DNA from: an uncultured delta proteobacterium | GTDB lineage: Bacteria > Desulfobacterota > Desulfobacteria > Desulfobacterales > SG8-13 | NCBI GenBank assembly: GCA_963848135.1 | Contig: CAWKCK010000005.1 | Coordinates: 620,001-684,000, forward strand | Direction: 5' to 3' | Length of the DNA stretch: 64,000 bases | Shown here: piece by piece, positions 1 through 64,000 of the stretch | How positions within the stretch are numbered: position 1 is the stretch's first letter | Layout: each line of letters opens with the position of its first letter | Position numbers and translations under genes: made by a program | The notes under the pieces: generated by a model | What the model saw: the letters and a program-made list of their open reading frames with translations, nothing else | The model's database searches: none | Told to the model about the DNA's origin: nothing

Positions 1-81
1 AGACGCAAAGAGCTCCAATTCGGAGTAGGTCAGATCCTTGAAAAATTCTAAGGACTCTATGGTTGTTAGATCTACAGACAT
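1..81 (-). CDS. 5' part of a probable cyclic-nucleotide-binding domain protein (runs off the window)
   Basis: ATG at 81 reads MSVDLTTIESLEFFKDLTYSELELFAS, resembling the start of cNMP-binding/Crp domains (FF.DL...EL). Confidence 0.5.
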   Translation of the reverse strand, partial: MSVDLTTIESLEFFKDLTYSELELFAS

Positions 82-194
82 GGTTCCATCCTTTTTTATG
101 CTTGGGTGCGATGAGCCTGGTGTATCCGGCCGATTTTTAATTATCGCGGCGATCGAAGTTTACACGGCTCGCTGTATTCGGATTTGATTGCGCA

Positions 195-2210
195 TCAGCC
201 GATCACCGCCAGCACATCGTTCTTTTGCACAGAATCGCCGCTGTCAAAGTTAACGGCCTTTATGGTGCCGCTGACAGGGGCCGGCAGGGCGTTTTCCATC
301 TTCATCGCCTCGAGGATCACTACCGTTTCACCTTCACTGACGGTATCGCCCATCTTTTTCGAATAATTAACGATCATACCCGGCATCGGGGCCTTCAGTG
401 GTGTCCCTTCGACATCTGCAGCCGCAGGCGCCGGTGCGGGTGCCGCCTCTTTGGCCGCGGCGGGTGCCGCTGCGGGCGCTGCAGCCGGCGCGGCCGCCGT
501 CGGCATCATCGTCGGTGCTGCTGCCGGCATGGCTGGCATCTGTTGGATGTAGCTGAGAACGGGTGAGCCGCCGACCTCGTCAACACCCACCTCGAAGTAG
601 TCATCATCCACGTAAACATTAAAGGTACGCAAGGCCTCCCCTTTGGGCGGTCCTTCCTTCTTGGCACCCTTTTCCACCACCAGGCCGGCCTTGGCTTTTT
701 TGATTAGTTCTTCTTCTTTGCGAGCCTGCTCGAGACTCCGTGGTCTGACCTCTGGCGGTGGTTCCTCTTTACCGTACTTCCATTTAAGGAACCGTTTACC
801 GGTGACCGGATAAATCGCATAAAGGATAACATCGTCCAAATCCACAGCCAGCCCTTCGGTTTCAGCCTTGGCTTTTTCCAATTCCGGTTCGAGCACCTCC
901 GCCGGTCTGACGGTAATCGGTTTTTCGCCTCTATCGTATCCTTTGAGCGCTTTTTTCTGCACTTCCGGATCGATCGGTATGGCTGTTTTACCATACAGGC
1001 CGTAACATAGATCCTTAACCTGGCCCGTGATCATTTTGTAACGTTCATTTTCATCGTCAAAGAGCACGTTGTTGACCGTCTGGATCCCCACGATCTGGCT
1101 GGTGGGGGTGACCAGCGGGATCTGGCCCAGTTCTTTGCGAACTCGCGGCAGCTCCCTGTAAACATCATCGATCCTGTCCAGGGCGTCCATTTCCCGCAGC
1201 TGGTTGGCCAGGTTGGACAGCATGCCGCCCGGTGTCTGGTGCAACAGCACGTTGATGTCGATGATCGACATTTTGGAGTCGTCCAACAGATGCTTGTATT
1301 TGGGCAGGATTTCCTTCTCCAGGATTTCATTGATCCGGGCCAAAAGTTTGATGTCGAAACCGGTATCGCGGTTTGTGCCCAACAGTGTCATCACCAGGGG
1401 CTCGATGGCCGCATGCGAGGTTCGGTAAGCATAGGGCGACATGACCGTATCGATGATGTCGACCCCGGCTTCGATGGCTTTGAGCATGCTCATCGGTGAC
1501 ATGCCGGAAGTAAAATGGCTGTGCAAGTGAATCGGAGCCTTCACCGCTTGTTTGAGAGCCTTGATGACTTCATACGCGTCGTAGGGAGCGATCAGCCCGG
1601 CCATATCCTTGACGCAAATACTGTCAGCTCCCATGGCCTCGAGGTCTTTGGCTTTATTGACATAATAGTCAAGATTGTACACTTGCCCGCCCAAACGCGG
1701 TTCGGTCAGGGTGTAACAAATACAACCCTGGAAATGCATGCCGTTCTCTTTGATCACCGGAACAACGGTTTCAAAATTGCGGTAATCGTTCAAGGCGTCG
1801 AAAGTGCGGAAAACATCCATTCCGTTGGCGCAGGCACGGTCCACAAAAGCCCTGGCGAGATCGTCGGCATAGTTGCGGTATCCGACCAAATTTTGGGCCC
1901 TGAGCAACATGGAGAATGGCGTTTTTTTGATGTAGCGCTTAAGCGTGCGGATCCGTTCCCATGGATCTTCGTTTAAAAATCGGTGCATCGTGTCAAATGT
2001 CGCCCCGCCCCAGGTCTCGACCGCCCAAAAGCCCACCTCATCCATCATCTCGGCAACCGGGATCATGTCTTCGGTGCGCCCGCGGGTGGCAAAAAGAGAC
2101 TGATGCCCATCACGCAAGGTCAGATCCTCTATTTTCACCGGATTCCCCGCTTTGGGCCGGTCTTTGCTGTAATTCATCTCACTGCCATTGACTTGATCGT
2201 GGTCGTGCAT
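195..2210 (-). CDS. Pyruvate carboxyltransferase (transcarboxylase 5S / PycB / OadA-like) fused to a biotinyl carrier domain
   Basis: LRDGHQS, WGGATFD and HxH motifs; Ala/Pro linker; C-terminal EAMKM biotinylation motif. Confidence 0.92.
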   Translation of the reverse strand: MHDHDQVNGSEMNYSKDRPKAGNPVKIEDLTLRDGHQSLFATRGRTEDMIPVAEMMDEVGFWAVETWGGATFDTMHRFLNEDPWERIRTLKRYIKKTPFSMLLRAQNLVGYRNYADDLARAFVDRACANGMDVFRTFDALNDYRNFETVVPVIKENGMHFQGCICYTLTEPRLGGQVYNLDYYVNKAKDLEAMGADSICVKDMAGLIAPYDAYEVIKALKQAVKAPIHLHSHFTSGMSPMSMLKAIEAGVDIIDTVMSPYAYRTSHAAIEPLVMTLLGTNRDTGFDIKLLARINEILEKEILPKYKHLLDDSKMSIIDINVLLHQTPGGMLSNLANQLREMDALDRIDDVYRELPRVRKELGQIPLVTPTSQIVGIQTVNNVLFDDENERYKMITGQVKDLCYGLYGKTAIPIDPEVQKKALKGYDRGEKPITVRPAEVLEPELEKAKAETEGLAVDLDDVILYAIYPVTGKRFLKWKYGKEEPPPEVRPRSLEQARKEEELIKKAKAGLVVEKGAKKEGPPKGEALRTFNVYVDDDYFEVGVDEVGGSPVLSYIQQMPAMPAAAPTMMPTAAAPAAAPAAAPAAAKEAAPAPAPAAADVEGTPLKAPMPGMIVNYSKKMGDTVSEGETVVILEAMKMENALPAPVSGTIKAVNFDSGDSVQKNDVLAVIG

Positions 2211-2252
2211 CTTATGAATCTCCTCTATGTATTTCCTAAATTGGTGGATGGC

Positions 2253-2483
2253 CTAACGGAACTTTGTGCCATGAAAGTTTCGCATTTGCATTAAATTGCG
2301 CATCTGCATCATTGCCTGCCGACCGCTCACGCCCCACAGATTGATCGAAACCGGCCCTGCGGCCTGTTGCCCGGCACCACGCCCGCCCGCGGCTTGGGCG
2401 GCAACCAGGTCTTCTTCGCTTTTTATATAATTCATCACAGCGGCTATTGCCGCTGCTCTCTTCTTATCTGATGCCATAATCAC
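2253..2483 (-). CDS. Small acyl-CoA carboxylase accessory (epsilon-like) subunit
   Basis: 76 aa between the two carboxyltransferase genes; AAIAAV...W..SGR pattern. Confidence 0.6.
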   Translation of the reverse strand: MIMASDKKRAAAIAAVMNYIKSEEDLVAAQAAGGRGAGQQAAGPVSINLWGVSGRQAMMQMRNLMQMRNFHGTKFR

Positions 2484-2578
2484 TCCATATCAGGTTTAAA
2501 ACCGGAAAAAAGGGCAATCGGTTAAAAGCATCACAGTGAATTTGGCTCCTGATTACCCTGCGATTGCCTCTTCCCTGT

Positions 2579-4132
2579 TTATAGGGGAATATTCCCGTGT
2601 TTCTTCGGCGGCCGCATTTCTCGTTTGTTGCACATGATCTCAAGCGCCTCGATCAGGCGCGGTCTCGTCTGGCTTGGCTCGATGATCGCATCGATGTATC
2701 CTCTGTTCGCCGCCCGGTAGGGATTGGAGAAAAGTGCCTCGTACTCCTGGATTTTCTCCTTGCGTTTGGCCCCCGCGTCCGCGGCTTCCTTAATTTCCTT
2801 GCGATGAATGATGTTGGCGGCCCCGGCGGCTCCCATGACCGCAATCTCGGCTGTCGGCCAAGCGAGCGCCATGTCGGCCCCAAGGTCCCTTGAGCACATG
2901 GCCAGATATGATCCACCGTAATCCTTGCGCGTAATCAGCAGAAGCTTGGGCACCGTGGCTTCGGAATAACACCACAATAGTTTGGCGCCGTGGCGGATGA
3001 TTCCCCCCCATTCCTGCTGACTACCGGGAAGATATCCGGGAACATCGGCAATGGTCAGCAAGGGTATATTGAAGGCATCACAGAAACGAATGAACCGTGT
3101 GGCTTTGTCTGATGCATCGATATCCAGGCAACCGGCCAGAACATTGGGCTGGTTGGCAATGATTCCAATGGTTCGGCCATTCATGCGTGCGAAACAGATA
3201 ATCATGTTTTTGGCAAAATACTGGTGGGGTTCGAATAGGTCGCCGTTGTCGACGATACTGCGGATGACTTCCTTGACGTCATAAGACTGATTGGGATTGT
3301 CCGGGATAATGGTGTTCAATGCCCGATCGGTGCGTTTCGGGTTGTCTCCGGTCGCCACCATCGGAGGATCTTCCATGTTATTGGCCGGCAGAAAAGAAAG
3401 CAGCCGTTTGATCTGTTCAATGGCATCCTCATCATTTTCACAGGCAAAATGGGCCACGCCACTTTTCTCGTTGTGGGTCATGGCGCCGCCAAGGTCCTCG
3501 AATGTAATCTCCTCGCCGGTGACAGCTTTGATGACTTCCGGCCCGGTAATGAACATGTAGCTGGTGTTCTTTACCATGAAAACATAGTCTGTCATCGCCG
3601 GTGAGTAAACCGCACCGCCGGCCGTGGGTCCCATAATGGCTGAAATCTGCGGTATGACACCGGAGGCCACCGAATTGCGGTAAAAAATCTGGCCGTAACC
3701 AGATAGTGCATCGACACCTTCTTGGATCCGGGCGCCGCCGGAATCATTCATTCCGACGAAAGGTACCCCGGCTTTCAATGCCAGGTCCATGACCTTGCAG
3801 ATCTTGCGGGAATGCATTTCACCAAGGCTACCCGCACGGGCGGTAAAATCCTGAGAAAATGCAAAAACCGGCCGGCCGTCAACCAGACCGTGGCCGGTAA
3901 TCACTCCGTCCGAGGGAATATCGACCTCTTTCATGCCAAAATTTACGCACCGGTGTTCGACAAACATATCGATTTCCCGGAAAGTTCCTTTGTCAAAAAG
4001 CAACTTCAGCCGCTCACGAGCGGTCAGTTTGCCTTTCTCCTTGTGCTTGGCAACCGCCTTTTCGCCACCCATCTGCCGGACTTTTTCTTCCAGCTTTCTG
4101 AGTTCATTGAGTTTGTCTTCCACTACGCCCAT
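2579..4132 (-). CDS. Acyl-CoA carboxyltransferase beta subunit (methylmalonyl-CoA carboxyltransferase 12S / PccB-like)
   Basis: SGGARIQEG, GGAVYSPA and C-terminal KKHGNIPL. Confidence 0.95.
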   Translation of the reverse strand: MGVVEDKLNELRKLEEKVRQMGGEKAVAKHKEKGKLTARERLKLLFDKGTFREIDMFVEHRCVNFGMKEVDIPSDGVITGHGLVDGRPVFAFSQDFTARAGSLGEMHSRKICKVMDLALKAGVPFVGMNDSGGARIQEGVDALSGYGQIFYRNSVASGVIPQISAIMGPTAGGAVYSPAMTDYVFMVKNTSYMFITGPEVIKAVTGEEITFEDLGGAMTHNEKSGVAHFACENDEDAIEQIKRLLSFLPANNMEDPPMVATGDNPKRTDRALNTIIPDNPNQSYDVKEVIRSIVDNGDLFEPHQYFAKNMIICFARMNGRTIGIIANQPNVLAGCLDIDASDKATRFIRFCDAFNIPLLTIADVPGYLPGSQQEWGGIIRHGAKLLWCYSEATVPKLLLITRKDYGGSYLAMCSRDLGADMALAWPTAEIAVMGAAGAANIIHRKEIKEAADAGAKRKEKIQEYEALFSNPYRAANRGYIDAIIEPSQTRPRLIEALEIMCNKREMRPPKKHGNIPL

Positions 4133-4331
4133 TCTTGTTTTCCTTTCATCGGCTCCGACCCCGCGCTTGATTTGTCAGATATGAGTCATCCGTTCTGTTA
4201 CGTGCGCTTTGCGGCTTACGAACGGTTCAAACAGCATCCGCCAGCATCGGCAACGTTAGAAATATGCGCACCTTTCGGACAACACGGGTTTCATTCAATC
4301 GCGCGGGTACGTTCATGCTAAACAGCAGCGA

Positions 4332-4619
4332 TTACTCAGTCGAGTAAATTTCGTATTCGGTCGACTCACCGAGTAACGCATCAACCTGTGCCTGGACGGC
4401 AGCTCTTTCGGCGTTGGCTGCCCACTGTCGCCACTCATCCTTTGAATTCCAGGTACTGATGACCAGGTTCTGGCCGGGACGATCGATTCTTTTCAGCGTT
4501 TCTCCGGTAATGTATCCGGGTTGGATCATGGCAAGGTTGCGCAATTTAATAAGCAACGGTTTTAATTGCGCGGCTATGCTTTCGGGCACTCGCCGTTTGA
4601 TAATAATTTTTACCGCCAT
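4332..4619 (-). CDS. Antibiotic biosynthesis monooxygenase (ABM) family protein
   Basis: 95 aa, QPGYITGETL...VISTW motif. Confidence 0.8.
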   Translation of the reverse strand: MAVKIIIKRRVPESIAAQLKPLLIKLRNLAMIQPGYITGETLKRIDRPGQNLVISTWNSKDEWRQWAANAERAAVQAQVDALLGESTEYEIYSTE

Positions 4620-4777
4620 ATGTCCTCCTTTCTTTATCGATAGGTTCTATCCGCTCTTCATATGCCGATGATAAGTACTCTGGCCATATGAGAGTTCCCT
4701 TTATTGGCCCGGGACTTCTCTGGCCAGAACCACCCTTCTGATAAGTCGTTAATTCTCAGCCGTACCGAAAGACACGA

Positions 4778-7774
4778 TCAATCATGACTTTTTGGTGTAA
4801 ATGGCAATCGAACCGAAAAGGTGGTTCCCTGACCCAACAGGGAGGTAACGTTTATTGTTCCATTGTGCTCTTCGATAAGTTTACTGCTGACCAGCAATCC
4901 CAGTCCGGTGCCCTGCGATCCCTTGGTACTGAAAAAGGAGGCAAAAAGCTTGGTTTTTACTTCATCGGTCATTCCAGAGCCGTTGTCACTGACGTCAAAT
5001 CTGATGAAATTGTCACTTTCAAGGGTCGTGGTTACTGTGACGCAATGCGTTTTGTCGACGCTGTCGTCGTAGCGACAGGCATCGATGGCATTTGAGACCA
5101 GATTCAGCAGGCAGCGGTAAATGGTGCGCGGGTCCATGACCACCTCTCCGATCGACTCGGAGAATTTTTTTTCAATCACGACATTATTCTCACCGGCAAC
5201 TTCTTGCATCAGCTCGCAAACATCATTGACGATTTCATTCGGCAGACACGGTTTAAACTCAGGTTCTCTCTCTTTTGAATAAGAAAGTAAATCCTGCACC
5301 AAATCCGATGTTCGGCCGATGTTTCGTTGCACCATTTGCCAACCGGCTTTGAGCTTGTCAGACTTATCTTTATTGATCCCAATATTGACAAGGTAACTTC
5401 CACCCTTGAGTCCGTGCAAAATATTTTTTATGCAGTGGGCCATTCCAGCCACTGTTTGTCCGATGGCCGCCAATCTCTCTGCACCGACCAGTTTCTTTTC
5501 CAGACGCTTAATCTCTCGGAGATCGTTAAAAAAGGCGACGATACCCATCATCCTGTTTTTTTCGTGTAAAATTGTCCCGGAAAACCTCACCGGAATACGT
5601 TCAGCATTCCTTGCGATAACCGACGTCTCGCGCCAGGGCAGATTCCATTCATTTCTACCGCGTGCCAAAAAAGCATCGAATTCTTGTGTTATCGTTGGAG
5701 GGTAAATCTCTCTGGCGTCCATTTTTCCGATGACATCGGATGCGGAAAGCCCGAATATCTCTTCCGCCGCCGGATTGAAAATAACGATTTTCCATTCATG
5801 GTCCGTGGCTACGATTCCGGCATTGGAGCTGCCAATCAGTTTTCCTTGGAAATTTGCCTTTCTATTTATTTCTTTCTGAAGCATGGCGTTTTCAATAGCC
5901 ACGCCGATACGGTTTCCTATTAATTCCAAGGCACGGGTTTGGTCGGGACCGAAATGTCCGCTATTTTTGCTTGCCGCTCTAATCACGCCGAACGCCCTTT
6001 TCTCTTTGTCAAGAATTGGAACATAGACCAACGACTGTAAGCCTTCCTGCTTTAGAAGATTCATTTCATCTTCACTGGAATTCGGCAATTCGCTGAAAAC
6101 AGTGGTTTTACCACTCACAGCTACGCGCGCTATCATGCTTTCTTCGTCTGTGACTCTACTGCAGTGACATAAATTTTCGGAGTAACCATAATTGTATTGC
6201 AGGGAGAATTTTCCTTCTTTATTTAAGATGTATATACAAATGCCTTCAATCATAAATATATGCACAACCTCCTGAATGGCCGCCTTTATTCGGCCTTCGA
6301 GACTTAATGGGCCGCTGAGCGTAGCGTAGATTGAGCAGTATGTGGCAAGTTCTCTTGTGTGCCGTTCCCGTTCTTTTTCAACCTTTCTATCTTCGGTTTT
6401 ATCCCAAATGGTTTCAATCGCGCCAACCACATCACCATCGGGGGTTCTTATCGGCGCGGCTGTGAACCAACACCACTTTCCACCATCACCCAGATTTGAA
6501 AAAAACATTTCGGCTTCATAAGCACCTTCTATAAGCGACGATTTGCGCCATTTTGTGCCGTAAAGTTTCCGAATTTCCAATTCGCCAATTTGGTCAACAA
6601 TGACATCCGCCATTGATGCGCGTTTTTTCTCATAAAAAGGCGCCCACTGCTTTTTGGTCCCGACAATTTCCTGGGTCGAATAGCCTGTGAGTCTCTCCAT
6701 TGCAGGGTTCCAATGGGTAACCGTATGGTCCTTGTCGATAACAAAGGTTGGAATCGTGCTGCCCAGGATAATTTGCGACATGGCTTTTTCATTGGCCGCC
6801 AGTTCCCGCACTTTTTGGGCCAATCCTTTGTTTTGGCGCTCACGCTCCTGTTCGGCCAGTTTTTCTTTGGTTTTATCCCAAAGCGTCTCGATGGCGCCTA
6901 TAACAGATCCATCCGGTGCCTTGATGGGAGCAGCTGTGAAAAAAACCCATTTGCCATCCCGTCCCAATTGTGGAAAAAACTCATCCGCCTCATAGGCGCC
7001 TTCGATTAAATCCGATTTTTGCCACCGAGTCGTGTAATGACGCCAGAGGTCTTCTTCTTTTACACCATCCAGTATCAGGTCGGCCATCGAAGGTCGCCTT
7101 TCAGACCTGAAGGGCTTCCATTGATCATTGGTTCCGATGATCTCTTTAGCTGAAAATCCCGTGAGCATTTCGCAGGCCCGGTTCCAGTGGGTTACCATAT
7201 GATCCTTGCCGATGACAAACGTCGGGATCGTGCTGCCTTGAATTATCTGGAACAGGGCCGATTCATTTGCAGCAAGTTCCTCTTGTCCTTTCTGGAAATC
7301 GTTGTTTCTTTCGGTGTTTAATTCCAACACGAAGTCGCAAAATTCATCGAAAAGGTGTTCGGTGTTGTCACTGTCGTCTTTTTTTCTATTAAACTTGGAT
7401 AGAATTTCGTATTTTTTTCCTTTTACCAGAAAATGATCCACGACTGTTTGTGCATCTTGGTAGTCCACAAGTAGAACCCAAGGCGGCTTGGCCGCTTTAA
7501 CCATCTCTCTGAGAGAGTCGTCCCGCGTCAGTTGAATAATAGTATTGAGTTCTTTTTTCGAAAACAGCTCCCTGAAATCGTCGGTCGTATATATTCCCTT
7601 TTCTTTGGCGAATTCTAAGCCCACAGCCTGGCCATTTTTATCCGAAACACCAAGGATTTCCGGTCTTTCTTCCTTGAAGTCTTCGCTCAATATGGTCTGA
7701 AGGAAGGCCTTGCATCTTCGACCTCCTCCCAAGAGCGCTATCTTTGAATTTTTAATTTGGATCATCATTACCAA
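4778..7774 (-). CDS. Sensor histidine kinase: Rossmann-like N-terminus, 2 duplicated PAS, GAF, PAS, HisKA-HATPase
   Basis: H-box AHCIKN, N-box NLVSNAIDA, DNGSG, FFSTK, GTGLGL; N-terminal IALLGGG. Confidence 0.92.
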   Translation of the reverse strand: MVMMIQIKNSKIALLGGGRRCKAFLQTILSEDFKEERPEILGVSDKNGQAVGLEFAKEKGIYTTDDFRELFSKKELNTIIQLTRDDSLREMVKAAKPPWVLLVDYQDAQTVVDHFLVKGKKYEILSKFNRKKDDSDNTEHLFDEFCDFVLELNTERNNDFQKGQEELAANESALFQIIQGSTIPTFVIGKDHMVTHWNRACEMLTGFSAKEIIGTNDQWKPFRSERRPSMADLILDGVKEEDLWRHYTTRWQKSDLIEGAYEADEFFPQLGRDGKWVFFTAAPIKAPDGSVIGAIETLWDKTKEKLAEQERERQNKGLAQKVRELAANEKAMSQIILGSTIPTFVIDKDHTVTHWNPAMERLTGYSTQEIVGTKKQWAPFYEKKRASMADVIVDQIGELEIRKLYGTKWRKSSLIEGAYEAEMFFSNLGDGGKWCWFTAAPIRTPDGDVVGAIETIWDKTEDRKVEKERERHTRELATYCSIYATLSGPLSLEGRIKAAIQEVVHIFMIEGICIYILNKEGKFSLQYNYGYSENLCHCSRVTDEESMIARVAVSGKTTVFSELPNSSEDEMNLLKQEGLQSLVYVPILDKEKRAFGVIRAASKNSGHFGPDQTRALELIGNRIGVAIENAMLQKEINRKANFQGKLIGSSNAGIVATDHEWKIVIFNPAAEEIFGLSASDVIGKMDAREIYPPTITQEFDAFLARGRNEWNLPWRETSVIARNAERIPVRFSGTILHEKNRMMGIVAFFNDLREIKRLEKKLVGAERLAAIGQTVAGMAHCIKNILHGLKGGSYLVNIGINKDKSDKLKAGWQMVQRNIGRTSDLVQDLLSYSKEREPEFKPCLPNEIVNDVCELMQEVAGENNVVIEKKFSESIGEVVMDPRTIYRCLLNLVSNAIDACRYDDSVDKTHCVTVTTTLESDNFIRFDVSDNGSGMTDEVKTKLFASFFSTKGSQGTGLGLLVSSKLIEEHNGTINVTSLLGQGTTFSVRLPFTPKSHD

Positions 7775-7817
7775 TCCTTATCAAATCTCATTTCTCGCTT
7801 GACCGCACGCTGAGTAA

Positions 7818-8027
7818 CCTGAAACCGGATACCAAACTTGGATCTCAGAGGATGAGGCAGATGAATTTTTCGACACTAGAATCAATTCAGACAAATGGGA
7901 TAAATCAAACAAAGAGGCCGCACTAGTAACGGCATTTAATGACATCAACCTACTGCTAAATTTAAATATAGATCTATCAGAAGACGAAACACCCCTGCCG
8001 GTATTAAAAGCAGCTCAGGCAAAATAG
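7818..8027 (+). pseudogene. Start-less fragment resembling a phage head-tail adaptor / DnaT-like protein
   Basis: Stop-to-stop frame PETGYQTWISEDEADEFFDTRINSDKWDKSNKEAALVTAFNDIN...LPVLKAAQAK*; not in the ORF track because it has no start codon. Confidence 0.5.
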
Positions 8028-8089
8028 AACTAAAAATATCGACAGTATAAAGCTACCCCTTTTCATCTCGTCCCCCTTCCTACCAATTA

Positions 8090-8128
8090 AAAAGGCCGAA
8101 CTACCCCCTTGGGCAATTCGGCCTATAA
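8090..8128. terminator. GC-stem hairpin with A/T tails (intrinsic terminator-like)
   Basis: aaaaaggccgaact...aattcggcctataaaa. Confidence 0.5.
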
Positions 8129-9137
8129 AATAAGTAGCAGACAGTGCATCCCACCCCCTGGTTTGATGGGCTTTAGCTGCAACAAAAAATTGGCTATTTA
8201 AGTAAGGAAAATGAAAGGCCGTAAGGGCCAGACTGGAGGCAGGAGAAAGGTGAAAATCGTATTCAACAATTAATTAGAGTTCAGACCTTTCAATAAAATA
8301 TTTAATGTCAGCTATGAACGGGGTTGTCAAGTGCCACAAAGTAATAGACAATATCTGTATAAATACCTGTTAAGCTGTTAAGATACGCAGTAGCCCTAAA
8401 ATCCCCGTTAGAACGCTCTGAAACCCATTAGAATCCAACGAAAAAAAGGCAGTACCTTCCCAGAGTTTACGTTGTCCTGTCCATCAGGTGGATCATCGAG
8501 CTCGGACCTGACCTCGGACTCCAACCTCCTGCACTATCACCTGAACCTGATGAGCTCCGGCCGGGCCCCAGGGCTAAGTCGGCTCCTAAGGTATCCTTAA
8601 GCTCGATGGGCGGAGAGTCAACGGGGCCAGCATGCAGGTGGCGCTAACGGTTGCCGCGTGAGGGGGGCCAGCGCGGAGGACGAGTTGGGTGACCTTTTGC
8701 GCGAGCACCTGATTTCGGTTCTGACCTCGCAGGTGTAACAGGCTGAGCTCGATTGAACCGATGCACCCCTACCTGAACGAATTGTAAAAGCCTGGTAAAG
8801 CGTCAGATAGCCATATTTATTCCATAGCATTTACCCTCATGGAATATGGCAAGCATGGTTCTGTTGGAAACTCGGCCCAAAATACTAACAAATTTCGTTA
8901 ATTTTCACTCAATAGAAAAAGTATAAAACAGAACCGATACCGATTATACCTTGCAAATCGATAGTTCCTTGGCCTTCTTTAATCCATAAGAACCCTCAAC
9001 TTAATCCCTCTACAAAAGAAAGACGAAAATCCCGTTGACAGCCAGATCGAATTCCGGTTTTATAATGAGGTACAATTTTGTCGAAAGTTGAATGCCTCAA
9101 GATCATATCACAACATCTTATTGAAAAAGTATCTTAA

Positions 9138-10199
9138 ATGAGCAAAGAGAAGAAAACAGCGTTGGTTGCAGGAGCAACAGGCGTCGTGGGGCGGAATATA
9201 CTCCAGCATCTTTCCGCTTTGGATGATTGGGAGGTCATAGCGATATCCCGCCGTCGCCCGGATATTGAAGGCGAATATCGCCACATTGCAGTCGATCTTC
9301 TAAATGAGGAAGACTGTCGGGACAACCTCAGCAATTTACGAGAGGTATCGCATATCTTTTTCACTGCGTATGTCGAGAGGCCCACCTGGACTGAAATGGT
9401 CACACCGAATCTTAACATGCTGGTCAATCTTGTAGAGGCGATAGAACCCGTCGCGACTGGTTTACGACATATTAACTTAATGCAGGGCACAAAATGGTAC
9501 GGTAATCATCTGGGTCCCTTTAAGACACCAGCCAAGGAATCCGACCCGAGGCATATGCCACCCAACTTTTACTATGACCAGCAACGCTTCATCGTTGATC
9601 GGCAAAAGGGCAAGAATTGGACGTGGTCAAGCGCCAGGCCACATGGAGTCTGCGGTTTAGCCTTTGGAAACCCTATGAACCTCGTTATAGCTGTGGCAGT
9701 CTATGCGACGATTTCAAAAGCACTAGGTTTACCCCTTCGCCATCCCGGATCACGTGCAAATGCCCATGCCTTGTATCAGGTCACCGACAGTGGGCTGCTA
9801 GCTCGTGCGTGTACCTGGATGGCAACGGAGGAACAGTGCACGAACGAACCGTTCAACATCACAAACGGTGACATCTTCCGCTGGGAGGACTTGTGGCCTA
9901 CCCTTGCCGACTATTTCGACATGGAGATATCGCAACCCCAGAAAATTAACCTGACGCAAATGATGTCCGACAAAGGACCCTTGTGGGACGAGTTGACGAA
10001 CCAGTATGGGCTGCAGCAAGAGGTTCCCTACAAAAAACTGGTCAGGTGGGAATTCGGCGATTTCATCTTCACACCTACGTACGACATTATCTCCTCCATG
10101 ACAAAAGCGCGTCAATACGGTTTCATCGAAGTTATGGACAGTGAGGAAATGTTGTTGCGGCAGTTTGACGAACTTCGCTCAAAAAAGGTTATACCATGA
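9138..10199 (+). CDS. Extended SDR oxidoreductase, progesterone 5-beta-reductase/iridoid synthase (PRISE)-like
   Basis: GATGVVG, GTKWYG, PNFYYDQ, SSMTKARQYGF. Confidence 0.88.
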   Translation: MSKEKKTALVAGATGVVGRNILQHLSALDDWEVIAISRRRPDIEGEYRHIAVDLLNEEDCRDNLSNLREVSHIFFTAYVERPTWTEMVTPNLNMLVNLVEAIEPVATGLRHINLMQGTKWYGNHLGPFKTPAKESDPRHMPPNFYYDQQRFIVDRQKGKNWTWSSARPHGVCGLAFGNPMNLVIAVAVYATISKALGLPLRHPGSRANAHALYQVTDSGLLARACTWMATEEQCTNEPFNITNGDIFRWEDLWPTLADYFDMEISQPQKINLTQMMSDKGPLWDELTNQYGLQQEVPYKKLVRWEFGDFIFTPTYDIISSMTKARQYGFIEVMDSEEMLLRQFDELRSKKVIP

Positions 10200-10476
10200 A
10201 AATGAGATCCCATATGTGATGAAATATTAACAAATAACTCGTACTTCTCTATCGTATCAATCGCTCATACATACGCAAGAATCCTGCTACAGCCTCAAAC
10301 CTCTTAATCCTCTAATAATTGAAAGCAGTGAGAAATCTATGGGTACAATATCTGCCGAAAGAACTAATACTGAAACGATATTGAATCACGATGGTATCGT
10401 AATCAGCCCTTTGGCGGCATATTTAAAAAGAGTTTATATTTCTTAACATTTGAAGTGAAACTTAGGAGAGACAGAA

Positions 10477-11160
10477 TTAGCTGCTTAGTTGAAACTTAGC
10501 TTTCTTTGCTTTGAGATGCACCAGGTAAGTATCTTTTGAGTAACTGATGTGGCGTTTTGCAAGGTCATTTATCAGCCTAAAGTCTTTGCTATCTATTGCC
10601 CCTATGAACATTTCATGTTCTTTCTGAATTCGCTTGGTTACATCCGGCGAAGCCCAGGCGTGGTAGCGCAGAATATGACTTTGGGCTTTGAGGTGGTTAA
10701 TGACTTGAATGAGTGTTTGATTTTTGGCAAGTTCATAAATGTAGTTGTGGAAATCTTCATTGGCTGAAATCATCTTTCCGAGATCCCCATCTTTTACGCA
10801 TTCTTCAAATTTTTTCGATAGTCCCTTCAAATGTTTAATATCAGATTTTTGGGCATTTTCAGCTGCTTTCCGGGTTGCTAAAGATTCCAATTCAACGCGT
10901 ACTTCAAAAATGTTTTCAATTTCATTTTCATCCACATCGCAAACTATGGCACCCTTATACGGGATCACCTCTATCAAACCTTTGGTTTCGAGGATCTTAA
11001 ATGCATCCCTCACCCAGAATCGACTGACCTCCAGTTCTTTAGATAAATTTGCCTCAACGAGTCTCTCCCGCGGCTGGAAGACACCTGTTAAAATCATGTT
11101 TTCCAGGCGTTCGATTAGTTTTTGGAAATCCTCTTTTAAGTCCTTTTTCGGATAGGCCAT
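10477..11160 (-). CDS. GntR family regulator (FCD)
   Basis: wHTH RLVEANLSKELEVSRFWVRDA; FCD with N..FH and EH. Confidence 0.92.
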   Translation of the reverse strand: MAYPKKDLKEDFQKLIERLENMILTGVFQPRERLVEANLSKELEVSRFWVRDAFKILETKGLIEVIPYKGAIVCDVDENEIENIFEVRVELESLATRKAAENAQKSDIKHLKGLSKKFEECVKDGDLGKMISANEDFHNYIYELAKNQTLIQVINHLKAQSHILRYHAWASPDVTKRIQKEHEMFIGAIDSKDFRLINDLAKRHISYSKDTYLVHLKAKKAKFQLSS

Positions 11161-11396
11161 CGGTATCTCTGCTTATAGAAATCGACAATGAATCCAGATT
11201 TCCTGGTTATCTATAAGTTAACCTTAATCATGTATTATCCGGTTAGTTCTAATAAAAATATTTTAACGCAACGCAATTCAAAAATAGTGCCTTTACCGTA
11301 TCGCCAACTTACAGAGATTGCTACAAAGAATTTCCGTCTTGCAATCAAAAGGCGAACTTTGTCAGCAACGAACGAATTCGTTGCGAACTATTCCCC

Positions 11397-12056
11397 TTAG
11401 GTTACCATGTCTTTAAGTGCAGACATACACAGTTTTGGGCTTGCCAGAATCGGTATATCATAGGTACCTTGAGATTGGTCCACAATATGGGCCATAGAGG
11501 CTTGGGCTAAAATGATTACATCGCACTGGCCCGAAAGTTTTTCAATTGCTTCTTTTACAATCCTATCATGTTCACTGACATTCCCATTAAGTCTGGCTCT
11601 AAATGCTTCTGTCTCCAAAGAGCTAAATATTTCTACTTTTTTACCCTTTTCGGCAGCACGGGAATAAATAAGATCAACACTTGGCTTCAAGGTAGTTTTA
11701 GCGGTAGTGATGACACCAATCTTTTCGCCGAAATCAATGGCTTTATCCGCTAAAGGATCATCAATCTTCATGATAGGAATGTCAATGAGTTTTCGGACAG
11801 TATCGACTGCAGGTGAGGTGGAAGAACAAGTGAACAATATCAGGTCGACACCGATTTCCATCATTAAACTTGCTTGAATTGCAACCCTGCGAACAATCGC
11901 CGGTGTCAATCCATCATTTTCCATTAGTTGCTTCAGAATACCTTCATCCACGATATGGAAACTCTTAACATCTGGAATCGTTTCGTCAAACAATTTTCGA
12001 AACATATCTGCGAGAAATCCCACCGTATGCAAAAGGCCGATTTGCCGTACCATCAC
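11397..12056 (-). CDS. Asp/Glu/hydantoin racemase family protein
   Basis: FTCSS and LAQASM motifs (one-Cys subfamily). Confidence 0.8.
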   Translation of the reverse strand: MMVRQIGLLHTVGFLADMFRKLFDETIPDVKSFHIVDEGILKQLMENDGLTPAIVRRVAIQASLMMEIGVDLILFTCSSTSPAVDTVRKLIDIPIMKIDDPLADKAIDFGEKIGVITTAKTTLKPSVDLIYSRAAEKGKKVEIFSSLETEAFRARLNGNVSEHDRIVKEAIEKLSGQCDVIILAQASMAHIVDQSQGTYDIPILASPKLCMSALKDMVT

Positions 12057-12105
12057 TTTACTCCTGTTGAAAACAAGCCGGGTATCTCACCCCGGCTTGC
12101 CGTTT

Positions 12106-12933
12106 TTACACTCGAGGTATTTTGCGTAGAAGTTGGCCATAACCTTCCACCACATCGTTAATCCCTAATAACTTTAACAGATGCCATGCCGTTGCTTGAT
12201 TCGAGGTAACTACCGGTAGTCCGGAATCTTTTTCAATTTCTTCAATGACATCACTGCAGCGAAAGTTAGTGCATGTAATGAAGATACCATCTGCGTCTGG
12301 CACCACTGCATCCATGGCAATCTGATAGGCTTGTGAAGGTTTGGTAGCTCCCATTTCATAGAGGTCTTCAATACCTAATCCAACGACCCGAAGAACCTTA
12401 AATCCAGAATCTTCGTAAAAAATGCGAAACCGCTCATTTAGTTCTTCGATATAGGGTCCGGCAATCACAATTTTTTTTAATCCCAAAAAGCGCATAGCCT
12501 CTTCTGCTGCGGTAGCTGTAGTTGTACAAGGGATTCCATTACTTTGAGCTTCCATAGAAGGAATGGCATTGGCACAGGCACAATCCGCAGTTGCGGCTTC
12601 CATCATCTCTATCTCTTTTTTATCCCAGCCGGGGCCACCGACGAGGGATCCAGCGGTACAGGCGAAGGCAATAGCGGAGCGATTACCAATTATTGGCGAC
12701 GATAGTCCTTCAGCTAAAAGACCAGCCGCATTTCCCAACGGCTCACTGAGTTTAGAACATTCTTCCACATTCACGACTGGGTCCATGTGAATTCTTGTTT
12801 CTCGAACTTGAACATAATCAGGTATCATCCTGCAAATCTCCGGGGTTGGGTTCAAATTGGGCCCAACGACTACCAAACCAATTTTGGCCCTGTATCCATA
12901 TGGTACATCATAAGTTTCTTTTTTCTGAAGCAT
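12106..12933 (-). CDS. Maleate cis-trans isomerase / arylmalonate decarboxylase family protein
   Basis: ACTAGS, GPY, CTNF, PVVTSNQATAW. Confidence 0.85.
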   Translation of the reverse strand: MLQKKETYDVPYGYRAKIGLVVVGPNLNPTPEICRMIPDYVQVRETRIHMDPVVNVEECSKLSEPLGNAAGLLAEGLSSPIIGNRSAIAFACTAGSLVGGPGWDKKEIEMMEAATADCACANAIPSMEAQSNGIPCTTTATAAEEAMRFLGLKKIVIAGPYIEELNERFRIFYEDSGFKVLRVVGLGIEDLYEMGATKPSQAYQIAMDAVVPDADGIFITCTNFRCSDVIEEIEKDSGLPVVTSNQATAWHLLKLLGINDVVEGYGQLLRKIPRV

Positions 12934-12964
12934 GTCAATAATCCCCTTTCTTGTCTCTTTTGAT

Positions 12965-14248
12965 TTAATACCCGAATAGATTCGGTAACCAATTTGTAAC
13001 GCCAGGCCAAAATGCGACCAGAATGATCACCAAAAAAACTAGCGATAAAAATGGCCAAATTTCGCGAGTGGTTTCTTCAATGCTACAATTTGCAATTGGG
13101 CATACAATAAAAAGGCCCAAGGCTACTGGAGGTGTTATTAGTGCTACTTGTACAGTCATTACCACTATAAGACCAAAATGATGCGGCTCAATACCATATG
13201 CCGCGGCTACTGGGCCAAAAACAGGAATAAGCATAATCATGGTAGCAACCGCTTCCAAAACAAATCCGAGCATCAACAAAAAGGTTATCGTCATTACCAG
13301 AAATACATGCGGCGAGTCGGTTAAATGCAGAAATGATTTAGCAACCGTCTGTGGAACCTGGTGAGTGATCAAAATCCAGGAAATAATTTTAGCCGTAGCC
13401 AAAAGCATGAAAACTACTGCGCTTGTCCGACAGGATGAAATTAAACAATCGAATATATCTTTTAGTCGGATTTGACGAGTCACGAAAATACCGATAGCAA
13501 GTGCGTAGGTCACAGCTACTGCACCGGCTTCAGTCGGTGTAAATATGCCTCCAATAATTCCGCCCAGTATTATGACGGGTACCATTAGACCGGGTATGGC
13601 AGAGAATGCCCTACGTAAAACATTCCGAATGCTGAATGCAGCACTGCTGACCGGAAAATCTTGGCGAAACGACATGAAATAGACCAATGCCATCATACCA
13701 AATCCGATCAGGCAGCCCGGAATGGCCCCTAATAGAAAAAGCTTGGCCACTGAAATTCCACCACCGTAAACATATGCGTATATCAGCATTGCCACACTAG
13801 GGGGAATGATCGGTCCCATGATAGAAGAGGCTGCGGTTAGTACTGCTGAAAAAGTTCGGGTAAACCCCTGTTTGATCATGCTCGGGACAAGCATTGATCC
13901 TACTGCGGCTGTATCCGCCACAGCAACGCCAGTTACTCCAGCGAAAAACATGCTGGCCAATATATTTACATATGCTAAGCCACCCTTCCAGTGGCCAACA
14001 ATACTGTCAGCCAGGTCGACCAGCTTTGGCAAAACACCACATCGACTCATTAAATCGCCGGCCATGATAAAAAAAGGAATGGCCATCAACGGGAATGAAT
14101 CAATGCCCCCAAACATCAGGGTCGGTATAATACTTAACGGAATATTCGGCGTTACGATGATAAAAGCGACGGCCGCTAATCCAAGACAAAATGCAACAGG
14201 AACTCCAAGAAGTATCGTAACAACAAATACAATCGCCAGAGTTAGCAT
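12965..14248 (-). CDS. dctM: TRAP transporter large permease DctM (system 1)
   Basis: Polytopic membrane protein; PIIPPS, FTPTEA, ITPPV. Confidence 0.93.
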   Translation of the reverse strand: MLTLAIVFVVTILLGVPVAFCLGLAAVAFIIVTPNIPLSIIPTLMFGGIDSFPLMAIPFFIMAGDLMSRCGVLPKLVDLADSIVGHWKGGLAYVNILASMFFAGVTGVAVADTAAVGSMLVPSMIKQGFTRTFSAVLTAASSIMGPIIPPSVAMLIYAYVYGGGISVAKLFLLGAIPGCLIGFGMMALVYFMSFRQDFPVSSAAFSIRNVLRRAFSAIPGLMVPVIILGGIIGGIFTPTEAGAVAVTYALAIGIFVTRQIRLKDIFDCLISSCRTSAVVFMLLATAKIISWILITHQVPQTVAKSFLHLTDSPHVFLVMTITFLLMLGFVLEAVATMIMLIPVFGPVAAAYGIEPHHFGLIVVMTVQVALITPPVALGLFIVCPIANCSIEETTREIWPFLSLVFLVIILVAFWPGVTNWLPNLFGY

Positions 14249-14742
14249 ATCGTTTTTTCTCCTTTATTCTCTGGCGTTGTGTACTCCTTCCCTATTAATA
14301 TTTCCTTGATGGCAGGAATAAGGTAGATGATCATTAAAATTGAACCCACCGGGATGGCAAGATAAAAATAAAAAACTGAAATATTTACCGTGATACACAT
14401 TTGACTCAACTGCTGAGGCAGAATCCACAGCCCTTCAATAGCAACAAACACCAAAAAGACAAGGGTTAAAATGTTACTTGAAAGACGAAACCATTTCTGG
14501 TTTCGTTGACTAAAGCGCTTTGCTAAAAAATTTATATGGATATGGGAACCGTCGCGAATAGCCAATGCACTCCCCAAAAACACAATCCACACCATTAAAT
14601 ATCGCGAAAGCTCTTCAGTAAAAATCAAAGAGTGTTTAAAAACGTAACGGAGTATAACTTCGATGGTTACGATGGTTATTATGGTAGTTGCACCTAAAAA
14701 AATAAGGCCTTCAACTACTCGTGAAAGCAAACGATAAAACAT
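14242..14742 (-). CDS. dctQ: TRAP transporter small permease DctQ (system 1)
   Basis: EELSRYLMVW, HIHI; ATG start chosen at 14742 (the ORF extends to 14766). Confidence 0.9.
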   Translation of the reverse strand: MFYRLLSRVVEGLIFLGATTIITIVTIEVILRYVFKHSLIFTEELSRYLMVWIVFLGSALAIRDGSHIHINFLAKRFSQRNQKWFRLSSNILTLVFLVFVAIEGLWILPQQLSQMCITVNISVFYFYLAIPVGSILMIIYLIPAIKEILIGKEYTTPENKGEKTIC

Positions 14743-14822
14743 ATTTTGTCTCTTTCCGTCGTACACAATCGTAAGGGATCGGAGCGGTAAACCGCCCCGA
14801 TCCGTGCTGAGGAGTTATGTAC

Positions 14823-15821
14823 CTATTTATTAAAGAAAACTACGGTATCGACTATCTCTTTTCCTTCTGGGCCGAAATCTTCAACGGCCGCGGGATAAAC
14901 ACCTTGAGCGATTTTGCGAAATTCTGCCTTAGTGCTATCTGATACGTCATTAATTTTCATCCCATCTGTCTCGAGTTTAGCCATAACCTCTTTATTATCC
15001 TTTCCATTGACTTCGCGCTGCCACAAGGTCGCCTTCTGGGCTGCTACTTTTACCGCAACCTGTAAGTCTTTCGGCAATTTGTTCAGGCTGACCTTGCTCA
15101 TTAGAACATTTCCCGGTTCATTGACATGTGATGTTAAAGAGTAAAACTTCTGTACTTCATAGAGTTTTCCAAGATACACCATCGCCGGGGGGTTTTCCTG
15201 AGCATCTACAACTCCTTGTTGAAGGCCCTGATAAAGCTCGGTCCATCCCATAGGGGTCGGTGCAGCACCAAGAGCCTTAAAAAAGTCAACATGCACTTTG
15301 GCTGGCAAACAACGAATCTTAAGGCCCTTCATGTCGGTTACATTCTGTATGGGGTGCTTGTTGTTGCTCACATGCCGAAAACCATTATCCCACCATCCTA
15401 CAACCTCATATCCTTTGGCAGACAATTTCTCACCAAGATACTGGCCGAAAGGTCCATCCAACGACAGGAACATGGTATCCGTATCTTTCCAAAGGTAAGG
15501 CAAAACCGTGATCCCCATTTCAGGAACATACCCAGTCACATGGCCGGTTCCGGAAAGGACGAAGTCAACGGTTCCGATTTTTGCCATCTCCAAAACTTCT
15601 CGAATTTTTCCTAAAGATCCTGCATGGTAAACCTGAACTTCAACCCGCCCGTTGGTTGCTTCTTTCACCAGTTCGCTAAACTTTTCAGCGCCCTGGCCCC
15701 AGGAATGTTCTTTAGGCACCGGGTTGGCGAATTTTAACGTATACTCGGCGGCCTGTACATTGAACGAAACTAAAAGCACTAAACACAAGGTCAAAACACT
15801 TAATTTGGCTTTCATAATCAA
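14823..15821 (-). CDS. dctP: TRAP substrate-binding protein DctP (system 1)
   Basis: Signal peptide, NGFRH, KGLKIR (carboxylate-binding Arg), VVDAQEN. Confidence 0.93.
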   Translation of the reverse strand: MIMKAKLSVLTLCLVLLVSFNVQAAEYTLKFANPVPKEHSWGQGAEKFSELVKEATNGRVEVQVYHAGSLGKIREVLEMAKIGTVDFVLSGTGHVTGYVPEMGITVLPYLWKDTDTMFLSLDGPFGQYLGEKLSAKGYEVVGWWDNGFRHVSNNKHPIQNVTDMKGLKIRCLPAKVHVDFFKALGAAPTPMGWTELYQGLQQGVVDAQENPPAMVYLGKLYEVQKFYSLTSHVNEPGNVLMSKVSLNKLPKDLQVAVKVAAQKATLWQREVNGKDNKEVMAKLETDGMKINDVSDSTKAEFRKIAQGVYPAAVEDFGPEGKEIVDTVVFFNK

Positions 15822-15920
15822 CCCCTCCTTTTTTTGTTACAGCCCCTTTTCAGCCTATTGGTGGTTGAACATGACATTCTTGGGCAACCACCTCACCGAC
15901 ACCCGAAATTCACATATAGT

Positions 15921-16733
15921 TCAAGGCCGTCGATAAAAACCATCTTTCAAATCCAGCGTTAAAAAAACTTCATCCTGCGGTTGTGGAAAAACATTTCCAT
16001 AAATTTCCCAGCTAAATTCTCCTAAATATTCAAGACCTTCATTGTTCAGCCTAAGTGGTCGATCGTGGCCAGGAATAATCACCCCCCCTCTTTGCTCTAT
16101 TATATTGATACTTTTACGACTTAGATCATGATCAAGGCTTTGTGCTGTTGCCCCACCAGTTACTATTTCCCAGCCATTCTTAATGACGTCTCCACAAACG
16201 GTAACAGACTGATTACCGGCGTAAAACAAACTTAAACAACCTGGGGTATGACCAGGCAGGCAAACCACCTCCAGTTCATCTCCGATGATCAGAGCATCCT
16301 TGACTGTGTGAACTCTTCGCCCGTCCAGCAGCGCCGACCAAAAATCAGGAATAGCGTCATCTTGCTCCAAACCATCGCATACCTTTTCAGCATAGTGAAT
16401 TTCTTCCTCGCATAAAATTACCTCGGCATTTTTAAACAGTGGTAGGTTTAATACATGGTCAAAGTGAAGATGAGACAAAATCACATGTCGAATGTCCTCA
16501 GGTTCGAGTCCACGCCTATTCAAAGCCTCCCGCAGAAGCGTTCGATCGTTATAATGGCCTGTATCGAACAGGGCCCAATCACCGTCCAAGGGGAACAGTA
16601 CGATGGAGCAGTACCCGAACCATCCGCGATTGCTGCGACAGGGAATCCCCGTCAGAAGCGTATCAAAAATACCGATAACACTACAATCGAGTTTGTCGCT
16701 CTCAGTTATTATGCTGTGATTCGTTCGGGTCAT
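15921..16733 (-). CDS. Metallo-beta-lactamase fold hydrolase (AHL-lactonase-like)
   Basis: SHLHFDH, PGHTPG, GD, PGHD. Confidence 0.85.
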   Translation of the reverse strand: MTRTNHSIITESDKLDCSVIGIFDTLLTGIPCRSNRGWFGYCSIVLFPLDGDWALFDTGHYNDRTLLREALNRRGLEPEDIRHVILSHLHFDHVLNLPLFKNAEVILCEEEIHYAEKVCDGLEQDDAIPDFWSALLDGRRVHTVKDALIIGDELEVVCLPGHTPGCLSLFYAGNQSVTVCGDVIKNGWEIVTGGATAQSLDHDLSRKSINIIEQRGGVIIPGHDRPLRLNNEGLEYLGEFSWEIYGNVFPQPQDEVFLTLDLKDGFYRRP

Positions 16734-16757
16734 GACGTCTCTCCAGTTTAGATTTGA

Positions 16758-18608
16758 TTACCTTCGGGCCTGCAACTCGACTGCTGCATCAAATCCGCCG
16801 CGGATGGCTTCATAAATAGTACCGGGTTTAAAGGCATCGCCTATAACGGTTACCGGAATGTCGTCATTGATTTCTTCCACAAGTTGGTTGTTACTTCGAT
16901 AACCAACTGCAGCTACGATAAAATCAGGAGATTCCAATATTTTCGTTCCTTCCGTGGTTATCACTTCCACGCTGCTGCCAATGACTGCTGCCAGCGTGGT
17001 GTTTTTCAGGATCCGAACCCCAGCAGATTCAAGACGGTCAACCATCAAATTGAGGCGAGTGACATGGAGACCGCGGCCAATTTGGCCGGTCATTTCAATA
17101 ATAGTAATCCTCCGTCCAGGACCAACTATGTATTCGGCCAGTTCAAGACCGACGGCCCCCCCACCAATGATGAAGTAATTTCCTTCTGGCATTTTTTCCC
17201 ACTCCAGAACCTCCAATGCTGAATAACTTGCCGAATGGTTATCCAACCCTTTTACATCCATTTGCAGATCTAAAGCACCAGTGGCTATGATGACATGATC
17301 AGGTTTTTGTACCCTAACCATTTCAGCCTTAACTTCCTGGCCGGTATGTACTGCAACTCCGTTGAAGGTCTGCTTCACCAAAAAATCAACAAGATCTTGT
17401 AAGGGCTCTTTGAAAGGCGGTTTTTTCCCTAGGTTTACAATACCACCAAGTTCCGATTGTTTTTCAAATAACTCGACAACTGCCCCTCTCTGGGCTGCGG
17501 TTACAGCCGCCGAAAGACCTGCCGGTCCACCTCCGATAACCATTACCTTTAATGGCTTCTCCAAAGTCCTGGGAATGTGCAAATCTCTGCCGATATAAGG
17601 ATTAACCGCACAGCGCACAGGCTCATTGCGGTGTAAACACAGCAAACAGAAGTTGCAGGCAATACACGGCCGGATGTCCTCGCGCCTGTCATCAAGAACT
17701 TTGCTAACGTATTCCGGATCAGCGATAAGCGCTCGCGCAGCTGCAACGAAATCCGCATACCCGCCGCCCAGTGCCTGTTTGAATACTGGCGGTCGGTCTA
17801 AACGACCCACACCAATGACCGGAATGGATAATTTCTCCTTGAGAGCCCTTGCCAGATGCAGTAGGGAGCCCCGCTCAACTTCCATCGGCGGACTCATGCG
17901 ATATTGTGTTAATCCAATACCACCTGAAGCGCTCAGATAATCAACACCAAGCGCTTCCAGCCATCCTCCGACCTGAAGGGTTTCCTTGAGGTCCAAGCCA
18001 TCTGCTACGAATTCATCGACGCTTAGACGTACACCCAGCAGCATATCCCTGCCGATTATAGACCGAACCTCCTCTACAGTTTCTTTTAATAATCGGAATC
18101 GGTTTCCCAAACTACCGCCATACTTATCTTTGCGGTGGTTAAAGTGGGGGGATAAAAAGTAATTCAGCCAATAGTCATGGCAAGAATGCAGTTCGATAGC
18201 ATCAAATCCGCATTTCTGAGCACGAACCGCAGCCTTTACAAACGCATTTCGATATTCATCTATCTCTGCTTTACTAAAATCTTCCGGCAACCTTCCAATG
18301 CTCTTAAAGCTCAGTTGAATTCCAACGCGGGTGTGCCGCGTAAGTGAAGAGGCAAGTTTCATTAGCCCGGGTATAAGACGGTCATCGTAAATGCCGAGCT
18401 GCCGATTAAAGCCTTTTCCATTGGGATGAACATAGGCTGCTCCCAAAACTATGTAACCGACTTTAGATCGCGCTCGAGCTATATAAAATTCTTGGTATTC
18501 CTCAGTGACAGAGCCATCAGAGGCTGCTGAGTTAGGAACCATTGGGGCCATCACAGCACGATTGATAAATCGACATTTTTTTATTAAAATGGGATCTGAT
18601 ATTTGCAT
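16758..18608 (-). CDS. OYE-family NADH:flavin oxidoreductase with Fe-S and FAD domains (2,4-dienoyl-CoA reductase/BaiCD-like), copy 1
   Basis: MAPM, ELHSCHDY, R.D.YGGS..NR.R, CIACNFC...C, GGGPAG. Confidence 0.9.
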   Translation of the reverse strand: MQISDPILIKKCRFINRAVMAPMVPNSAASDGSVTEEYQEFYIARARSKVGYIVLGAAYVHPNGKGFNRQLGIYDDRLIPGLMKLASSLTRHTRVGIQLSFKSIGRLPEDFSKAEIDEYRNAFVKAAVRAQKCGFDAIELHSCHDYWLNYFLSPHFNHRKDKYGGSLGNRFRLLKETVEEVRSIIGRDMLLGVRLSVDEFVADGLDLKETLQVGGWLEALGVDYLSASGGIGLTQYRMSPPMEVERGSLLHLARALKEKLSIPVIGVGRLDRPPVFKQALGGGYADFVAAARALIADPEYVSKVLDDRREDIRPCIACNFCLLCLHRNEPVRCAVNPYIGRDLHIPRTLEKPLKVMVIGGGPAGLSAAVTAAQRGAVVELFEKQSELGGIVNLGKKPPFKEPLQDLVDFLVKQTFNGVAVHTGQEVKAEMVRVQKPDHVIIATGALDLQMDVKGLDNHSASYSALEVLEWEKMPEGNYFIIGGGAVGLELAEYIVGPGRRITIIEMTGQIGRGLHVTRLNLMVDRLESAGVRILKNTTLAAVIGSSVEVITTEGTKILESPDFIVAAVGYRSNNQLVEEINDDIPVTVIGDAFKPGTIYEAIRGGFDAAVELQARR

Positions 18609-18631
18609 TGTTGCCTATATATAGTTTTGCC

Positions 18632-19456
18632 TTAAACGCCGCTTACCACTCTCAGAAGGTTTTCCACTTTGCATACCGTAGGATAGCCCTCGGCAATGGT
18701 CTGGGTAGTTTTTATATCACGATCACTGCGCACAAATCCCATCAGTGTCACTTTACCGGCCGCTTTGGCGATAACCTGTACACCCTCCATAAAAGGAAGC
18801 GTTTCCACGTTCTTGCGAATTATGCTCTCGAGACGTTTGGCGAAAGCCATCCGCTGCATCTCTTCAATTTTAAGAGGTTGAGTGGTTGATTCTGCTTTTT
18901 TCTGACTACCCATAGCGATCAAATCGGTTGCGGCCCCAATTGAAAAATCTGCTGTGTTGATTACCATGTCGTAAAGATCAAAATCGTTAAGATCGATCTT
19001 GTAAATTGATTGAATCAATGCTCTACGCTGTGTATCCTGGCTATGAACATAATCAATTGCGGCTCGCTCAGACAAATTTTTCTCGGAGGCAATTTGTTTA
19101 ATTCTTATTTCTTGAGGAGCCACAATGCGAACATGTAGGATACCAGGGAATTCCTTTAATACGACCTGCACACCCCGACCAAGCAGAATAACATTATCTC
19201 TTCCTGCCAGTTCCAGATTTAAGGATTCAAAAAGGCTTTTGTAAGCTGGTCGATTAAATGAAAGTCGTTCAAAAAATCCATGAAATTTTTCAACTTCATA
19301 TGCGGAACAGGCATCTTTATACTCGTCATCACAGCCTTCTGCTAAAGAATGAATTTTTTCATCGTCGATCAGTTCGTATTTCAGTTTTTTTGCGAGTAGA
19401 ACTGCGATCTCGTCTCCAGAGCTACCGGTCTGTCTCGATATGGTCACAACCGCCAT
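18632..19456 (-). CDS. Cytidylate kinase-like protein with C-terminal BON domain
   Basis: VVTISRQTGSSG, GRG, YDMVINT; BON-like GKVTLMG...VENLL; start chosen at ATG 19456. Confidence 0.78.
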   Translation of the reverse strand: MAVVTISRQTGSSGDEIAVLLAKKLKYELIDDEKIHSLAEGCDDEYKDACSAYEVEKFHGFFERLSFNRPAYKSLFESLNLELAGRDNVILLGRGVQVVLKEFPGILHVRIVAPQEIRIKQIASEKNLSERAAIDYVHSQDTQRRALIQSIYKIDLNDFDLYDMVINTADFSIGAATDLIAMGSQKKAESTTQPLKIEEMQRMAFAKRLESIIRKNVETLPFMEGVQVIAKAAGKVTLMGFVRSDRDIKTTQTIAEGYPTVCKVENLLRVVSGV

Positions 19457-19877
19457 GATGTGTCTCCCGTTAATCGTCGTTGAAAACGAAACCCAATAGA
19501 GTAGCCAAAAACAACTTTCGATCGGCATCAATCGCCGTTATTGATTGAAAATCAGCGTCAGTGAACGCTAAGCGATTTTGATGTATTCCGCATCGATGCC
19601 GCCCCTATAATAGCTTTGCGGTCATTCCGAAGGTTTTCAGCTTCAGATCATTGAGAGTGCAAAATTTTTAACACCCTCTGGGGCTGATACTTTGGATAAA
19701 ACCACGCACAGAATCGGCCCCACCCACCTCTACGATTACCGCGGGATCGAATTACTGCCTTGCGCGATATATCATCGGAGAATCATTGCGTGGGTTTGTG
19801 ATTACTGGTATTATCGAATCTCATTCATAGGCTGCAGTATTCCACGGTTTGGCCAAAGTAGTCGGGTTAAGGCCCTA

Positions 19878-20741
19878 CTACATACGGCATGCATCCAGGA
19901 CCTGCTCGATTTCTTCCTCCGTCAGTCGTACGTAGTCTTCTTCCATCACTTCCGATAGCAGATCGGACGTCCAGACGTCGTAGCCCGGGTTGGCTTCGAA
20001 GATCCAGGTTTCCATTGCCGGTTCGATCACAACCTCTGGTGTGAAGAGCCAACCGATGTCAAAGACCACTTCTGGGTTTTTACACATAAACACCAGTTTA
20101 CCCCGATAGTTCTTACCGTCCGCCAGGTATACATTGGGGCAGGTATAGTATAGCTCTAACCCTTCCCGCTTCAGTGCAACTTCCGCGAATTTCTGGATGT
20201 GATCTGGGTGAACACTGGCGTGCACGTTGATATGCATATGATTGGTGTTCGGTTTGACTGGGAATTCAAGCCCCTTCAGAAAATGTTCAGACTTGAAATA
20301 GTCTTCCAGTGACTTCTCTTCAGTCGGGCCGACTTCTCGGAATGGAAATTGTTGATAGAACTTGTGGATGTACCAGCGGTTCCAGACTAACAGATTGCAA
20401 CCCGACTCACCGCCCTCGCAGGGCCGTAACCCCACATCTTTTTTGAAGAACCATTGGTAGTCGAAATGCGGTTTGCCTTGGGGCTCTACCCCATGAAGAC
20501 TGCCCATACCCCGTTTGGGAGCCATGTGGTCGATCTTTCGCGCTGAAGGCCACCCAAGGCGCTCGAAGTATCCGGTCATAATGGCTTCCAGGGAATCGGG
20601 GTGCACCGAGGTCTCCACATATGCGTGAACATGGGAACCTTCCGGATCAGGGTCACCTTGTAGGGCGGCACACAGTCGCCGCCAGTGATCGGATCCTACA
20701 AAATAGGATTTCACCTGTTCGAGCAATTCTTGTCTATCCAT
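19878..20741 (-). CDS. Hypothetical protein with an internal duplication and paired HxH...SVHPD motifs
   Basis: 287-aa ORF with GGAGG RBS, directly downstream of the cupin gene. Confidence 0.8.
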   Translation of the reverse strand: MDRQELLEQVKSYFVGSDHWRRLCAALQGDPDPEGSHVHAYVETSVHPDSLEAIMTGYFERLGWPSARKIDHMAPKRGMGSLHGVEPQGKPHFDYQWFFKKDVGLRPCEGGESGCNLLVWNRWYIHKFYQQFPFREVGPTEEKSLEDYFKSEHFLKGLEFPVKPNTNHMHINVHASVHPDHIQKFAEVALKREGLELYYTCPNVYLADGKNYRGKLVFMCKNPEVVFDIGWLFTPEVVIEPAMETWIFEANPGYDVWTSDLLSEVMEEDYVRLTEEEIEQVLDACRM

Positions 20742-20774
20742 TATCTATCCTCCATAAATCATTTTATCGTGCTT

Positions 20775-21134
20775 CTATTTTTTCTTGTCGTAGGAACCGG
20801 GTTTAACCGGCGGACTGAACACGCTGACCAGCACCAACGGTTCGTCACCCAGTGTCTTGACACCATGTTCGACTCCCGGCTCAGTAAATACAGCTACACC
20901 TGGCTCCAGGGCATATATCGCATCACCGACCTTGGTTTCACCTCGCCCCGAAACCACGTATATTATTTCTTCTTCGCTTTCGTGTTTGTGGGTACCCGGA
21001 TCGCTTCCGGGGGGAAACGTCACAACACCCAGGATCATGTTCCGGCAGTCTCCACTGTCGGGCGCAACCAACTTCTGCCACATCCGGCCCGGCAATTGGA
21101 GCCGTTCCACATCCTGTGTTTTAACGTAGTACAT
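20775..21134 (-). CDS. Cupin domain protein
   Basis: HKHESEEEIIYVVSGRG and PGVEHG metal-binding motifs. Confidence 0.9.
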   Translation of the reverse strand: MYYVKTQDVERLQLPGRMWQKLVAPDSGDCRNMILGVVTFPPGSDPGTHKHESEEEIIYVVSGRGETKVGDAIYALEPGVAVFTEPGVEHGVKTLGDEPLVLVSVFSPPVKPGSYDKKK

Positions 21135-21201
21135 GTTATCCTCCTCTTCGGGTGTTCTGATTATAATGTCTGAAAGCCGTCAAAGGTCCAGCTCCGGCTG
21201 T

Positions 21202-22482
21202 TTATTTGGCCAAACCAGGAATTAACAGTGACAACTGGGGAAACAGGTTTATCAGCACCAGGATTCCCAGCATGGTTAAAATGATCGGGATCGCTTTTAC
21301 AGCAGTTCTTTCCATGGGAACACCGGCAATGGCCGAAGAAACGAACAGACAGTATCCAACCGGCGGAGTCAACAGGCCGATCGACATGTTCAATATAAAA
21401 ATCATGGCCATGTGCAGTGGGTCGAGTCCCAAAGACTGGCCCAGAGGAATCAAGACCGGAACGATAATGACCGTTGCCACCAGAATGTCGATAATAAGGC
21501 CGGTCAGCAGTAGGATGATGTTGAGCAAAATCAATATGATATATTTGTTGTCGGAGATGTCGAGCATAAAGTCTCGAAACAGATCGGGGATTCCCTCGTT
21601 GATCGAAATGTAAGAGAAGACCGATGCCGCGGCGATAATCACCACCAGCTTGGACGTCGTCTTGGCGGAGTCGAGTAGGATCTTCGGCATTTGACTCCAC
21701 GTCATCTCCTTGTAAATGTGAATAGCCACGATTAAGGAATAGACCACGCCAATCATGGCCGATTCGGTCGGAGTGAAAACACCGCTCACGATGCCGCCCA
21801 CGATTATTAACGGCGTGAGAATGGCAAGGATCGAGCGTTTGAAGGTGACGCTCATTGTTCTCCATGAAAAATAGAAAGAACCCGACGGGCCGTAATTCCG
21901 GCGTTTGGAGATAAAGTAACACAACACCATCAAGCTTAAACCGATCATCATACCCGGAATGTAGCCAGCCAGAAACAGATCGAAAAGTGAAAGCCCGGCG
22001 GTCATGGAGTAGACCACCATAGGAATCGAGGGAGGGATGATGTTGCCCAACGGGCCGGCCGTTCCGACCACGGCCGAAGAAAACTCCTTGGGATAGTTTT
22101 CTTTCTCCATGGAGGGCACCAGCACTGTGGCCACCGCCGCGGTATCTGCAACGGCTGAGCCTGATATGCCGCCCATTACCATCCCGGTCAGAACGGCCAC
22201 CATCGAGAGTCCACCCTTGAAGTGTCCGATAAGGGAGTTACTGAAGTCGACTGCTCGTTTAGAAATTCCCCCCTGGCACATGATCTCGCCCACCAACACA
22301 AAACCGGGGATAGCGAGTAGAGTGAAAGAATCCATTCCGATCATCAAACGCTGAGCAATGATCTGCAGCGGAAGGTCGCCGGCGATACATGCATAGGTGG
22401 CTGCCACGCCGAAGGAGAAAAACAGCGGCATCCCCAGCAAAGTAAAAATCAGAAAAACGATTATGACCGAAATCATTAACAT
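21202..22482 (-). CDS. dctM: TRAP transporter large permease DctM (system 2)
   Basis: SGSAVAD, NIIPPS, FTPTES, LTPPVG; likely start ATG 22482 overlapping the dctQ stop. Confidence 0.93.
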   Translation of the reverse strand: MLMISVIIVFLIFTLLGMPLFFSFGVAATYACIAGDLPLQIIAQRLMIGMDSFTLLAIPGFVLVGEIMCQGGISKRAVDFSNSLIGHFKGGLSMVAVLTGMVMGGISGSAVADTAAVATVLVPSMEKENYPKEFSSAVVGTAGPLGNIIPPSIPMVVYSMTAGLSLFDLFLAGYIPGMMIGLSLMVLCYFISKRRNYGPSGSFYFSWRTMSVTFKRSILAILTPLIIVGGIVSGVFTPTESAMIGVVYSLIVAIHIYKEMTWSQMPKILLDSAKTTSKLVVIIAAASVFSYISINEGIPDLFRDFMLDISDNKYIILILLNIILLLTGLIIDILVATVIIVPVLIPLGQSLGLDPLHMAMIFILNMSIGLLTPPVGYCLFVSSAIAGVPMERTAVKAIPIILTMLGILVLINLFPQLSLLIPGLAK

Positions 22483-22985
22483 ACGGATTGCTCTTTCCTT
22501 GAGTCGACTTTGACGTAGTTGGAGATGGAGGCCACTATCGCTTCCAATAAATAGAGTCCCATTAAAACTCCACCCACAGGAATGGACAAGTACATCCATC
22601 CCATGGAGACGCCCAGCGTCGGCGACGAAGCCTCCGAGACCATCGGCAAGATGGATATTCCCTGCCGGATCATGACCCAGCAAAACCATAGCATTAGCAA
22701 GCGTAAGAAATTAGTCAATATGAAACGAGGCACTCGGGGAAGCCGATCGAGGACAAACAGGATCTGAATGTGGCTCTGTTCGCGCGTGATAATTGCAGCG
22801 CTGAAAATCACCATCCAGATGAAAAGGTAACGGCTCAGTTCCATGGTCCAGGCTGGCGGCTGATGCAATACATAGCGCATTATGACCGCGTAAAACAGCG
22901 CACTGACGATGACGGCGAGCAGGCCCCCAGAGACAAACTTCAGGGCCGTTTCCAGGCTGTTTAATATTTTGGAGACCATTACCAC
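22476..22985 (-). CDS. dctQ: TRAP transporter small permease DctQ (system 2)
   Basis: WTMELSRYLFIW, SHIQI. Confidence 0.9.
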   Translation of the reverse strand: MVMVSKILNSLETALKFVSGGLLAVIVSALFYAVIMRYVLHQPPAWTMELSRYLFIWMVIFSAAIITREQSHIQILFVLDRLPRVPRFILTNFLRLLMLWFCWVMIRQGISILPMVSEASSPTLGVSMGWMYLSIPVGGVLMGLYLLEAIVASISNYVKVDSRKEQSVC

Positions 22986-23043
22986 CTCTCTAAGAAGGGC
23001 GACCCTGAGCAGGCCGCCCCTGAGTTTTCAAACCAAGGTGCGT

Positions 23044-24072
23044 CTATTGGCTCTGGCGATATTTTTCGATAAACGCCATGGCCTCATCCATGAATTCTGG
23101 ACCGATCTTGGGACGAAACTGCTCATAGGCCGGTCTCGTCAGTTTACGGAAGGCCTCGAAGGCTTCCGGGCTCAGGGAGTTGACCTTCACTCCTTTGGCT
23201 TCCAATAGAGCATCAGATTTGTCGTCAAACTGGGCTTGTTGCTCGCGGGCCCACAGCAGTGCTTCGGCAGCGGAAGATTTGATTAGTTGCTGTTCCTCGG
23301 CGCTGAACTTGTCGAACATCTGCTTGCTCATGATCAGCGGCGCTGTCTCGTAGTAATGTTTTGTGCGTGTGGCATATTTGGCAATTTCATACAGCTTCAG
23401 ATTGTAGCCCAGTCCGTAGGTGGTGGAAATACCGTTAACGGTCCCCTGGCGCATGCCCAGCAGAGCCTCACCCCATGCCATGGGCGTTGCAATCCCACCC
23501 ATGTTGTTGATGGTAGACATGTCCAGCGGTGTCTCCACTGTCCTGATTTTCAGGCCTTTAAGATCTTCCGGTTTTGTAATTGGATGCACATTATTCCAAA
23601 TGCCGCGGAAGGACCAAGTTGCCCAACCCAAGCCAACAAGGTTCTTTGACTCCAACATTTTGAACATCTTCTGACCCAAGGGTCCGTCTAGAAAGGCATT
23701 GGCCTCCGCGTGGTTGTTGAACAGATAGGGCAAAGGAATCATAAAATACTGCGGGATGATATTGGCCAAAACCGAACCACTCACGATTGCAGTATCCAAT
23801 GTCCCCAGTCGACAGCCCTCAATCATCTCCCGGTCACCGCCCATCACGCCACGGTCCAGAATCTTGACTTCCAGTTTGCCGCCGGACTTCTGCGCCAAAA
23901 CCTCTTGCCATTTAACTAGGCTCTGCCCGATGGTCGTCTCAGGCAGTGCGACTGTGGCCACCCGGATTTGCTTGGCGGCATCGGCCTTAGTGAAAGAAAA
24001 GGCCAACAGGCATATGACAGACAGGCCCAAAGTGATAAACGTTTTGAAATAATTTCGCATTCTCATTCTCAT
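23044..24072 (-). CDS. dctP: TRAP substrate-binding protein DctP (system 2)
   Basis: Signal peptide, KPEDLKGLKIRT; divergent WSFR and GISTT motifs compared with system 1. Confidence 0.9.
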   Translation of the reverse strand: MRMRMRNYFKTFITLGLSVICLLAFSFTKADAAKQIRVATVALPETTIGQSLVKWQEVLAQKSGGKLEVKILDRGVMGGDREMIEGCRLGTLDTAIVSGSVLANIIPQYFMIPLPYLFNNHAEANAFLDGPLGQKMFKMLESKNLVGLGWATWSFRGIWNNVHPITKPEDLKGLKIRTVETPLDMSTINNMGGIATPMAWGEALLGMRQGTVNGISTTYGLGYNLKLYEIAKYATRTKHYYETAPLIMSKQMFDKFSAEEQQLIKSSAAEALLWAREQQAQFDDKSDALLEAKGVKVNSLSPEAFEAFRKLTRPAYEQFRPKIGPEFMDEAMAFIEKYRQSQ

Positions 24073-24198
24073 TCCTCTCCTCTTTGTAAAAGTTAGGGTT
24101 CGTCGCTTTCATCCAATAGCGACCGGAATTCCTGAAAACGTCTGCGGTATCCCTTCCAGCGCAATTTGGTGTAAAGACATTTATTAGCCAACGCGCAC

Positions 24199-26130
24199 TC
24201 AAATTTTAATAGCCAGTTCAAAGGCTTGGTGGATAGCCTGCAGGGCATTTCCCGGATTACGGCAATCACCGATACGGTAATAAATGGCCCGCTCGGGAAT
24301 ATCCTCAGAATCGAAGACCACCCCTGGTTGCATTCCTATAGCCAGAACCACAAAAGCGACAGGCAGAGGCGTTTGTACACCACCGCCAATAAGCGGACGA
24401 TCGGAAATGATTAATTGGTCTGCCTCGATTTTCACCACACGATGGCCGCAATAAATTTTGACATCACTTTCCGCCAAGCGTTGAAGTAAGCCTTCTCGCA
24501 CTCCCGTGCCGGCGGCGATATCGCGCCCGGGGCTGTCTAACATATCAATGACGTTCACCACCAATCCCTTGGCAGCCAGAAAGTCGGCGGTTTCCAGACC
24601 TGAAGCGCCGCCACCGATGACTGCCACCGGTCCTGTCTGGATGTCGACCCGACCGGCCAGCACATCTGAAGCAAAAAAGACATGCCCGAGCTCAACCCCG
24701 GGGATCGATGGCCGGCTGGCCGCCGATCCGGTAGCTGAAACATAAACATCGGCTTGCAGGGATTTCAGCAGTTTAGACGTCACAGGCGTGCTTAGCCGCA
24801 CCTCGACACCCAACCGCTCCAGCTCTCCGCGGTAGAACGAAATCATCTGACTGAAATCCGCTTTGGTGGGCGGTACAGAAGCCAGGTGAATTTGCCCTCC
24901 CAAGCGGTCGCTTTTTTCCAGCAACAAGACGTCGTGCCCGCGCAGGCGAGCGACACGGGCGACCTCGCATCCCGATGGACCACCGCCTATTATCACCACG
25001 CGTCTTTTGACATCAGCCTCGTTCAGAGGGCATTCGAATTCCCGGCCGGAGAGCGGATTGTATATGCAACTGATGCGGGCACGTTGCGGGTCACGTAGAG
25101 CACCGAAACATCCCTGATTACAGCGCAAACAATGACGGATTTCATCCAGTCGGCCCTGCTCGACCTTGTACGGCCATTCCGGGTCAGCGATTAAGGGGCG
25201 CCCAAGGCCAATCAAATCGGCTATTCCTTCGGCAACCGTATCTTGGGCCAGTTGCGGAGTCATCGAGTTGCCTATCAACACCGGGACCCGGACCACGGCG
25301 CGGATCTGTTTCCCGATCGGAAGTAGAAGGCCACGAGGAACATCTCCTGGAGGGATGGCAATATGATTCACGTGGCCGAGTCCTCCGCTGACGTTGATGG
25401 CTGCAACACCCTCTGCCTCCAGGGCAAGGGAAAATGCGACTGCATCTTCAGGGGTGAATCCTTCCTCCGCAAATTCACTACCGGAAATTCGATATAATAC
25501 CGGAAAGTTATGCCCCAGACGGACGCGAATCGATCTCAAAATTTCCAGAGCAAATCGAAAGCGACCGCTCCGGCTGCCGCCGTATTCATCCTGACGCTGG
25601 TTCCAGAAAGGGGATAGGAACTCGGACAGGATGCAGCCGTGGCAGGCATGGATCTCGACCGCGTCGAATCCGGCAGTCTGCGATCGGGCTGCGGCATCCG
25701 TGAAAAGCCCAGTCAGAAAATGGATTTCTTCGGGGAGCAATTCTTTGCAATCCGGTCCGCAGTCCGGGGCCTGACACGAAGCGGCGTAGCGGGGGAAACC
25801 GTTCAGCTGCTGGCGAAAGTATAATCCGACCTGCAGCGACGCCAGGGCACCTGCCGCGTGAATCCTTTCGGTCAAGCGACGCAGCCCCGGGATAAGATGG
25901 TCGCCATGTACCCCCAAAGCGTTTTGGATGTGCGGAAGCAGGGGATGGATAGATGCTTCTTCTACCGTCACCATGCCGACGCCCCCGGCAGCGCGCGCGA
26001 CGTAATATGCGCTCAACCGTTCCGTAACCTGACCGTCGGGTCCTGCAAAACCGGTCGACATGGCCGTCATGACCAAACGGTTTTTAAGAGTCAGGGGACC
26101 CAACTGGACCTTATCAAACAATTGGCGCAT
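24199..26130 (-). CDS. OYE-family NADH:flavin oxidoreductase with Fe-S and FAD domains, copy 2
   Basis: LKNRLVMTAM, EIHACHGC, CLRCNQGC...C, GGGPSG; start chosen at ATG 26130 (GGAG RBS). Confidence 0.9.
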   Translation of the reverse strand: MRQLFDKVQLGPLTLKNRLVMTAMSTGFAGPDGQVTERLSAYYVARAAGGVGMVTVEEASIHPLLPHIQNALGVHGDHLIPGLRRLTERIHAAGALASLQVGLYFRQQLNGFPRYAASCQAPDCGPDCKELLPEEIHFLTGLFTDAAARSQTAGFDAVEIHACHGCILSEFLSPFWNQRQDEYGGSRSGRFRFALEILRSIRVRLGHNFPVLYRISGSEFAEEGFTPEDAVAFSLALEAEGVAAINVSGGLGHVNHIAIPPGDVPRGLLLPIGKQIRAVVRVPVLIGNSMTPQLAQDTVAEGIADLIGLGRPLIADPEWPYKVEQGRLDEIRHCLRCNQGCFGALRDPQRARISCIYNPLSGREFECPLNEADVKRRVVIIGGGPSGCEVARVARLRGHDVLLLEKSDRLGGQIHLASVPPTKADFSQMISFYRGELERLGVEVRLSTPVTSKLLKSLQADVYVSATGSAASRPSIPGVELGHVFFASDVLAGRVDIQTGPVAVIGGGASGLETADFLAAKGLVVNVIDMLDSPGRDIAAGTGVREGLLQRLAESDVKIYCGHRVVKIEADQLIISDRPLIGGGVQTPLPVAFVVLAIGMQPGVVFDSEDIPERAIYYRIGDCRNPGNALQAIHQAFELAIKI

Positions 26131-26250
26131 AGATTCATCTTTCTCCATCAGGAGTGGATCGTCGCTCCGGAGTAACCCGGTATAAGAGGCCGGAGCCGAA
26201 CCAGGTTGTACGGCGACCTTCCGGGTCTTCCGCATCGCCTCTTAAAAGTA

Positions 26251-27693
26251 CTAGTCTTCATCATCAATGCCTGCCAGTCGTTGAGCAGCTTTTTTCCTGG
26301 CTTCCAGGTCACTTTCTCGTAAAATCGTCACCCGGTGGGCCTCTGGCGAACCTCCTCCGTGTATGTCGGAAATGGTATCGGCACTTTCCATAGCCATTTT
26401 TTCAACCAATCTGTACATTTTAACCCGATTTTCGACAGGTACTTCTTTTTTGCCCTTTAGATATTTCTTTAAAAGATGGCCAACTTCGGGATTAGCGAGA
26501 TCTTTGTCCGAAGGCAAATCAGCCACGTACCCACCACATATATCCACCATCAATCGGATCACCTCGGACATTTCTTTACCCTCGTGGATCTTGGAGGCAT
26601 TGGCCAGCACTGTGTCGATAAAATACGTTCCTGAAGGCTGTACCTTCCCTTCGTAAGATGCGGCCAAGCTGCAGCCATACAGCGTTTCTGCACGATGAAT
26701 CATGTCAATGACTTTTTGCTTCAGGTGACCCGCTTTACCGGTTCCACTGTAATCCATCATTGTTAAAGCAGCTCCGGTCATGCAATCGATTTTACCGGAT
26801 TTGCATCCTCCGTGGCTTTGTCGGTGATATGAAGAGAATTTAACAACCATGTCGACAGCAAATTCTGCTTCACCGCACATGAAGACCCTTTCCCAGGGCA
26901 CAAATACATTTTCAAATATAACCGTGGGGCAGTATTTCGAGTAACGGATGTTACCAATATCACATCCATCGAGTTCCCGGTTGTCCAGACTGGAGCGACC
27001 AACCACATGGATCAGGCCCGGAGTGTCGTTTGGAATCGCGAACGCCACCGCATAGTCCTCATCTCCTTTCCCCATGGCGCGAGTTGGCAAAACGATTATT
27101 TCATGCGACGAAAGCGATCCAGTCTGATGTGATTTAGCACCCCGCACCACGATACCATCGTCTTTGCGCTCGACAACGTGCAGGTACATGTCTTTATCTT
27201 CTTGCTTATGGGGAGGCAGAGACCGGTCACCTTTGACGTCGGTAACCCCAGCGTTACAGGTCAAATCATTTTTCTGAACATGTTTCAAAAAACTGGTAAA
27301 ACGTTCAAAGTAATTTGTATTGTACTTCTGATCGATGTCATAGGTGACGATTGAAAGCGCAGAAAGACAGTCTAAACCGGTGCAACGCTGATGGCAGGTA
27401 CCCACTCGGTTGCCGAGTGCACGATTGATTTTAACCCTTGCCACCAAATCCTCAATTGAACCCGGAGGTAATGTGAAGCGGTTTACCGGTTCGTCGATCA
27501 GCGGGCTGTGAGCCAGAATGAGGTCTCGATACTCATCCATCTGAGCCAGTTCATAGGTTGCACCCGTCGCTTCGATTCCAGACCGTAGTCTGGGATTATC
27601 GATGATATTGGTTATTTTCTCACCGCCCATGTAGGCGGTCGGCTTCATTTGCCTTAATGATTCAATATATTCTTCTTTTGTTTTCACTCCCAT
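26251..27693 (-). CDS. 4-hydroxybutyryl-CoA dehydratase (AbfD)-like FAD/[4Fe-4S] enzyme (HpaB family)
   Basis: CHQRC, TDVKGDRS, HRQSHGGCK, HGGGSP. Confidence 0.88.
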   Translation of the reverse strand: MGVKTKEEYIESLRQMKPTAYMGGEKITNIIDNPRLRSGIEATGATYELAQMDEYRDLILAHSPLIDEPVNRFTLPPGSIEDLVARVKINRALGNRVGTCHQRCTGLDCLSALSIVTYDIDQKYNTNYFERFTSFLKHVQKNDLTCNAGVTDVKGDRSLPPHKQEDKDMYLHVVERKDDGIVVRGAKSHQTGSLSSHEIIVLPTRAMGKGDEDYAVAFAIPNDTPGLIHVVGRSSLDNRELDGCDIGNIRYSKYCPTVIFENVFVPWERVFMCGEAEFAVDMVVKFSSYHRQSHGGCKSGKIDCMTGAALTMMDYSGTGKAGHLKQKVIDMIHRAETLYGCSLAASYEGKVQPSGTYFIDTVLANASKIHEGKEMSEVIRLMVDICGGYVADLPSDKDLANPEVGHLLKKYLKGKKEVPVENRVKMYRLVEKMAMESADTISDIHGGGSPEAHRVTILRESDLEARKKAAQRLAGIDDED

Positions 27694-27799
27694 TTTGGGG
27701 ATCTCCTATATATTATGAGTAACAAAACATGGAATTTGATTATCCTCAATAATATCTAATGCGGAATATTATCCGCCCTTCTGGTGTCGCGAATGTATT

Positions 27800-28339
27800 T
27801 TAGGCCGCACTGACCCTTTCAGCTCCGAGATTGAATGCTTCCAGATTGATCTGCTCCTTGCCCTCTGGAACCGAAGAGGTAATCGCCTGCTCCAAGGCTT
27901 GCTGACTGACAATCCCGGTAATCTTGTAAAGGGCTCCCAGCATTATCATGTTTGCAACTACCGCAATTTTGATTTCATTACGCGCGATGGTCGTGGCCGG
28001 CACTTTATAAAAATGCTTTACCTTCGGTGGAATCTCATGAACCATGTCGCTGTCGACGATTAGTATTCCATCAGGCTTTAATACTTCTCCAAAGCGGTTA
28101 ATTGAATCCTGCGCCTGGGCAACCAAAATATCAGGGGCGGTGACCCTTGGAAATTCAACAGGTTTATCCGCGATAATCACCCATGTGGCCGCAAACCCTC
28201 CTCTGAGTTCTGAAGAATAGGCCTGGGTCTGAGTGGCATACTTATCGTCGAAAGTGACTGCAGCTGAGCCGAGAATAACACCGGCCAGAATTGAACCCTG
28301 TCCTCCCACGCCGGCAATAGTCAGATCGGTTTGTGCCAT
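27800..28339 (-). CDS. 2-oxoacid:ferredoxin oxidoreductase gamma subunit
   Basis: GVGGQG, YSSELRGG, NMIMLGA. Confidence 0.92.
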   Translation of the reverse strand: MAQTDLTIAGVGGQGSILAGVILGSAAVTFDDKYATQTQAYSSELRGGFAATWVIIADKPVEFPRVTAPDILVAQAQDSINRFGEVLKPDGILIVDSDMVHEIPPKVKHFYKVPATTIARNEIKIAVVANMIMLGALYKITGIVSQQALEQAITSSVPEGKEQINLEAFNLGAERVSAA

Positions 28340-29172
28340 TATCTGTCCTCCATCATTTCACAATGCAATTGAAGCCATTGTTCACTCAACTCGTCTTTTT
28401 CACGATCAATGAATTCGCCGACAATGATCTTACCCTGAAGCGCCGTCTCGTCCATTTTTTCAGCCTTGTTGATTCGGATGCTGTTTTCTTTGAAATGTTT
28501 TAACATATCTATCGCACCACCCAGACGACTTGCCCTGCCGTACTGAACAGGGCATTGGCTAACAGCTTCCAGCAGAGCAAATCCTTTTTTTTGGATCCCT
28601 TTTTTAATAGACTTCGTCATCTGACGGGGGTGAATGGTCGTCCAGCGAGCGACATAGGAAGCCCCGGCGGCAACGATCATTGGCGAAATATCAAAATCGT
28701 GCTCCATGGCACCATAAGGACTAGTGACGGTTTTGGTTCCCCGTGGTGTGGTGGGAGCCGTTTGCCCCCCGGTCATTCCATAGATACCGTTGTTTACAAG
28801 CACCACAGTTAAGTTGATATTTCTGCGAGCAGCATGAATCAGGTGATTGCCTCCGATGGCAGTTAAATCACCGTCTCCACTGATAACCATCACATGTTTA
28901 TGCGGCAGGCCTAATTTTACACCTGTGGCAAAAGCGATCGGCCTCCCGTGAGTGGTGTGCAGGGTATCAGCGTTGAAAAAGGGGCTGGGGATCCATGCTG
29001 AACAGCCAATACCGGAAACGAAAATAAAATCATCGATATCCATTTCCAGTTCGTCGATCGCGCGCAAAATCGCCTGGGAAACTGTACCAATACCGCAACC
29101 CGGGCAGGTAGTCGTGCGCTTGATATGGCTGCGGGCGAATTTCTGCTTTAAGGGATGGGCTGTAGCTGTCAT
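28339..29172 (-). CDS. 2-oxoacid:ferredoxin oxidoreductase beta subunit (TPP-binding)
   Basis: CPGCG, SGIGCS, GDGD...NNGIYGMTGGQ. Confidence 0.93.
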   Translation of the reverse strand: MTATAHPLKQKFARSHIKRTTTCPGCGIGTVSQAILRAIDELEMDIDDFIFVSGIGCSAWIPSPFFNADTLHTTHGRPIAFATGVKLGLPHKHVMVISGDGDLTAIGGNHLIHAARRNINLTVVLVNNGIYGMTGGQTAPTTPRGTKTVTSPYGAMEHDFDISPMIVAAGASYVARWTTIHPRQMTKSIKKGIQKKGFALLEAVSQCPVQYGRASRLGGAIDMLKHFKENSIRINKAEKMDETALQGKIIVGEFIDREKDELSEQWLQLHCEMMEDR

Positions 29173-30329
29173 TGAATTATCTCCTTGATATGATCGAGAA
29201 TGTATTGCGGGTCATGTATCTGACCGAGAGTTTGCGGACCTAAAAAAGATACTTGGCAGGCATGGGCAGCCTCAGCTTTGATATACGGGTACAGTTGGCC
29301 AGCGTTATTTTCCAACACCAGCATGTAGTCTATTTTTTTAGCAACATTACGGACTTCTTTATCCGGAAACGGCCAACAGGTCAGTAGGCGCAATGTGCCT
29401 ACACCTAATCCCTCAGTTCGAGCCATTCTTGCTGCCGCCCGAGCAGATCGTGAAACGGTGCCGCAACTGACCAACGCAATTGTTGCCTTGTCACAATTAT
29501 CTTGAACCTGAACAATATCGTCGCGATGATTGAGCACCTTTTCTATCGGACGCATTGTGTAGCGGTGCATGACCGCCGGATCGGTCAAATTCCGCATGCC
29601 GTGCTCATCATGACAGGAACTGGTCACGTGAGCTTTAAGTCCACGGCCGAAAACCGGCATGGGGGCCACATTGACATCGAGGAAATCCTGCCGCTCTAAA
29701 ACGGTATCAGCCGGTTCCGCTATTTTTCGATTCTTCAGTCGGATAAGATCTTTTTCGGGAATAACGACCTGCTCTCGCATATGACCTATAAATCCATCAG
29801 CCATTACAAAAACAGGGATTCGATATTTCTCAGCCAGATTAAAGGCCCGTATGGTCAGGTCAAACATTTCTTGAGGACTCTCTGGACAGAGTGCAATGAT
29901 TTGGTAATCTCCATGAGAACCTCGTGCGACCTGTACGATATCGGCACCAAGCCCTACCGACGGTACTCCAGTGGAAGGCCCGAAACGCTGGACATCAACG
30001 ATCACCAATGGCGTTTCCGTGGCCACTGCAAATCCGATGTTTTCTTGCATCAAACTGATACCCGGCCCCGAAGTAACGGTCATCGCCTTACAGCCGGCCC
30101 AGGAGGCACCGATAGCCGAACAGATCGCACTGATCTCGTCTTCTGTCTGTAAAAACGTGCCACTGACTTTCGGTAGCCTTGCGGCCAGCAAATTGGCAAC
30201 TTCACTGGCCGGTGTAATCGGATAACCTGCAGCAAAATTGCACCCCGCAGCGATTGCGCCTTCCGTGCAGGCCCAATTCCCCATCTCAAAGTGCGTTCCT
30301 GTTCGTATTCTATTATTTTTCTGCATCAT
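29169..30329 (-). CDS. 2-oxoacid:ferredoxin oxidoreductase alpha subunit
   Basis: GYPITP, QTEDE, TSGPG, QRFGPSTG; start chosen at ATG 30329. Confidence 0.93.
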   Translation of the reverse strand: MMQKNNRIRTGTHFEMGNWACTEGAIAAGCNFAAGYPITPASEVANLLAARLPKVSGTFLQTEDEISAICSAIGASWAGCKAMTVTSGPGISLMQENIGFAVATETPLVIVDVQRFGPSTGVPSVGLGADIVQVARGSHGDYQIIALCPESPQEMFDLTIRAFNLAEKYRIPVFVMADGFIGHMREQVVIPEKDLIRLKNRKIAEPADTVLERQDFLDVNVAPMPVFGRGLKAHVTSSCHDEHGMRNLTDPAVMHRYTMRPIEKVLNHRDDIVQVQDNCDKATIALVSCGTVSRSARAAARMARTEGLGVGTLRLLTCWPFPDKEVRNVAKKIDYMLVLENNAGQLYPYIKAEAAHACQVSFLGPQTLGQIHDPQYILDHIKEIIQ

Positions 30330-30573
30330 GATCCTCTTGCTTTTTCGCTGGTCTATCTTCGTTTTTTTCGACAACAATCGCATAATCCGGGCAGGATATC
30401 ATACAGTTCAAACAACCGGTGCATTCATCAGGGTCCTTGACTTCGGGAGGATAATACCCTGATTCATTCATTTCCTTACAAGCTTCGAACAGATGTTCTG
30501 GACAGACATAAGTACAGATACCACAGTCATCAACGCCTTTGCATGCTTGCGAGAATATGGTTATTTTTGGCAT
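30313..30573 (-). CDS. 2-oxoacid:ferredoxin oxidoreductase delta subunit (2x[4Fe-4S])
   Basis: CKG...CGICTYVCP and CTGCLNCMISCP. Confidence 0.9.
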   Translation of the reverse strand: MPKITIFSQACKGVDDCGICTYVCPEHLFEACKEMNESGYYPPEVKDPDECTGCLNCMISCPDYAIVVEKNEDRPAKKQEDHDAEK

Positions 30574-30633
30574 ACAGGTCTCCTTTGCCTACCTTGCACG
30601 TTCTGAAAAAACTTTCCTTACAGACTCATTTCT

Positions 30634-31590
30634 CTAAACTGTTAAAAATGGGTACTTTGGATCGTTACCCTCCAATACGCACAATACATCTTTAGCAACC
30701 ATGCTCATGCGGATCATCGCTTCCTCTGTATGGGCTGACATGTGCGGTGTTCCAACAAAGTTATCCAGTTCAAGGATCGGATTGTCCCTCGTAACCGGCT
30801 CCACTTCATATACGTCCGACCCGGCACCAGCTATTCTGTTCTTCTGCAATGCTGCAACGACATCATTTTCGTTCCATACAGGCCCTCTGGCCATATTTAT
30901 CAAAATCGCTTCGGGCTTCATCAAATTGACCAGTTCAGCATTGACAAAGTGCTGGGTTTGCGGCAGCAGCGGCATATTAATTGAGATAAAATCCGCTTCA
31001 CTAAATAAGATTTTTTCATCGACCCGCTGGGCCTCCAGTTCATTTTCCGCCTCTGGATATGCAATTGGATCGTAATATAAAACGCTCATATCGAAGCCCA
31101 ACCGGCAGATTCTTGCAGTTTGTTGACCAATACGGCCAAACCCCAACACCCCCAGAGTTTTTTCTCTGAGCTCGGTTCCTATGAGTTCATAACGTGCCTG
31201 CCAGTTACTGTTCCGGAGAGCAATGTCAGCCAGTCTTATTTTCTTTGCCAGCATGAGCGCCAGTGCGAGGAAGTGTTCGGCGACACTTTCCTTGTTGGCT
31301 TGAGGCGTATATACGACCTTGACCCCTCTCTTCTTTGCAGCCAACAAATCAATAGCATCCAATCCAACGCCGTGCCTTCCAATAACCTTCAATTTCGGTG
31401 CGGCTTCGATTATTTTTTCTGTTACGGCCCCGTTAGCCCGAATGATTATGGCATTTACATCTGTAACCTGATCGATTAGGTCCTTTTCGTCGTATGATTT
31501 GGCATATCGGAGGTCACAATCCGCTTCCAAAATTGCCGTACCCTCTCGATGCATGGATTCATACAACAAGATTTTATATTTTTTCTCCAT
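30634..31590 (-). CDS. D-isomer-specific 2-hydroxyacid dehydrogenase (SerA-like, no ACT domain)
   Basis: RHGVGLD, GFGRIG, NMARG, DVYEVEP, TPH. Confidence 0.92.
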   Translation of the reverse strand: MEKKYKILLYESMHREGTAILEADCDLRYAKSYDEKDLIDQVTDVNAIIIRANGAVTEKIIEAAPKLKVIGRHGVGLDAIDLLAAKKRGVKVVYTPQANKESVAEHFLALALMLAKKIRLADIALRNSNWQARYELIGTELREKTLGVLGFGRIGQQTARICRLGFDMSVLYYDPIAYPEAENELEAQRVDEKILFSEADFISINMPLLPQTQHFVNAELVNLMKPEAILINMARGPVWNENDVVAALQKNRIAGAGSDVYEVEPVTRDNPILELDNFVGTPHMSAHTEEAMIRMSMVAKDVLCVLEGNDPKYPFLTV

Positions 31591-31651
31591 TTATTCCCCT
31601 CAACAGGTAGCCATCAAGCTTGATATTTCAATTATTACAGTAGTTTATAAG

Positions 31652-31702
31652 GTTGACAACTAAATTGTTAACAATATAGTTTATTATATTGTTATTAGTC
31701 AA
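31652..31702 (-). promoter_or_regulatory. Sigma70-like promoter overlapped by a palindromic operator (probable GntR site)
   Basis: Minus strand TTGACT-N18-TATATT; perfect palindrome ATTGTTAACAAT at 31664-31675 plus TTGTCAAC next to it. Confidence 0.55.
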
Positions 31703-32014
31703 GCGGTTTTTGATAAAGACTGACAATCAATGGTTCCCAAGTTTATTCGATTTAAGTTGTCGCCGGCTTTATCGAAGAGGTCAAATTATATAAATGTAAT
31801 AATGGCGCTAATCAGTAGTCCCGAAACCTGGGGAACGATATGTAATGAAAGGAAATTGGCGGACTGATTATCTGGTAAGGTCGAAAACGTAGAATTTTAA
31901 TTGTGCTGAAGCGACAGTTTGTTATCGCCCAGTTGTTTAGCGGATTTCGTAATCAATTAATTGTGAGCCTAACATTATTCCTGTAACCGTAGGCAGTGGA
32001 AGATTGATATTTCA

Positions 32015-33355
32015 TCAGCCTCTCAAGGGGTTCAAGCGCATATTTTCATTAAAACTTAAAACAAGTGGTTCACGATCCACAGTAACGTCAGCAAGCTTCT
32101 GAAGTTCTGGTAAAATTGCTTCACTGGCCCAAAAAGTTTCCAATTCGCCGGTATTAACGATACGCACCATGCGAGCTTTCGCTGGATCAGGCACCCGTGC
32201 CAATGCTGCTTCAACTGCAGCCCGGTCGTTTTCGAGAGGAATGGGCATGCGTGCTGATCGCAGTACACCTGATGTAAATACATTCGTATACGTGGCATTC
32301 CAGTCAATTTGATCAATCATTCTGCGGGTCGTCAAATCAGCCATGCCGATCCCGGTGGCGTTCCCATGTGAGTGCAGTGTCAAATCCAACACGATGAGAA
32401 TACGAAAATCCGGTTTTCGTGGACCGCCCTCCCGCCGCCAGAAGCCGATTACATTGGGGTCCATTCCGGCCCCGCTGATATTTTTCCCCATCTCGTCCAC
32501 TAACAATATATCCAGATCATCCACCGGCAATTTCGGTAATAATTGCCAGGCAATTTTTAAAAATTCCCGATCAAGGTCGGCGAATCCTTGTGGACCGACG
32601 AGCTTTATAGAGTGCGTCCCACCACTGGCATTCTCCGTAACCCCCAGGCCACCAAGGACCGAAGTCTTTTGCATGATTAACCGGGCAGCTGGTACTATTG
32701 ACTTTGCAAGGTCATATTTATGCATATTCGCGGCACCTATTTGCCGGCCACAGCCAACGGCCAAAATTTTACACAAACCGGATTCTACATCAGAACGAAA
32801 AGCCGTATGTGGTTTTATCCGGTTGATGACCATGATGTGGTCGGCCGCTATGGCATCTTTGGCAAAAAAAACTTCAGCTCCCGACTCAATATGCCCCAAG
32901 GAGACGACATCCATATTTGAAACAATAGGGGCCTTTACAGTTTTTTCAGAAATCCCAAGTTCCGCAAGCATAAGTTCCTGCCCTTCAGCAGTAGCACCGC
33001 CATGTGAACCCATAGCAGGAATAATATAAGGCTCAAGCTGCATCGCACGAAGGCATTCCACTACCGTCGCAACTATTACCCTGAGGTCATGCGTGCCTCT
33101 AGATCCAACTCCGACAGCGACTCGTTGGCCAGGAAGGATCTTTGTCTCCGGTCTGAAGGTCGCGAAATTGTTGCGGACAACTTGTTCAACATTTTTTATA
33201 GATGTGACATTAAAACTTTGTTTGACACGATGAAATAAAGGATAGTTCATGTATCTTTTCCATTTCTCAAAATTTGGAGGTGCATAGTTTTCCGTGGATG
33301 CATCTGGTGTTGTAAATGTTTCAGCCCCTGGTAAAACTGAGCTGAACCCTGACAT
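32015..33355 (-). CDS. Lactate racemase (LarA/DUF2088)-superfamily protein
   Basis: GSRG, PAMGSHGGAT, NRIKPHT, GKNISGAGMD; true start may be ATG 33250. Confidence 0.75.
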   Translation of the reverse strand: MSGFSSVLPGAETFTTPDASTENYAPPNFEKWKRYMNYPLFHRVKQSFNVTSIKNVEQVVRNNFATFRPETKILPGQRVAVGVGSRGTHDLRVIVATVVECLRAMQLEPYIIPAMGSHGGATAEGQELMLAELGISEKTVKAPIVSNMDVVSLGHIESGAEVFFAKDAIAADHIMVINRIKPHTAFRSDVESGLCKILAVGCGRQIGAANMHKYDLAKSIVPAARLIMQKTSVLGGLGVTENASGGTHSIKLVGPQGFADLDREFLKIAWQLLPKLPVDDLDILLVDEMGKNISGAGMDPNVIGFWRREGGPRKPDFRILIVLDLTLHSHGNATGIGMADLTTRRMIDQIDWNATYTNVFTSGVLRSARMPIPLENDRAAVEAALARVPDPAKARMVRIVNTGELETFWASEAILPELQKLADVTVDREPLVLSFNENMRLNPLRG

Positions 33356-33392
33356 CCTTTATACTTAGATCTTCTTTAGTCTGTTTCTTGTC

Positions 33393-34499
33393 TTATACTT
33401 CACAGCTGGATTCAACAAGCTTTAGTACCGCGTCGCCAATTTGCGTGGTTGTTGCATTTCCTCCCATGTCGGGAGTCAGTACCTTTCCGGATCGCAGAAC
33501 GTCGGCAACAGCCGATTCGATCCTGTGCGCAGCCATGGTTGCATCAGCGTCCCCGTCTCGTTCGCCCAGCCAGTCCAGCATCATTGCTACCGATAAGATG
33601 GTTGCTAATGGGTTGGCCACATTTAGTCCAGCGATTTGGGGTGCGCTGCCATGAGAGGGTTGGAACAAGGCATACTGAGAACCAATTTCTGCAGAAGGCC
33701 CCAGGCCCAAACCGCCGACCAAGCCGGCGCCCAGATCGGATAGTATATCACCGAACATATTCTCCATAACGAGGACATCATAATTCCATGGGGCTTGAAC
33801 CATGTACAGAGACATTGCATCAACGTAACAAGCCTCAGCGCCTATATCGGTATGACGGGAGGCCACTTCGTAAAAAACTTTGCGGAAAAACGCGAGGCTG
33901 CGGAACACATTGGCTTTGTCCACGCAGGTTACCATTCGTTTACCATCGTATGGCCGACCGTTGCGACGTTTCGCCAATTGGAACGCAAACTCAACCACCC
34001 GCTCAGTTCCTTTGCGAGTGATCAGCATTGAGTCGGAGACGGCCTGATCTTGGGCCACGCTGCCTCCACCGAAGGAAGCGAAGAGCCCCTCGGTGTTTTC
34101 CCGCAGTACAATAAAATCGATCCCAGGGCCGACATTCCTCAAAACCGATGGTACTCCCTCGTAGAGTTTGATTGGACGAACTGCTGCGTACAGATCCAAA
34201 GCCTTCCGTAGACCGACAACTTGATGGGGCTGGACTTCAGTTCCGTCTACTAAACGAACGTCTGGCAGACCAATGGCTGACAATAGAACGGCATCGGCTC
34301 TCTTGCATTCCTCGATCAATTCAGTAGGCAAGATTTCTCCGGTTTTCTTGTAAAAGGCCGCCCCAAGCGGATGTTCACTAATCCCAACTTGTAGTTCGGT
34401 TAGACCGGATATTGTGCCTTTGAGCACTTTAAGTGCCTCCCTCATGACTTCCGGCCCAATGCCATCACCGGGTAAAACGACTATTCGATAGGTACCCAC
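33393..34499 (-). CDS. Isocitrate/isopropylmalate/tartrate dehydrogenase family protein
   Basis: PGDGIGPEV, RENTEG, DKANV, NMFGDILSD, HGSAP; GTG start. Confidence 0.92.
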   Translation of the reverse strand: MGTYRIVVLPGDGIGPEVMREALKVLKGTISGLTELQVGISEHPLGAAFYKKTGEILPTELIEECKRADAVLLSAIGLPDVRLVDGTEVQPHQVVGLRKALDLYAAVRPIKLYEGVPSVLRNVGPGIDFIVLRENTEGLFASFGGGSVAQDQAVSDSMLITRKGTERVVEFAFQLAKRRNGRPYDGKRMVTCVDKANVFRSLAFFRKVFYEVASRHTDIGAEACYVDAMSLYMVQAPWNYDVLVMENMFGDILSDLGAGLVGGLGLGPSAEIGSQYALFQPSHGSAPQIAGLNVANPLATILSVAMMLDWLGERDGDADATMAAHRIESAVADVLRSGKVLTPDMGGNATTTQIGDAVLKLVESSCEV

Positions 34500-34540
34500 G
34501 TCGGAGTCCTTTCTACTGAATAAACATAATTCTTATATTC

Positions 34541-35449
34541 TCAGATTCGGTAAATCTGTTCGGCGTTGCCACAAAAAAGTTCGAAACGCTCATTGTCAGT
34601 ATAACCGCAGGTGATCTCATTATAGGCTGCCCAAAGTCGGGAATAGCTGCTCATCATCCCGTCCACTGGAAAATTGCTGCCGAACATACAACGCTCCACA
34701 CTGAAAGTTTCAATAGCGTGGAGAACCAACGGTCGGATGGATTCAACTGTCCAGTCGCGATCGAACATTCCAAGCCCGGAAATTTTAACGCAAACATTCT
34801 GAAGTTCAGCCAATGACCGCATTCCCTTTCGCCAGATTTTAAGATTCTCTTCATCTAGTTTGTAAGGCTGCCCTGTGTGACATAGGATAAACTGCAGATC
34901 TGGATTTTCCTTCACCAATTCGCATGCTTGGCCCATTTGTTGGGGATATACTTGCAAATCAAACGAGAAATCAAATTTCTTCAGCAAAGGGATATTTTTC
35001 TGCCACACTGAATTTTCGAGCAATGAGGGTCTATGATTATTTGGGTCAACCAAACACTCGTGCAGCATCTGACGGATGCCCCGAACGTTTGGGTAATTGC
35101 TATGGGCTTCGAGCATGGACTGCACATCAGAACGACCAAGATCTGCGTAAGCGATGATACCGTGAGGAAAACCCCTCGAACCTGGCGAATCAGCAACCAT
35201 TTGAAGCCATCTAGTTTCCCTTACTGGATCGGCGTGATCGTGCTCTGCCTGAACATGGATAGATTTAGCCAGATTAACATCAGCGGCATCTTTGAAAAAA
35301 TCTTCTAAGATATAATTCCTTCGAATTGCTGAATATTCTCCGCAGACTCGATTTGTAATGTGATCCGTAAGCCATGGATAGTAGTTGGTGTTAAGGTCCC
35401 ACAAGTGGTGATGCGTATCAATCATTGTTACAGGATTGGGTGAGGACAT
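34541..35449 (-). CDS. Amidohydrolase family (sugar-acid/pyrone lactonase-like, COG3618 type)
   Basis: IDTHHHLW, VRGIRQ, CH.G.P, VKISG, FGSNFP. Confidence 0.85.
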   Translation of the reverse strand: MSSPNPVTMIDTHHHLWDLNTNYYPWLTDHITNRVCGEYSAIRRNYILEDFFKDAADVNLAKSIHVQAEHDHADPVRETRWLQMVADSPGSRGFPHGIIAYADLGRSDVQSMLEAHSNYPNVRGIRQMLHECLVDPNNHRPSLLENSVWQKNIPLLKKFDFSFDLQVYPQQMGQACELVKENPDLQFILCHTGQPYKLDEENLKIWRKGMRSLAELQNVCVKISGLGMFDRDWTVESIRPLVLHAIETFSVERCMFGSNFPVDGMMSSYSRLWAAYNEITCGYTDNERFELFCGNAEQIYRI

Positions 35450-35570
35450 TTGAATTGCTAATGATTTAGGGTTAACATCAGAGAAAATCGTTTATTGGCT
35501 ATCTGAAACCGAGCCGCCCAATATTAGTTTCAGAATTTGATTTAAATTACATTTTTTGAAAAATAAATCT

Positions 35571-35665
35571 CCCTGCAGCTTGCTGTAGGGTATCAAAGCT
35601 GATTAATTTTTTCCCCTCTCCCCAGGGAAAGGGAATGTGTGGTGACCCTGTAGCGAGCTACAGGG
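35571..35665. repeat. Pair of inverted REP-like palindromes
   Basis: ccctgcagcttgctgtaggg (35571-35590) and ccctgtagcgagctacaggg (35646-35665), each a hairpin and near reverse complements of each other. Confidence 0.6.
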
Positions 35666-35786
35666 AATAATCAAGTTTAAAGTTGCTTGATAATCATCTA
35701 AAAGGCACCTCCCGTTCGCAAATGACACAGCGATTCGTTATAAAGGGTTAACCGCAACCATAACCCTATAACGTAGGAGGTGCCCT

Positions 35787-36806
35787 ATGGAACTGTATGC
35801 CGGTCTGGATCTTCATTCAAGAAATACCTACATCGGAATCATGGACGATGCATTGAATCGTGTTTTCAAAAAGCGTGTGGCCAATGACCTTGACCAGATT
35901 CTTCACACGTTAGAACCCTTCAAAAAACGATTAAAGGGATTCGTTGTAGAGTCCACCTACAACTGGTACTGGCTCGTAGATGGCCTCATGGATGCGGGAT
36001 ATGGCTCTGCACACTTGGCCAACCCGTCGGCAATCAAACAATACGAAGGGCTAAAGTACAGTGACGATCAGCATGACGCCTTTTTTCTGGCCCAACTTCT
36101 CATACTCGGTATTTTGCCCGAAGGCTACATTTACCCAAAGCAACATCGCCCGGTGCGGGACCTGGCACGCAAACGGATGTTTTTAGTCCGGCACAAGACC
36201 GCGAACATCTTGAGCCTGCAATCGCTCATTCAAAGATGCTGTGCAGTAAAAATAAGCACCAGTGACATCCGAAAGATGAACGTCGAAGCATTGGAAAGGT
36301 GGCTAAAAGAAGAGTACCTGATTTTCTCTGCTCAAACCAGTTTGGATACAATAAATTTTCTCAAGCAGAAGATCAAAAGTATAGAGAAAGCAGTAATAGA
36401 AAGAGTAAAACTCAAAAAAGGGTTCAGGCAATTGCTGACAATACCCGGTATCGGTAACATTCTGGCTATGACTATCATGCTGGAAGTGGGTGACATCAAT
36501 CGTTTTCCAAAGGTCGGCAATTTTGCTTCCTACTGTCGGTGCGTGCCATCCAAGCGGTTGTCCGACGGAAAAAGCAAGGGGTGTGGCAATCGTAAAAACG
36601 GCAATCGCTACCTGAGCTGGGCCCTCACTGAAGCCGCTCAATTGGGCCGTCGGTATAATGAACAGTTTAGACGATACTATAACCGCAAGGTTGCTCAGGC
36701 CAATACAAGTCTGGCGACCAAAGCGCTGGGCAACAAACTGGCCCGCATCTGCTACTATATCATGAGAGATCAGGTTCCCTTTCGTGAGGAGCTTCTTGCG
36801 CAATAG
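35787..36806 (+). CDS. IS110 family transposase/recombinase (DEDD RuvC-like + Tnp20)
   Basis: GLDLH, VVEST, KYSDDQHDA, TIPGIG, catalytic-Ser region SDGK, GNRYL; GGAGG RBS. Confidence 0.95.
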   Translation: MELYAGLDLHSRNTYIGIMDDALNRVFKKRVANDLDQILHTLEPFKKRLKGFVVESTYNWYWLVDGLMDAGYGSAHLANPSAIKQYEGLKYSDDQHDAFFLAQLLILGILPEGYIYPKQHRPVRDLARKRMFLVRHKTANILSLQSLIQRCCAVKISTSDIRKMNVEALERWLKEEYLIFSAQTSLDTINFLKQKIKSIEKAVIERVKLKKGFRQLLTIPGIGNILAMTIMLEVGDINRFPKVGNFASYCRCVPSKRLSDGKSKGCGNRKNGNRYLSWALTEAAQLGRRYNEQFRRYYNRKVAQANTSLATKALGNKLARICYYIMRDQVPFREELLAQ

Positions 36807-36809
36807 TTT

Positions 36810-37110
36810 GGGACTGCAGCGGTGATCCTTTGCTATTGGTGGTTAAAATCCCTATTGCTTGGTTGGCCACCGCTGCACTCCCTACAAAATAGATTCAGGC
36901 GGGTGTCCGCTTTTTCGATCTGCCCTTGTCATAAGCTCGCAATGGCTGGCCCGAAAGGAGCCCTATCTCTTGTGACAACCCAATTGGCTTTGACAAGGTA
37001 CCGATCTTTTTCTGGGGTCCGATTACGGACCAGGGGCTTTAGATATTCTCTCTTTGGCCTTGATCCTGATGGGTGCCTGTTAGCAGATTAAGTGACGCTG
37101 CACAGCAAAC
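36810..37110 (+). ncRNA. Candidate bridge RNA / seekRNA in the IS right end
   Basis: Series of long stems (tgcagcggtg/caccgctgca; ccttgtca/tgacaagg) with short matches to target and donor; boundaries approximate. Confidence 0.55.
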
Positions 37111-37351
37111 AAAAAGAAATTTCGGGAGCAGGTAAAAAAATAGGACGAACGCCGTACTGAATTATAGTCCTGCAAAAAAATGTACCCCTTTTGCGATGGC
37201 GAGGTGTTTTTTGTTGACGGAAGCCTTTTAATGGGTGCCAATCTCGTAACTGTCGAAAATGGCGTTGAAACTAAATATATGCTCTGAGTATTATCGGTTT
37301 ACCTCGGGATTTCTCCGAATGTCAAACATCAATAGCCAAAGGTGGTAAACC

Positions 37352-37794
37352 ATGAAAGTGTCCAAAGCAGCCAAAATCTGGATCGATTACCACACGACCC
37401 ATTCAAAAAAAATACGGTAAGATTCTACCAAGCCATCATTGAACGATTCATCCAGGAGTTCGGTAATGGCCCCATCGATCAAGTCACCCCCGAGCACTTC
37501 CCCACCTTCCTGAACCGATTCACCGAGGGCAACAAGCCCTACACCAAGCGGGTCCGCTATTCCCAGCTGTCATCCATTTTCAATTTCGTTCGCAACAATA
37601 TCAATCCTGATGTTAGGAATCAATGCGACACACTCATGATTCGAAAGCTGTATCGGGAGAGAGTGCCAGCGAGATGGGATATCATTGAAAAGGAAACCGG
37701 TGACGAAATTATTCTCGGAACCACTAAACAATTATCCTCCATACATGTGAATTCTTCGATCTATTACATGTTGAATATGATAAGAAAGGCCTGA
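37352..37794 (+). pseudogene. Frameshifted, truncated tyrosine recombinase/integrase (N-terminal part only)
   Basis: ATG 37352 MKVSKAAKIWIDYHTTHSKK continues in the -1 frame after an A8 run as NTVRFYQAIIERF...WDIIEKETGDEII; no catalytic domain follows. Confidence 0.7.
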
Positions 37795-37948
37795 AAATGA
37801 ATGATTTGATAAAAATGGCTGTAGAAAAGTTTGAAACATTCTAATCGGAAATTATGTTACGGTACCTTTCTTGGCATCACGACCCTATATAAATTTGTAA
37901 TATGGCCGTAAGTGTAAACCTGACATTTTTGGTCTCCAGTATATATCT

Positions 37949-39244
37949 ATGAGCTTCCTATCCACCATCCCGGCCTTTATCCGCATTCTCATAGTATTTG
38001 CCGTGATTCTTCTTAGTATCCATCGTAAACTGGCGTTGGGGCACTGTTTTAGCCTGGGAGCTTTTATCTTGGGTATCATGTTTGGTATGTATCCTGTAGC
38101 AATTCTCAAATCAGCAGCCATTGCTCTATCCCATCCAAAAACTCTTAGTCTGGCCGCAGTGGTCAGTCTAATTCTCATACTCAGCCATAGTCTGGAGGCC
38201 GCAGGGCAGATGCAGCGTTTGTTAGACCGATTCCAAGGATTGATTCGTATCCAGGCTATTAATATTGTTATTTTTCCAGCTCTAATCGGACTGCTGCCAA
38301 TGCCAGGAGGCGCCATCTTTTCAGCGCCCATGGTGAAAAACTTGGGATGCCGTGGGGAATTGAACGCTGCTGACCTCAGCTACGTCAACTATTGGTTTCG
38401 TCATATTTGGGAGTATTGGTGGCCACTCTATCCTGGAGTCCTATTGATCACTGCCCTCGGTGGCTTCAATCTCTGGTCTTTGGTACTGGCAGCTCTGCCC
38501 ATGACTTTAGTGGCTGTCGTCGCGGGCTATTGGCCTTTAAGAGGTAAGCTTTCCTTTTTCAACCAAAGACCTCTGAGTGACCAATCTGCGGTCAATATCT
38601 CACCATGGCCTTTTATTAAAGAACTAACACCCATTTGGATAGTCATCGTGCTTGGCATTGCCATTGGGGCCGGCCTATCCCAGCTAAACATGTTCGGAAA
38701 CATCGCCAAGGAAACCGGGCTCATCATCGCCTTAGTTCTGGCCATCCTGCTGGTTTGGCAGACCAACGGAATTTCGGCGGCCACACGTCGTAAGATACTT
38801 TTTAACCGCAAATTGGGAAGCATGGTTTATATGGTCGCCTCAATCCTGATATTCAAGGGAATTTTGGAGGATAGCCAAGGAGTGGATGCTGTAAGCAGCG
38901 AACTGCTGAGATGGGGAATCCCGTTAACGGTAGTAGCAATGACCCTTCCCATGTTGATTGGACTTGTTTCGGGGATAACTATCGCCTTTGTCGGTACAAC
39001 CTTCCCTATCCTGATCTCCCTGATCCATGCCTCACCGGCCAACCACGCGCTGCTGCCTTATTTAATTCTAGGTCTGGTGAGTGGCTTTGTTGGCGTCCTA
39101 TTTTCTCCATTACACGTCTGCCTTCTGCTATCCAATGAATATTTCGAAACCTCCATGGACCAAGTCTATCGTCACCTGCTGGTACCTTGCTTGGCTATGC
39201 TGATTGCTGCACTTATCTATTTCCAGATTTTGAGCCGACTATAA
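37949..39244 (+). CDS. DUF401 family membrane protein (putative transporter)
   Basis: LLPMPGGAIFSAP, NYWFRHIWEYWWPLYPG, SPLHVCL. Confidence 0.85.
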   Translation: MSFLSTIPAFIRILIVFAVILLSIHRKLALGHCFSLGAFILGIMFGMYPVAILKSAAIALSHPKTLSLAAVVSLILILSHSLEAAGQMQRLLDRFQGLIRIQAINIVIFPALIGLLPMPGGAIFSAPMVKNLGCRGELNAADLSYVNYWFRHIWEYWWPLYPGVLLITALGGFNLWSLVLAALPMTLVAVVAGYWPLRGKLSFFNQRPLSDQSAVNISPWPFIKELTPIWIVIVLGIAIGAGLSQLNMFGNIAKETGLIIALVLAILLVWQTNGISAATRRKILFNRKLGSMVYMVASILIFKGILEDSQGVDAVSSELLRWGIPLTVVAMTLPMLIGLVSGITIAFVGTTFPILISLIHASPANHALLPYLILGLVSGFVGVLFSPLHVCLLLSNEYFETSMDQVYRHLLVPCLAMLIAALIYFQILSRL

Positions 39245-39691
39245 ACCTGCCATCTAAAGAAATACTTCAATATGGTGGCGTATTTGATCCTGCCAATTCT
39301 TCTGTGTAAAATGCCCAGTCTCAATTTGATCAAGTGATACGTTAGATTAAGGTTTATTGCGGAAAACGATATGCTTATTTTTCACAATTCAAAACTACAA
39401 AGGATAAAACCAACTCAAAACACGCTAATATCCGTTTATCACGAATATGCAACATTAAGCCTTCTGAAAAAATGTAAATTACGTGCCTCTATACAAAATC
39501 AAGAATAATGAAAATTTGTTTTATTTGCTGATTCAATAGATTTTTTTCATTTAACAACGGAGTTGGTTTCGAATCAGTTACCTTTGCTGGGTGTATAAAT
39601 TGAGGCTGGAGGTTGGAAATAGGGCTGGAATTCCAAAATTAGGAAATAAAAATAGGACTTGGATTTTCATCCTAAGTCCTTGATTTTATTG

Positions 39692-39769
39692 TGGCGGGAG
39701 CGACGAGACTCGAACTCGCGACCTCCGGCGTGACAGGCCGGCGTTCTAACCAAACTGAACTACGCCCCC
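39692..39769 (-). tRNA. tRNA-Asp (GTC)
   Basis: Cloverleaf; anticodon arm CCGGC-CTGTCAC-GCCGG; encoded CCA. Confidence 0.97.
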
Positions 39770-39855
39770 GTATTTGAGAATTTAATCGGGTTGACTTCGC
39801 TGAACTGAAGTGGTTCTATGTTCCCCTTCTCACTTTCCATCCCCTGATGAAGGAA

Positions 39856-39931
39856 TGGTAGGCGGAACAGGGCTTGAACCTGTGACCCCCGGCTTGTAAG
39901 GCCGGTGCTCTCCCAACTGAGCTACCCGCCC
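39856..39931 (-). tRNA. tRNA-Val (TAC)
   Basis: Anticodon arm CCGGC-CTTACAA-GCCGG; encoded CCA. Confidence 0.97.
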
Positions 39932-40033
39932 ACAGTTAAGTGTACAGTTCGGCAAGTTTCCCTCGAAAAGAGCCGTAAGCTACCAGCACTGTTGATCAAT
40001 GTCAAGCCAAAAAAGGAGCATCAACCCGGCCGG

Positions 40034-42496
40034 TTAAATTAGATTGGCCGGTTTCTCCCCGATCTCGCCTTCGGTTGTCATTTCGAAGGGTATATCGTTT
40101 TTGGTAAACAGTGTCCCGCCATCCTTGACGATGATGGCGTGGGACAAAACCTCATCCATGTGTTCCACCGTAACGATGTCGATCTGTTTTTTGATCGGGT
40201 TGGGAATGTCCCGGATATCCTTTTCGTTCTCCATTGGAATGATCACCTTCTTGATCCCGCCACGATGCGCGGCCAGAATCTTTTCCTTCAATCCTCCGAT
40301 AGGTAACACGCGTCCCCGTAAGGTGATTTCCCCGGTCATTGCCAGGTCCCTATGGACATGGCGTTTGGTCAGCGCCGATACAATGGACGTGCACATGGTA
40401 ATCCCGGCGGAAGGCCCGTCTTTGGGAATCGCGCCTTCCGGGATATGGATGTGAATGTCGAACTTGCGATAGAAGGACTCATCGATTTGCAGATACGAGG
40501 CGCGGGAACGAACGTAGCTGACCGCTGCCTGGGCCGACTCCTGCATTACATCTCCGAGTTTCCCGGTGATGGTCAATTTTCCTTTACCAGGCATGATTGC
40601 GGTTTCCACTGCCAGCAGCACACCGCCAACCTGGGTCCAGGCCAACCCGGTCACAAGTCCGACCTGGTCTTTTTCCTCGATCTGTCCTTCACGGAACCGC
40701 GCCGGTCCCAGGTATTTGTTAATTGATTTGCTGGTGAGCGCATATACTGACTTTTTCTTTTTCTTGCTCCTGTTTTCGAGAACTTCTTTGGCAATCTTGC
40801 GACAGATAGACGCAATCTCCCGCTCCAGGTTACGAACGCCGGCCTCACGGGTGTACTTGCGAATGGTGGTATAAACGGCATTCTGCGAAAAAGTGATCGT
40901 CTTGCCCTCCAGACCGTTGGTTTTGACCTGCTTGGGAATCAGGAACCCATCGGCGATATGATACTTTTCATATTCGGTGTAACCGGGCAGACGGATGATC
41001 TCCATCCGGTCCTGGAGCGGTAGGGGTATGTCCGGCAACGTATTAGCGGTGGTGATGAACAGAATATCCGAAAGATCGTAGTCCACATCGAAGTAATGGT
41101 CGTTGAAGGCGAAGTTCTGCTCGGGATCGAGAACTTCCAGCAGCGCTGCGGAAGGATCGCCCCGAAAATCCATGCTCATCTTGTCGACTTCGTCCAGGCA
41201 GAAAACCGGATTGTTGACGCCAACCTTTTTTAGCGACTGGATGATCTTTCCCGGCATGGCACCAATGTATGTCCGTCGGTGGCCGCGGATTTCAGCCTCA
41301 TCCCGAACACCACCCAACGATATCCGGATAAATTTCCGACCGGTGGCCCGGGCCACGGATTTTGCCAAGGATGTCTTGCCGACACCCGGTGGCCCCACGA
41401 AGCACAGAATAGGTCCTCTTATTTTCTGCACCAGAGCCTGGACGGCCAGGTATTCCAGAATCCTCTCCTTCGGTTTTTCCAGACCGTAATGGTCCTCATC
41501 GAGAATTTTATCGGCCTCGTCAATATCCGTATTGATATCGGTTTTTTCGTACCACGGCAGACTGATCAGCCAGTCAATGTAATTGCGAACGACCGTGGCT
41601 TCGGCTGACATGGGCGTCATCAACTTCAATTTCTTGAGCTCGCCTTTGGCCTTTTCGGTGGCCTCCTTGGACATCTTCTTATTCTCGATCTTCTCCTCGA
41701 GTTCGTTCAGATCATCGATCGTGTCCTCATCGGCGCCCATCTCCTTTTTAATGGCCCGCATCTGTTCGTTCAGATAATAGTTCTTCTGGGTCTTCTCCAT
41801 CTGGTCCTTGACCCGGCCCTTGATGCGCTGGTCCATCTTGAAGATATCTATCTCCATTTGAATCAGGCTGACCAGCAGGGCCAGCCGGTCAGCGGGATCA
41901 ATGGCCTCCAGCAGGCGTTGCTTGTCTTCGATTTTGAAGGAGAAATGTGCCGCCAAAGTGTCGGCCAGTTTGGAAGGATCCTCGATAGCAGCCACGTTGG
42001 CCACCAGATCTTTTGACAGGCCTTTGTTGAGGGTGGCGTATTCCTCGAACCCTTTCTGCACCGATCGGCACAGGGCCGCACCCTCCGCAGCCGAAGTTTG
42101 CTCATCCAAGACAGCTTCCAGTTCAACCTGGAAGAAGTCTTTCTCTGTCATAAATCGAGCGATTCGCCCACGAGTGTCTCCCTCCACGAGCGCTTTGACC
42201 GTTCCGTCCGGTAGCCGCAGCAACTGGAGAACCTTGCCGATGGTTCCGAGGCGGCTGATGTCCTCCTCGGTGGGGTTGTCGATGCCGGCTTTCTTCTGGG
42301 TGGCGAGAAAAACGCGCTTGTCCCTGTTCATGGCTTCGGAGAGCGCGCTAACGGATTTGGGTCGGCCCACAAAGAGCGGAGCGACCATATGAGGGAAAAC
42401 GACTATGTCCCGTAGTGGCAGCAGCGGCATGACAATCCGGCCGGGCTGGGCAATATCGTCCTTATCGTCCTTGAATATTTTTGGCAAACTGACCAT
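40034..42496 (-). CDS. lon: ATP-dependent protease La
   Basis: [23 protein letters not shown]. Confidence 0.98.
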
Positions 42497-42608
42497 AGCT
42501 CCATCTTTTTTCAGGTTATCGATACTAAAGGGTGAGTGGATTGAATCGTTGTTAAAATGAAATTCGACGGCATTGTCTCAGCGTCAGGATAGACCCTTTG
42601 CGGATTCG

Positions 42609-43853
42609 TCACGCTTGTTTCTTTGTCTGCTCGTAAAGCAGTATCGGGTCCTCTTTTTTCAAGACGACGTCCTCACTGATGACACACTCCTTCACATTTT
42701 CAACTGAGGGAATCTCATACATGATATCCAGCATGCAGCTTTCCATGATCGCCCGCAACCCCCTGGCCCCCGATTTGCGCTTGATCGCTTCGACGGCGAT
42801 GGCTTTCAGAGCGCTATCAGTCAGCCGCAGGTTTACCCCCTCGTACTCGAACAGTTTACTAAACTGACGCAGAAGCGCATTTTTGGGTTCCTTGAGTATC
42901 CGTATCAGCGCGTTTTCGTTGAGCTCCTCCAGGGTGGCGATGACGGGCAAACGGCCAAGAAACTCTGGAATCATTCCGTATTTGATCAAATCCTCAGGCT
43001 GCACGTCCTTCAGAATTTCTCCGATGCTGCGTTCATCTTCCTTTTTAATCTTGGCACCGAATCCCATCATTTTGGAACCCATCCGGCGCTGGACAATTTT
43101 TTCCAGTCCGTTGAAAGTGCCACCGCATATAAAGAGAATGTTGGACGTATCGACCTTTACAAAATCCTGCTGCGGATGTTTCCGGCCGCCTTTAGGCGGT
43201 ACGCTGGCGGTCGTGCCTTCGATGATTTTCAGAAGTGCCTGCTGCACCCCTTCTCCGGAAACATCGCGGGTGATCGACGGGTTGTCCGATTTGCTGGCAA
43301 TCTTGTCAATCTCGTCAATATAAACGATACCGCGCTTGGCCTTTTCCACATCGTAGTCTGCATTCTGAAGCAGAGCGAGAATGATGTTCTCGACATCCTC
43401 TCCGACATACCCGGCTTCAGTCAAGCTGGTCGCATCCGCGATGGTGAAAGGAACATTCAGAAAGCGGGCCAGGGTTTGGGCAAGTAACGTTTTGCCACAC
43501 CCCGTAGGACCAATGAGCAGGATGTTGCTCTTCTGGATCTCGACATCACCCGTACTGAGGGAGGACTCGAGCCGCTTGTAATGATTGTAAACCGCCACCG
43601 CCAAGATTTTTTTGGCCCGATCCTGTTCGATCACGTATTCATCGAGACGGAATTTTATCTCTTTGGGTGCAAGGAGGCTACTGACTTCGGTGCTTTCTTT
43701 TTCCGATTCTTCTTCAATAATCTCGCTGCACAGTTGGATGCATTCATCGCAGATGTAGACTGCCGGTCCGGCAATCAGCTTGGTGACTTCCTTTTGGTTC
43801 TTACCGCAAAATGAACAAAATAGATTGTCCTTGTCGTCTTCTTTTTTCCCCAT
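42609..43853 (-). CDS. clpX: Clp protease ATPase subunit ClpX
   Basis: CSFC...C..C zinc finger, [14 protein letters not shown]; start ATG 43853. Confidence 0.98.
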
Positions 43854-43854
43854 T

Positions 43855-44469
43855 TTACTTCTCCATCTTGTCAATGCGATCGAGATCGTCACGATTCATG
43901 ATGACGTGGTCGATGATGCCGTAATCGCTCGCTTCCTGGCCGGACATGAAATAATCACGGTCCGTATCTTTCTGGATCTGATTGAAGTCCTTGCCGGTGT
44001 GTTTCACCAGGATCTGGTTGAGCGTCTCCTTCATCCGCAGGATCTCTTTGGCCTGAATTTCGATATCCGAAGCCTGTCCCTGAAATCCTCCCATAGGCTG
44101 GTGGATCAGAATGCGGGAGTTGGGTAGCGAGTAGCGTTTCTTTTGGGCACCGGAGGCCAGCAGAAGAGCACCCATGCTGGCCGCCTGGCCGATGCAGACG
44201 GTGGTAATATCCGGTTTGATATACTGCATCGTGTCGTAAACAGCCAGACCGGCAGTCACCAGTCCGCCAGGAGAATTGATATAAAAATTAATGTCTTTGT
44301 CCGGATCCTCGGACTCTAAAAACAATAGCTGGGCAATCAGCAGATTCGCTATTTCGTCATTGATGGCGGTGCCCAGAAAAATAATTCGGTCTTTAAGCAA
44401 ACGCGAGTATATGTCATAGGCGCGCTCGCCGCGGCTGCTCTGCTCAATGACCATCGGTATGATCGGCAC
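43855..44469 (-). CDS. clpP: Clp protease proteolytic subunit
   Basis: [23 protein letters not shown]. Confidence 0.98.
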
Positions 44470-44600
44470 AGGTTAACTCCTTTACTCGGTTGAGGATTGG
44501 ATGATCATGTCCATCGACACGGGTGGTTATCGGGCAGAATCTATCAACCCCAGGGGGGTCGGCAAAATCCGCCCAAAAATAAACCAGTCAGACGCTGCCA

Positions 44601-45944
44601 TTAACTGTTGGCAGGGCTGTCCGGTTTTTTTGTATCCGCCTCTTCTTTGGGTGGATCAGTTTCCTTGATCACGCTATTATCAATAATAAGGGTAATGGCC
44701 CTTTTTTCAAGTAAGGTCTGTTTGAAATAGTCGAGTTTATCCGAATTCTGGTTGTAGTAGGCCTGGATCTGCTCAACGGGTTGCTGAAAGGTGTCAGCCA
44801 TATCCTGCAGGCCGGTCTGTAATTCCTCGTCACTGAGGGTCAGCGTTTCCTGATCGATGATTTTTTCAAGAATCAGGTGACGCTTGACCTGCCTTACCGC
44901 GGTATCCCGGTATTGTTCGGCAATGGCCTCACGTGTAAGCCCCATCTCCTCAAGCGATGTGTTGCGATAGGCAAAAGATCGTTCGGCATCATCGACGATG
45001 CCCTCGAGTTCATAATCAACCATCGCATCAGGGACATCGAAATCCGCTTTATCAATCAGAGCCGTGAAAATCTGCTCATTCATTTCTTGCTCAACCCGCT
45101 TGGCGTATCCTTCCGTCAGGTTTTTTCGAATACGTTCCTTGAGTTCATCAAGGGAGGCGTAATTACCGGCTTTTTTAGCCAGATCATCATCTATTTCTGG
45201 AATTTCTTCCTCTCTAAGCTGATTGAGGGTCACTTGAAATTCTATGTCGAGTCCGGCCAATTTGTTATTGAAATAATCATCCGGGAATTTTACACTAATT
45301 TCCTTTGATTCTCCAGCCGCCATACCGATCAGACCCGTATCGAAATCTTCCAGAATGCTGCCTTCACCGATTTTTAGGGTAAAGTTTTCCGTCCGTTGGG
45401 TCTCGGTGAATGGCTTGCCGCCCTTGAGCCCCTCATAGGTAATCATCACGTGATCCCCTTCCCGGGCCGGTCGATCCTCTTCGATCGGTTTCTGCTGGGT
45501 CAGGTTTTTCTGCAGGGCCTTTAACTGACTGTCGACTTCTTTCTCATCGATTGTATATTGAGTCTTATTAAGATTCAAGCCCTTGAAATCGATGTCACTG
45601 ATTTCCGGCTTAACCTCGATGGTGGCATCGTAGGCGTAAGGACCGTCGACACTGAGTTCCGGGGGATCGAGCTGAGGGTTGCCGATGACCTTCAAGTCCT
45701 TCTCTTTGAGCACATTGATAAACGATTCCTGGATCAGCTTGGACGAAACGTCGGCGTGTACATCCTTTTTAAACATTCTTTCCAGCACGGAACGGGGCGC
45801 CTTACCCGGCCGGAACCCTTTGATCTTGGCCGTTTTCTTCAGTTTGCTGTAGGCGGAATCTAACTCACGGGCGACCTGCTCCTGGGGAATTTCGATGTGC
45901 AGGTTTTTTTTAACGCTGCTCAATTCTTCAATGGTAACTTGCAT
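44601..45944 (-). CDS. tig: Trigger factor
   Basis: GFRPGKAP; position upstream of clpP. Confidence 0.96.
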   Translation of the reverse strand: MQVTIEELSSVKKNLHIEIPQEQVARELDSAYSKLKKTAKIKGFRPGKAPRSVLERMFKKDVHADVSSKLIQESFINVLKEKDLKVIGNPQLDPPELSVDGPYAYDATIEVKPEISDIDFKGLNLNKTQYTIDEKEVDSQLKALQKNLTQQKPIEEDRPAREGDHVMITYEGLKGGKPFTETQRTENFTLKIGEGSILEDFDTGLIGMAAGESKEISVKFPDDYFNNKLAGLDIEFQVTLNQLREEEIPEIDDDLAKKAGNYASLDELKERIRKNLTEGYAKRVEQEMNEQIFTALIDKADFDVPDAMVDYELEGIVDDAERSFAYRNTSLEEMGLTREAIAEQYRDTAVRQVKRHLILEKIIDQETLTLSDEELQTGLQDMADTFQQPVEQIQAYYNQNSDKLDYFKQTLLEKRAITLIIDNSVIKETDPPKEEADTKKPDSPANS

Positions 45945-46227
45945 AGTCTTCCTTTCTACGGGTCAGTATCAAAATGGCTGACCACCCAATATTGCATATT
46001 ACACCATATCAGTATGGATGGAAAACCGAAAATACTTTGCGGAAACGCGGGCTCTTTACCTATCCCGCATTTATGGTCTCTCAGGGGACAGAGTGGCAGC
46101 TTAAAATAAGCGGATGAACTCATTTCCCGCCTGTTCATCAGTATCGATCGTTTGTACCTGCGTGGCAAGCAAGGTGGGTGTGATCGGTCAAAACTAAAAT
46201 CGTCGGAATGGCGTTGGACCGCCGAGA

Positions 46228-46314
46228 TGGTGCGAGAGGGGAGACTTGAACTCCCACTCTGTCGCCAGAGCTGGATCCTAAGTCCAGTGCGTCTACCAGT
46301 TCCGCCACTCTCGC
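46228..46314 (-). tRNA. tRNA-Leu (TAG)
   Basis: 87 nt with variable arm; CTGGA-CTTAGGA-TCCAG; CCA. Confidence 0.96.
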
Positions 46315-46490
46315 AGATCAGTCGACCATGTTCACGATGGATTAATAACAATTTTCACCGACATGCGGTGAGTGAAAAACGCCTCTGGGTCAAGCGCAGT
46401 TAGCGGCTATATCTTACTGCTTGACATTGATGCCAAATCAAGTAAATCAATGCTGAAAAGACGCTGGAAACATAATATTTCTCGATATAG

Positions 46491-47270
46491 GTGTCAAGAA
46501 CAATTGGAAAAGCCCTTGTTATGTCAATGTCTTGCAAGCTGAACCCATTTTTGCGCTTCATCGGGGCCGTCATGGCCATTCTTTTCGTCGCTGTGGTGAC
46601 GGCGCCGTCTGCCGGAGCAAAAACGGTTTACTGGGGGCGCTCGAAAAAAACAGTTGTACTGGATCCAGGTCATGGCGGTGCCGATATTGGCGCTCGCAGC
46701 CCGGATGGTACCTTGGAAAAACAGCTGACGTTCGAACTCTCCCAAAGACTCGTGGATCACTTGGCGCGTACTTATCGCGTAAGCCTTACCCGTTCGGAAG
46801 ATTACCGGCTCGATATCGACCGTCGCACCGATGTCGCCAACAATATTGATGCGGATGTCTTTATCAGCATCCACGCCGCCGGAAGCTTCACCCCCGCCGC
46901 CAAGGGAATTCGGATCTATTATTTCAGGGAAACGGTTTCCGGCGAGCAACCCGGAATCGGACTGCCAAAAGACACTCAAGATCCGCTCCCGGTATGGGAC
47001 CATCTCCAGCTCAGGCATGTTCACACCAGTCGTTTGCTGGCAAATAACCTGAAGGAAAAACTCGCCCCCCTGTCGCAGTCGGCGGTCATGGCGGCGCCGG
47101 TTCTGGTATTGAGAGGCGCAGACATGCCGGCTGTCATGATAGAAGTGGGTTATCTAAGCAATTCCGATGATGCCAAAGGATTGCGAGATTCCGGGTATCT
47201 GGACACCTTGACCCTTGCCATATCCGATGGAATTGACGCTTTCTTCTCGACATTAGGTAAGGCAAAATAG
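46491..47270 (+). CDS. N-acetylmuramoyl-L-alanine amidase (Amidase_3)
   Basis: LDPGHGG, EK, FISIHA, PAVMIEVGYLSN; start uncertain. Confidence 0.9.
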   Translation: MSRTIGKALVMSMSCKLNPFLRFIGAVMAILFVAVVTAPSAGAKTVYWGRSKKTVVLDPGHGGADIGARSPDGTLEKQLTFELSQRLVDHLARTYRVSLTRSEDYRLDIDRRTDVANNIDADVFISIHAAGSFTPAAKGIRIYYFRETVSGEQPGIGLPKDTQDPLPVWDHLQLRHVHTSRLLANNLKEKLAPLSQSAVMAAPVLVLRGADMPAVMIEVGYLSNSDDAKGLRDSGYLDTLTLAISDGIDAFFSTLGKAK

Positions 47271-47400
47271 GGAAAATCTGGTTCCGGGAGGTCATGGCGC
47301 GTCTGCGGTCAAAGCGCTGAGATAACTTGCTTCACAGGATAAAGCATGCTATGAATCCCGCCTATCCGTTCAGCTCGGATATGTATATATGCACGGTCAT

Positions 47401-47477
<77 letters not shown>

Positions 47478-47484
47478 ATAAATT

Positions 47485-47523
47485 CAGAGGCTTGTGATTT
47501 TAACACAAGCCTCTGGTCTTTTC
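47485..47523 (+). terminator. Intrinsic terminator after tRNA-Pro
   Basis: cagaggcttgtg...cacaagcctctg followed by a T-rich tract. Confidence 0.7.
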
Positions 47524-47567
47524 TGGATTCAGTCAGATTGACCAATTGATCTGGTCATCTGGATGAA

Positions 47568-50486
47568 TTATTTGTCAGTTTTCGTAATCCCGATAAAACC
47601 AACCACTTCAGTGATATGGTTTATTTCCGTATCTCTCGATTGTTCTTCGTCGACGAGCACCTCGACACCATAGGCATCCTTGTTTAACCAGCGAAGATTG
47701 GCGGTATTGCCTCCATCGGTCGTCTGCATGTCGCAGAGAAAAACCGGTGATTTATCAATATCAATACTTAATCCGATCGTATGTATCTTGTGAGTGACAA
47801 CATCACCGGTTTGATCGACCAGAAAAGCAAAACCGTCAATATTCCCGGCAGAAGGTTCCCAGGCAATGAAGGATATGACTTCGCTCAGGTGATTGTTGGG
47901 GTTGGCCTCCTGCTCCTGGAGTTTGATTTCAAACCCGTCGGTATCGACATTCCGCAACCGGCCCACGGCAGCATCAGGATCGTTGGCAGATGTGATGGCT
48001 GAAAGGACGACCGGTTGCCGGTTGAAGGTGTTTTGAAAATTCACCCTTTCAAAGGCCGGGGGCGTTTTCGTGGTGAACGTACCGGCTTCGATCATTGTGC
48101 CGTCACTCAATCGGTATTGACCCCGCTCCATAACAAGATAGCCGACAGACTCGCTGACATGGCTGCCGTTAAGATATTCCCATTCCTGCACACGAATTTC
48201 AAATCCAATAGCGGTCACATTGCGTATACGAACAGTGGCTGGATCCGAACCGTTCAAACTCGCAGCTCCGGCCACAACAACCGGATCTTCGTATATCTTG
48301 CTGAAAGTAACGAACAGCCAGTTGTGATCCACAGATACTTCCCCGATCTCAAGTTTCGGTACACCGATATCTATATTAGTCTCGGGTGAGAGCGGATCCC
48401 ATCCGTTGGCAACTTCCTCGCCATCTGAATATCCGTCCCCGTCTGTATCTGCCTTATTCGGATCGGTAAGATATGTGTCAATTTCTTCATGATTGGTTAG
48501 ACCATCACCATCGGAATCGATTTCAGCATTTTCACAGATCAGGTCAGCGCCATCGCAATCCTGGTCAATGCCGTCACCGCATACCTCCGCGGCGCCAGGG
48601 TATACACTCGCGTTGTTGTCATTACAGTCACCCTGATTCTCGTCAATACCGTCACCATCGTTGTCACTTACTGGGATGGTAACTGTAACCGGTTCCAGTT
48701 CGATTCTGTCCAACCGGGTCCCCGATTCTCGCTGATAAACCGTAACGGTGGTCGCCTTTTTGTCTAACCATATTTCAACTGGATCAGTTCCAACACCATC
48801 CCTTACGTAATCTTGGGAATATGCCGTATTTTGTAAAACATGCCATATGTATCCATCTGTGGGGCTGCCATTTACTTTTACCAAGAAGGAATCGCGAGCA
48901 CTATCGGGGGCATAAACCCATGCCCTGATGCGATAATTCCCGGAAATGGTCACGTTGAAAGTAAATTCTACCTTTTGGGCTTCATCAGGCGCCGACCTGG
49001 AACTCCATCCGGGCACATAGACATACCGCCCCCCACTGGCTGCCGCGTCGTTGCCAATTTCAAAAGCCCCGAATAGTGCCCCTTCTTCGGCTTCCCTTAT
49101 CAAATCGTCGCTTACAGGGCAGGCCAAATCTGAACCGCTGCAATCCTGGTCAATGCCATCACCGCATACCTCCTTGGCACCCGGGTATACACTCGCATTG
49201 TTGTCGTTACAGTCACCCTCATTCTCGTCAATACCGTCACCATCGATGTCACTTATTGGAACAGTAACTGTAACAGGTTCCAATTCGATCCTGTCCAGGC
49301 GGGTCCCATCTTCTCGCAGATAAACCGATACGGTATTTACCCCTGCTGGCAAAGTTACTTCTACAGGATCAGCCCCATCACGATCATTCACATAATCTTC
49401 TCGGTAGCTGGTATTCTGTAAAACATCCCACAAGTATCCATTTGTCGGATCGCCATTGACCTGCACCCAGAAAGAGTCATCACTCCCATTGGCAGCATAA
49501 ACTGTGCCTTTGATGCGATAGGTACCGGCTTTTGAAATATTGAAGGTGTATGTTATCTTATGAGTATCATCAGGCCCATCAAATCGTGTTCCTATCGTGT
49601 TTGGCACCTGGACATAATAGCCACCGCTGGCTGCGGCATCATTGACAATCTCAAAAGCACCAACGATGTCCCCTTCTTCGGCTTCCCTTACCAAATCACC
49701 GACGACAGGGCAGGCTAAATCTGAACCGCTGCAATCCTGGTCAATGCCGTCACCACAGATCTCAACCGCTCCGGGGTGGATTGAGGAATCCGAATCTGCA
49801 CAGTCACCTCGGTTCTCGGTAAAACCATCTCCATCATTATCAATGTCTTCAAGACAGATAGGATCGATACCATCGCAATTCTGATCGACTCCATCACCAC
49901 ATATCTCCCCGGCGTTGGGATTAATATTGGGATTCGTGTCGTCACAGTCACCTTGGGCATCCGTTATTCCATCACCGTCATCATCTATATTTTCAGGAAG
50001 CTCGACACAGGCCAGGTCAGAGCCATTGCAATCCTGGTCGATGCCGTCTCCGCATGTCTCTACCGCACCTGGATGAATGCTTTTATTCCCGTCATCACAG
50101 TCGCCCTGCGATAAGGTAACCCCGTCTCCGTCACCATCCGTCTCCGTTGGAGCTATGGGAACAGTATAACTGATTTCCTGCGAGTATTCGCTTTCGCCAT
50201 ATTGATTCGAAGCCGTGGCGGCAAAATAATATTTTAACCCCGGCTCGAGGTTTTCGATGGTAACGCTCGTTTGATTCTCGGTATCTATGCACGCCGTATA
50301 GGTATCGCTGGCGGTACCGTAGCAAAGATTGTAGACAAGACCCGGTTCTTGGTTTGGCGGATCCCACGCTAAAGTCAAATCAGTGGCATAGCTGACAGAG
50401 CCGTACAAGAGGATAAAAAAAAGAATTATGAAGCCGATAAGAGAAGGATGAAACGGTATAGATTTCGAGCCGGCAGAAACTCTCAT
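47568..50486 (-). CDS. Large secreted/surface protein: Fn3, Cys/Asp-rich MopE-like repeats, two CBM-like domains, TSP3-like repeat, C-terminal lectin-like repeats
   Basis: N-terminal hydrophobic segment; repeated GDC.D....I.PGA.E.CGDGIDQDC; two REAEEG domains; DTDGDGYSDGEE. Confidence 0.85.
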   Translation of the reverse strand: MRVSAGSKSIPFHPSLIGFIILFFILLYGSVSYATDLTLAWDPPNQEPGLVYNLCYGTASDTYTACIDTENQTSVTIENLEPGLKYYFAATASNQYGESEYSQEISYTVPIAPTETDGDGDGVTLSQGDCDDGNKSIHPGAVETCGDGIDQDCNGSDLACVELPENIDDDGDGITDAQGDCDDTNPNINPNAGEICGDGVDQNCDGIDPICLEDIDNDGDGFTENRGDCADSDSSIHPGAVEICGDGIDQDCSGSDLACPVVGDLVREAEEGDIVGAFEIVNDAAASGGYYVQVPNTIGTRFDGPDDTHKITYTFNISKAGTYRIKGTVYAANGSDDSFWVQVNGDPTNGYLWDVLQNTSYREDYVNDRDGADPVEVTLPAGVNTVSVYLREDGTRLDRIELEPVTVTVPISDIDGDGIDENEGDCNDNNASVYPGAKEVCGDGIDQDCSGSDLACPVSDDLIREAEEGALFGAFEIGNDAAASGGRYVYVPGWSSRSAPDEAQKVEFTFNVTISGNYRIRAWVYAPDSARDSFLVKVNGSPTDGYIWHVLQNTAYSQDYVRDGVGTDPVEIWLDKKATTVTVYQRESGTRLDRIELEPVTVTIPVSDNDGDGIDENQGDCNDNNASVYPGAAEVCGDGIDQDCDGADLICENAEIDSDGDGLTNHEEIDTYLTDPNKADTDGDGYSDGEEVANGWDPLSPETNIDIGVPKLEIGEVSVDHNWLFVTFSKIYEDPVVVAGAASLNGSDPATVRIRNVTAIGFEIRVQEWEYLNGSHVSESVGYLVMERGQYRLSDGTMIEAGTFTTKTPPAFERVNFQNTFNRQPVVLSAITSANDPDAAVGRLRNVDTDGFEIKLQEQEANPNNHLSEVISFIAWEPSAGNIDGFAFLVDQTGDVVTHKIHTIGLSIDIDKSPVFLCDMQTTDGGNTANLRWLNKDAYGVEVLVDEEQSRDTEINHITEVVGFIGITKTDK

Positions 50487-50603
50487 TAAAGCGCCTCCTG
50501 GTTATAATTAGCCACGGCAAAAGCAGCACCTTGCCAGTTGGCTCTTTCGCCGGTTTAGCCTGCGGCCACATCCATATCGAAACGGATTAACCCGGCGTTT
50601 GAG

Positions 50604-50861
50604 CCCGGAAATTTCATCAATTGGAGGCTTTTATGGCCAAGGCATTTCGAGGTGATGCTGTAGTCAGTCTACCGCGATCCTCGAATAACGCCGGCCATGG
50701 GAGCCTCCGGTTGACCCGAAGGGTGCAATCTTTTCAGGTCTTTCATTAGATGTTGGGAAGGTACAAAATGTCCCTCGGTTATACGGTTCATGAGTATGAC
50801 CAACACCCCGATATTCCTTCTTTTTTTCTGCTCAATGAAAAGATTTCATGAAATATTCAGG
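50604..50861. mobile_element. MITE copy A (TIR CCCGGA(A/T)ATTTCA...TGAAATATTC(A/G)GG)
   Basis: Terminal inverted repeats; internal similarity to copy C at 57905-58166. Confidence 0.75.
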
Positions 50862-50942
50862 TTAGCGTCCCAAACTTTTGATGTCGAATGCCATTGTCGG
50901 TTATCTCGAAATGGACTAACGAAAGAGTCGTGTGATGCCATC

Positions 50943-50957
50943 GCAAATTTGGTGCCA
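50943..50957 (-). promoter_or_regulatory. Sigma54 -24/-12 promoter facing the large surface protein gene
   Basis: Minus strand TGGCACCAAATTTGC (GG-N10-GC). Confidence 0.7.
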
Positions 50958-51391
50958 GAGAGTTCCGCATTGCAGACTCCCGGGAACACGATTGGTTTCT
51001 AAATTGCACCAATTCGTGGACCACAAGAGATTCCAATGTAAAAATACGATTACAAGATAATATAAAATATTCAGCTGGTTAAAATAATAGGGAGATGATA
51101 GGTCGATTGTATAATCGAGTGATTGAGGGATGGGAATTTGGGGCTTAAAAAAAAGATTCTGGTTACCAATTAACGGTCGAAATTATCGTTTTTTAGGTTG
51201 GTAAAGGGCCTTTCTGAAGTGTTTTTTCTACAGGTGAAATACAAAAATGTCCTTTCAAATTACGATTTGATGTTATAACAATACCATACGGTGTATGAAA
51301 TTCGATACGCGTCATAATTGGAACCACTGCTTCGAAAATTTACACTCGCTATTTGGGGGTAAATCGGAAGTAATACCAATTCAGGGGACTA

Positions 51392-51460
51392 CCCGGATAT
51401 TTCACGCCCCTGAGGGATTCATTTTGTAGAAAAAAATTCATGCGTGATGAAATATTCGGG
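51392..51460. mobile_element. Minimal MITE copy B (69 bp) just upstream of prsK
   Basis: cccggatatttca...tgaaatattcggg flanked by cta/cta. Confidence 0.7.
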
Positions 51461-51485
51461 CTAACTTCAGGAAGCGTGCACTGAA

Positions 51486-53579
51486 ATGGATCTACTGATT
51501 TATGCCTTGGGATTGGCGCTGATCCTCTCCTGCTTTCTCGACCTTAATGCCAAGGCGCCTGAACGGCTTTTCTCTTACGAGCTCGTTCGCGTTCTTTTTT
51601 TACTGCCTCTTCTGGCAAGTGTATACCTCTATGCTTTTTTTGATCTTCACCACCTATCGGCTGCGCCCCACTTCTTTTCAGAAAACCTTTTTTCACTGTT
51701 CTGGCTTTTGATGGCCTACAGGCTTCATCATGCCATTTTACCAGAAACATCCAGATGGAAGGCCTTTCACATTTCCTTTGTAATTGCAGGTACTGCCGTG
51801 GTCGGTGTGGGCATTTACTGGCTCTTCGCCCCCCCTGTGGTAGAATTTGTCAGCAATAATCTTTTGTTTCCAAATTACGGCCAATTGTATCTCTTTTCTT
51901 TGTTTATGCTTGTTGCGTCTTTTTTTATGGCCTGGCGGCTTGAGGTATTCTGGCGGGTTTTATCCAAATTGCAGCGTTGGCAGTACAAGTATCTTGTTAT
52001 CGGTTTTTTCATTGTTTGCGGCTGCCTGTTCTGGTGCGCTTCTTATCGGATTTTTTATCGACGCTTGGATGGCGATCATTTTCTGCTATTGGCCATATTA
52101 CTCATTATCGCTTGGCTTATGACCCTGTACGCCGTTATGCGCCATCGTCTGCTGAACCGCAAACTGTTCGTTTCCCGCAAGGTAATATACTCTGCGGCCG
52201 CCCCGATTACATTTGCAGCGTATCTCGGCCTTTTAGGGCTCACCACACTGATGATGCGCGTTTTCGGCTGGTCTCTTTCATATTTCTTCCAATGGCTGCT
52301 GATTATTATCGGGCTACTGTCGGTCGTCACCCTCACCTTTTCCGGAAAGGTGCGTAGCGCTGTTAAGTACTTCATCAGCACTCATTTTTATGTCAACAAA
52401 TATGAATACCGAGATGAATGGCTGGCGTTTTCCAACCTTCTTCAAGGAACCCTGACCGAACGCGGGGTGACCAATGCCCTGCGTAAAACATTGAGTGAAA
52501 GCCTCTACACTCGCCGGATCATGATTTGGCTTGGAGGTACGCAGGAAGGATTCCTTCCGATCAACGGTGATAAAGATTTTGGCGAATTATCCAAGGCCGT
52601 GATCTCATCCGATGATCCCCTGATTCTATATTTCCGGGAAGAACCGTATTTTTATTTAGAAATGCCTTCGAATTCACCGGCCTGGCAACACGTCAATTCT
52701 GAAAAAAAGGAGTTTTTCCTCAAAAGCGGATTGGTACTGGCAGTACCATTGACCATCGGTGGGCAATTTGTGGGGATGATCGGCCTGGGGCCTGAGTATA
52801 CGGGAGGTCGCTACGGACTCGACGATTTCGATCTGCTGGCGGCACTCGGCTCACAGGCGGCATCCGCCATCATTGCAGCGCGCACCGCTGAGCTACTGGC
52901 TCAGGCTCGTGAAACTTCTGCCTGGGATACCCTGTCCGCTTTTGTGCTGCATGACATCAAGAATGCCGCTACGATACTGAGGCTGGTCGAAGAAAACGCG
53001 CTGGCACATATTCACAAACCTGAGTTTCAGAAAGATATGTTAGCGTCGGTTGCTGACGCCTTGAGGAGAATGAATAAAGTGCAAGCGCGCTTGAATACCC
53101 TTAAAGGTGCAGCTACACTTTCAGTCGAGCCTTTGGAATTCGGCCAATTCGTGCGCGACTGTTGTAGTAAATTGTCCAGAAAAATTCCTGGCCTCACCAT
53201 CGATGTTCAGTGCCCAATAAACTTGACTGTAGAAACCGATCCTGAAATCATCACCCAAATCCTCGAAAATCTCGCACTCAATGCCCTTGAGGCCGGCAGT
53301 GACGGTACCCGGGTTGAGGTCAAAGTTTCGAATGTCGGCCCTCAAACGGTCCAACTGGAGATCGTCGACAACGGCCCTGGCATTCCTGTTGACTTGCTAC
53401 CCGATCGTTTATTTGATCCTTTTAGAACCACAAAACCGAACGGCAGTGGTATTGGGCTATGGCAGGTCAAGAGGTTGGTTGAAAGTCTTGGCGGCAACAT
53501 CGTGGCCGGTGACTTCGAACAAGGAGGGGCTAAATTCGTAGTTCAGCTACCAGCTGGTAGAGCTGAATATAATCCATGA
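51486..53579 (+). CDS. prsK: PEP-CTERM system histidine kinase PrsK
   Basis: Multi-TM N-terminus, HFYVNKYEYRDEWL, GAF, SAFVLHDIKN, PFRTTK, GIGL. Confidence 0.9.
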   Translation: MDLLIYALGLALILSCFLDLNAKAPERLFSYELVRVLFLLPLLASVYLYAFFDLHHLSAAPHFFSENLFSLFWLLMAYRLHHAILPETSRWKAFHISFVIAGTAVVGVGIYWLFAPPVVEFVSNNLLFPNYGQLYLFSLFMLVASFFMAWRLEVFWRVLSKLQRWQYKYLVIGFFIVCGCLFWCASYRIFYRRLDGDHFLLLAILLIIAWLMTLYAVMRHRLLNRKLFVSRKVIYSAAAPITFAAYLGLLGLTTLMMRVFGWSLSYFFQWLLIIIGLLSVVTLTFSGKVRSAVKYFISTHFYVNKYEYRDEWLAFSNLLQGTLTERGVTNALRKTLSESLYTRRIMIWLGGTQEGFLPINGDKDFGELSKAVISSDDPLILYFREEPYFYLEMPSNSPAWQHVNSEKKEFFLKSGLVLAVPLTIGGQFVGMIGLGPEYTGGRYGLDDFDLLAALGSQAASAIIAARTAELLAQARETSAWDTLSAFVLHDIKNAATILRLVEENALAHIHKPEFQKDMLASVADALRRMNKVQARLNTLKGAATLSVEPLEFGQFVRDCCSKLSRKIPGLTIDVQCPINLTVETDPEIITQILENLALNALEAGSDGTRVEVKVSNVGPQTVQLEIVDNGPGIPVDLLPDRLFDPFRTTKPNGSGIGLWQVKRLVESLGGNIVAGDFEQGGAKFVVQLPAGRAEYNP

Positions 53580-53860
53580 ACTCCGTCAATGCCGCAGGTA
53601 TGAAATTGTGAACCGCTCAAAGCGGTGATTCCAAATTTTGTTGGACCACCTTTAAGAAGTCATATATTATCAAAAAACTTTAAGCTTACCGAGACGCGCA
53701 TCATCTTTCTCCTGCTTCTTGATGTATTCGCGGATGCTTTTTGCAGTTCCCCATGGAGCCTCTTCTGGTTCGTGAATTTGAAAGGCTCGGTTCAAGGGTG
53801 CTTCACTGATTTCCGGAACTATCAAAAATTCAGGAGTCCCCAGGCAGCGCCGTGTTTTTA
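53575..53860 (-). mobile_element. Internally deleted IS200/IS605 (tnpA) remnant
   Basis: 53670-53735 (minus) encodes IREYIKKQEKDDARLGKLKVF*, like the TnpA YxxxQ C-terminus; end motifs ccgctcaaagcgg and degenerate hairpins. Confidence 0.65.
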
Positions 53861-53871
53861 ACTATTATTAA

Positions 53872-54468
53872 TTATTGACAAATAGTTCCGCCAAATTGTT
53901 CAGAGATGTTTGTCAATGAAACTCCATAGGTGTTCTCTATATATTGCGCTAAGTCTTTACCGTCAACATCACCATCGAGGTCAAAGTCACTTATGCATTC
54001 GTTATAGTAGAAGGCGAGATAATTTATTCTGAGTTCATAACTATATTCAGGAACAACAGTACAAAAGTTATCTGTGTTAACATAATAAATACCCGTATAA
54101 GATAAGGTCACTTGCTCTATATACGCATTATAACCAGGGCCACTATCATCATCGCCTCTTATCAGTTCAAGATTCCTGTTATAGAGCCTGAGAATGGGGT
54201 CTTTTTCGCAAGATACATCACCATCAATAGCATCCATATGTAGATCAATAATATCTCCGGCAGTTCCTATAAAAGCGAAATAATCTGAATTATTCCCCTG
54301 ATATCCAGCATTATTTAAACGAATATCACCATCGTTTACAAAAAAGAACTGTGCTTGTTGAAATGTATCATTCGGTTCTATTTCAAAATATACGGTTTCG
54401 GCGATTACAACATTACCAAAATGCAAGCTTGTTATTATCAATAAAATTATTGATACGATTTTTTTCAT
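53872..54468 (-). CDS. Secreted protein with a PPC-like domain and a C-terminal dockerin/EF-hand-like motif
   Basis: Signal peptide, EIEPNDT, DPILRLY...DDDSG, DFDLDGDVDGKDLA. Confidence 0.75.
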   Translation of the reverse strand: MKKIVSIILLIITSLHFGNVVIAETVYFEIEPNDTFQQAQFFFVNDGDIRLNNAGYQGNNSDYFAFIGTAGDIIDLHMDAIDGDVSCEKDPILRLYNRNLELIRGDDDSGPGYNAYIEQVTLSYTGIYYVNTDNFCTVVPEYSYELRINYLAFYYNECISDFDLDGDVDGKDLAQYIENTYGVSLTNISEQFGGTICQ

Positions 54469-54810
54469 GATAGCACCCTATGGCAAATTTCCCAGCAACC
54501 CCGGTGGCGACTCAGCTCAATACTGTAGTCGGATGGCACCAATCTCTCTTCTCATCCCACCATTTGGTTATTCAAAGGTTGAAAATTGATTAGCCCTAAA
54601 TTTACCTGCAAAAATCATACAATATTATGAAAAGCCTAATATGACAATAATAACAAATGATTAAAATAATGAAAGACAGTTTAATGATAACTTATTACGA
54701 AATCACTTGCCCAATTTTATGAATTTCAATTCTCAACGGAACCTGTTTGAAGCAGGATTCAATAGAGTGAACTTCGAACGAAGTCGGCGGTGAATATAAT
54801 TTTTGAAATA

Positions 54811-54965
54811 AGTAAAATTTTCCGACACCTCTTTTAGGCTCAATTTTTCAGAGAAACACAATTTTAGTGTAAAATATAAATTTTAATAAGATTCCGGCAT
54901 CTTAAAGGACGCTAAATATGGATAAAGTCAATAGTAACAAATAACGACTGTCGAAATATTTTACG
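54811..54965. promoter_or_regulatory. Two 17-bp imperfect palindromes, candidate PrsR enhancer sites
   Basis: AGTAAAATTTTCCGACA (54811-27) and TGTCGAAATATTTTACG (54949-65), upstream of a sigma54 promoter. Confidence 0.6.
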
Positions 54966-55027
54966 CTTTTTTTGAATACAGGATAGCGTAATGACAAATT
55001 TATAAATATTATAGTTATTTGTATGCA

Positions 55028-55043
55028 TGGCATATATATTGCT
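55028..55043 (+). promoter_or_regulatory. Sigma54 promoter of the PEP-CTERM gene
   Basis: TGGCATATATATTGCT (GG-N10-GC). Confidence 0.75.
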
Positions 55044-55101
55044 CATATAAATGTCGGGTGAAATTATTGTTCAATTTCATAAATATATAAATAGGAAAAA
55101 C

Positions 55102-55671
55102 ATGAAAAAATTTTCCATTTTAATTTGCACTTTAATGTTGGTTTTAGGCCTTCTGGAAAATGCAAATGCACTTTCTTACACAAATGTAACTCCGTTATGG
55201 AAAATACTAAGCGGAACGGGCTCATACTCGTGGACCCATGAAACACCATCTGATTTTGAAGTACCATTTGATATTGTTAACAGCGCATCATTAGAAGTTT
55301 TTGCCAACTTTGTTGATGGTAATGATGATAAAATAACAATTATGGGAGCATTTGAGGCTACACTCTCGAATGCTCGGTTAGTATGGACAGGCGGCTGGAA
55401 TTTCGATTATGTTGGAACAATGATTGATATACCACCGGCTTATTTCAATCCATGGACAACCGGTAAATTATTAGATGTTAAATTAGATTATATAGAGTCC
55501 AATTGGTGCAAATCTTTGCTTCTCGAGAAATCTATTTTTAAATTAGATTATGATAATGGAATCGATCCAACTGTCACCTCAGTTCCCGAGCCAAAATCAA
55601 TGCTGATGTTGGGTTCTGTTCTTCTGGGCCTGGTCTCCATCAGCCGAAAACGATTCATTAATAGAAACTAA
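55102..55671 (+). CDS. PEP-CTERM sorting domain protein
   Basis: Signal peptide MKKFSIL...; C-terminal VPEP + TM helix + RKR. Confidence 0.93.
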   Translation: MKKFSILICTLMLVLGLLENANALSYTNVTPLWKILSGTGSYSWTHETPSDFEVPFDIVNSASLEVFANFVDGNDDKITIMGAFEATLSNARLVWTGGWNFDYVGTMIDIPPAYFNPWTTGKLLDVKLDYIESNWCKSLLLEKSIFKLDYDNGIDPTVTSVPEPKSMLMLGSVLLGLVSISRKRFINRN

Positions 55672-55699
55672 TTTTCAACTCGAATTTTCATTTTGTACA

Positions 55700-55741
55700 A
55701 AAAAATCCCCCGGGTTTTTCCCTTTCCCGGGGGATTTTTTA
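55700..55741 (+). terminator. Intrinsic terminator
   Basis: aaaaaatcccccggg...cccgggggatttttt. Confidence 0.8.
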
Positions 55742-55976
55742 GTTGCAGAATTCAATGACCTCCGGCAAAACCAGGGGAATGTCGTGTGAAGCGCTCAAAG
55801 CGGTCTTCAATAACCATTCTATAGAGCAACCAACCGGTCATAGAATGTTGTTTCTAAAGGCAGATATCTTTTTCATTGTCGACCTCTCACCGACAATGAA
55901 AAAGAGTAAAATTATTTGCGCTCTCTGCGGCTCGAGCAAAGCGGGCGGTGAAAAAGAAAATATAAGCCCTCAGCCG

Positions 55977-57341
55977 TCAAACCTCTATCCCATGTTTTCT
56001 TATCAGATCGTGCAAAGTCGGGCGGCTGGTTTCGAGCAGCTTTGCTGCTTGCGTGATATTGTTTCCGGTGAGCAGCAAGGCCCGCTGCACACACTTCAGC
56101 TCACCCTGCTCACGTGCAGTTTGCAGCGTTAAAAGCTTTTCGTCGGCCGGTTCTGGTTGACATGCTTTTAACCCAAGGTCGACCGGCGATATTATCAATC
56201 CACTGGAAATTGCCAAGGCCCTGCGGATGCGGTTATGAAGCTCACGAACGTTGCCGGGCCAGTCATGGGAAGTCAGCGCTGCAATAGCACCGGGTGAAAA
56301 CGATACCCGCCCAACCTTAAGTAATTTGGCTTCTTTGCGAAGAAAGTGCTGGGCCAGAACCATGATATCTTCAGGCCGCTCTTTCAAACTTGGCAATCCT
56401 ATTGGTACGACATTCAATCGGAAATATAGGTCCTCTCTGAAATTTCCATCGACAACGGCTTGGCTGAGGTCAGTGTTCGTCGCAGCAATGATCCGGATAT
56501 CGAGGGAAAGAGTAAGATTCCCACCGACCCGCTCGACGGTTCCTTCTTCCAAGAACCGCAGAATTTTCACCTGCATCGCCAAAGGAAGTTCGCCAATCTC
56601 ATCCAGGAATACCGTCCCTTTGTTCCCCTGCTCCAATTTCCCGGGTTTTCTAACCACGGCACCGGTGAAGGCCCCCCTTTCATGCCCGAACAATTCGCTT
56701 TCAAGTAGACTCTCCGGAATCGCTCCGCAATTGACGATGACCAATGGGTTGTTGCGACGGGGGCTCAATTCGTGGATGGCGTGGGCAACCATTTCCTTTC
56801 CGGTACCGGACTCTCCGGAGATGAGAACCGGATAGTCATTGGCACTCATTTTTCGTATCACCGAGAAAAGATTCTGCATGACCGGGGCGACACCAATCAT
56901 GCCGCACAGCGAGTCGCATTGATCGGAATGTAATCGAAACTGGCGATTGGCCTCTTGAAGGGCATGTAACTTGAACGTTCGATCGAGTATGACTTGCAAC
57001 GTTTTAAGGTCGATCGGTTTCGGGCAGAAATCGACCGCACCGGAAGCCACGGCTTTGACAGCCGTGTCTTGTTCCGAATTGCCGGTAATCACAATGATCT
57101 TGGTGCGCGGGGAAAGCGTGGTAATGTCTTCGAGCAGTTTCAGGCCGACCTGAGGGGTATCCGGTGATGGCGGGAGACCGAGGTCGAGGGTTGCCACTGG
57201 AAAGGCCCCGCAGGCCAATAAGTGTTTTGACCTTTCGGCATCGATCGCAATTGTAATGTCATAATGATCCCCCAACGACCATTTGAGCTGTTTGGCCACC
57301 GAGGCTTCATCTTCAATTATGAGCAACCGTTCTTTGGGCAT
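55977..57341 (-). CDS. prsR: PEP-CTERM system sigma54-dependent response regulator PrsR
   Basis: REC domain TLDLGLPP, GESGTGKE, GAFTGA, WPGNVREL, Fis HTH. Confidence 0.92.
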   Translation of the reverse strand: MPKERLLIIEDEASVAKQLKWSLGDHYDITIAIDAERSKHLLACGAFPVATLDLGLPPSPDTPQVGLKLLEDITTLSPRTKIIVITGNSEQDTAVKAVASGAVDFCPKPIDLKTLQVILDRTFKLHALQEANRQFRLHSDQCDSLCGMIGVAPVMQNLFSVIRKMSANDYPVLISGESGTGKEMVAHAIHELSPRRNNPLVIVNCGAIPESLLESELFGHERGAFTGAVVRKPGKLEQGNKGTVFLDEIGELPLAMQVKILRFLEEGTVERVGGNLTLSLDIRIIAATNTDLSQAVVDGNFREDLYFRLNVVPIGLPSLKERPEDIMVLAQHFLRKEAKLLKVGRVSFSPGAIAALTSHDWPGNVRELHNRIRRALAISSGLIISPVDLGLKACQPEPADEKLLTLQTAREQGELKCVQRALLLTGNNITQAAKLLETSRPTLHDLIRKHGIEV

Positions 57342-57363
57342 AGTGAGATCCAAAAACGATATT

Positions 57364-57533
57364 AGGGTTCAAGGATTCGAGGGGTCAGGGTTTTGAAAAA
57401 AACTAAACCGATATAAGTAAACCAGGTTTTTCGCCGTATGCTACTTTCGGCATGATTCAAATTCACCATGCTCCCTCAGGTGGCTCAGGGCATTTCTACT
57501 TGCACCCTCGAACCTTTGACCCTTTGTATCCTT
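57364..57533. repeat. Inverted arrays of degenerate 8-nt tandem repeats
   Basis: agggttca-aggattcg-aggggtca-gggttttg mirrored by cttgcacc-ctcgaacc-tttgaccc-tttgtatc. Confidence 0.6.
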
Positions 57534-57904
57534 ATATAACGGAGAATACCGTCGATCCTAAAAATATTCTTATAGCACAGCCCCTTTATGGTTTTTCTGC
57601 CGCAATATAAAAAACAAATCTTAGATGCGGTTTAGGTTACTAGATCATTCCTCGAGTGCGAGGCGAGAGCTGATAAGCCCATTCCGGTGTCCAATTCATA
57701 AATGAGAATTTTCCTCGCTGGGCAAGACCGCACAAAAGTTTTCGACGAGGCCTACCATGCGTACGCCGCGTACGCCACTATCGAGAAACCTGCTCAAGCT
57801 CAAATACCTCGTGGTCAACGAAAATCTTATATCTCAGTTCCCTTCTCGGTTTATCGCTAAATTTTAAAAAATACATTTTAGATGATTATGTGATCCGCAT
57901 TTAA

Positions 57905-58166
57905 CCCGGATATTCCACCAACTGGAGGCTTCCATGGCCAAGGCATTTCGAAGCGAAGCTGTAGTCCGACTACCGCGAGTTTCGAATAACACAGGTAATG
58001 GACGCCTCCGTTTGGCCTGAAAGGTGAAATTTTATCAAATCTTTCTTTTACAGACCTGAAAAGGGTTACGCACATTAAACCCCTGCTGAATAATTCACAA
58101 AGTTTGTTCTACAAATACATTCATCTTTTGGAACAGCCTTTGATAAAATTTCATGAAATATTCGGG
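57905..58166. mobile_element. MITE copy C abutting the sugar transferase stop codon
   Basis: cccggatattcca...tgaaatattcggg; flanks ttaa/ttag. Confidence 0.75.
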
Positions 58167-59834
58167 TTAGTAGGCTCCTTTTTGCTTGAGAACAACCCCC
58201 GCCGTCTCCAGCAAAACCTGGAAATCCAGCAGAACACTGCGGTTGTATATATAATAAAGATCCAGCAAGATCATGTCCTCGAAAGCCACCTCACTGCGCC
58301 CTGTTACCTGCCAGACCCCCGTGATTCCAGGCCTTACGGCCACACGTTTTTTGTACCATTCTTCATACTGCTCGAATTCGTATGGCAGGCACGGTCGGGG
58401 TCCTACCAAGCTCATCTCTCCCTTGAGAACGTTGATTAGCTGAGGCAGTTCGTCCAAACTGTACCGCCGTAAAAACCGCCCCACAGTTGTGATTCGGGGG
58501 TCATCTGTAATTTTAAGCGTCTGCCCGTCAGCCCCCTTTTGCCCGATTTCGCCTTTGATCAGTTTGGTCACATAGTCCTTGTGAATTTCACAGCTACTGT
58601 CGACACACATCGAGCGGAATTTGTACATTGTGAAGACATGGCCGTGCCTTCCGATGGAATCGGGTTTAAAAAATACCGGCCCCTCGCTGGTCAGCTTAAT
58701 GGCCAAGGCGATGATCAAGAAAACGGGTAAAAGAAGGATGGCCAGCGGCAAGGTAATCAGTGCATCCAGGCTGTGCTTTATGGGATTATACAACCAACTA
58801 TACCTTTGGGTGCACAACCGTATCATGGGCAACCCACATAAATAATCGGTTTGAACTTTGACATTGATTATAGGCAACAATTTAGGCGGAAACCAAACAT
58901 TCAAACGCTGCTCGATGCAATAATCCAATATTCGAAGAAGCAATTCTTTTTCGATGTTTTCATCTGTAATAACAATATCATTGATGACGTTAGAGGCTAA
59001 GATTTGAGGTAATTCGTTGATGTCGCCAAGACAGATTTTGGATACAGCACATTCAACACTGTCGTCAGCCTCTGAAGTGATGAATCCTTTTACATAAAGA
59101 GGCGCATCGTTTTCAATAATATAATTTGTTATCCGTTTCGCCTCCATGTCAGAGCCAATGACAACCATTTCCCAACGGAAAATCTTCCGCATCCACCCTT
59201 TGAATACTATGTGTACCAACAGGTAGCGCCCACCCAATATCAGGCCGGCTGAAATCATATAGAAAATAAGCAAGAGGTAACTGTTTGATTTGAGCAACGA
59301 TACGCTGTTAGGAACGAACAGTCCGATCACTCCGATAATTAAAAGACATATGGCAAAAGAATAGGCTATTTTCGTTAGAAATGTGAAGCTTGGATTTAAG
59401 AAAAACAGGCAAAATACAAGAATAACGGTCAACAGGGGAACAAAAATTTTGTCACTGTAAAGATTATCCCAATTGAGCAAGAGCAAAAAAATACCGAAAC
59501 TAATCAAAACCCAGATCAATGACTTTTTTATTCTATCAAAATGATTTTTCCAAATAAAATTGGCGCCGTAGCTATAAAGGTTGAACACCGATAGCATAAA
59601 AATGAAGACTGATGCACCCATTACCAATGTCAAAAATAGAATGCCTGGGTGCTGGTACTGAGAACTCGAACCGGCGATGAGGAGTGTCAATGCAAAAGAT
59701 ATCAACAATACGGTAAGGTCATGGAATAGCAAAACCGGTTTATACGAGGAAAAGATACTACGAAACAGACCTGACCTAGCACCCTCAATAATCGGCAGCG
59801 TCATGGGTTCCCCTTTAGGTCTCTCTTCGTGCAT
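58167..59834 (-). CDS. Exopolysaccharide priming polyprenyl glycosylphosphotransferase (sugar transferase)
   Basis: Multi-TM N-terminus; YKFRSM, DDPRIT, SLDELPQL, SLVGPRP, PGITG.WQ. Confidence 0.93.
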   Translation of the reverse strand: MHEERPKGEPMTLPIIEGARSGLFRSIFSSYKPVLLFHDLTVLLISFALTLLIAGSSSQYQHPGILFLTLVMGASVFIFMLSVFNLYSYGANFIWKNHFDRIKKSLIWVLISFGIFLLLLNWDNLYSDKIFVPLLTVILVFCLFFLNPSFTFLTKIAYSFAICLLIIGVIGLFVPNSVSLLKSNSYLLLIFYMISAGLILGGRYLLVHIVFKGWMRKIFRWEMVVIGSDMEAKRITNYIIENDAPLYVKGFITSEADDSVECAVSKICLGDINELPQILASNVINDIVITDENIEKELLLRILDYCIEQRLNVWFPPKLLPIINVKVQTDYLCGLPMIRLCTQRYSWLYNPIKHSLDALITLPLAILLLPVFLIIALAIKLTSEGPVFFKPDSIGRHGHVFTMYKFRSMCVDSSCEIHKDYVTKLIKGEIGQKGADGQTLKITDDPRITTVGRFLRRYSLDELPQLINVLKGEMSLVGPRPCLPYEFEQYEEWYKKRVAVRPGITGVWQVTGRSEVAFEDMILLDLYYIYNRSVLLDFQVLLETAGVVLKQKGAY

Positions 59835-60160
59835 GTGGTCCGCTTCTTAATTTATTAGAGATGTTGCAACCCTGTGAACCGATACACCTTTGGTATATCT
59901 ATTTTGCTTAATCGGTATCAATTCAATTGTAAACATTTCAATTTGTTATTTGATAAACGTGTATCATGCAACAGGTTTGGATAAGCAAGAAGCATGCAAA
60001 TTAAATATTTTTATTTTATATAAAAAATTCTATTACTTATATTTTGAAATTGTTTTCCTTGGTCTATATTAGGGAACCCATCTTCACAATATTGTGAAAA
60101 TTGTTATCCAAAAAAACCCGTGCTCTTCGAAAAAATTCCATGGCTCCAGCAAAGCCTTAG

Positions 60161-60272
60161 CCCGCTTATTTCATCAATGGGAGGGGGGAGGCGTCTATGG
60201 CCAATCGCACACCCGCAATCAAATAATCAGAAGTATGATCCCGCAAAGCGAGAGGCATTTCGAGGTGATGCA
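60161..60272 (+). repeat. Partial MITE copy D (left end only)
   Basis: ttag|cccgcttatttcatcaa...tatggccaa...ggcatttcgaggtgatgc. Confidence 0.6.
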
Positions 60273-60509
60273 GACAAACGCTTTTTACCCGGGCGACTTG
60301 CCCGGGCAAAAGATGCATGCCTTTCAGGCAGAAAAGCAGATGGCCTCGCGCAACGATTGCTTGTTTTGCCTCCGCAGGTCGCGGAGGCAAAAGTCTGTTT
60401 CTATCAGCGCCTGTCGGGCGAGCGGAGTGAGCGGGCGGCCAATTTAAAAACGATAGGATCCATGCATGAGCTTCGCATCAATTTACACCAACTAAATCGG
60501 AGAAGGACC
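60273..60509 (+). repeat. Left copy of a ~240-bp inverted repeat flanking the TPR gene
   Basis: Reverse-complement match to 63017-63254; internal hairpins cccgggcgacttgcccggg and ttttgcctccgc...gcggaggcaaaa. Confidence 0.85.
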
Positions 60510-60616
60510 AAAAACACTTTTCTGCCATCTGTGTGCGCTCAAGCGACCAGCACAATACCAACTCGGCTATTCAACGCGTGAAACGGTTGCGAATTTTTGT
60601 TATAATAGGGCCTTAG

Positions 60617-60668
60617 CCCGGAATTTTCATCAATTGAAGGATATTATGACCAATCGCACACCTTCAAT
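60617..60668 (+). repeat. Partial MITE copy E (left end) directly before the TPR gene RBS
   Basis: ttag|cccggaattttcatcaattg...atgaccaatcgcacac, matching copy D. Confidence 0.6.
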
Positions 60669-60689
60669 AAATTTTCTAATGGAGATACG

Positions 60690-62972
60690 ATGAATCAGGT
60701 TTTAAAATATTTCTTTTCCATTGTGTTACTCAGCACCACCATTTTTATCGCTTGTGCGTCCGATGAGGAAAAAACACTTTCACATTTCAACAAAGGTCAG
60801 GCCTATTTTGAAAAGGGCGAATATAAAGCCGCATTGTTGGAGTACAAAAACGCAGTAAAGATTGACCCCAGGTTTATCGCTGCAAATCTCGAGATGGCTA
60901 AAACACAAGTCGCGTTAGGAGATGGACGGGGCGCATATAAAAGCTACCTGAGAGTCAAAGAGCTGGACCCCAGTGCAATAGAGGCACGGATCGCGCTGGT
61001 TAAGTTTTATTTGATCGAGAGAAACTTTGACGAAGCTGCAAACGACATCGACTTCATTCTGCAAACTGAACCGCAGAACACAGAGGCGCTCCTGCTTCTC
61101 GCGGGGCTGCGGGAGCTTGAAGATAATCCATGGGAAGCAGAGAAAGCTCTACGGCAAATTATTGAACTGGACCGATTGAACAAATCAGCCTACCGTGGCC
61201 TGGCACGGCTACTTAAGCGCCAAGGAAAAACGGAAGAAGCAGAAGCGGTGTTGATGCAAGCCGCGGCAGTGATGGGAGACGACCCGGGGCTGCAGCTCGA
61301 ATTGGCGGCACTTTATGCAAACAATAAGCAATTCGATCGTGTCGAGGAGGCCTTGAAGAGGGCTGTGGACCTCGAACCCCAAAACCCGGATCTGTATATC
61401 ACTCTTGGAAACTTCTATGCCAGTATCGGAAAAGTGGATCAGGCCGAAAAGAGTTTTCGTCTTGCTGTTGATGTTGCCCCTGATTCTACGAAACCCCTTT
61501 TGGTATTGGCCAGGTTTTACGATGCTATGAACCAGCCTGACAACGCGCTGTCCATATACCAAGAAACGCTCCAAAAATATCCAGACGACGTCATTGTCAA
61601 TCTGGCGCTCGCCCGGCATTATTTCAAGAACCAACAGATCGAAATGGCAGAGCAGAGGGTCAGCGACATTCTAAAGAAACAGCCGAAATTATTTCCGGCC
61701 CGTGTGTTGAGCGGTGAAATATTGTTAGTTAAAAATGAGAACGACAAGGCCCTTGAACTGTTCAGCCAACTGGCCGAAGAAGAACCTGAATCCGATCGGG
61801 TTCTGTTCTCAAAAGCACACGCTTACACAAATAGTGGAAATATCACGCTGGCCAAGGCCGATGCAGTGAAGGCCTTGGATTTGAACCCAAAAAATATCGA
61901 AGCACGATTGCTGCTGGCTGAACTCTATTATAGAGGACGTGACTATGCCAATGCCCTGAAAGAAAGCCGGGAGGTTTTGGGTTTGAGGCCGGAAAGCGTC
62001 CAGGCGCTGCTCATTGCGGGTAAAAGCGCGATGCACCAAAAAGAGTATGATGAAAGCCGCCGATTATTGGAGACGGTCATCCGTTTGGCGCCGGACAGCC
62101 CGGAGGGGTATTACCAGATGGGTCGGCTGAGCCTCACCGAAAACGATCAGGATACCGCCATCGAATACTTTCATAAAGCTCTCGACCGCGACCCTAAACA
62201 CATGGAAGCATTCACCAATCTGGTCCTTGCCTACATGCGCAAGAAGGACATGTCCGCCGCAATTCGTGCCTGTGACACGCAACTGCTCAAAGTCAACGAA
62301 AACCCAAGGTCACAGGCTGTCATCCAAAACGTGAAGGGCGTCCTTTTCCTCGAACAGAAGAACCAGACAAAGGCTGTAAACCAGTTCAAAGAAGCACTGT
62401 TGACCGATCCGAATTACCTTCCTCCCTATTACGCCCTGGCTCAGCTTTATTTATCAGAAAATCGAGCGGAGCAGGCCATCGAGCAGTTCCAAAATGCCCT
62501 CGCAAAAAATCCGAATCAAACCGCAGCGCATATGTTCTTGGGAATGATATATGATTCGATGAAAGATTCTGCATTAGCGGAAAAGAACTATCGCGCCGCT
62601 CTCGATCTCAATCCAGATTTCGCACCCGCAGCCAACAACCTTGCTTATCTTTTAGCAGACCAAGATCGTGAGCTGAACGAGGCTTTGAAATTAGCCAACA
62701 TAGCCAAAAAGTCAAATCCTGACGAGCCGAGTATCGCAGACACTCTGGGTTGGGTCTATTACAAGAGAGGGCTCTATGCGAATGCTGTGAGTGAACTCAC
62801 CGCTGTCGTTGAAAAACTGCCTGACAATGCAACAGTGAGATATCATCTGGGGATGAGTTATCTCAATAATGGAGAAAAGGAAAAAGCCAAGCTGGAACTG
62901 GAAAAGGCCCTCAGTCTGGATGAGTCATTTAACGGATCCAAAGAAGCTGAGAAGGCGCTGGCAGGATTGTAA
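60690..62972 (+). CDS. PrsT-like TPR-repeat lipoprotein of the PEP-CTERM system
   Basis: Lipobox FIAC, many TPRs, C-terminal NNLA...DTLGWVY...YHLG. Confidence 0.85.
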   Translation: MNQVLKYFFSIVLLSTTIFIACASDEEKTLSHFNKGQAYFEKGEYKAALLEYKNAVKIDPRFIAANLEMAKTQVALGDGRGAYKSYLRVKELDPSAIEARIALVKFYLIERNFDEAANDIDFILQTEPQNTEALLLLAGLRELEDNPWEAEKALRQIIELDRLNKSAYRGLARLLKRQGKTEEAEAVLMQAAAVMGDDPGLQLELAALYANNKQFDRVEEALKRAVDLEPQNPDLYITLGNFYASIGKVDQAEKSFRLAVDVAPDSTKPLLVLARFYDAMNQPDNALSIYQETLQKYPDDVIVNLALARHYFKNQQIEMAEQRVSDILKKQPKLFPARVLSGEILLVKNENDKALELFSQLAEEEPESDRVLFSKAHAYTNSGNITLAKADAVKALDLNPKNIEARLLLAELYYRGRDYANALKESREVLGLRPESVQALLIAGKSAMHQKEYDESRRLLETVIRLAPDSPEGYYQMGRLSLTENDQDTAIEYFHKALDRDPKHMEAFTNLVLAYMRKKDMSAAIRACDTQLLKVNENPRSQAVIQNVKGVLFLEQKNQTKAVNQFKEALLTDPNYLPPYYALAQLYLSENRAEQAIEQFQNALAKNPNQTAAHMFLGMIYDSMKDSALAEKNYRAALDLNPDFAPAANNLAYLLADQDRELNEALKLANIAKKSNPDEPSIADTLGWVYYKRGLYANAVSELTAVVEKLPDNATVRYHLGMSYLNNGEKEKAKLELEKALSLDESFNGSKEAEKALAGL

Positions 62973-63016
62973 TTTCTTGGCTCTGATGGTGATCAAGAAC
63001 GTCAATTAATAAAATA

Positions 63017-63254
63017 GGTTCTTCTCCGATTTGTTTGGTGTAAATTGTTGCGAAGTTCATTCATGGATCATAGCGTAGTTAAATTGGCCGCCCGCTCACT
63101 TCGCTCGCTCGACAGACACTGACGGATACAGACTTTTGCCTCCGCGACCTGCGGAGGCAAAACAAGCAATCGCTGCACGAGGCCATCTGCTGTTCTGCCT
63201 GAAAGGCATGCACCATTTTACCCGGGCAAGTCGCCCGGGTAAAAAGAGTTTGTC
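63017..63254 (-). repeat. Right copy of the ~240-bp inverted repeat
   Basis: Reverse complement of 60273-60509 with scattered mismatches. Confidence 0.85.
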
Positions 63255-63678
63255 AGCGTTATGTCAGCGTGCGTCAGCGGTTAATTTATACTTTTATTTT
63301 GATAAGATATGAATCATTTGCCTGCAAAAACCACCAACTTTTTTGTAGATGATCCATAAAATAATATACGTTATTTTCAAATTCATTTATTCTCGATTCT
63401 CAATACCCCACCTAAGAAATATTTCAACATTGGCCGCTCGTCTCAGGCACGGCTCAATTTTTTTTGATCCAGCAAATCTTCTCTGTACTCCAGAAAATGA
63501 TATTTAAAAGTAAAAACTCGTTAGTCATTATCCTGAGTCAAGCGATAACGATTTTGTGAATATTAGTAAATATCATTAAGTAAATTTTTATACAGATATC
63601 ATTCGATTATTATTCTCATTCAGTTTATAACTTATTGTTTTTATGTACTTAAACATATTTTTTTAATGTTATTAATTC

Positions 63679-63694
63679 GGGCATGTTATTTGCT
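63679..63694 (+). promoter_or_regulatory. Sigma54 promoter
   Basis: GGGCATGTTATTTGCT (GG-N10-GC). Confidence 0.65.
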
Positions 63695-63810
63695 TAACTT
63701 ATCGGAACATTTTAATGAACAACAAAAAAAATAAGAAATATAGGTCCCTGTTAGGCTATTTCTAATTTTACTCCACAAGCGGCTACCAACTACACATGAG
63801 GATGGCTCCT

Positions 63811-64000
63811 ATGGTAAAGGGAAAAAAAATAATGTTCTGCTGTGCTGTTTCACTCCTTTTAATCATTTCTGCTATTCCTTCAGGATTGTGGGCATACCCA
63901 CTCAAGGTAGGTGATGTCATTTCTTTATCAGATGGACCGGGGACGACTAATGGTGGTGAGTTCAAAGTCAATTTGGTAAGCCCCACCAGTGCCTCTGATA
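63811..64000 (+). CDS. 5' part of a secreted protein, probably another PEP-CTERM protein (runs off the window)
   Basis: GAGGA RBS; signal peptide then YPLKVGDVISLSDGPGTTNGGEF; sigma54 promoter upstream. Confidence 0.65.
   Translation, partial: MVKGKKIMFCCAVSLLLIISAIPSGLWAYPLKVGDVISLSDGPGTTNGGEFKVNLVSPTSASD

Follow-up and report, generated by a model that had tools for sequence, protein, structure and literature searches.

A mosaic gene island, putatively under GntR control, with a possible route from C5 2-oxoacids to C4-CoA esters

Which substrates might be degraded, and by what route, by an island that encodes two TRAP transporters, two flavoenzymes, a 2-oxoacid:ferredoxin oxidoreductase (OFOR) and an AbfD-like enzyme? 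The locus belongs to a sulfate-reducer-like, Desulfobacterales-like anaerobe and spans 26 kb (9138–35449) of the window, the whole 64,000-nucleotide stretch of DNA that was analyzed. A sequence-only reading had proposed one linear, undescribed pathway of ring reduction, lactone opening and CoA-ester formation. Our literature search likewise found no paper describing a pathway of this kind. The observation itself was confirmed and its interpretation partly supported.

Gene content of the island

Pfam and NCBIfam recovered every gene class named in the earlier list, at the positions given there; the list had left out the cupin, the orphan 287-aa protein and the kinase-like/BON protein. The island has 24 co-oriented genes on the minus strand and one convergent gene, for a short-chain-type reductase (SDR), on the plus strand:

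9138–10199, plus: PRISE-like SDR (enone-reductase family), convergent; Pfam PF22917, E 1e-23
10477–11160, minus: GntR/FCD regulator; Pfam
11397–12056, minus: Asp/Glu/hydantoin-racemase-family protein; Pfam PF01177
12106–12933, minus: two-cysteine Amdase/maleate-isomerase/EutA-like protein (isomerase or racemase); Pfam PF17645
12965–15821, minus: TRAP transporter 1 (DctM 12965–14248, DctQ 14242–14766, DctP 14823–15821); Pfam
15921–16733, minus: metallo-beta-lactamase-fold (MBL) hydrolase, lactonase-like; Pfam PF00753
16758–18608, minus: OYE/FadH-type Fe-S flavoenzyme 1 (OYE1); Pfam
18632–19531, minus: cytidylate-kinase-like and BON domain protein; Pfam PF13189 and PF04972
19878–20741, minus: orphan protein of 287 aa in which His, Asp and Glu residues are invariant
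20775–21134, minus: small Cupin_2 protein; Pfam PF07883, E 1e-19
21202–24072, minus: TRAP transporter 2 (DctM 21202–22689, DctQ 22476–22985, DctP 23044–24072); Pfam
24199–26235, minus: OYE/FadH-type Fe-S flavoenzyme 2 (OYE2, ene-reductase type); Pfam PF00724 and PF07992
26251–27693, minus: AbfD-like [4Fe-4S]/FAD enzyme, variant subfamily AbfDv; 1U8V, E 7e-131
27800–30573, minus: four-subunit OFOR (gamma 27800–28339, beta 28339–29172, alpha 29169–30383, delta 30313–30573); Pfam, NCBIfam
30634–31590, minus: D-isomer-specific 2-hydroxyacid dehydrogenase (D2HADH), first gene of the core operon; Pfam PF02826 and PF00389
31664–31675: 12-bp perfect palindrome ATTGTTAACAAT, a putative GntR-type operator, upstream of the D2HADH gene
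32015–33355, minus: nickel-pincer (LarA-like, NPN) 2-hydroxyacid isomerase, LarAH group 22; NCBIfam NF052515 (NPN_iso_grp_22)
33393–34499, minus: Iso_dh-family beta-decarboxylating dehydrogenase; Pfam PF00180, E 2e-94
34541–35449, minus: Amidohydro_2 hydrolase (lactonase/decarboxylase/hydratase family); Pfam PF04909, E 5e-31

The TRAP2 DctM probably starts later than its ORF does, because the ORF overlaps DctQ. As the earlier reading had remarked, neither a CoA ligase nor a CoA transferase is encoded: Pfam detected no such domain in any of the 25 scanned ORFs. The genes bordering the island are unrelated to it: a carboxylase and a sensor kinase at one end, and IS110, DUF401, Lon and ClpXP at the opposite end.

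The conserved core and its possible chemistry

D2HADH, the four-subunit OFOR and AbfDv form the conserved core. OFOR adjoins AbfDv in 17 of 80 related loci, among them both Desulfobacterota and Firmicutes MAGs, and a larger set (D2HADH, OFOR, the AbfD-like enzyme, OYE2, TRAP2, cupin, orphan and NPN isomerase, the PRISE SDR being optional) is repeated in L005, L016 and L031. The genes singled out by the sequence-only reading do, in other words, travel together elsewhere. Orthologs of D2HADH (62–79% identity) lie immediately upstream of OFOR in L005, L015, L016, L031, L044 and L075, and NPN isomerase orthologs (55–59% identity) are present in L005, L016, L031, L075 and L081. The isomerase itself scores 467 bits against NF052515 (cut-off 400 bits), and the genome encodes LarC. 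Desguin (2020) lists LarAH group 22 as having 'Unknown function' and gives SDRs, COG0129 sugar-acid dehydratases and TRAP genes as its neighbors.

The genes found near the core in other loci are also informative. For example, AbfDv is followed in L074 by genes for a thiolase, a 3-hydroxyacyl-CoA dehydrogenase and a crotonase (enoyl-CoA hydratase), which fit a C4-CoA product. Sugar-acid genes take the feeder place elsewhere. The replacement is by ILVD/EDD and UxaA-type dehydratases in L074 and L081, by an FAH-family protein and a beta-hydroxyacid dehydrogenase in L004, by a GntP permease in L062 and by a sugar-type ABC system in L015 and L075. Many related loci carry a carbonyl reductase, of varying family, consistent with a reductive step from an aldehyde or enone to the 5-hydroxy acid. 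The ring reduction and lactone opening envisaged earlier remain a guess; the related loci point to sugar acids instead. Furthermore, the sugar-acid dehydratases, LarA-group-22 isomerases and thiolase/crotonase genes favor a conversion of a C5 hydroxy-2-oxoacid to a C4 hydroxyacyl-CoA and on to crotonyl-CoA or acetoacetyl-CoA.

We tentatively propose, as a reading that may well hold, that the island is a GntR-controlled catabolic mosaic in which interchangeable feeders supply precursors to a funnel of isomerase, D2HADH, OFOR and AbfDv that takes a C5 2-oxoacid to a C4-CoA ester. The nickel-pincer isomerase would bring a 2-hydroxy acid to its D-form, D2HADH would oxidize this to the 2-oxoacid and the dedicated OFOR would decarboxylate the latter to an acyl-CoA, so that activation would need neither ATP nor a CoA donor. 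AbfDv would then convert the acyl-CoA to an ordinary beta-oxidation intermediate. The most likely 2-oxoacid would be a C5 compound hydroxylated at position 5, namely 5-hydroxy-2-oxopentanoate or the 4-hydroxy form of that acid, 2-keto-3-deoxypentonate. The OFOR product would accordingly be 4-hydroxybutyryl-CoA or 3,4-dihydroxybutyryl-CoA, and that of the variant dehydratase crotonyl-CoA or acetoacetyl-CoA.

An unlikely but serious alternative is that AbfDv catalyzes another step, either as a dedicated isomerase of vinylacetyl-CoA (2-oxopent-4-enoate would then be the OFOR substrate) or as a radical dehydratase of the free 5-hydroxy-2-oxoacid ahead of OFOR; the core would differ in order or chemistry, but the end product would still be a C4 enoyl-CoA. 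The genome has a single HpaB_N-family gene, that for AbfDv. The enzyme retains the Fe-S ligands and the equivalent of T190, the FAD-contacting Thr, but carries C255, H294 and S442 in place of the equivalents of E257, Y296 and E455, replacements conserved in 80–81 of 81 relatives. It belongs to a tight subfamily and is not an AbfD of the canonical type. Five complete genomes have AbfDv and no ortholog of the island OFOR (best matches 33–47% identical), so the pairing is not obligatory. HpcH-aldolase and FAH-family genes also occur near some loci (L004, G216). Among the members of these two families are 2-oxopent-4-enoate hydratase and the corresponding aldolase. The neighbors of AbfDv in other loci include Ldh_2 or DAO/BFD proteins and SucCD-like CoA ligases, which counts against the proposed funnel. 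Against a different step, the ligases, which adjoin AbfDv in Firmicutes loci, suggest a CoA-ester substrate. Moreover, the replacing Cys, His and Ser-Asp residues could still serve as acid/base groups.

OFOR could also be a plain 2-oxoglutarate:ferredoxin oxidoreductase that takes 2-hydroxyglutarate or 2-oxoglutarate-level precursors to succinyl-CoA, with AbfDv not directly coupled to its product, although we consider this improbable. In NCBIfam and the PDB, 2-oxoglutarate enzymes are the best matches of beta, gamma and delta, yet every NCBIfam match is below cut-off except that of alpha to a generic model (PRK08659, 452 bits against a cut-off of 411). In the PDB, OFOR matches 1yd7 best (E 2e-103) and the 2-oxoglutarate synthase 8ys5 at E 3e-62. 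Its specificity cannot be read from these matches, the closest of which are generic 2-oxoacid and 2-oxoglutarate enzymes. Other loci pair the core with FAD-linked oxidase, DAO, D2HADH and SucCD-like partners, families that we take to include 2-hydroxyglutarate dehydrogenases and succinyl-CoA ligases. 2-Oxoglutarate is, in addition, the classical endpoint of sugar-acid and hydroxyproline routes. However, the island OFOR is a distinct paralog (the next-best genomic copies are 41–42% identical), and the other paralogs serve housekeeping. Pfam also found nothing in the island that would link succinyl-CoA to an AbfD-type enzyme, be it a succinate-semialdehyde dehydrogenase, a 4-hydroxybutyrate dehydrogenase or a CoA-transferase, and a 2-oxoglutarate specificity would not explain why OFOR and AbfDv lie so tightly together or why L074 has beta-oxidation genes.

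Feeder modules and the putative operator

Under the proposed C5-to-C4 funnel, one feeder module would comprise TRAP2, OYE2, the cupin and the orphan protein, with the PRISE SDR as an optional member. OYE2 resembles 2-naphthoyl-CoA reductase (6qkg, E 1e-81) and 2,4-dienoyl-CoA reductase (1ps9, E 4e-79); both OYE proteins have Cys clusters (C369xxCxxxC...C390 in OYE2 and C315xxC318xxC321xxC324...C333 in OYE1). DctP2 is closest to 4p47 (E 1e-55), and the cupin matches only generic cupins in the PDB, with KdgF (5fq0) at E 7e-4. The cupin gene adjoins the orphan gene in all seven orphan-bearing loci. Sequence searches of Pfam, NCBIfam and the PDB gave no match to the orphan, nor did a fold search with its AF2 model (pLDDT 93.5) give a clear one. 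Its family makes up 116 clusters among 1.84 billion representatives, and none of its 168 homologs has a functional name (named rows read 'hypothetical' or 'uncharacterized'). The protein probably represents an undescribed metalloenzyme family. PRISE-like SDR orthologs (56–58% identity) in L005 and L016 are co-oriented and immediately follow the NPN isomerase, and L031 has a 49% ortholog of the cytidylate-kinase-like/BON protein.

A second feeder module would contain TRAP1, the MBL hydrolase, the two-Cys isomerase, the racemase-like protein and OYE1. DctP1 is closest to 4pdd (E 1.5e-58), and TRAP1 orthologs occur in L002, G042 and G216. The Amdase-like protein has both Cys motifs, matches AMDase (E 4e-19) and maleate isomerase (2xec, E 2e-12) and has 75–92% orthologs in the same three places. 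Inspection of the racemase-family protein revealed only the first catalytic Cys motif; its orthologs are in L002 (86%), L075 (49%) and G216 (37%). The MBL hydrolase carries an HxHxDH motif and has a 78% ortholog after AbfDv in L002, and G042 has a 48% OYE1 ortholog between OFOR and the MBL gene.

The third feeder, found in this genome only, would yield a 2-oxoacid and CO2 from the amidohydrolase and Iso_dh. The two hydrolases described earlier as lactonase-like belong to the MBL and Amidohydro_2 families, but the lactonase calls are sub-threshold: E 1e-12 to AHL lactonase models for the former and, for the latter, E 3e-27 and 96 bits to L-fucono-1,5-lactonase (cut-off 400 bits; best PDB match 4dlf, E 3e-11). 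The best NCBIfam matches of Iso_dh (homoisocitrate, isopropylmalate and tartrate dehydrogenases) are also below cut-off. Among 401 genomes of the phylum, the amidohydrolase is restricted to its own (E<=1e-40), and the pair turned up in no other OFOR-AbfD locus. The amidohydrolase gene adjoins an Iso_dh gene (71–85% identical) in 11 of 27 metagenome loci, and the pair occurs elsewhere with its own GntR and TRAP genes. It is a separate two-gene cassette. The single linear pathway first envisaged gives way to a mosaic whose module content differs from genome to genome, although a conserved putative operator ties its parts together.

The palindrome ATTGTTAACAAT overlaps a promoter-like TTGACT-18-TATATT (31702–31673) upstream of D2HADH and has an equivalent position, before the core, in five of six related loci. 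Exact copies number two in the 6.03-Mb genome (0.33 expected) and occur in 7 of 17 OFOR-linked loci versus 1 of 63 others. GntR orthologs (48–83% identity) adjoin AbfDv or OFOR in L002, L003, L015, L028, L031 and L044, the last of which also has the palindrome upstream of the GntR gene. The GntR/FCD protein is likely a repressor acting at this site. G042 has three copies, each ahead of one operon (OFOR-OYE1-MBL-TRAP1, the AbfDv gene and OYE2-TRAP2-cupin-orphan); because these jointly hold both TRAP modules, both OYEs, OFOR and AbfD, the arrangement argues for one regulon. The window has a single copy, so co-regulation of the distal genes is suggested here by co-orientation and analogy with G042.

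A chance juxtaposition, in which mobile elements would have brought together several unrelated organic-acid-uptake operons that share no pathway, would accommodate the flanking IS110 (eight genomic copies), the independent cassette, the 346- and 425-bp intergenic gaps, the lone operator and the variable modules, but is very improbable given that both TRAP modules again neighbor OFOR, AbfDv, cupin and orphan in G042 and G216 (different families of the phylum), that three G042 operons share the operator and that the MBL-TRAP1 module directly follows AbfDv in L002.

Comparison with canonical AbfD

If the proposed funnel operates, imported hydroxy acids would become CoA esters without ATP and then be dehydrated by an uncharacterized radical enzyme. 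Four residues of the C. aminobutyricum AbfD are reported to be important for its activity as a dehydratase. AbfDv, unlike that enzyme, lacks three of the four, and its reaction may therefore differ from that of AbfD.

Gene content of the island and its central enzymes

We recovered the gene content that the sequence-only reading had described, at the same coordinates, by ORF listing and by Pfam and NCBIfam searches. The island comprises 24 genes on the minus strand, from 35449 down to 10477, and a convergent gene on the plus strand. Its host genome has 6.03 Mb in 18 contigs (the window is G000:C5:620001-684000), and its nearest public relatives are MAGs that carry the label Desulfobacterales or Deltaproteobacteria. 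Pfam identified two complete TRAP sets, each with its DctP, DctQ and DctM genes together. CoA ligases and CoA transferases had been described as missing, and the Pfam scan found neither domain in any of the 25 island proteins. Unrelated genes and an IS110 element flank the island.

Genes of the island, in order along the minus strand (35449 to 10477), with the convergent gene last
1, minus: Amidohydro_2 protein
2, minus: Iso_dh-family dehydrogenase
3, minus: LarA-like nickel-pincer (NPN) isomerase
4, minus: D-2-hydroxyacid dehydrogenase (D2HADH)
5, minus: 2-oxoacid:ferredoxin oxidoreductase (OFOR), delta, alpha, beta and gamma
6, minus: AbfD-like protein
7, minus: OYE/Fe-S enzyme 2 (OYE2)
8, minus: DctP/Q/M set 2 (TRAP2)
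9, minus: small cupin
10, minus: family-less 287-aa protein (the orphan)
11, minus: cytidylate-kinase-like/BON protein
12, minus: OYE/Fe-S enzyme 1 (OYE1)
13, minus: MBL-fold hydrolase
14, minus: DctP/Q/M set 1 (TRAP1)
15, minus: Amdase/maleate-isomerase-like protein
16, minus: Asp/Glu-racemase-family protein
17, minus: GntR/FCD regulator
9138-10199, plus: PRISE-like SDR, convergent on the island

The IS110-family transposase (35787-36806, plus strand; 8 copies in the genome) borders the island. Just before it, 35256-35900 has very high summed contig depth in four of four sequencing runs and many loose ends, and is repeat-like. Upstream of the island and unrelated to it, Carboxyltransferase and biotin-carboxyl-carrier/HMGL-like genes (1-4132, minus strand) form a pair of the oxaloacetate- or methylmalonyl-CoA-decarboxylase type. 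A 9-bp GC-rich hairpin (12074-12099) resembling a terminator or attenuator lies between the Amdase-like and racemase-family genes, which are 49 bp apart. The scan ranked a plus-strand call highest for this hairpin (9 pairs, CCGTTTTTAC tail); the minus strand, which carries the genes, has only a 5-pair hairpin (12092-12080) and then a T-run. Overall counts in promoter and terminator scans of the window matched chance. RNA-library (X9) contigs lay on 28 of 30 bins at a likeness of at least 90%; these are short pieces from relatives and do not prove transcription.

All four OFOR subunits are encoded together: alpha (POR_N), beta (TPP_enzyme_C), gamma (POR) and delta (2x[4Fe-4S] ferredoxin), as assigned by Pfam and NCBIfam. 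The translated delta ORF (30313-30573) has two CxxCxxCxxxCP-type motifs. The generic alpha model was the only OFOR model to exceed its NCBIfam cut-off. The 2-oxoglutarate-specific models fell below theirs for beta (PRK09628, 260 versus 364 bits), delta (OGOR_delta, 43 versus 125 bits) and alpha (PRK09627, 302 versus 579 bits). Among solved structures, OFOR is closest to a 2-keto-acid enzyme from Pyrococcus (1yd7, E 2e-103) and to 2-oxoglutarate synthases. Furthermore, the genome encodes at least four OFOR alpha paralogs. Since the next best are only 41-42% identical to the island copy, the island OFOR is, judging by its sequence, an extra, dedicated enzyme.

The AbfD-like protein aligns end to end with Clostridium aminobutyricum AbfD (PDB 1U8V; E 7e-131) and is encoded by the only HpaB_N-family gene of the host genome. 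We compared 81 sequences: the window copy, those of 78 of 80 related loci (where the gene exceeds 95% of its length) and the copies of two phylum genomes, G042 and G216. All 81 keep the [4Fe-4S] ligands C99, C103, H292 and C299 of 1U8V; the window protein has them as C100, C104, H290 and C297. Residues T190, E257, Y296 and E455 are given as important for dehydratase activity where a preprint by DeMirci et al. (10.1101/2020.02.05.935528) cites Zhang 2015. The window protein retains T190 as T191. E257 is replaced by cysteine (C255) in 80 of the 81 sequences, and Y296 by histidine (H294) and E455 by serine (S442) in all 81; in the window protein, D443 directly follows S442. With three of the four dehydratase residues replaced, the protein does not qualify as a canonical 4-hydroxybutyryl-CoA dehydratase (AbfD/4HBD). 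Because these three swaps are conserved across the alignment, the protein is best classed in a distinct, strongly constrained subfamily (AbfDv). Its members show 75-93% identity and come from Desulfobacterota, Syntrophus, Syntrophorhabdus and Firmicutes MAGs.

Recurrence of the core and a putative operator

A lack of co-occurrence in other genomes would have refuted the sequence-only reading by its own standard, but the genes do co-occur elsewhere (L005, L016, L031, L002, G042 and G216). Using the AbfD-like protein as the anchor, we collected 80 loci (one genome per species; anchor identity 75-93% in all) and mapped every island protein onto them. OFOR alpha or beta adjoins AbfDv in at least 17 of the 80, a lower bound because many contigs are short. 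A D2HADH ortholog (62-79% identity) is directly upstream of OFOR in six (L005, L015, L016, L031, L044 and L075). Three of these (L005, L016 and L031) have the whole string of D2HADH, OFOR, AbfD, OYE2, TRAP2, cupin, orphan and NPN isomerase, with the PRISE SDR after it in L005 and L016. In L002 (AbfD 93% identical), AbfD is directly followed by MBL, TRAP1, Amdase-like, racemase-family and GntR genes. A 49% ortholog of the cytidylate-kinase-like (PF13189) and BON protein of the island (18632-19531, minus strand) ends the L031 cluster.

The orphan protein served as a second, independent anchor in 401 sampled genomes of the phylum and was found in three, counting the host. In G042, Amdase-like, TRAP1, MBL, OYE1 and OFOR genes lie on one strand, followed by an MFS gene and AbfD; OYE2, TRAP2, cupin and orphan are on the divergent side. 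G216 has a single string of orphan, cupin, TRAP2, AbfD, OFOR, D2HADH, racemase-like, Amdase-like, TRAP1 and GntR genes. Other loci carry different neighbours.

Gene content of other related loci
L015, L075: sugar-type ABC system and SDR around OFOR-AbfDv; DJ-1/PfpI in L015
L081: TctA, NPN isomerase, ILVD/EDD dehydratase, FAD-linked oxidase and UxaA-type dehydratase around OFOR-AbfDv
L004: Ldh_2; divergent, FAH-family protein, beta-hydroxyacid dehydrogenase and TRAP
L042: aldehyde:ferredoxin oxidoreductase and Fe-ADH around OFOR-AbfDv
L028: aminotransferase near OFOR-AbfDv
L062: cupin, orphan, GntP permease and GlcD/GlcF-like genes
L074: TRAP, LarA, UxaA-type and ILVD/EDD dehydratases, D2HADH, OFOR, AbfDv, then thiolase, 3-hydroxyacyl-CoA dehydrogenase and enoyl-CoA hydratase

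Pairing of OFOR with AbfDv is not obligatory. AbfDv occurs with no OFOR beside it in five complete genomes, in which the best match to the island OFOR is 33-47% identical. Where OFOR is missing, AbfDv is flanked by TRAP genes, by Ldh_2, by an aldo-keto reductase (AKR), by GntR together with a DAO/BFD protein or, in Firmicutes, by SucCD-like CoA ligases. The context of GntR, AbfDv and DAO with BFD-[2Fe-2S] recurs in L048, L039, L038, L046, L063, L066, L068 and others, among them many records of Syntrophus, Desulfonema and Desulfatiglandales. In L048, a Pyr_redox_2 protein and DUF1667 come after the DAO/BFD protein, and SucCD-like ligase genes are close by. This context looks like a second, likewise uncharacterised, use of AbfDv. 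AKR genes also lie beside AbfDv in L003, L014 and L044; nickel-pincer-dependent AKRs are reported in a 2026 article (PMC13524815).

We also identified a perfect palindrome, ATTGTTAACAAT, at 31664-31675, 74-85 nt upstream of the D2HADH start, where it overlaps a promoter-like TTGACT-18-TATATT site. The identical 12-mer occupies the equivalent position in five of six related loci. Two exact copies were observed in the 6.03-Mb genome against 0.33 expected; the other copy (G000:C18:2433) is inside a 372-aa ORF. Among the 80 loci (1.23 Mb), the exact palindrome is present in 7 of 17 OFOR-linked loci and in one of the remaining 63. L044 has a second copy ahead of its GntR gene, and L031 has one ahead of DctP2. 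Furthermore, G042 has three copies, ahead of an OFOR-OYE1-MBL-TRAP1 operon, the AbfD gene and an OYE2-TRAP2-cupin-orphan operon. This shared palindrome, a putative operator, is the strongest evidence that the core (D2HADH, OFOR and AbfDv) and both TRAP/OYE modules would form one regulon. Because the window holds one exact copy only, we infer from co-orientation and from G042 that the distal island genes may be under the same putative operator. The eight window sites with up to two mismatches matched chance (shuffle mean 3.9; 7 of 100 shuffles reached 8), and 10-mers common to the intergenic regions of the window included nothing convincing.

The first two genes of the island have a different history of association. 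A close amidohydrolase homolog was found in none of the other 400 sampled phylum genomes. In 27 metagenome loci, the Iso_dh gene follows the amidohydrolase in 11, and the amidohydrolase is never found with OFOR, AbfD or NPN isomerase. Three loci (L088, L096 and L103) have their own GntR and TRAP genes after the Amidohydro_2/Iso_dh pair, and the L096 cassette also has a racemase-family gene, 46% identical to that of the window. Because the amidohydrolase is never with those genes elsewhere, the pair is, to judge from its neighbourhoods, an added module beside IS110 in the window. That OFOR could use the product of the pair, a 2-oxoacid plus CO2, is speculation.

Other enzymes and transporters of the island

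The NPN isomerase passes the NCBIfam model NPN_iso_grp_22 (467 versus a 400-bit cut-off) and has, read by eye, the Arg, His, His, Lys, His signature of group 22. LarC (PF01969) is also encoded in the genome (G000:C2:488065-489189). These features are shared with the nickel-pincer 2-hydroxyacid racemases and epimerases of the LarA superfamily. Unlike them, the window isomerase has no phmmer match at E<=0.01 to solved LarA structures or other PDB entries, and its group is listed without a known function or assigned substrate in the group listing of Desguin et al. (2020; PMC7583248). The same listing gives SDRs (45%), COG0129 dehydratases (30%) and TRAP genes (30%) as neighbours of group 22 (PMC7583248).

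OYE1 and OYE2 (30% identical to each other) each combine an Oxidored_FMN domain with a Cys cluster and a Pyr_redox_2 FAD/NAD(P) domain; the cluster of OYE1 differs in spacing (CxxCxxCxxC). Clostridial 2-enoate reductases, 2,4-dienoyl-CoA reductase and 2-naphthoyl-CoA reductase have the same domain architecture and Cys cluster, but both island enzymes are distant from the characterised members. Isomerases and racemases of the Amdase fold carry two catalytic Cys motifs; the Amdase-like protein has both and the racemase-family protein only the first. The MBL hydrolase has an HxHxDH motif. For the DctP proteins, the best PDB relatives (4p47, 4pdd, 4nq8, 4p9k and 4pdh) reach only E 1e-55 to 1e-58, and the ligands of these relatives are presumably erythronate and pantoate.

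The orphan has no sequence match in Pfam, NCBIfam or PDB. It has 168 homologs, mostly more than 60% identical, with named entries reading 'hypothetical' or 'uncharacterized', and a profile search placed its family in 116 clusters among 1.84 billion representatives. Thermodesulforhabdus norvegica is the source of one NCBI homolog record (P0054). No Pfam domain was found in 13 distant family members; a 14th protein scanned with them (P0236) is an unrelated repeat protein. The alignment has eight invariant His plus Asp and Glu, in two repeated halves. Foldseek searches of PDB with the AlphaFold model (pLDDT 93.5) returned nothing at E<=1e-3 (top E 1.2e-3, TM about 0.15), and an ESM Atlas search gave no usable match. 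VIA-align over 48,161 chains had its top Z of 4.5 to HypA, with weak matches to VOC (glyoxalase-type) half-domains (Z 3.0-3.8 over about 60 residues). The orphan probably represents an undescribed family of metalloenzymes. It adjoins the cupin in seven of the seven loci that hold it. A KdgF-type (uronate ring-opening) role was considered for the 119-aa cupin; its match to KdgF (5fq0) is weak and non-specific (E 7e-4, about 20th of 41 generic cupin matches).

Proposed route and known pathways

The best reading of the island, to which we give somewhat less than an even chance, is an ATP-independent funnel from OFOR to an AbfD-type enzyme. The sequence-only pathway is partly supported. The island has a modular make-up that includes a foreign cassette, its AbfD is a variant, and the lactone and ring-reduction steps are unproven. 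The feeder swaps in related loci, together with the neighbours of LarAH group 22, point to hydroxy or sugar acids that would enter as 2-hydroxy or 2-oxo acids. The genes of L074 point to a C4 acyl-CoA leaving towards acetyl-CoA. In the simplest chemistry, OFOR would act on a C5 2-oxoacid bearing a 5-hydroxyl. One candidate, 5-hydroxy-2-oxopentanoate, would require a reductive step, and genes for such a step across the loci include OYE, PRISE, SDR, AKR, Fe-ADH or beta-hydroxyacid dehydrogenase. Another candidate, 2-keto-3-deoxypentonate, would need no reduction and would yield 3,4-dihydroxybutyryl-CoA and then acetoacetyl-CoA. No sugar-acid dehydratase is encoded in the window.

A more specific version, which we consider rather unlikely as a whole, is an undescribed ATP-independent funnel of anaerobes at the level of alpha-ketoglutarate semialdehyde. 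A C5 acid from pentonates, aldarates, hydroxyproline or reduced furan/pyrone carboxylates would be reduced or hydrated to a 5-hydroxy-2-oxoacid, the dedicated OFOR would convert this directly to 4-hydroxyacyl-CoA, and the AbfD subfamily with its Cys/His/Ser active site would dehydrate it by radical chemistry. The His-rich orphan and the cupin would be a new ring-opening, isomerising or dehydrating metalloenzyme of the feeder module. A furoate route (OYE2 ring reduction, enol-ether opening by cupin/orphan, then SDR, isomerase and D2HADH) is only a guess; bearing on it, OYE2 has no ortholog in L062 and G216, which both retain cupin and orphan, and the permease in L062 is GntP.

Full-text literature searches, mostly of papers outside subscription journals, found no description of such a pathway. 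If correct, the OFOR-to-AbfD-type funnel would give strict anaerobes a new entry to beta-oxidation from hydroxy or sugar acids, saving the ATP or CoA donor for activation and gaining reduced ferredoxin. It would also assign a function to three uncharacterised groups (the AbfD subfamily, LarA group 22 and the orphan family of about 116 sequence clusters) and supply natural enzymes for the conversion of 5-hydroxy-2-oxopentanoate to 4-hydroxybutyryl-CoA. To our knowledge, this conversion has so far only been designed by metabolic engineers, for 1,4-butanediol and 4-hydroxybutyrate production.

AbfDv resembles C. aminobutyricum AbfD in its full-length homology, Fe-S ligands and T190, and a crotonyl-CoA-type product is plausible from the neighbours in L074. 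It differs in the Cys, His and Ser at E257, Y296 and E455. In the known AbfD route, from 4-aminobutyrate or succinate to butyrate, a CoA-transferase makes 4-hydroxybutyryl-CoA; the island, in contrast, lacks CoA transferases and ligases and has OFOR directly upstream of AbfDv. Weimberg-type pentonate, glucarate and hydroxyproline pathways converge on 2,5-dioxopentanoate (alpha-ketoglutarate semialdehyde), which an aldehyde dehydrogenase oxidises to 2-oxoglutarate. The Pfam families of the Weimberg/Dahms aldonate dehydratase, the 2-keto-3-deoxy-pentonate dehydratase and the alpha-ketoglutarate-semialdehyde dehydrogenase are absent from the island and present only in related loci. Related OFOR-AbfDv loci share upstream families with these routes, including ILVD/EDD and UxaA-type dehydratases, FAH- and DHDPS-family proteins and DAO-type dehydrogenases. 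Unlike these routes, they have reductases, OFOR and AbfDv in the place of the aldehyde dehydrogenase, with an Aldedh gene in one related locus only (L003).

Follow-up and report, generated by a model that had tools for sequence, protein, structure and literature searches.

A putative guide RNA in the 3' non-coding end of an IS1111-type insertion sequence from an uncultured delta proteobacterium

Positions 35690-37237 of the window, by which we mean the whole 64,000-nucleotide stretch of DNA that was analysed, very probably (probability about 0.8) hold an active insertion sequence of the IS110 family with an IS1111-type layout, which carries a bridge RNA/seekRNA in its 3' non-coding end. The decisive evidence for this guide RNA is comparative and is not the match of words within a single sequence. 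A preliminary description of the same DNA had proposed such an RNA from five short words resembling the target and the ends of the element; its main idea was right, as were three of the five words, and the other two, TTGGC and GATTA, were wrong. Every string to which it had assigned coordinates was found at that place.

Ends, copies and insertion site of the element

The element, its gene and its junctions comprise the following features.

35683 to 35689, + strand: left target half TTGCT and core TG (35688-35689) at the left junction, from the alignment of eight copies
35690 to 35706, + strand: left end of the element, with the right-donor half ATAATCATC (35690-35698) and then the subterminal inverted repeat TAAAAGGC (35699-35706)
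35787 to 36806, + strand: transposase gene, 339 aa, with the domains DEDD_Tnp_IS110 and Transposase_20 (Pfam E 9.7e-11 and 1.1e-19)
37214 to 37237, + strand: right end of the element, with the -35 box TTGACG (37214-37219), the subterminal inverted repeat GCCTTTTA (37223-37230), the left-donor half ATGGG (37231-37235) and the core TG (37236-37237)
37238 to 37394, + strand: right target half CCAAT, the first bases of a repeated element encoding a tyrosine recombinase (PF13495, PF00589)

The genome itself contains eight full copies (91-100% identity) with different flanks, together with two left-end fragments and one right end alone. When the copies were aligned with their flanks, all eight were found to be bounded by ..CTTG/ATAATC and ATGGGTG/CCA.. 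(the slash marks the junction), the left junction reading ..CTTG/ATAATCATC and the right junction ..AATGGGTG/CCA... TG is present at both junctions in all eight of these copies and in 50 of 56 related loci, indicating that the core is TG, as had been proposed. Uninterrupted paralogous sites read ..CT/TGCCAGT.., the core dinucleotide being common to target and element, without target duplication. The left end is 97 nt long, and the right end, previously put at about 430 nt, measures 431 nt (36807-37237), is non-coding and lies downstream of the gene. The subterminal inverted repeats TAAAAGGC and GCCTTTTA are 8 bp long and lie 9 nt and 7 nt inside the ends. Most related loci have an identical left end, and TTGAC is retained at the same place in the right ends located among the relatives.

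The repeat in the right flank starts at the TG of 37236-37237; nine other paralogous sites begin at exactly the same base, and the left neighbour of the repeat at these sites mostly ends in CT. At least six of the eight insertion sequence copies sit at ends of this tyrosine-recombinase repeat family. Since the start of the repeat is fixed at 37236 and most copies lie at such ends, insertion has occurred exactly at the outer boundary of another mobile element, and this boundary is the preferred site in this genome. Compared with the guides of the copy in the window (see below), the flanks of the eight copies fit three to five of five left positions and three to five of five right positions, and in copy L003 the guide matches the right flank over 8 nt.

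One copy, L009, lacks the transposase and consists only of the RNA region and the right end; its left limit is an internal pseudo-left-end, ..TTTG/GGACTG, directly before the hairpin that we call loop 1.

Transposase and family placement

The transposase scored 42.1 bits with DEDD_Tnp_IS110 (PF01548; cut-off 29) and 71.1 bits with Transposase_20 (PF02371; cut-off 21.3). It aligned to the IS621 transposase (8wt6, E 1.2e-8), with E55, D94, D97 and S259 falling on catalytic columns; D8 (in GLDLH) lies outside the aligned stretch and was read from the sequence only. The likeness to the ISEc11 transposase amounts to 28% identity over 212 aa and involves residues 118-325 only. The IS1111 consensus GL-P----S(T)G reads RCVPSKRLSDG (P-SKRL-SDG) here, with the P and S kept and the GL and the position of the final G not. 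The domain pair, the catalytic residues and the site-specific insertion with a common core dinucleotide are those of the IS110 family; the long downstream non-coding end with a short left end, the subterminal inverted repeats within the 7-17 bp range, and a top-strand match 5' of the bottom-strand match in the RNA are those of the IS1111 group. Placed by anatomy and not by a tree against reference elements, the element is filed under the IS110 family with an IS1111-type organisation.

Relatives and models

A scan of one genome per species yielded at least 578 relatives, the best 80 of which were kept (L040-L119); these 80 share 51-89% protein identity with the transposase of the window and come mostly from Desulfobacterales and other sediment lineages. 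The flanks of the relatives were located from conserved end motifs, not by empty sites, and related elements are not independent samples. Close relatives align across the entire non-coding region, and distant ones keep three islands, namely 36994-37037, 37056-37079 and the terminus. Four loci (L080, L100, L101 and L102), in which the end is tandemly repeated and the flank therefore unresolved, were left out of the right-flank tests, and L114 (a misaligned row) and L080 were left out of the loop 2 alignment.

A covariance model, R1, was built from a 35-sequence alignment of loop 1 and found this loop in 76 of 81 sources; the five without a match (L069, L076, L092, L096 and L107) were dropped. 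In L069 the non-coding region is reduced to about 266 nt, L092, L096 and L107 are without downstream sequence, and L076 has only 551 nt downstream. Searching Rfam 15 over 35400-37500 gave no matches at E up to 1. A single-sequence fold of 36807-37110 recovered only the loop 1 stem (z = -2.79) and mispaired loop 2, and was therefore not used for structure.

Loop 1, the putative target-binding hairpin

The following features were recognised in and directly after loop 1.

36813 to 36879, + strand: loop 1, predicted target-binding loop (R1 68.8 bits, E 8e-14 on the + strand; 16.1 bits on the - strand)
36813 to 36824 and 36868 to 36879, + strand: stem of loop 1, with CC at 36827-36828
36829 to 36839, + strand: 5' guide, in which ATTGG (36835-36839) would pair with the top strand of the right flank, CCAAT
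36840 to 36851, + strand: inner mini-hairpin
36852 to 36861, + strand: 3' guide, TTGCT plus TG, in the same sense as left flank and core
36862 to 36863, + strand: GT at the handshake position; scaffold TTGG(C) at 36863-36867
36898 to 36915, + strand: small hairpin and T run between loops 1 and 2, read from the sequence and below the threshold of the terminator scan

The stem reported earlier, tgcagcggtg (36815-36824) with caccgctgca (36868-36877), is present and extends to 36813-36824 and 36868-36879. Across a set of 14 close relatives, this stem shows a compensatory G-C to A-U change. The 35-sequence alignment contains an 8-bp outer stem (seven pairs with compensatory changes), a CC/GG closure and a 2-bp inner stem, and over the loop as a whole compensatory changes occur in 8 of 12 pairs, for example GC:19 and AU:14 at one pair.

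Two segments inside loop 1 change together with the flanks in the same 14 close relatives. Specifically, the 5' segment is TACTGG where the right flank is CCAGTAC (L040), TAGG where it is CCT.. (L042) and CGTAATGG where it is CCATTATG (L046), and the 3' segment is GTCGTG where the left flank is TCGTG (L048 and L050) and TTTCTTG where it is TTTCTTG (L056 and L057). We compared the match of each guide with its own flanks to that with flanks permuted among 64 distinct guide pairs, at 61 sites. For the 5' guide (as reverse complement) and right-flank positions 1 to 8, the observed values were 0.79, 0.85, 0.90, 0.74, 0.61, 0.46, 0.41 and 0.51, and the permuted values 0.43, 0.91, 0.53, 0.40, 0.33, 0.34, 0.29 and 0.33. 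For the 3' guide and left-flank positions -1 to -8, the observed values were 0.92, 0.95, 0.78, 0.83, 0.83, 0.24, 0.10 and 0.29, and the permuted values 0.33, 0.41, 0.35, 0.44, 0.47, 0.28, 0.15 and 0.33. By these profiles, the left guide is 5 nt long, to which the 2-nt core is added, and the right guide measures 5 to about 8 nt. For either guide, none of 2000 permutations reached the observed mean, nor did any of 3000 for the 5' guide when the register was allowed to slide by up to 2 nt and permutation was confined to clades.

The preliminary description had named covariation between guide positions and targets as one way to check its idea, and these tests, run across the relatives, found it. 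They bear out TTGCTTG (36855-36861), identical to left flank plus core (35683-35689), as the left-target guide, and ATTGG (36835-36839) as the right-target guide. TTGGC (36863-36867), also proposed as a right-target guide, belongs to a near-invariant scaffold motif, (A/G)TTGG, which does not follow the right flank.

In 43 of 61 loci, the dinucleotide that follows the loop 1 core is identical to the one with which the left end begins, and 13 more loci have G where the end has A, allowing a G-T wobble. These bases follow a changed end in L102 (AA) and L042 (second base G), and in L117 the core has changed jointly in flank, end and loop 1 guide (CG/CG/CG). A structured loop with two guides covarying with the target halves and with handshake dinucleotides is characteristic of a bridge RNA/seekRNA. 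Judged by its sequence relationships, the hairpin 36813-36879 appears to be the target-binding loop, in which the 5' guide tracks the right flank and the 3' guide tracks left flank plus core. In addition, L009 has the guides TACTGG and TTTCTTG and is located between ..CTTTCTTG and CCAGTACC; its site fits its own guides, which is a case of natural retargeting inside the same genome.

The preliminary description had cautioned that its short matches could be due to chance; on such a reading, the region would be an ordinary 3' untranslated tail. To assess this, we shuffled 416 nt of the non-coding region by mononucleotides. TTGCTTG occurred in 3.8% of 200,000 shuffles, ATGGGTG in 3.2% and both in 0.12%; of 20,000 shuffles, 40% contained ATTGG and 39% GATTA. 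The caution was thus well placed for the 5-mers, which, being present in about 40% of shuffles, are uninformative on their own, and less so for the 7-mers, which are suggestive. That the 5-mers are so common is the one point in favor of chance; however, the rarity of both 7-mers together, the failure of any permutation to reach the guide-flank covariation of loop 1, and the conservation of the structure with covariation make this explanation negligible.

Module 3, the putative donor-binding module

The region downstream of loop 2 contains the following features.

37003 to 37079, + strand: module 3, putative donor-binding module (motif conserved in 72 of 80 related loci)
37003 to 37011, + strand: candidate right-donor guide GATCTTTTT, followed by a hairpin (37012-37033)
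37058 to 37066, + strand: conserved CCTTGATCC
37068 to 37075, + strand: predicted left-donor guide and core GATGGGTG, followed by the handshake CC (37076-37077), equal to the first two nucleotides of the right flank
37077 to 37105, + strand: terminal hairpin (CTGT..GCAG / CTGC..ACAG), with GATTA in its top

Of the 80 loci, 72 contain CCTTGATCCnGATGGGTG with two variable bases after it. GATGGGTG has the same sense as the right end and core; ATGGGTG (37069-37075) repeats 37231-37237, and its earlier reading as left-donor guide plus core stood up, since GGATG and a core CG change together with the end of the element. In the L103 group, for example, guide and end both read GGATG (seven of seven cases). 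The module 3 classes CC, AC, TC and GGG/GGA follow the right junction. In 60 of 62 loci, right-flank bases 1-2 recur as the dinucleotide behind the donor guide, the rule being broken by L062, L065 and L066, and the guide thus extends by 2 nt following the right flank. As the donor guide occurs in only five sequence classes, its covariation rests on few events and the statistics are weak, the observed value being reached by 525 of 5000 permutations in the case of the 8-mer and by 159 of 5000 in that of the dinucleotide. Taken together, the comparisons support a left-donor guide with core at this position, as predicted from sequence. In the window and in L040, the GG expected to close module 3 reads GT.

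By its position, GATCTTTTT (37003-37011) is probably the partner guide for the left end. It is complementary to ATAATCATC at six of nine positions here and at seven of nine in most relatives; no covariation with left-end variants was found, GATCTTTTT being unchanged in relatives whose left end differs at positions 4-5. GATTA (37086-37090), for which the role of right-donor guide had been suggested, lies in the variable terminal hairpin and becomes GATCA or otherwise while the right donor end is unchanged. Relatives keep this terminal hairpin with altered sequence (TGT/ACA becomes GGT/ACC). A TTGATC/GATTAA stem that would have closed a loop around ATGGGTG was dropped, because the relatives show the terminal hairpin instead.

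Loop 2 and other target-type loops

Between loop 1 and module 3 lies a second large hairpin.

36924 to 36998, + strand: loop 2, designed as loop 1 and present in all 73 related rows aligned
36924 to 36931 and 36991 to 36998, + strand: stem of loop 2
36938 to 36946, + strand: 5' segment CGCAATGGC
36947 to 36962, + strand: inner hairpin
36963 to 36972, + strand: 3' guide CTATCTCTTG, ending in the core TG
36973 to 36990, + strand: A-rich linker and ATTGG

The stem of ccttgtca (36924-36931) and tgacaagg (36991-36998), noted earlier as a further large stem, closes this loop and is conserved in all relatives. The order of parts is stem, xGAGyC, 5' segment, inner hairpin (beginning with TGG and ending with CC(A)), 3' segment ending in TG, ATTGG and closing stem. 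Compensatory changes were observed in 7 of 11 pairs, and many pairs are U-G (UG:19 of 43 at one pair). These U-G pairs and the R1 scores for loop 1 on the two strands identify the + strand as the RNA strand.

These observations bear on the idea that the internal matches act as DNA, that is, that copies of the target or of the ends serve as protein-binding sites or as pseudo-ends for recombination. The start of L009 at the internal ..TTTG/GGACTG site directly before loop 1 speaks for it and implies that the element has an internal site used as a left end. However, the many compensatory changes in both loop stems, with G-U pairs that work on one strand only, the two guides on opposite senses, exactly as in proven RNAs, and the strong strand specificity of the R1 score make a role as DNA very improbable as the explanation of the matches.

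The 3' guide of loop 2 follows the left flank, with observed values of 0.86, 0.65, 0.67, 0.60 and 0.77 against 0.34-0.48 permuted (reached by none of 2000 permutations); with wobble allowed, the first two left-flank positions rise to 0.97 and 0.96. With the register held fixed, the 5' segment showed no tracking of the right flank, 1279 of 2000 permutations doing at least as well. With a sliding register, the observed value was reached by 4 of 3000 permutations overall and by 236 of 3000 within clades, so that the segment appears to follow the right flank only at the level of clades. It fits right end and right flank equally poorly, at 4.8 and 4.7 of eight positions. The possibility that loop 2 is a donor-binding loop was rejected because its guides do not match the joined ends; in one clade its 3' guide is complementary to the left end at seven of eight positions, a match that is absent in the clade of the window.

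With filters off, R1 detected neither loop 2 nor module 3 in the window at 36880-37240. Weak R1 matches (16-19 bits, E 0.09-0.44) were obtained at seven places, in L118, L063, L065, L066 (two), L082 and L101; five of these were placed at loop 2 by their coordinates, and those of L082 and L101 are not among the five. Since R1 is weak on loop 2, the likeness between loops 1 and 2 rests mainly on shared design. Two strong R1-type loops besides loop 2 are present in L075, L068, L074, L098, L099 and L082, and in L108 the second scores 38 bits. The site of L075 fits its second R1-type loop and not its first.

It might be argued that loop 1 alone works as a guide RNA, being a short seekRNA like that of ISEc11, and that the rest serves processing, stability or transposase binding, the matches of loop 2 and module 3 to left flank and right end being by-products of the shared ancestry of the loops. 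An 82-nt RNA alone supported movement of ISEc11, and the role of the long form is stated to be open in PMC11187229. Consistent with such a short form, a hairpin with a T run directly follows loop 1 (36898-36915), which, as read from the sequence, is a possible 3' end or processing site of a short RNA, and both the right-donor guide and the 5' segment of loop 2 are without a convincing partner. Nevertheless, the two bases behind GATGGGTG track the right flank, and GGATG tracks the end, at the frequencies given above, the 3' guide of loop 2 follows the left flank with no permutation matching it, and loop 2 and the donor motif are retained in relatives down to 51% protein identity. We therefore consider a guide function confined to loop 1 unlikely, although it is the most probable of the alternatives to a guide RNA that uses all three parts.

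What loop 2 does could be, in descending order of preference, to act as a second target reader, to aid recognition of the left junction for excision, or to persist as a scaffold relic. Beyond the window, we tentatively suggest, as an idea with the odds still against it, that this clade of IS1111-like elements uses a three-module guide RNA whose extra loop confers dual target specificity or reads the left junction to promote excision. If true, this would be a natural multiplexed or direction-controlling bridge RNA.

Junction promoter and RNA-library contigs

When the ends are joined (37237 to 35690), they give TTGACG, a 17-nt spacer and GATAAT, a near-consensus promoter, to which the ATAAT of ATAATCATC supplies most of the -10 box. 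Within the non-coding region of the linear element, a scan for promoters and terminators gave no match. Four metatranscriptome studies contain contigs, 90-99% alike, that extend from the coding into the non-coding region, one of them with 1046 nt over 36036-37081, and diverge at about 35681 and about 37240, the limits of the element. Such contigs can carry DNA and show neither ends nor strand, and they indicate presence in RNA libraries only. They leave stretches without cover, and three joints in single contigs skip 36-100 nt.

Proposed mechanism and significance

Excision of the element as a circle would join its ends and thereby create a sigma-70 promoter (TTGACG, 17 nt, GATAAT), from which the transposase gene and the 3' non-coding region would be transcribed together. 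The stretch of about 290 nt at 36813-37105 would then fold into three modules acting as a bridge RNA/seekRNA, in a scheme that assumes binding by the transposase and an order of strand exchange. Loop 1 would read the insertion site, its 5' guide pairing with the top strand of the right half (CCAAT) and its 3' guide with the bottom strand of the left half and core (TTGCT plus TG), and the bases after the core (GT here, AT in most relatives), which match the start of the left end, would occupy the position of a handshake guide. Module 3 (37003-37079) would read the joined ends of the element itself: GATGGGTG would pair with the bottom strand of right end and core, the CC that follows, matching the start of the right flank, would be the second handshake guide, and the partner guide for the left end is probably GATCTTTTT (37003-37011). 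Loop 2, whose 3' guide would likewise read the left target half, may serve as a second target reader or may assist excision. The preliminary description had remarked on an unusually long RNA region, and the length is accounted for by a third module and spacer hairpins.

The guide RNA of an insertion sequence in an uncultured sediment bacterium could thus be read from raw sequence by computation alone. Its guide positions, core dinucleotide and handshake bases are the parameters needed for testing the enzyme as a programmable recombinase, and the family offers about 60 cases in which one and the same RNA scaffold has been retargeted in nature. Two of its parts, the extra loop that is conserved and the RNA-only module that is mobile, bear on the function of the long RNA form and on how IS1111-type elements recognise their own ends, and both are worth an experiment.

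Comparison with known systems

IS4321 and IS5075, of the IS1111 group, reportedly use the terminal repeats of Tn21-family transposons as insertion sites. The present element resembles them in that it enters the end of another mobile element at a fixed point, and differs in its target, the boundary of a small tyrosine-recombinase element. A junction promoter of the kind predicted here has been described in the literature for the circular intermediates of IS110/IS1111 elements.

ISEc11, ISPa11 and ISKpn4, as described in PMC11187229, resemble the present element in having a long non-coding region downstream of a transposase of about 340 aa and subterminal inverted repeats. According to the same paper, IS1111-type seekRNAs have the top-strand match 5' and the bottom-strand match 3'. 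The ISEc11 type is like loop 1 in being one stem-loop in which the top-strand match precedes the bottom-strand match, with a small inner hairpin between them; when we examined the ISEc11 non-coding region, this arrangement could be recognised around the target published for that element, CAGTATTTT ... GTGAAAATA. Further likenesses are a promoter that the circle junction would form here as well, and a target that belongs to another repeated element, being either its edge or an internal site. In contrast, the structured region here spans about 290 nt in three modules, the published forms there being 82 nt and 154 nt. According to that paper, a short seekRNA is sufficient for ISEc11, IS1111-type elements need target flanks at the donor, and the function of the long RNA form is an open question. 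The transposases, at the 28% identity over 212 aa noted above, and the P----SG motif, which reads P-SKRL-SDG here, also differ. Applied to the ISEc11 locus, where a seekRNA is proven, and to a Caballeronia plasmid copy, R1 found nothing in the expected place. In the Caballeronia plasmid copy, the next gene lies only about 170 nt beyond the protein match.

The guide logic of the IS621 bridge RNA and its handshake guides (PMC11208160, PMC11208158 and PMC13626964) appear to recur here: two guide pairs would read opposite half-site strands around a common core dinucleotide, and in each loop the core-proximal guide would be followed by a 2-nt handshake that fits the partner DNA only once strands have been exchanged. 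The recombinase, too, is of the DEDD plus Ser kind (8wt6, E 1.2e-8). Unlike that of IS621 as described there, the RNA here lies 3' and not 5' of the gene, the core is TG and not CT, the guide order is mirrored, with handshake bases after the left guides, an extra loop of the target-binding type is present, and the donor module is interrupted by hairpins instead of having a simple internal loop. By the same sources and PMC11187229, IS621 has two loops and ISEc11 needs one, whereas three modules are present here. ISPpu9 and its separately mobile module ssr9 (PMC12288879) provide a parallel for L009, the transposase-less copy of the RNA region that runs from the internal pseudo-left-end to the normal right end; ssr9 was reported to be dispensable for transposition, whereas the solo module here carries the guide RNA itself.

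Text searches of the literature found no description of an extra target-type loop, and figures or supplements may show multi-loop IS1111 RNAs. Durrant et al. state that in many IS1111 RNAs the donor-binding bases are part of a multi-loop structure, and the three-module form may already be drawn in the figures or supplement of that work. For 93% of IS1111 elements a guide RNA had already been predicted (PMC11208160), and the loci mined so far number in the tens of thousands (bioRxiv 10.64898/2026.10.21.760802). The earlier proposal of a new programmable recombinase ortholog is fair, yet what it describes is one more member of a heavily mined family; as far as its sequence indicates, the element belongs to a known kind, that of the IS110/IS1111 elements with a bridge RNA/seekRNA.

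Right junctions of the element

At the right junctions of the IS110-family element and its relatives in all clades, the right end, once reverse-complemented, was similar to the right flank, and end and flank varied jointly in the GGATG/TCCT clade. This makes the right junction nearly palindromic, with the sequence AATGG-GTG-CCAAT in the window (37230-37242) and AATGGGT-G-ACCCCATT in most relatives. In five of the best 80 of at least 578 related loci from other genomes (L040, L080, L100, L101 and L102), the final 15-45 nt of the right end were repeated in tandem immediately beyond the element, which gives the appearance of an adjoining solo terminus.

Variation of the RNA region

Target loops seem to have undergone frequent duplication and loss in the relatives. 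Seven of the same 80 loci (L075, L068, L074, L098, L099, L082 and L108), whose non-coding regions span 560-650 nt, carried a tandem pair of loops of the target-binding (loop 1) type with differing guides. The non-coding region of L069 was just ~266 nt long, with the 5' half of loop 1 fused straight to the donor module, such that the target guides and loop 2 were absent; this locus is probably a defective copy. Close relatives (L041-L047, L056 and L057) contained an additional hairpin of ~70 nt (GGTTGC...GCAACC) within the donor module, located between the counterparts of window positions 37037 and 37056; the window has no such hairpin.

Partial copies in the same genome

Three partial copies were located elsewhere in the genome:
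C18:407659-408086 (L009), RNA region and right end, without the transposase gene or left end
C2:293005-293250 (L010), left-end fragment
C18:594483-594686 (L011), left-end fragment

L009 starts at an internal site, ..TTTG followed by GGACTGCAG, 3 nt past the stop codon, and its loop 1 guides, unlike those of the full copies, agree with its own flanks (CTTTCTTG on the left and CCAGTACC on the right). This copy looks as if an RNA-only module had been mobilised in trans, or as if the remainder of a longer copy had been lost through site-specific deletion at an internal pseudo-end. L010 and L011 have normal left junctions (after ..CCTTG and ..TTTCTTG, respectively) and break off ~100-150 nt inside the transposase gene.

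Neighbouring repeats

A second repeated element lies at the right flank:
37236-37800, repeat with a tyrosine recombinase gene, beginning TGCCAGTCTCG..
C18:551461, C17:1237871, C17:1226209, C5:35486, C18:882142, C17:1240788, C1:75854 and C17:44653, paralogous sites

The recombinase has a SAM-like N-terminal domain and a Phage_integrase domain. None of the seven copies retaining the gene start (the window and six paralogous sites) had an open frame of at least 90 aa continuing from it. In five of the six paralogous copies, an A run occurred ~50 nt into the gene, and the catalytic part occupied a separate frame (183 aa in three copies). Programmed frameshifting could account for this arrangement, as could an assembly error in the homopolymer.

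Two short palindromes lie just left of the element:
35571-35590, CCCTGCAGCTTGCTGTAGGG
35646-35680, CCCTGTAGCGAGCTACAGGG

The latter was found again at four further sites in the genome (L022, L023, L025 and L026), and is like a small repeated extragenic palindrome.
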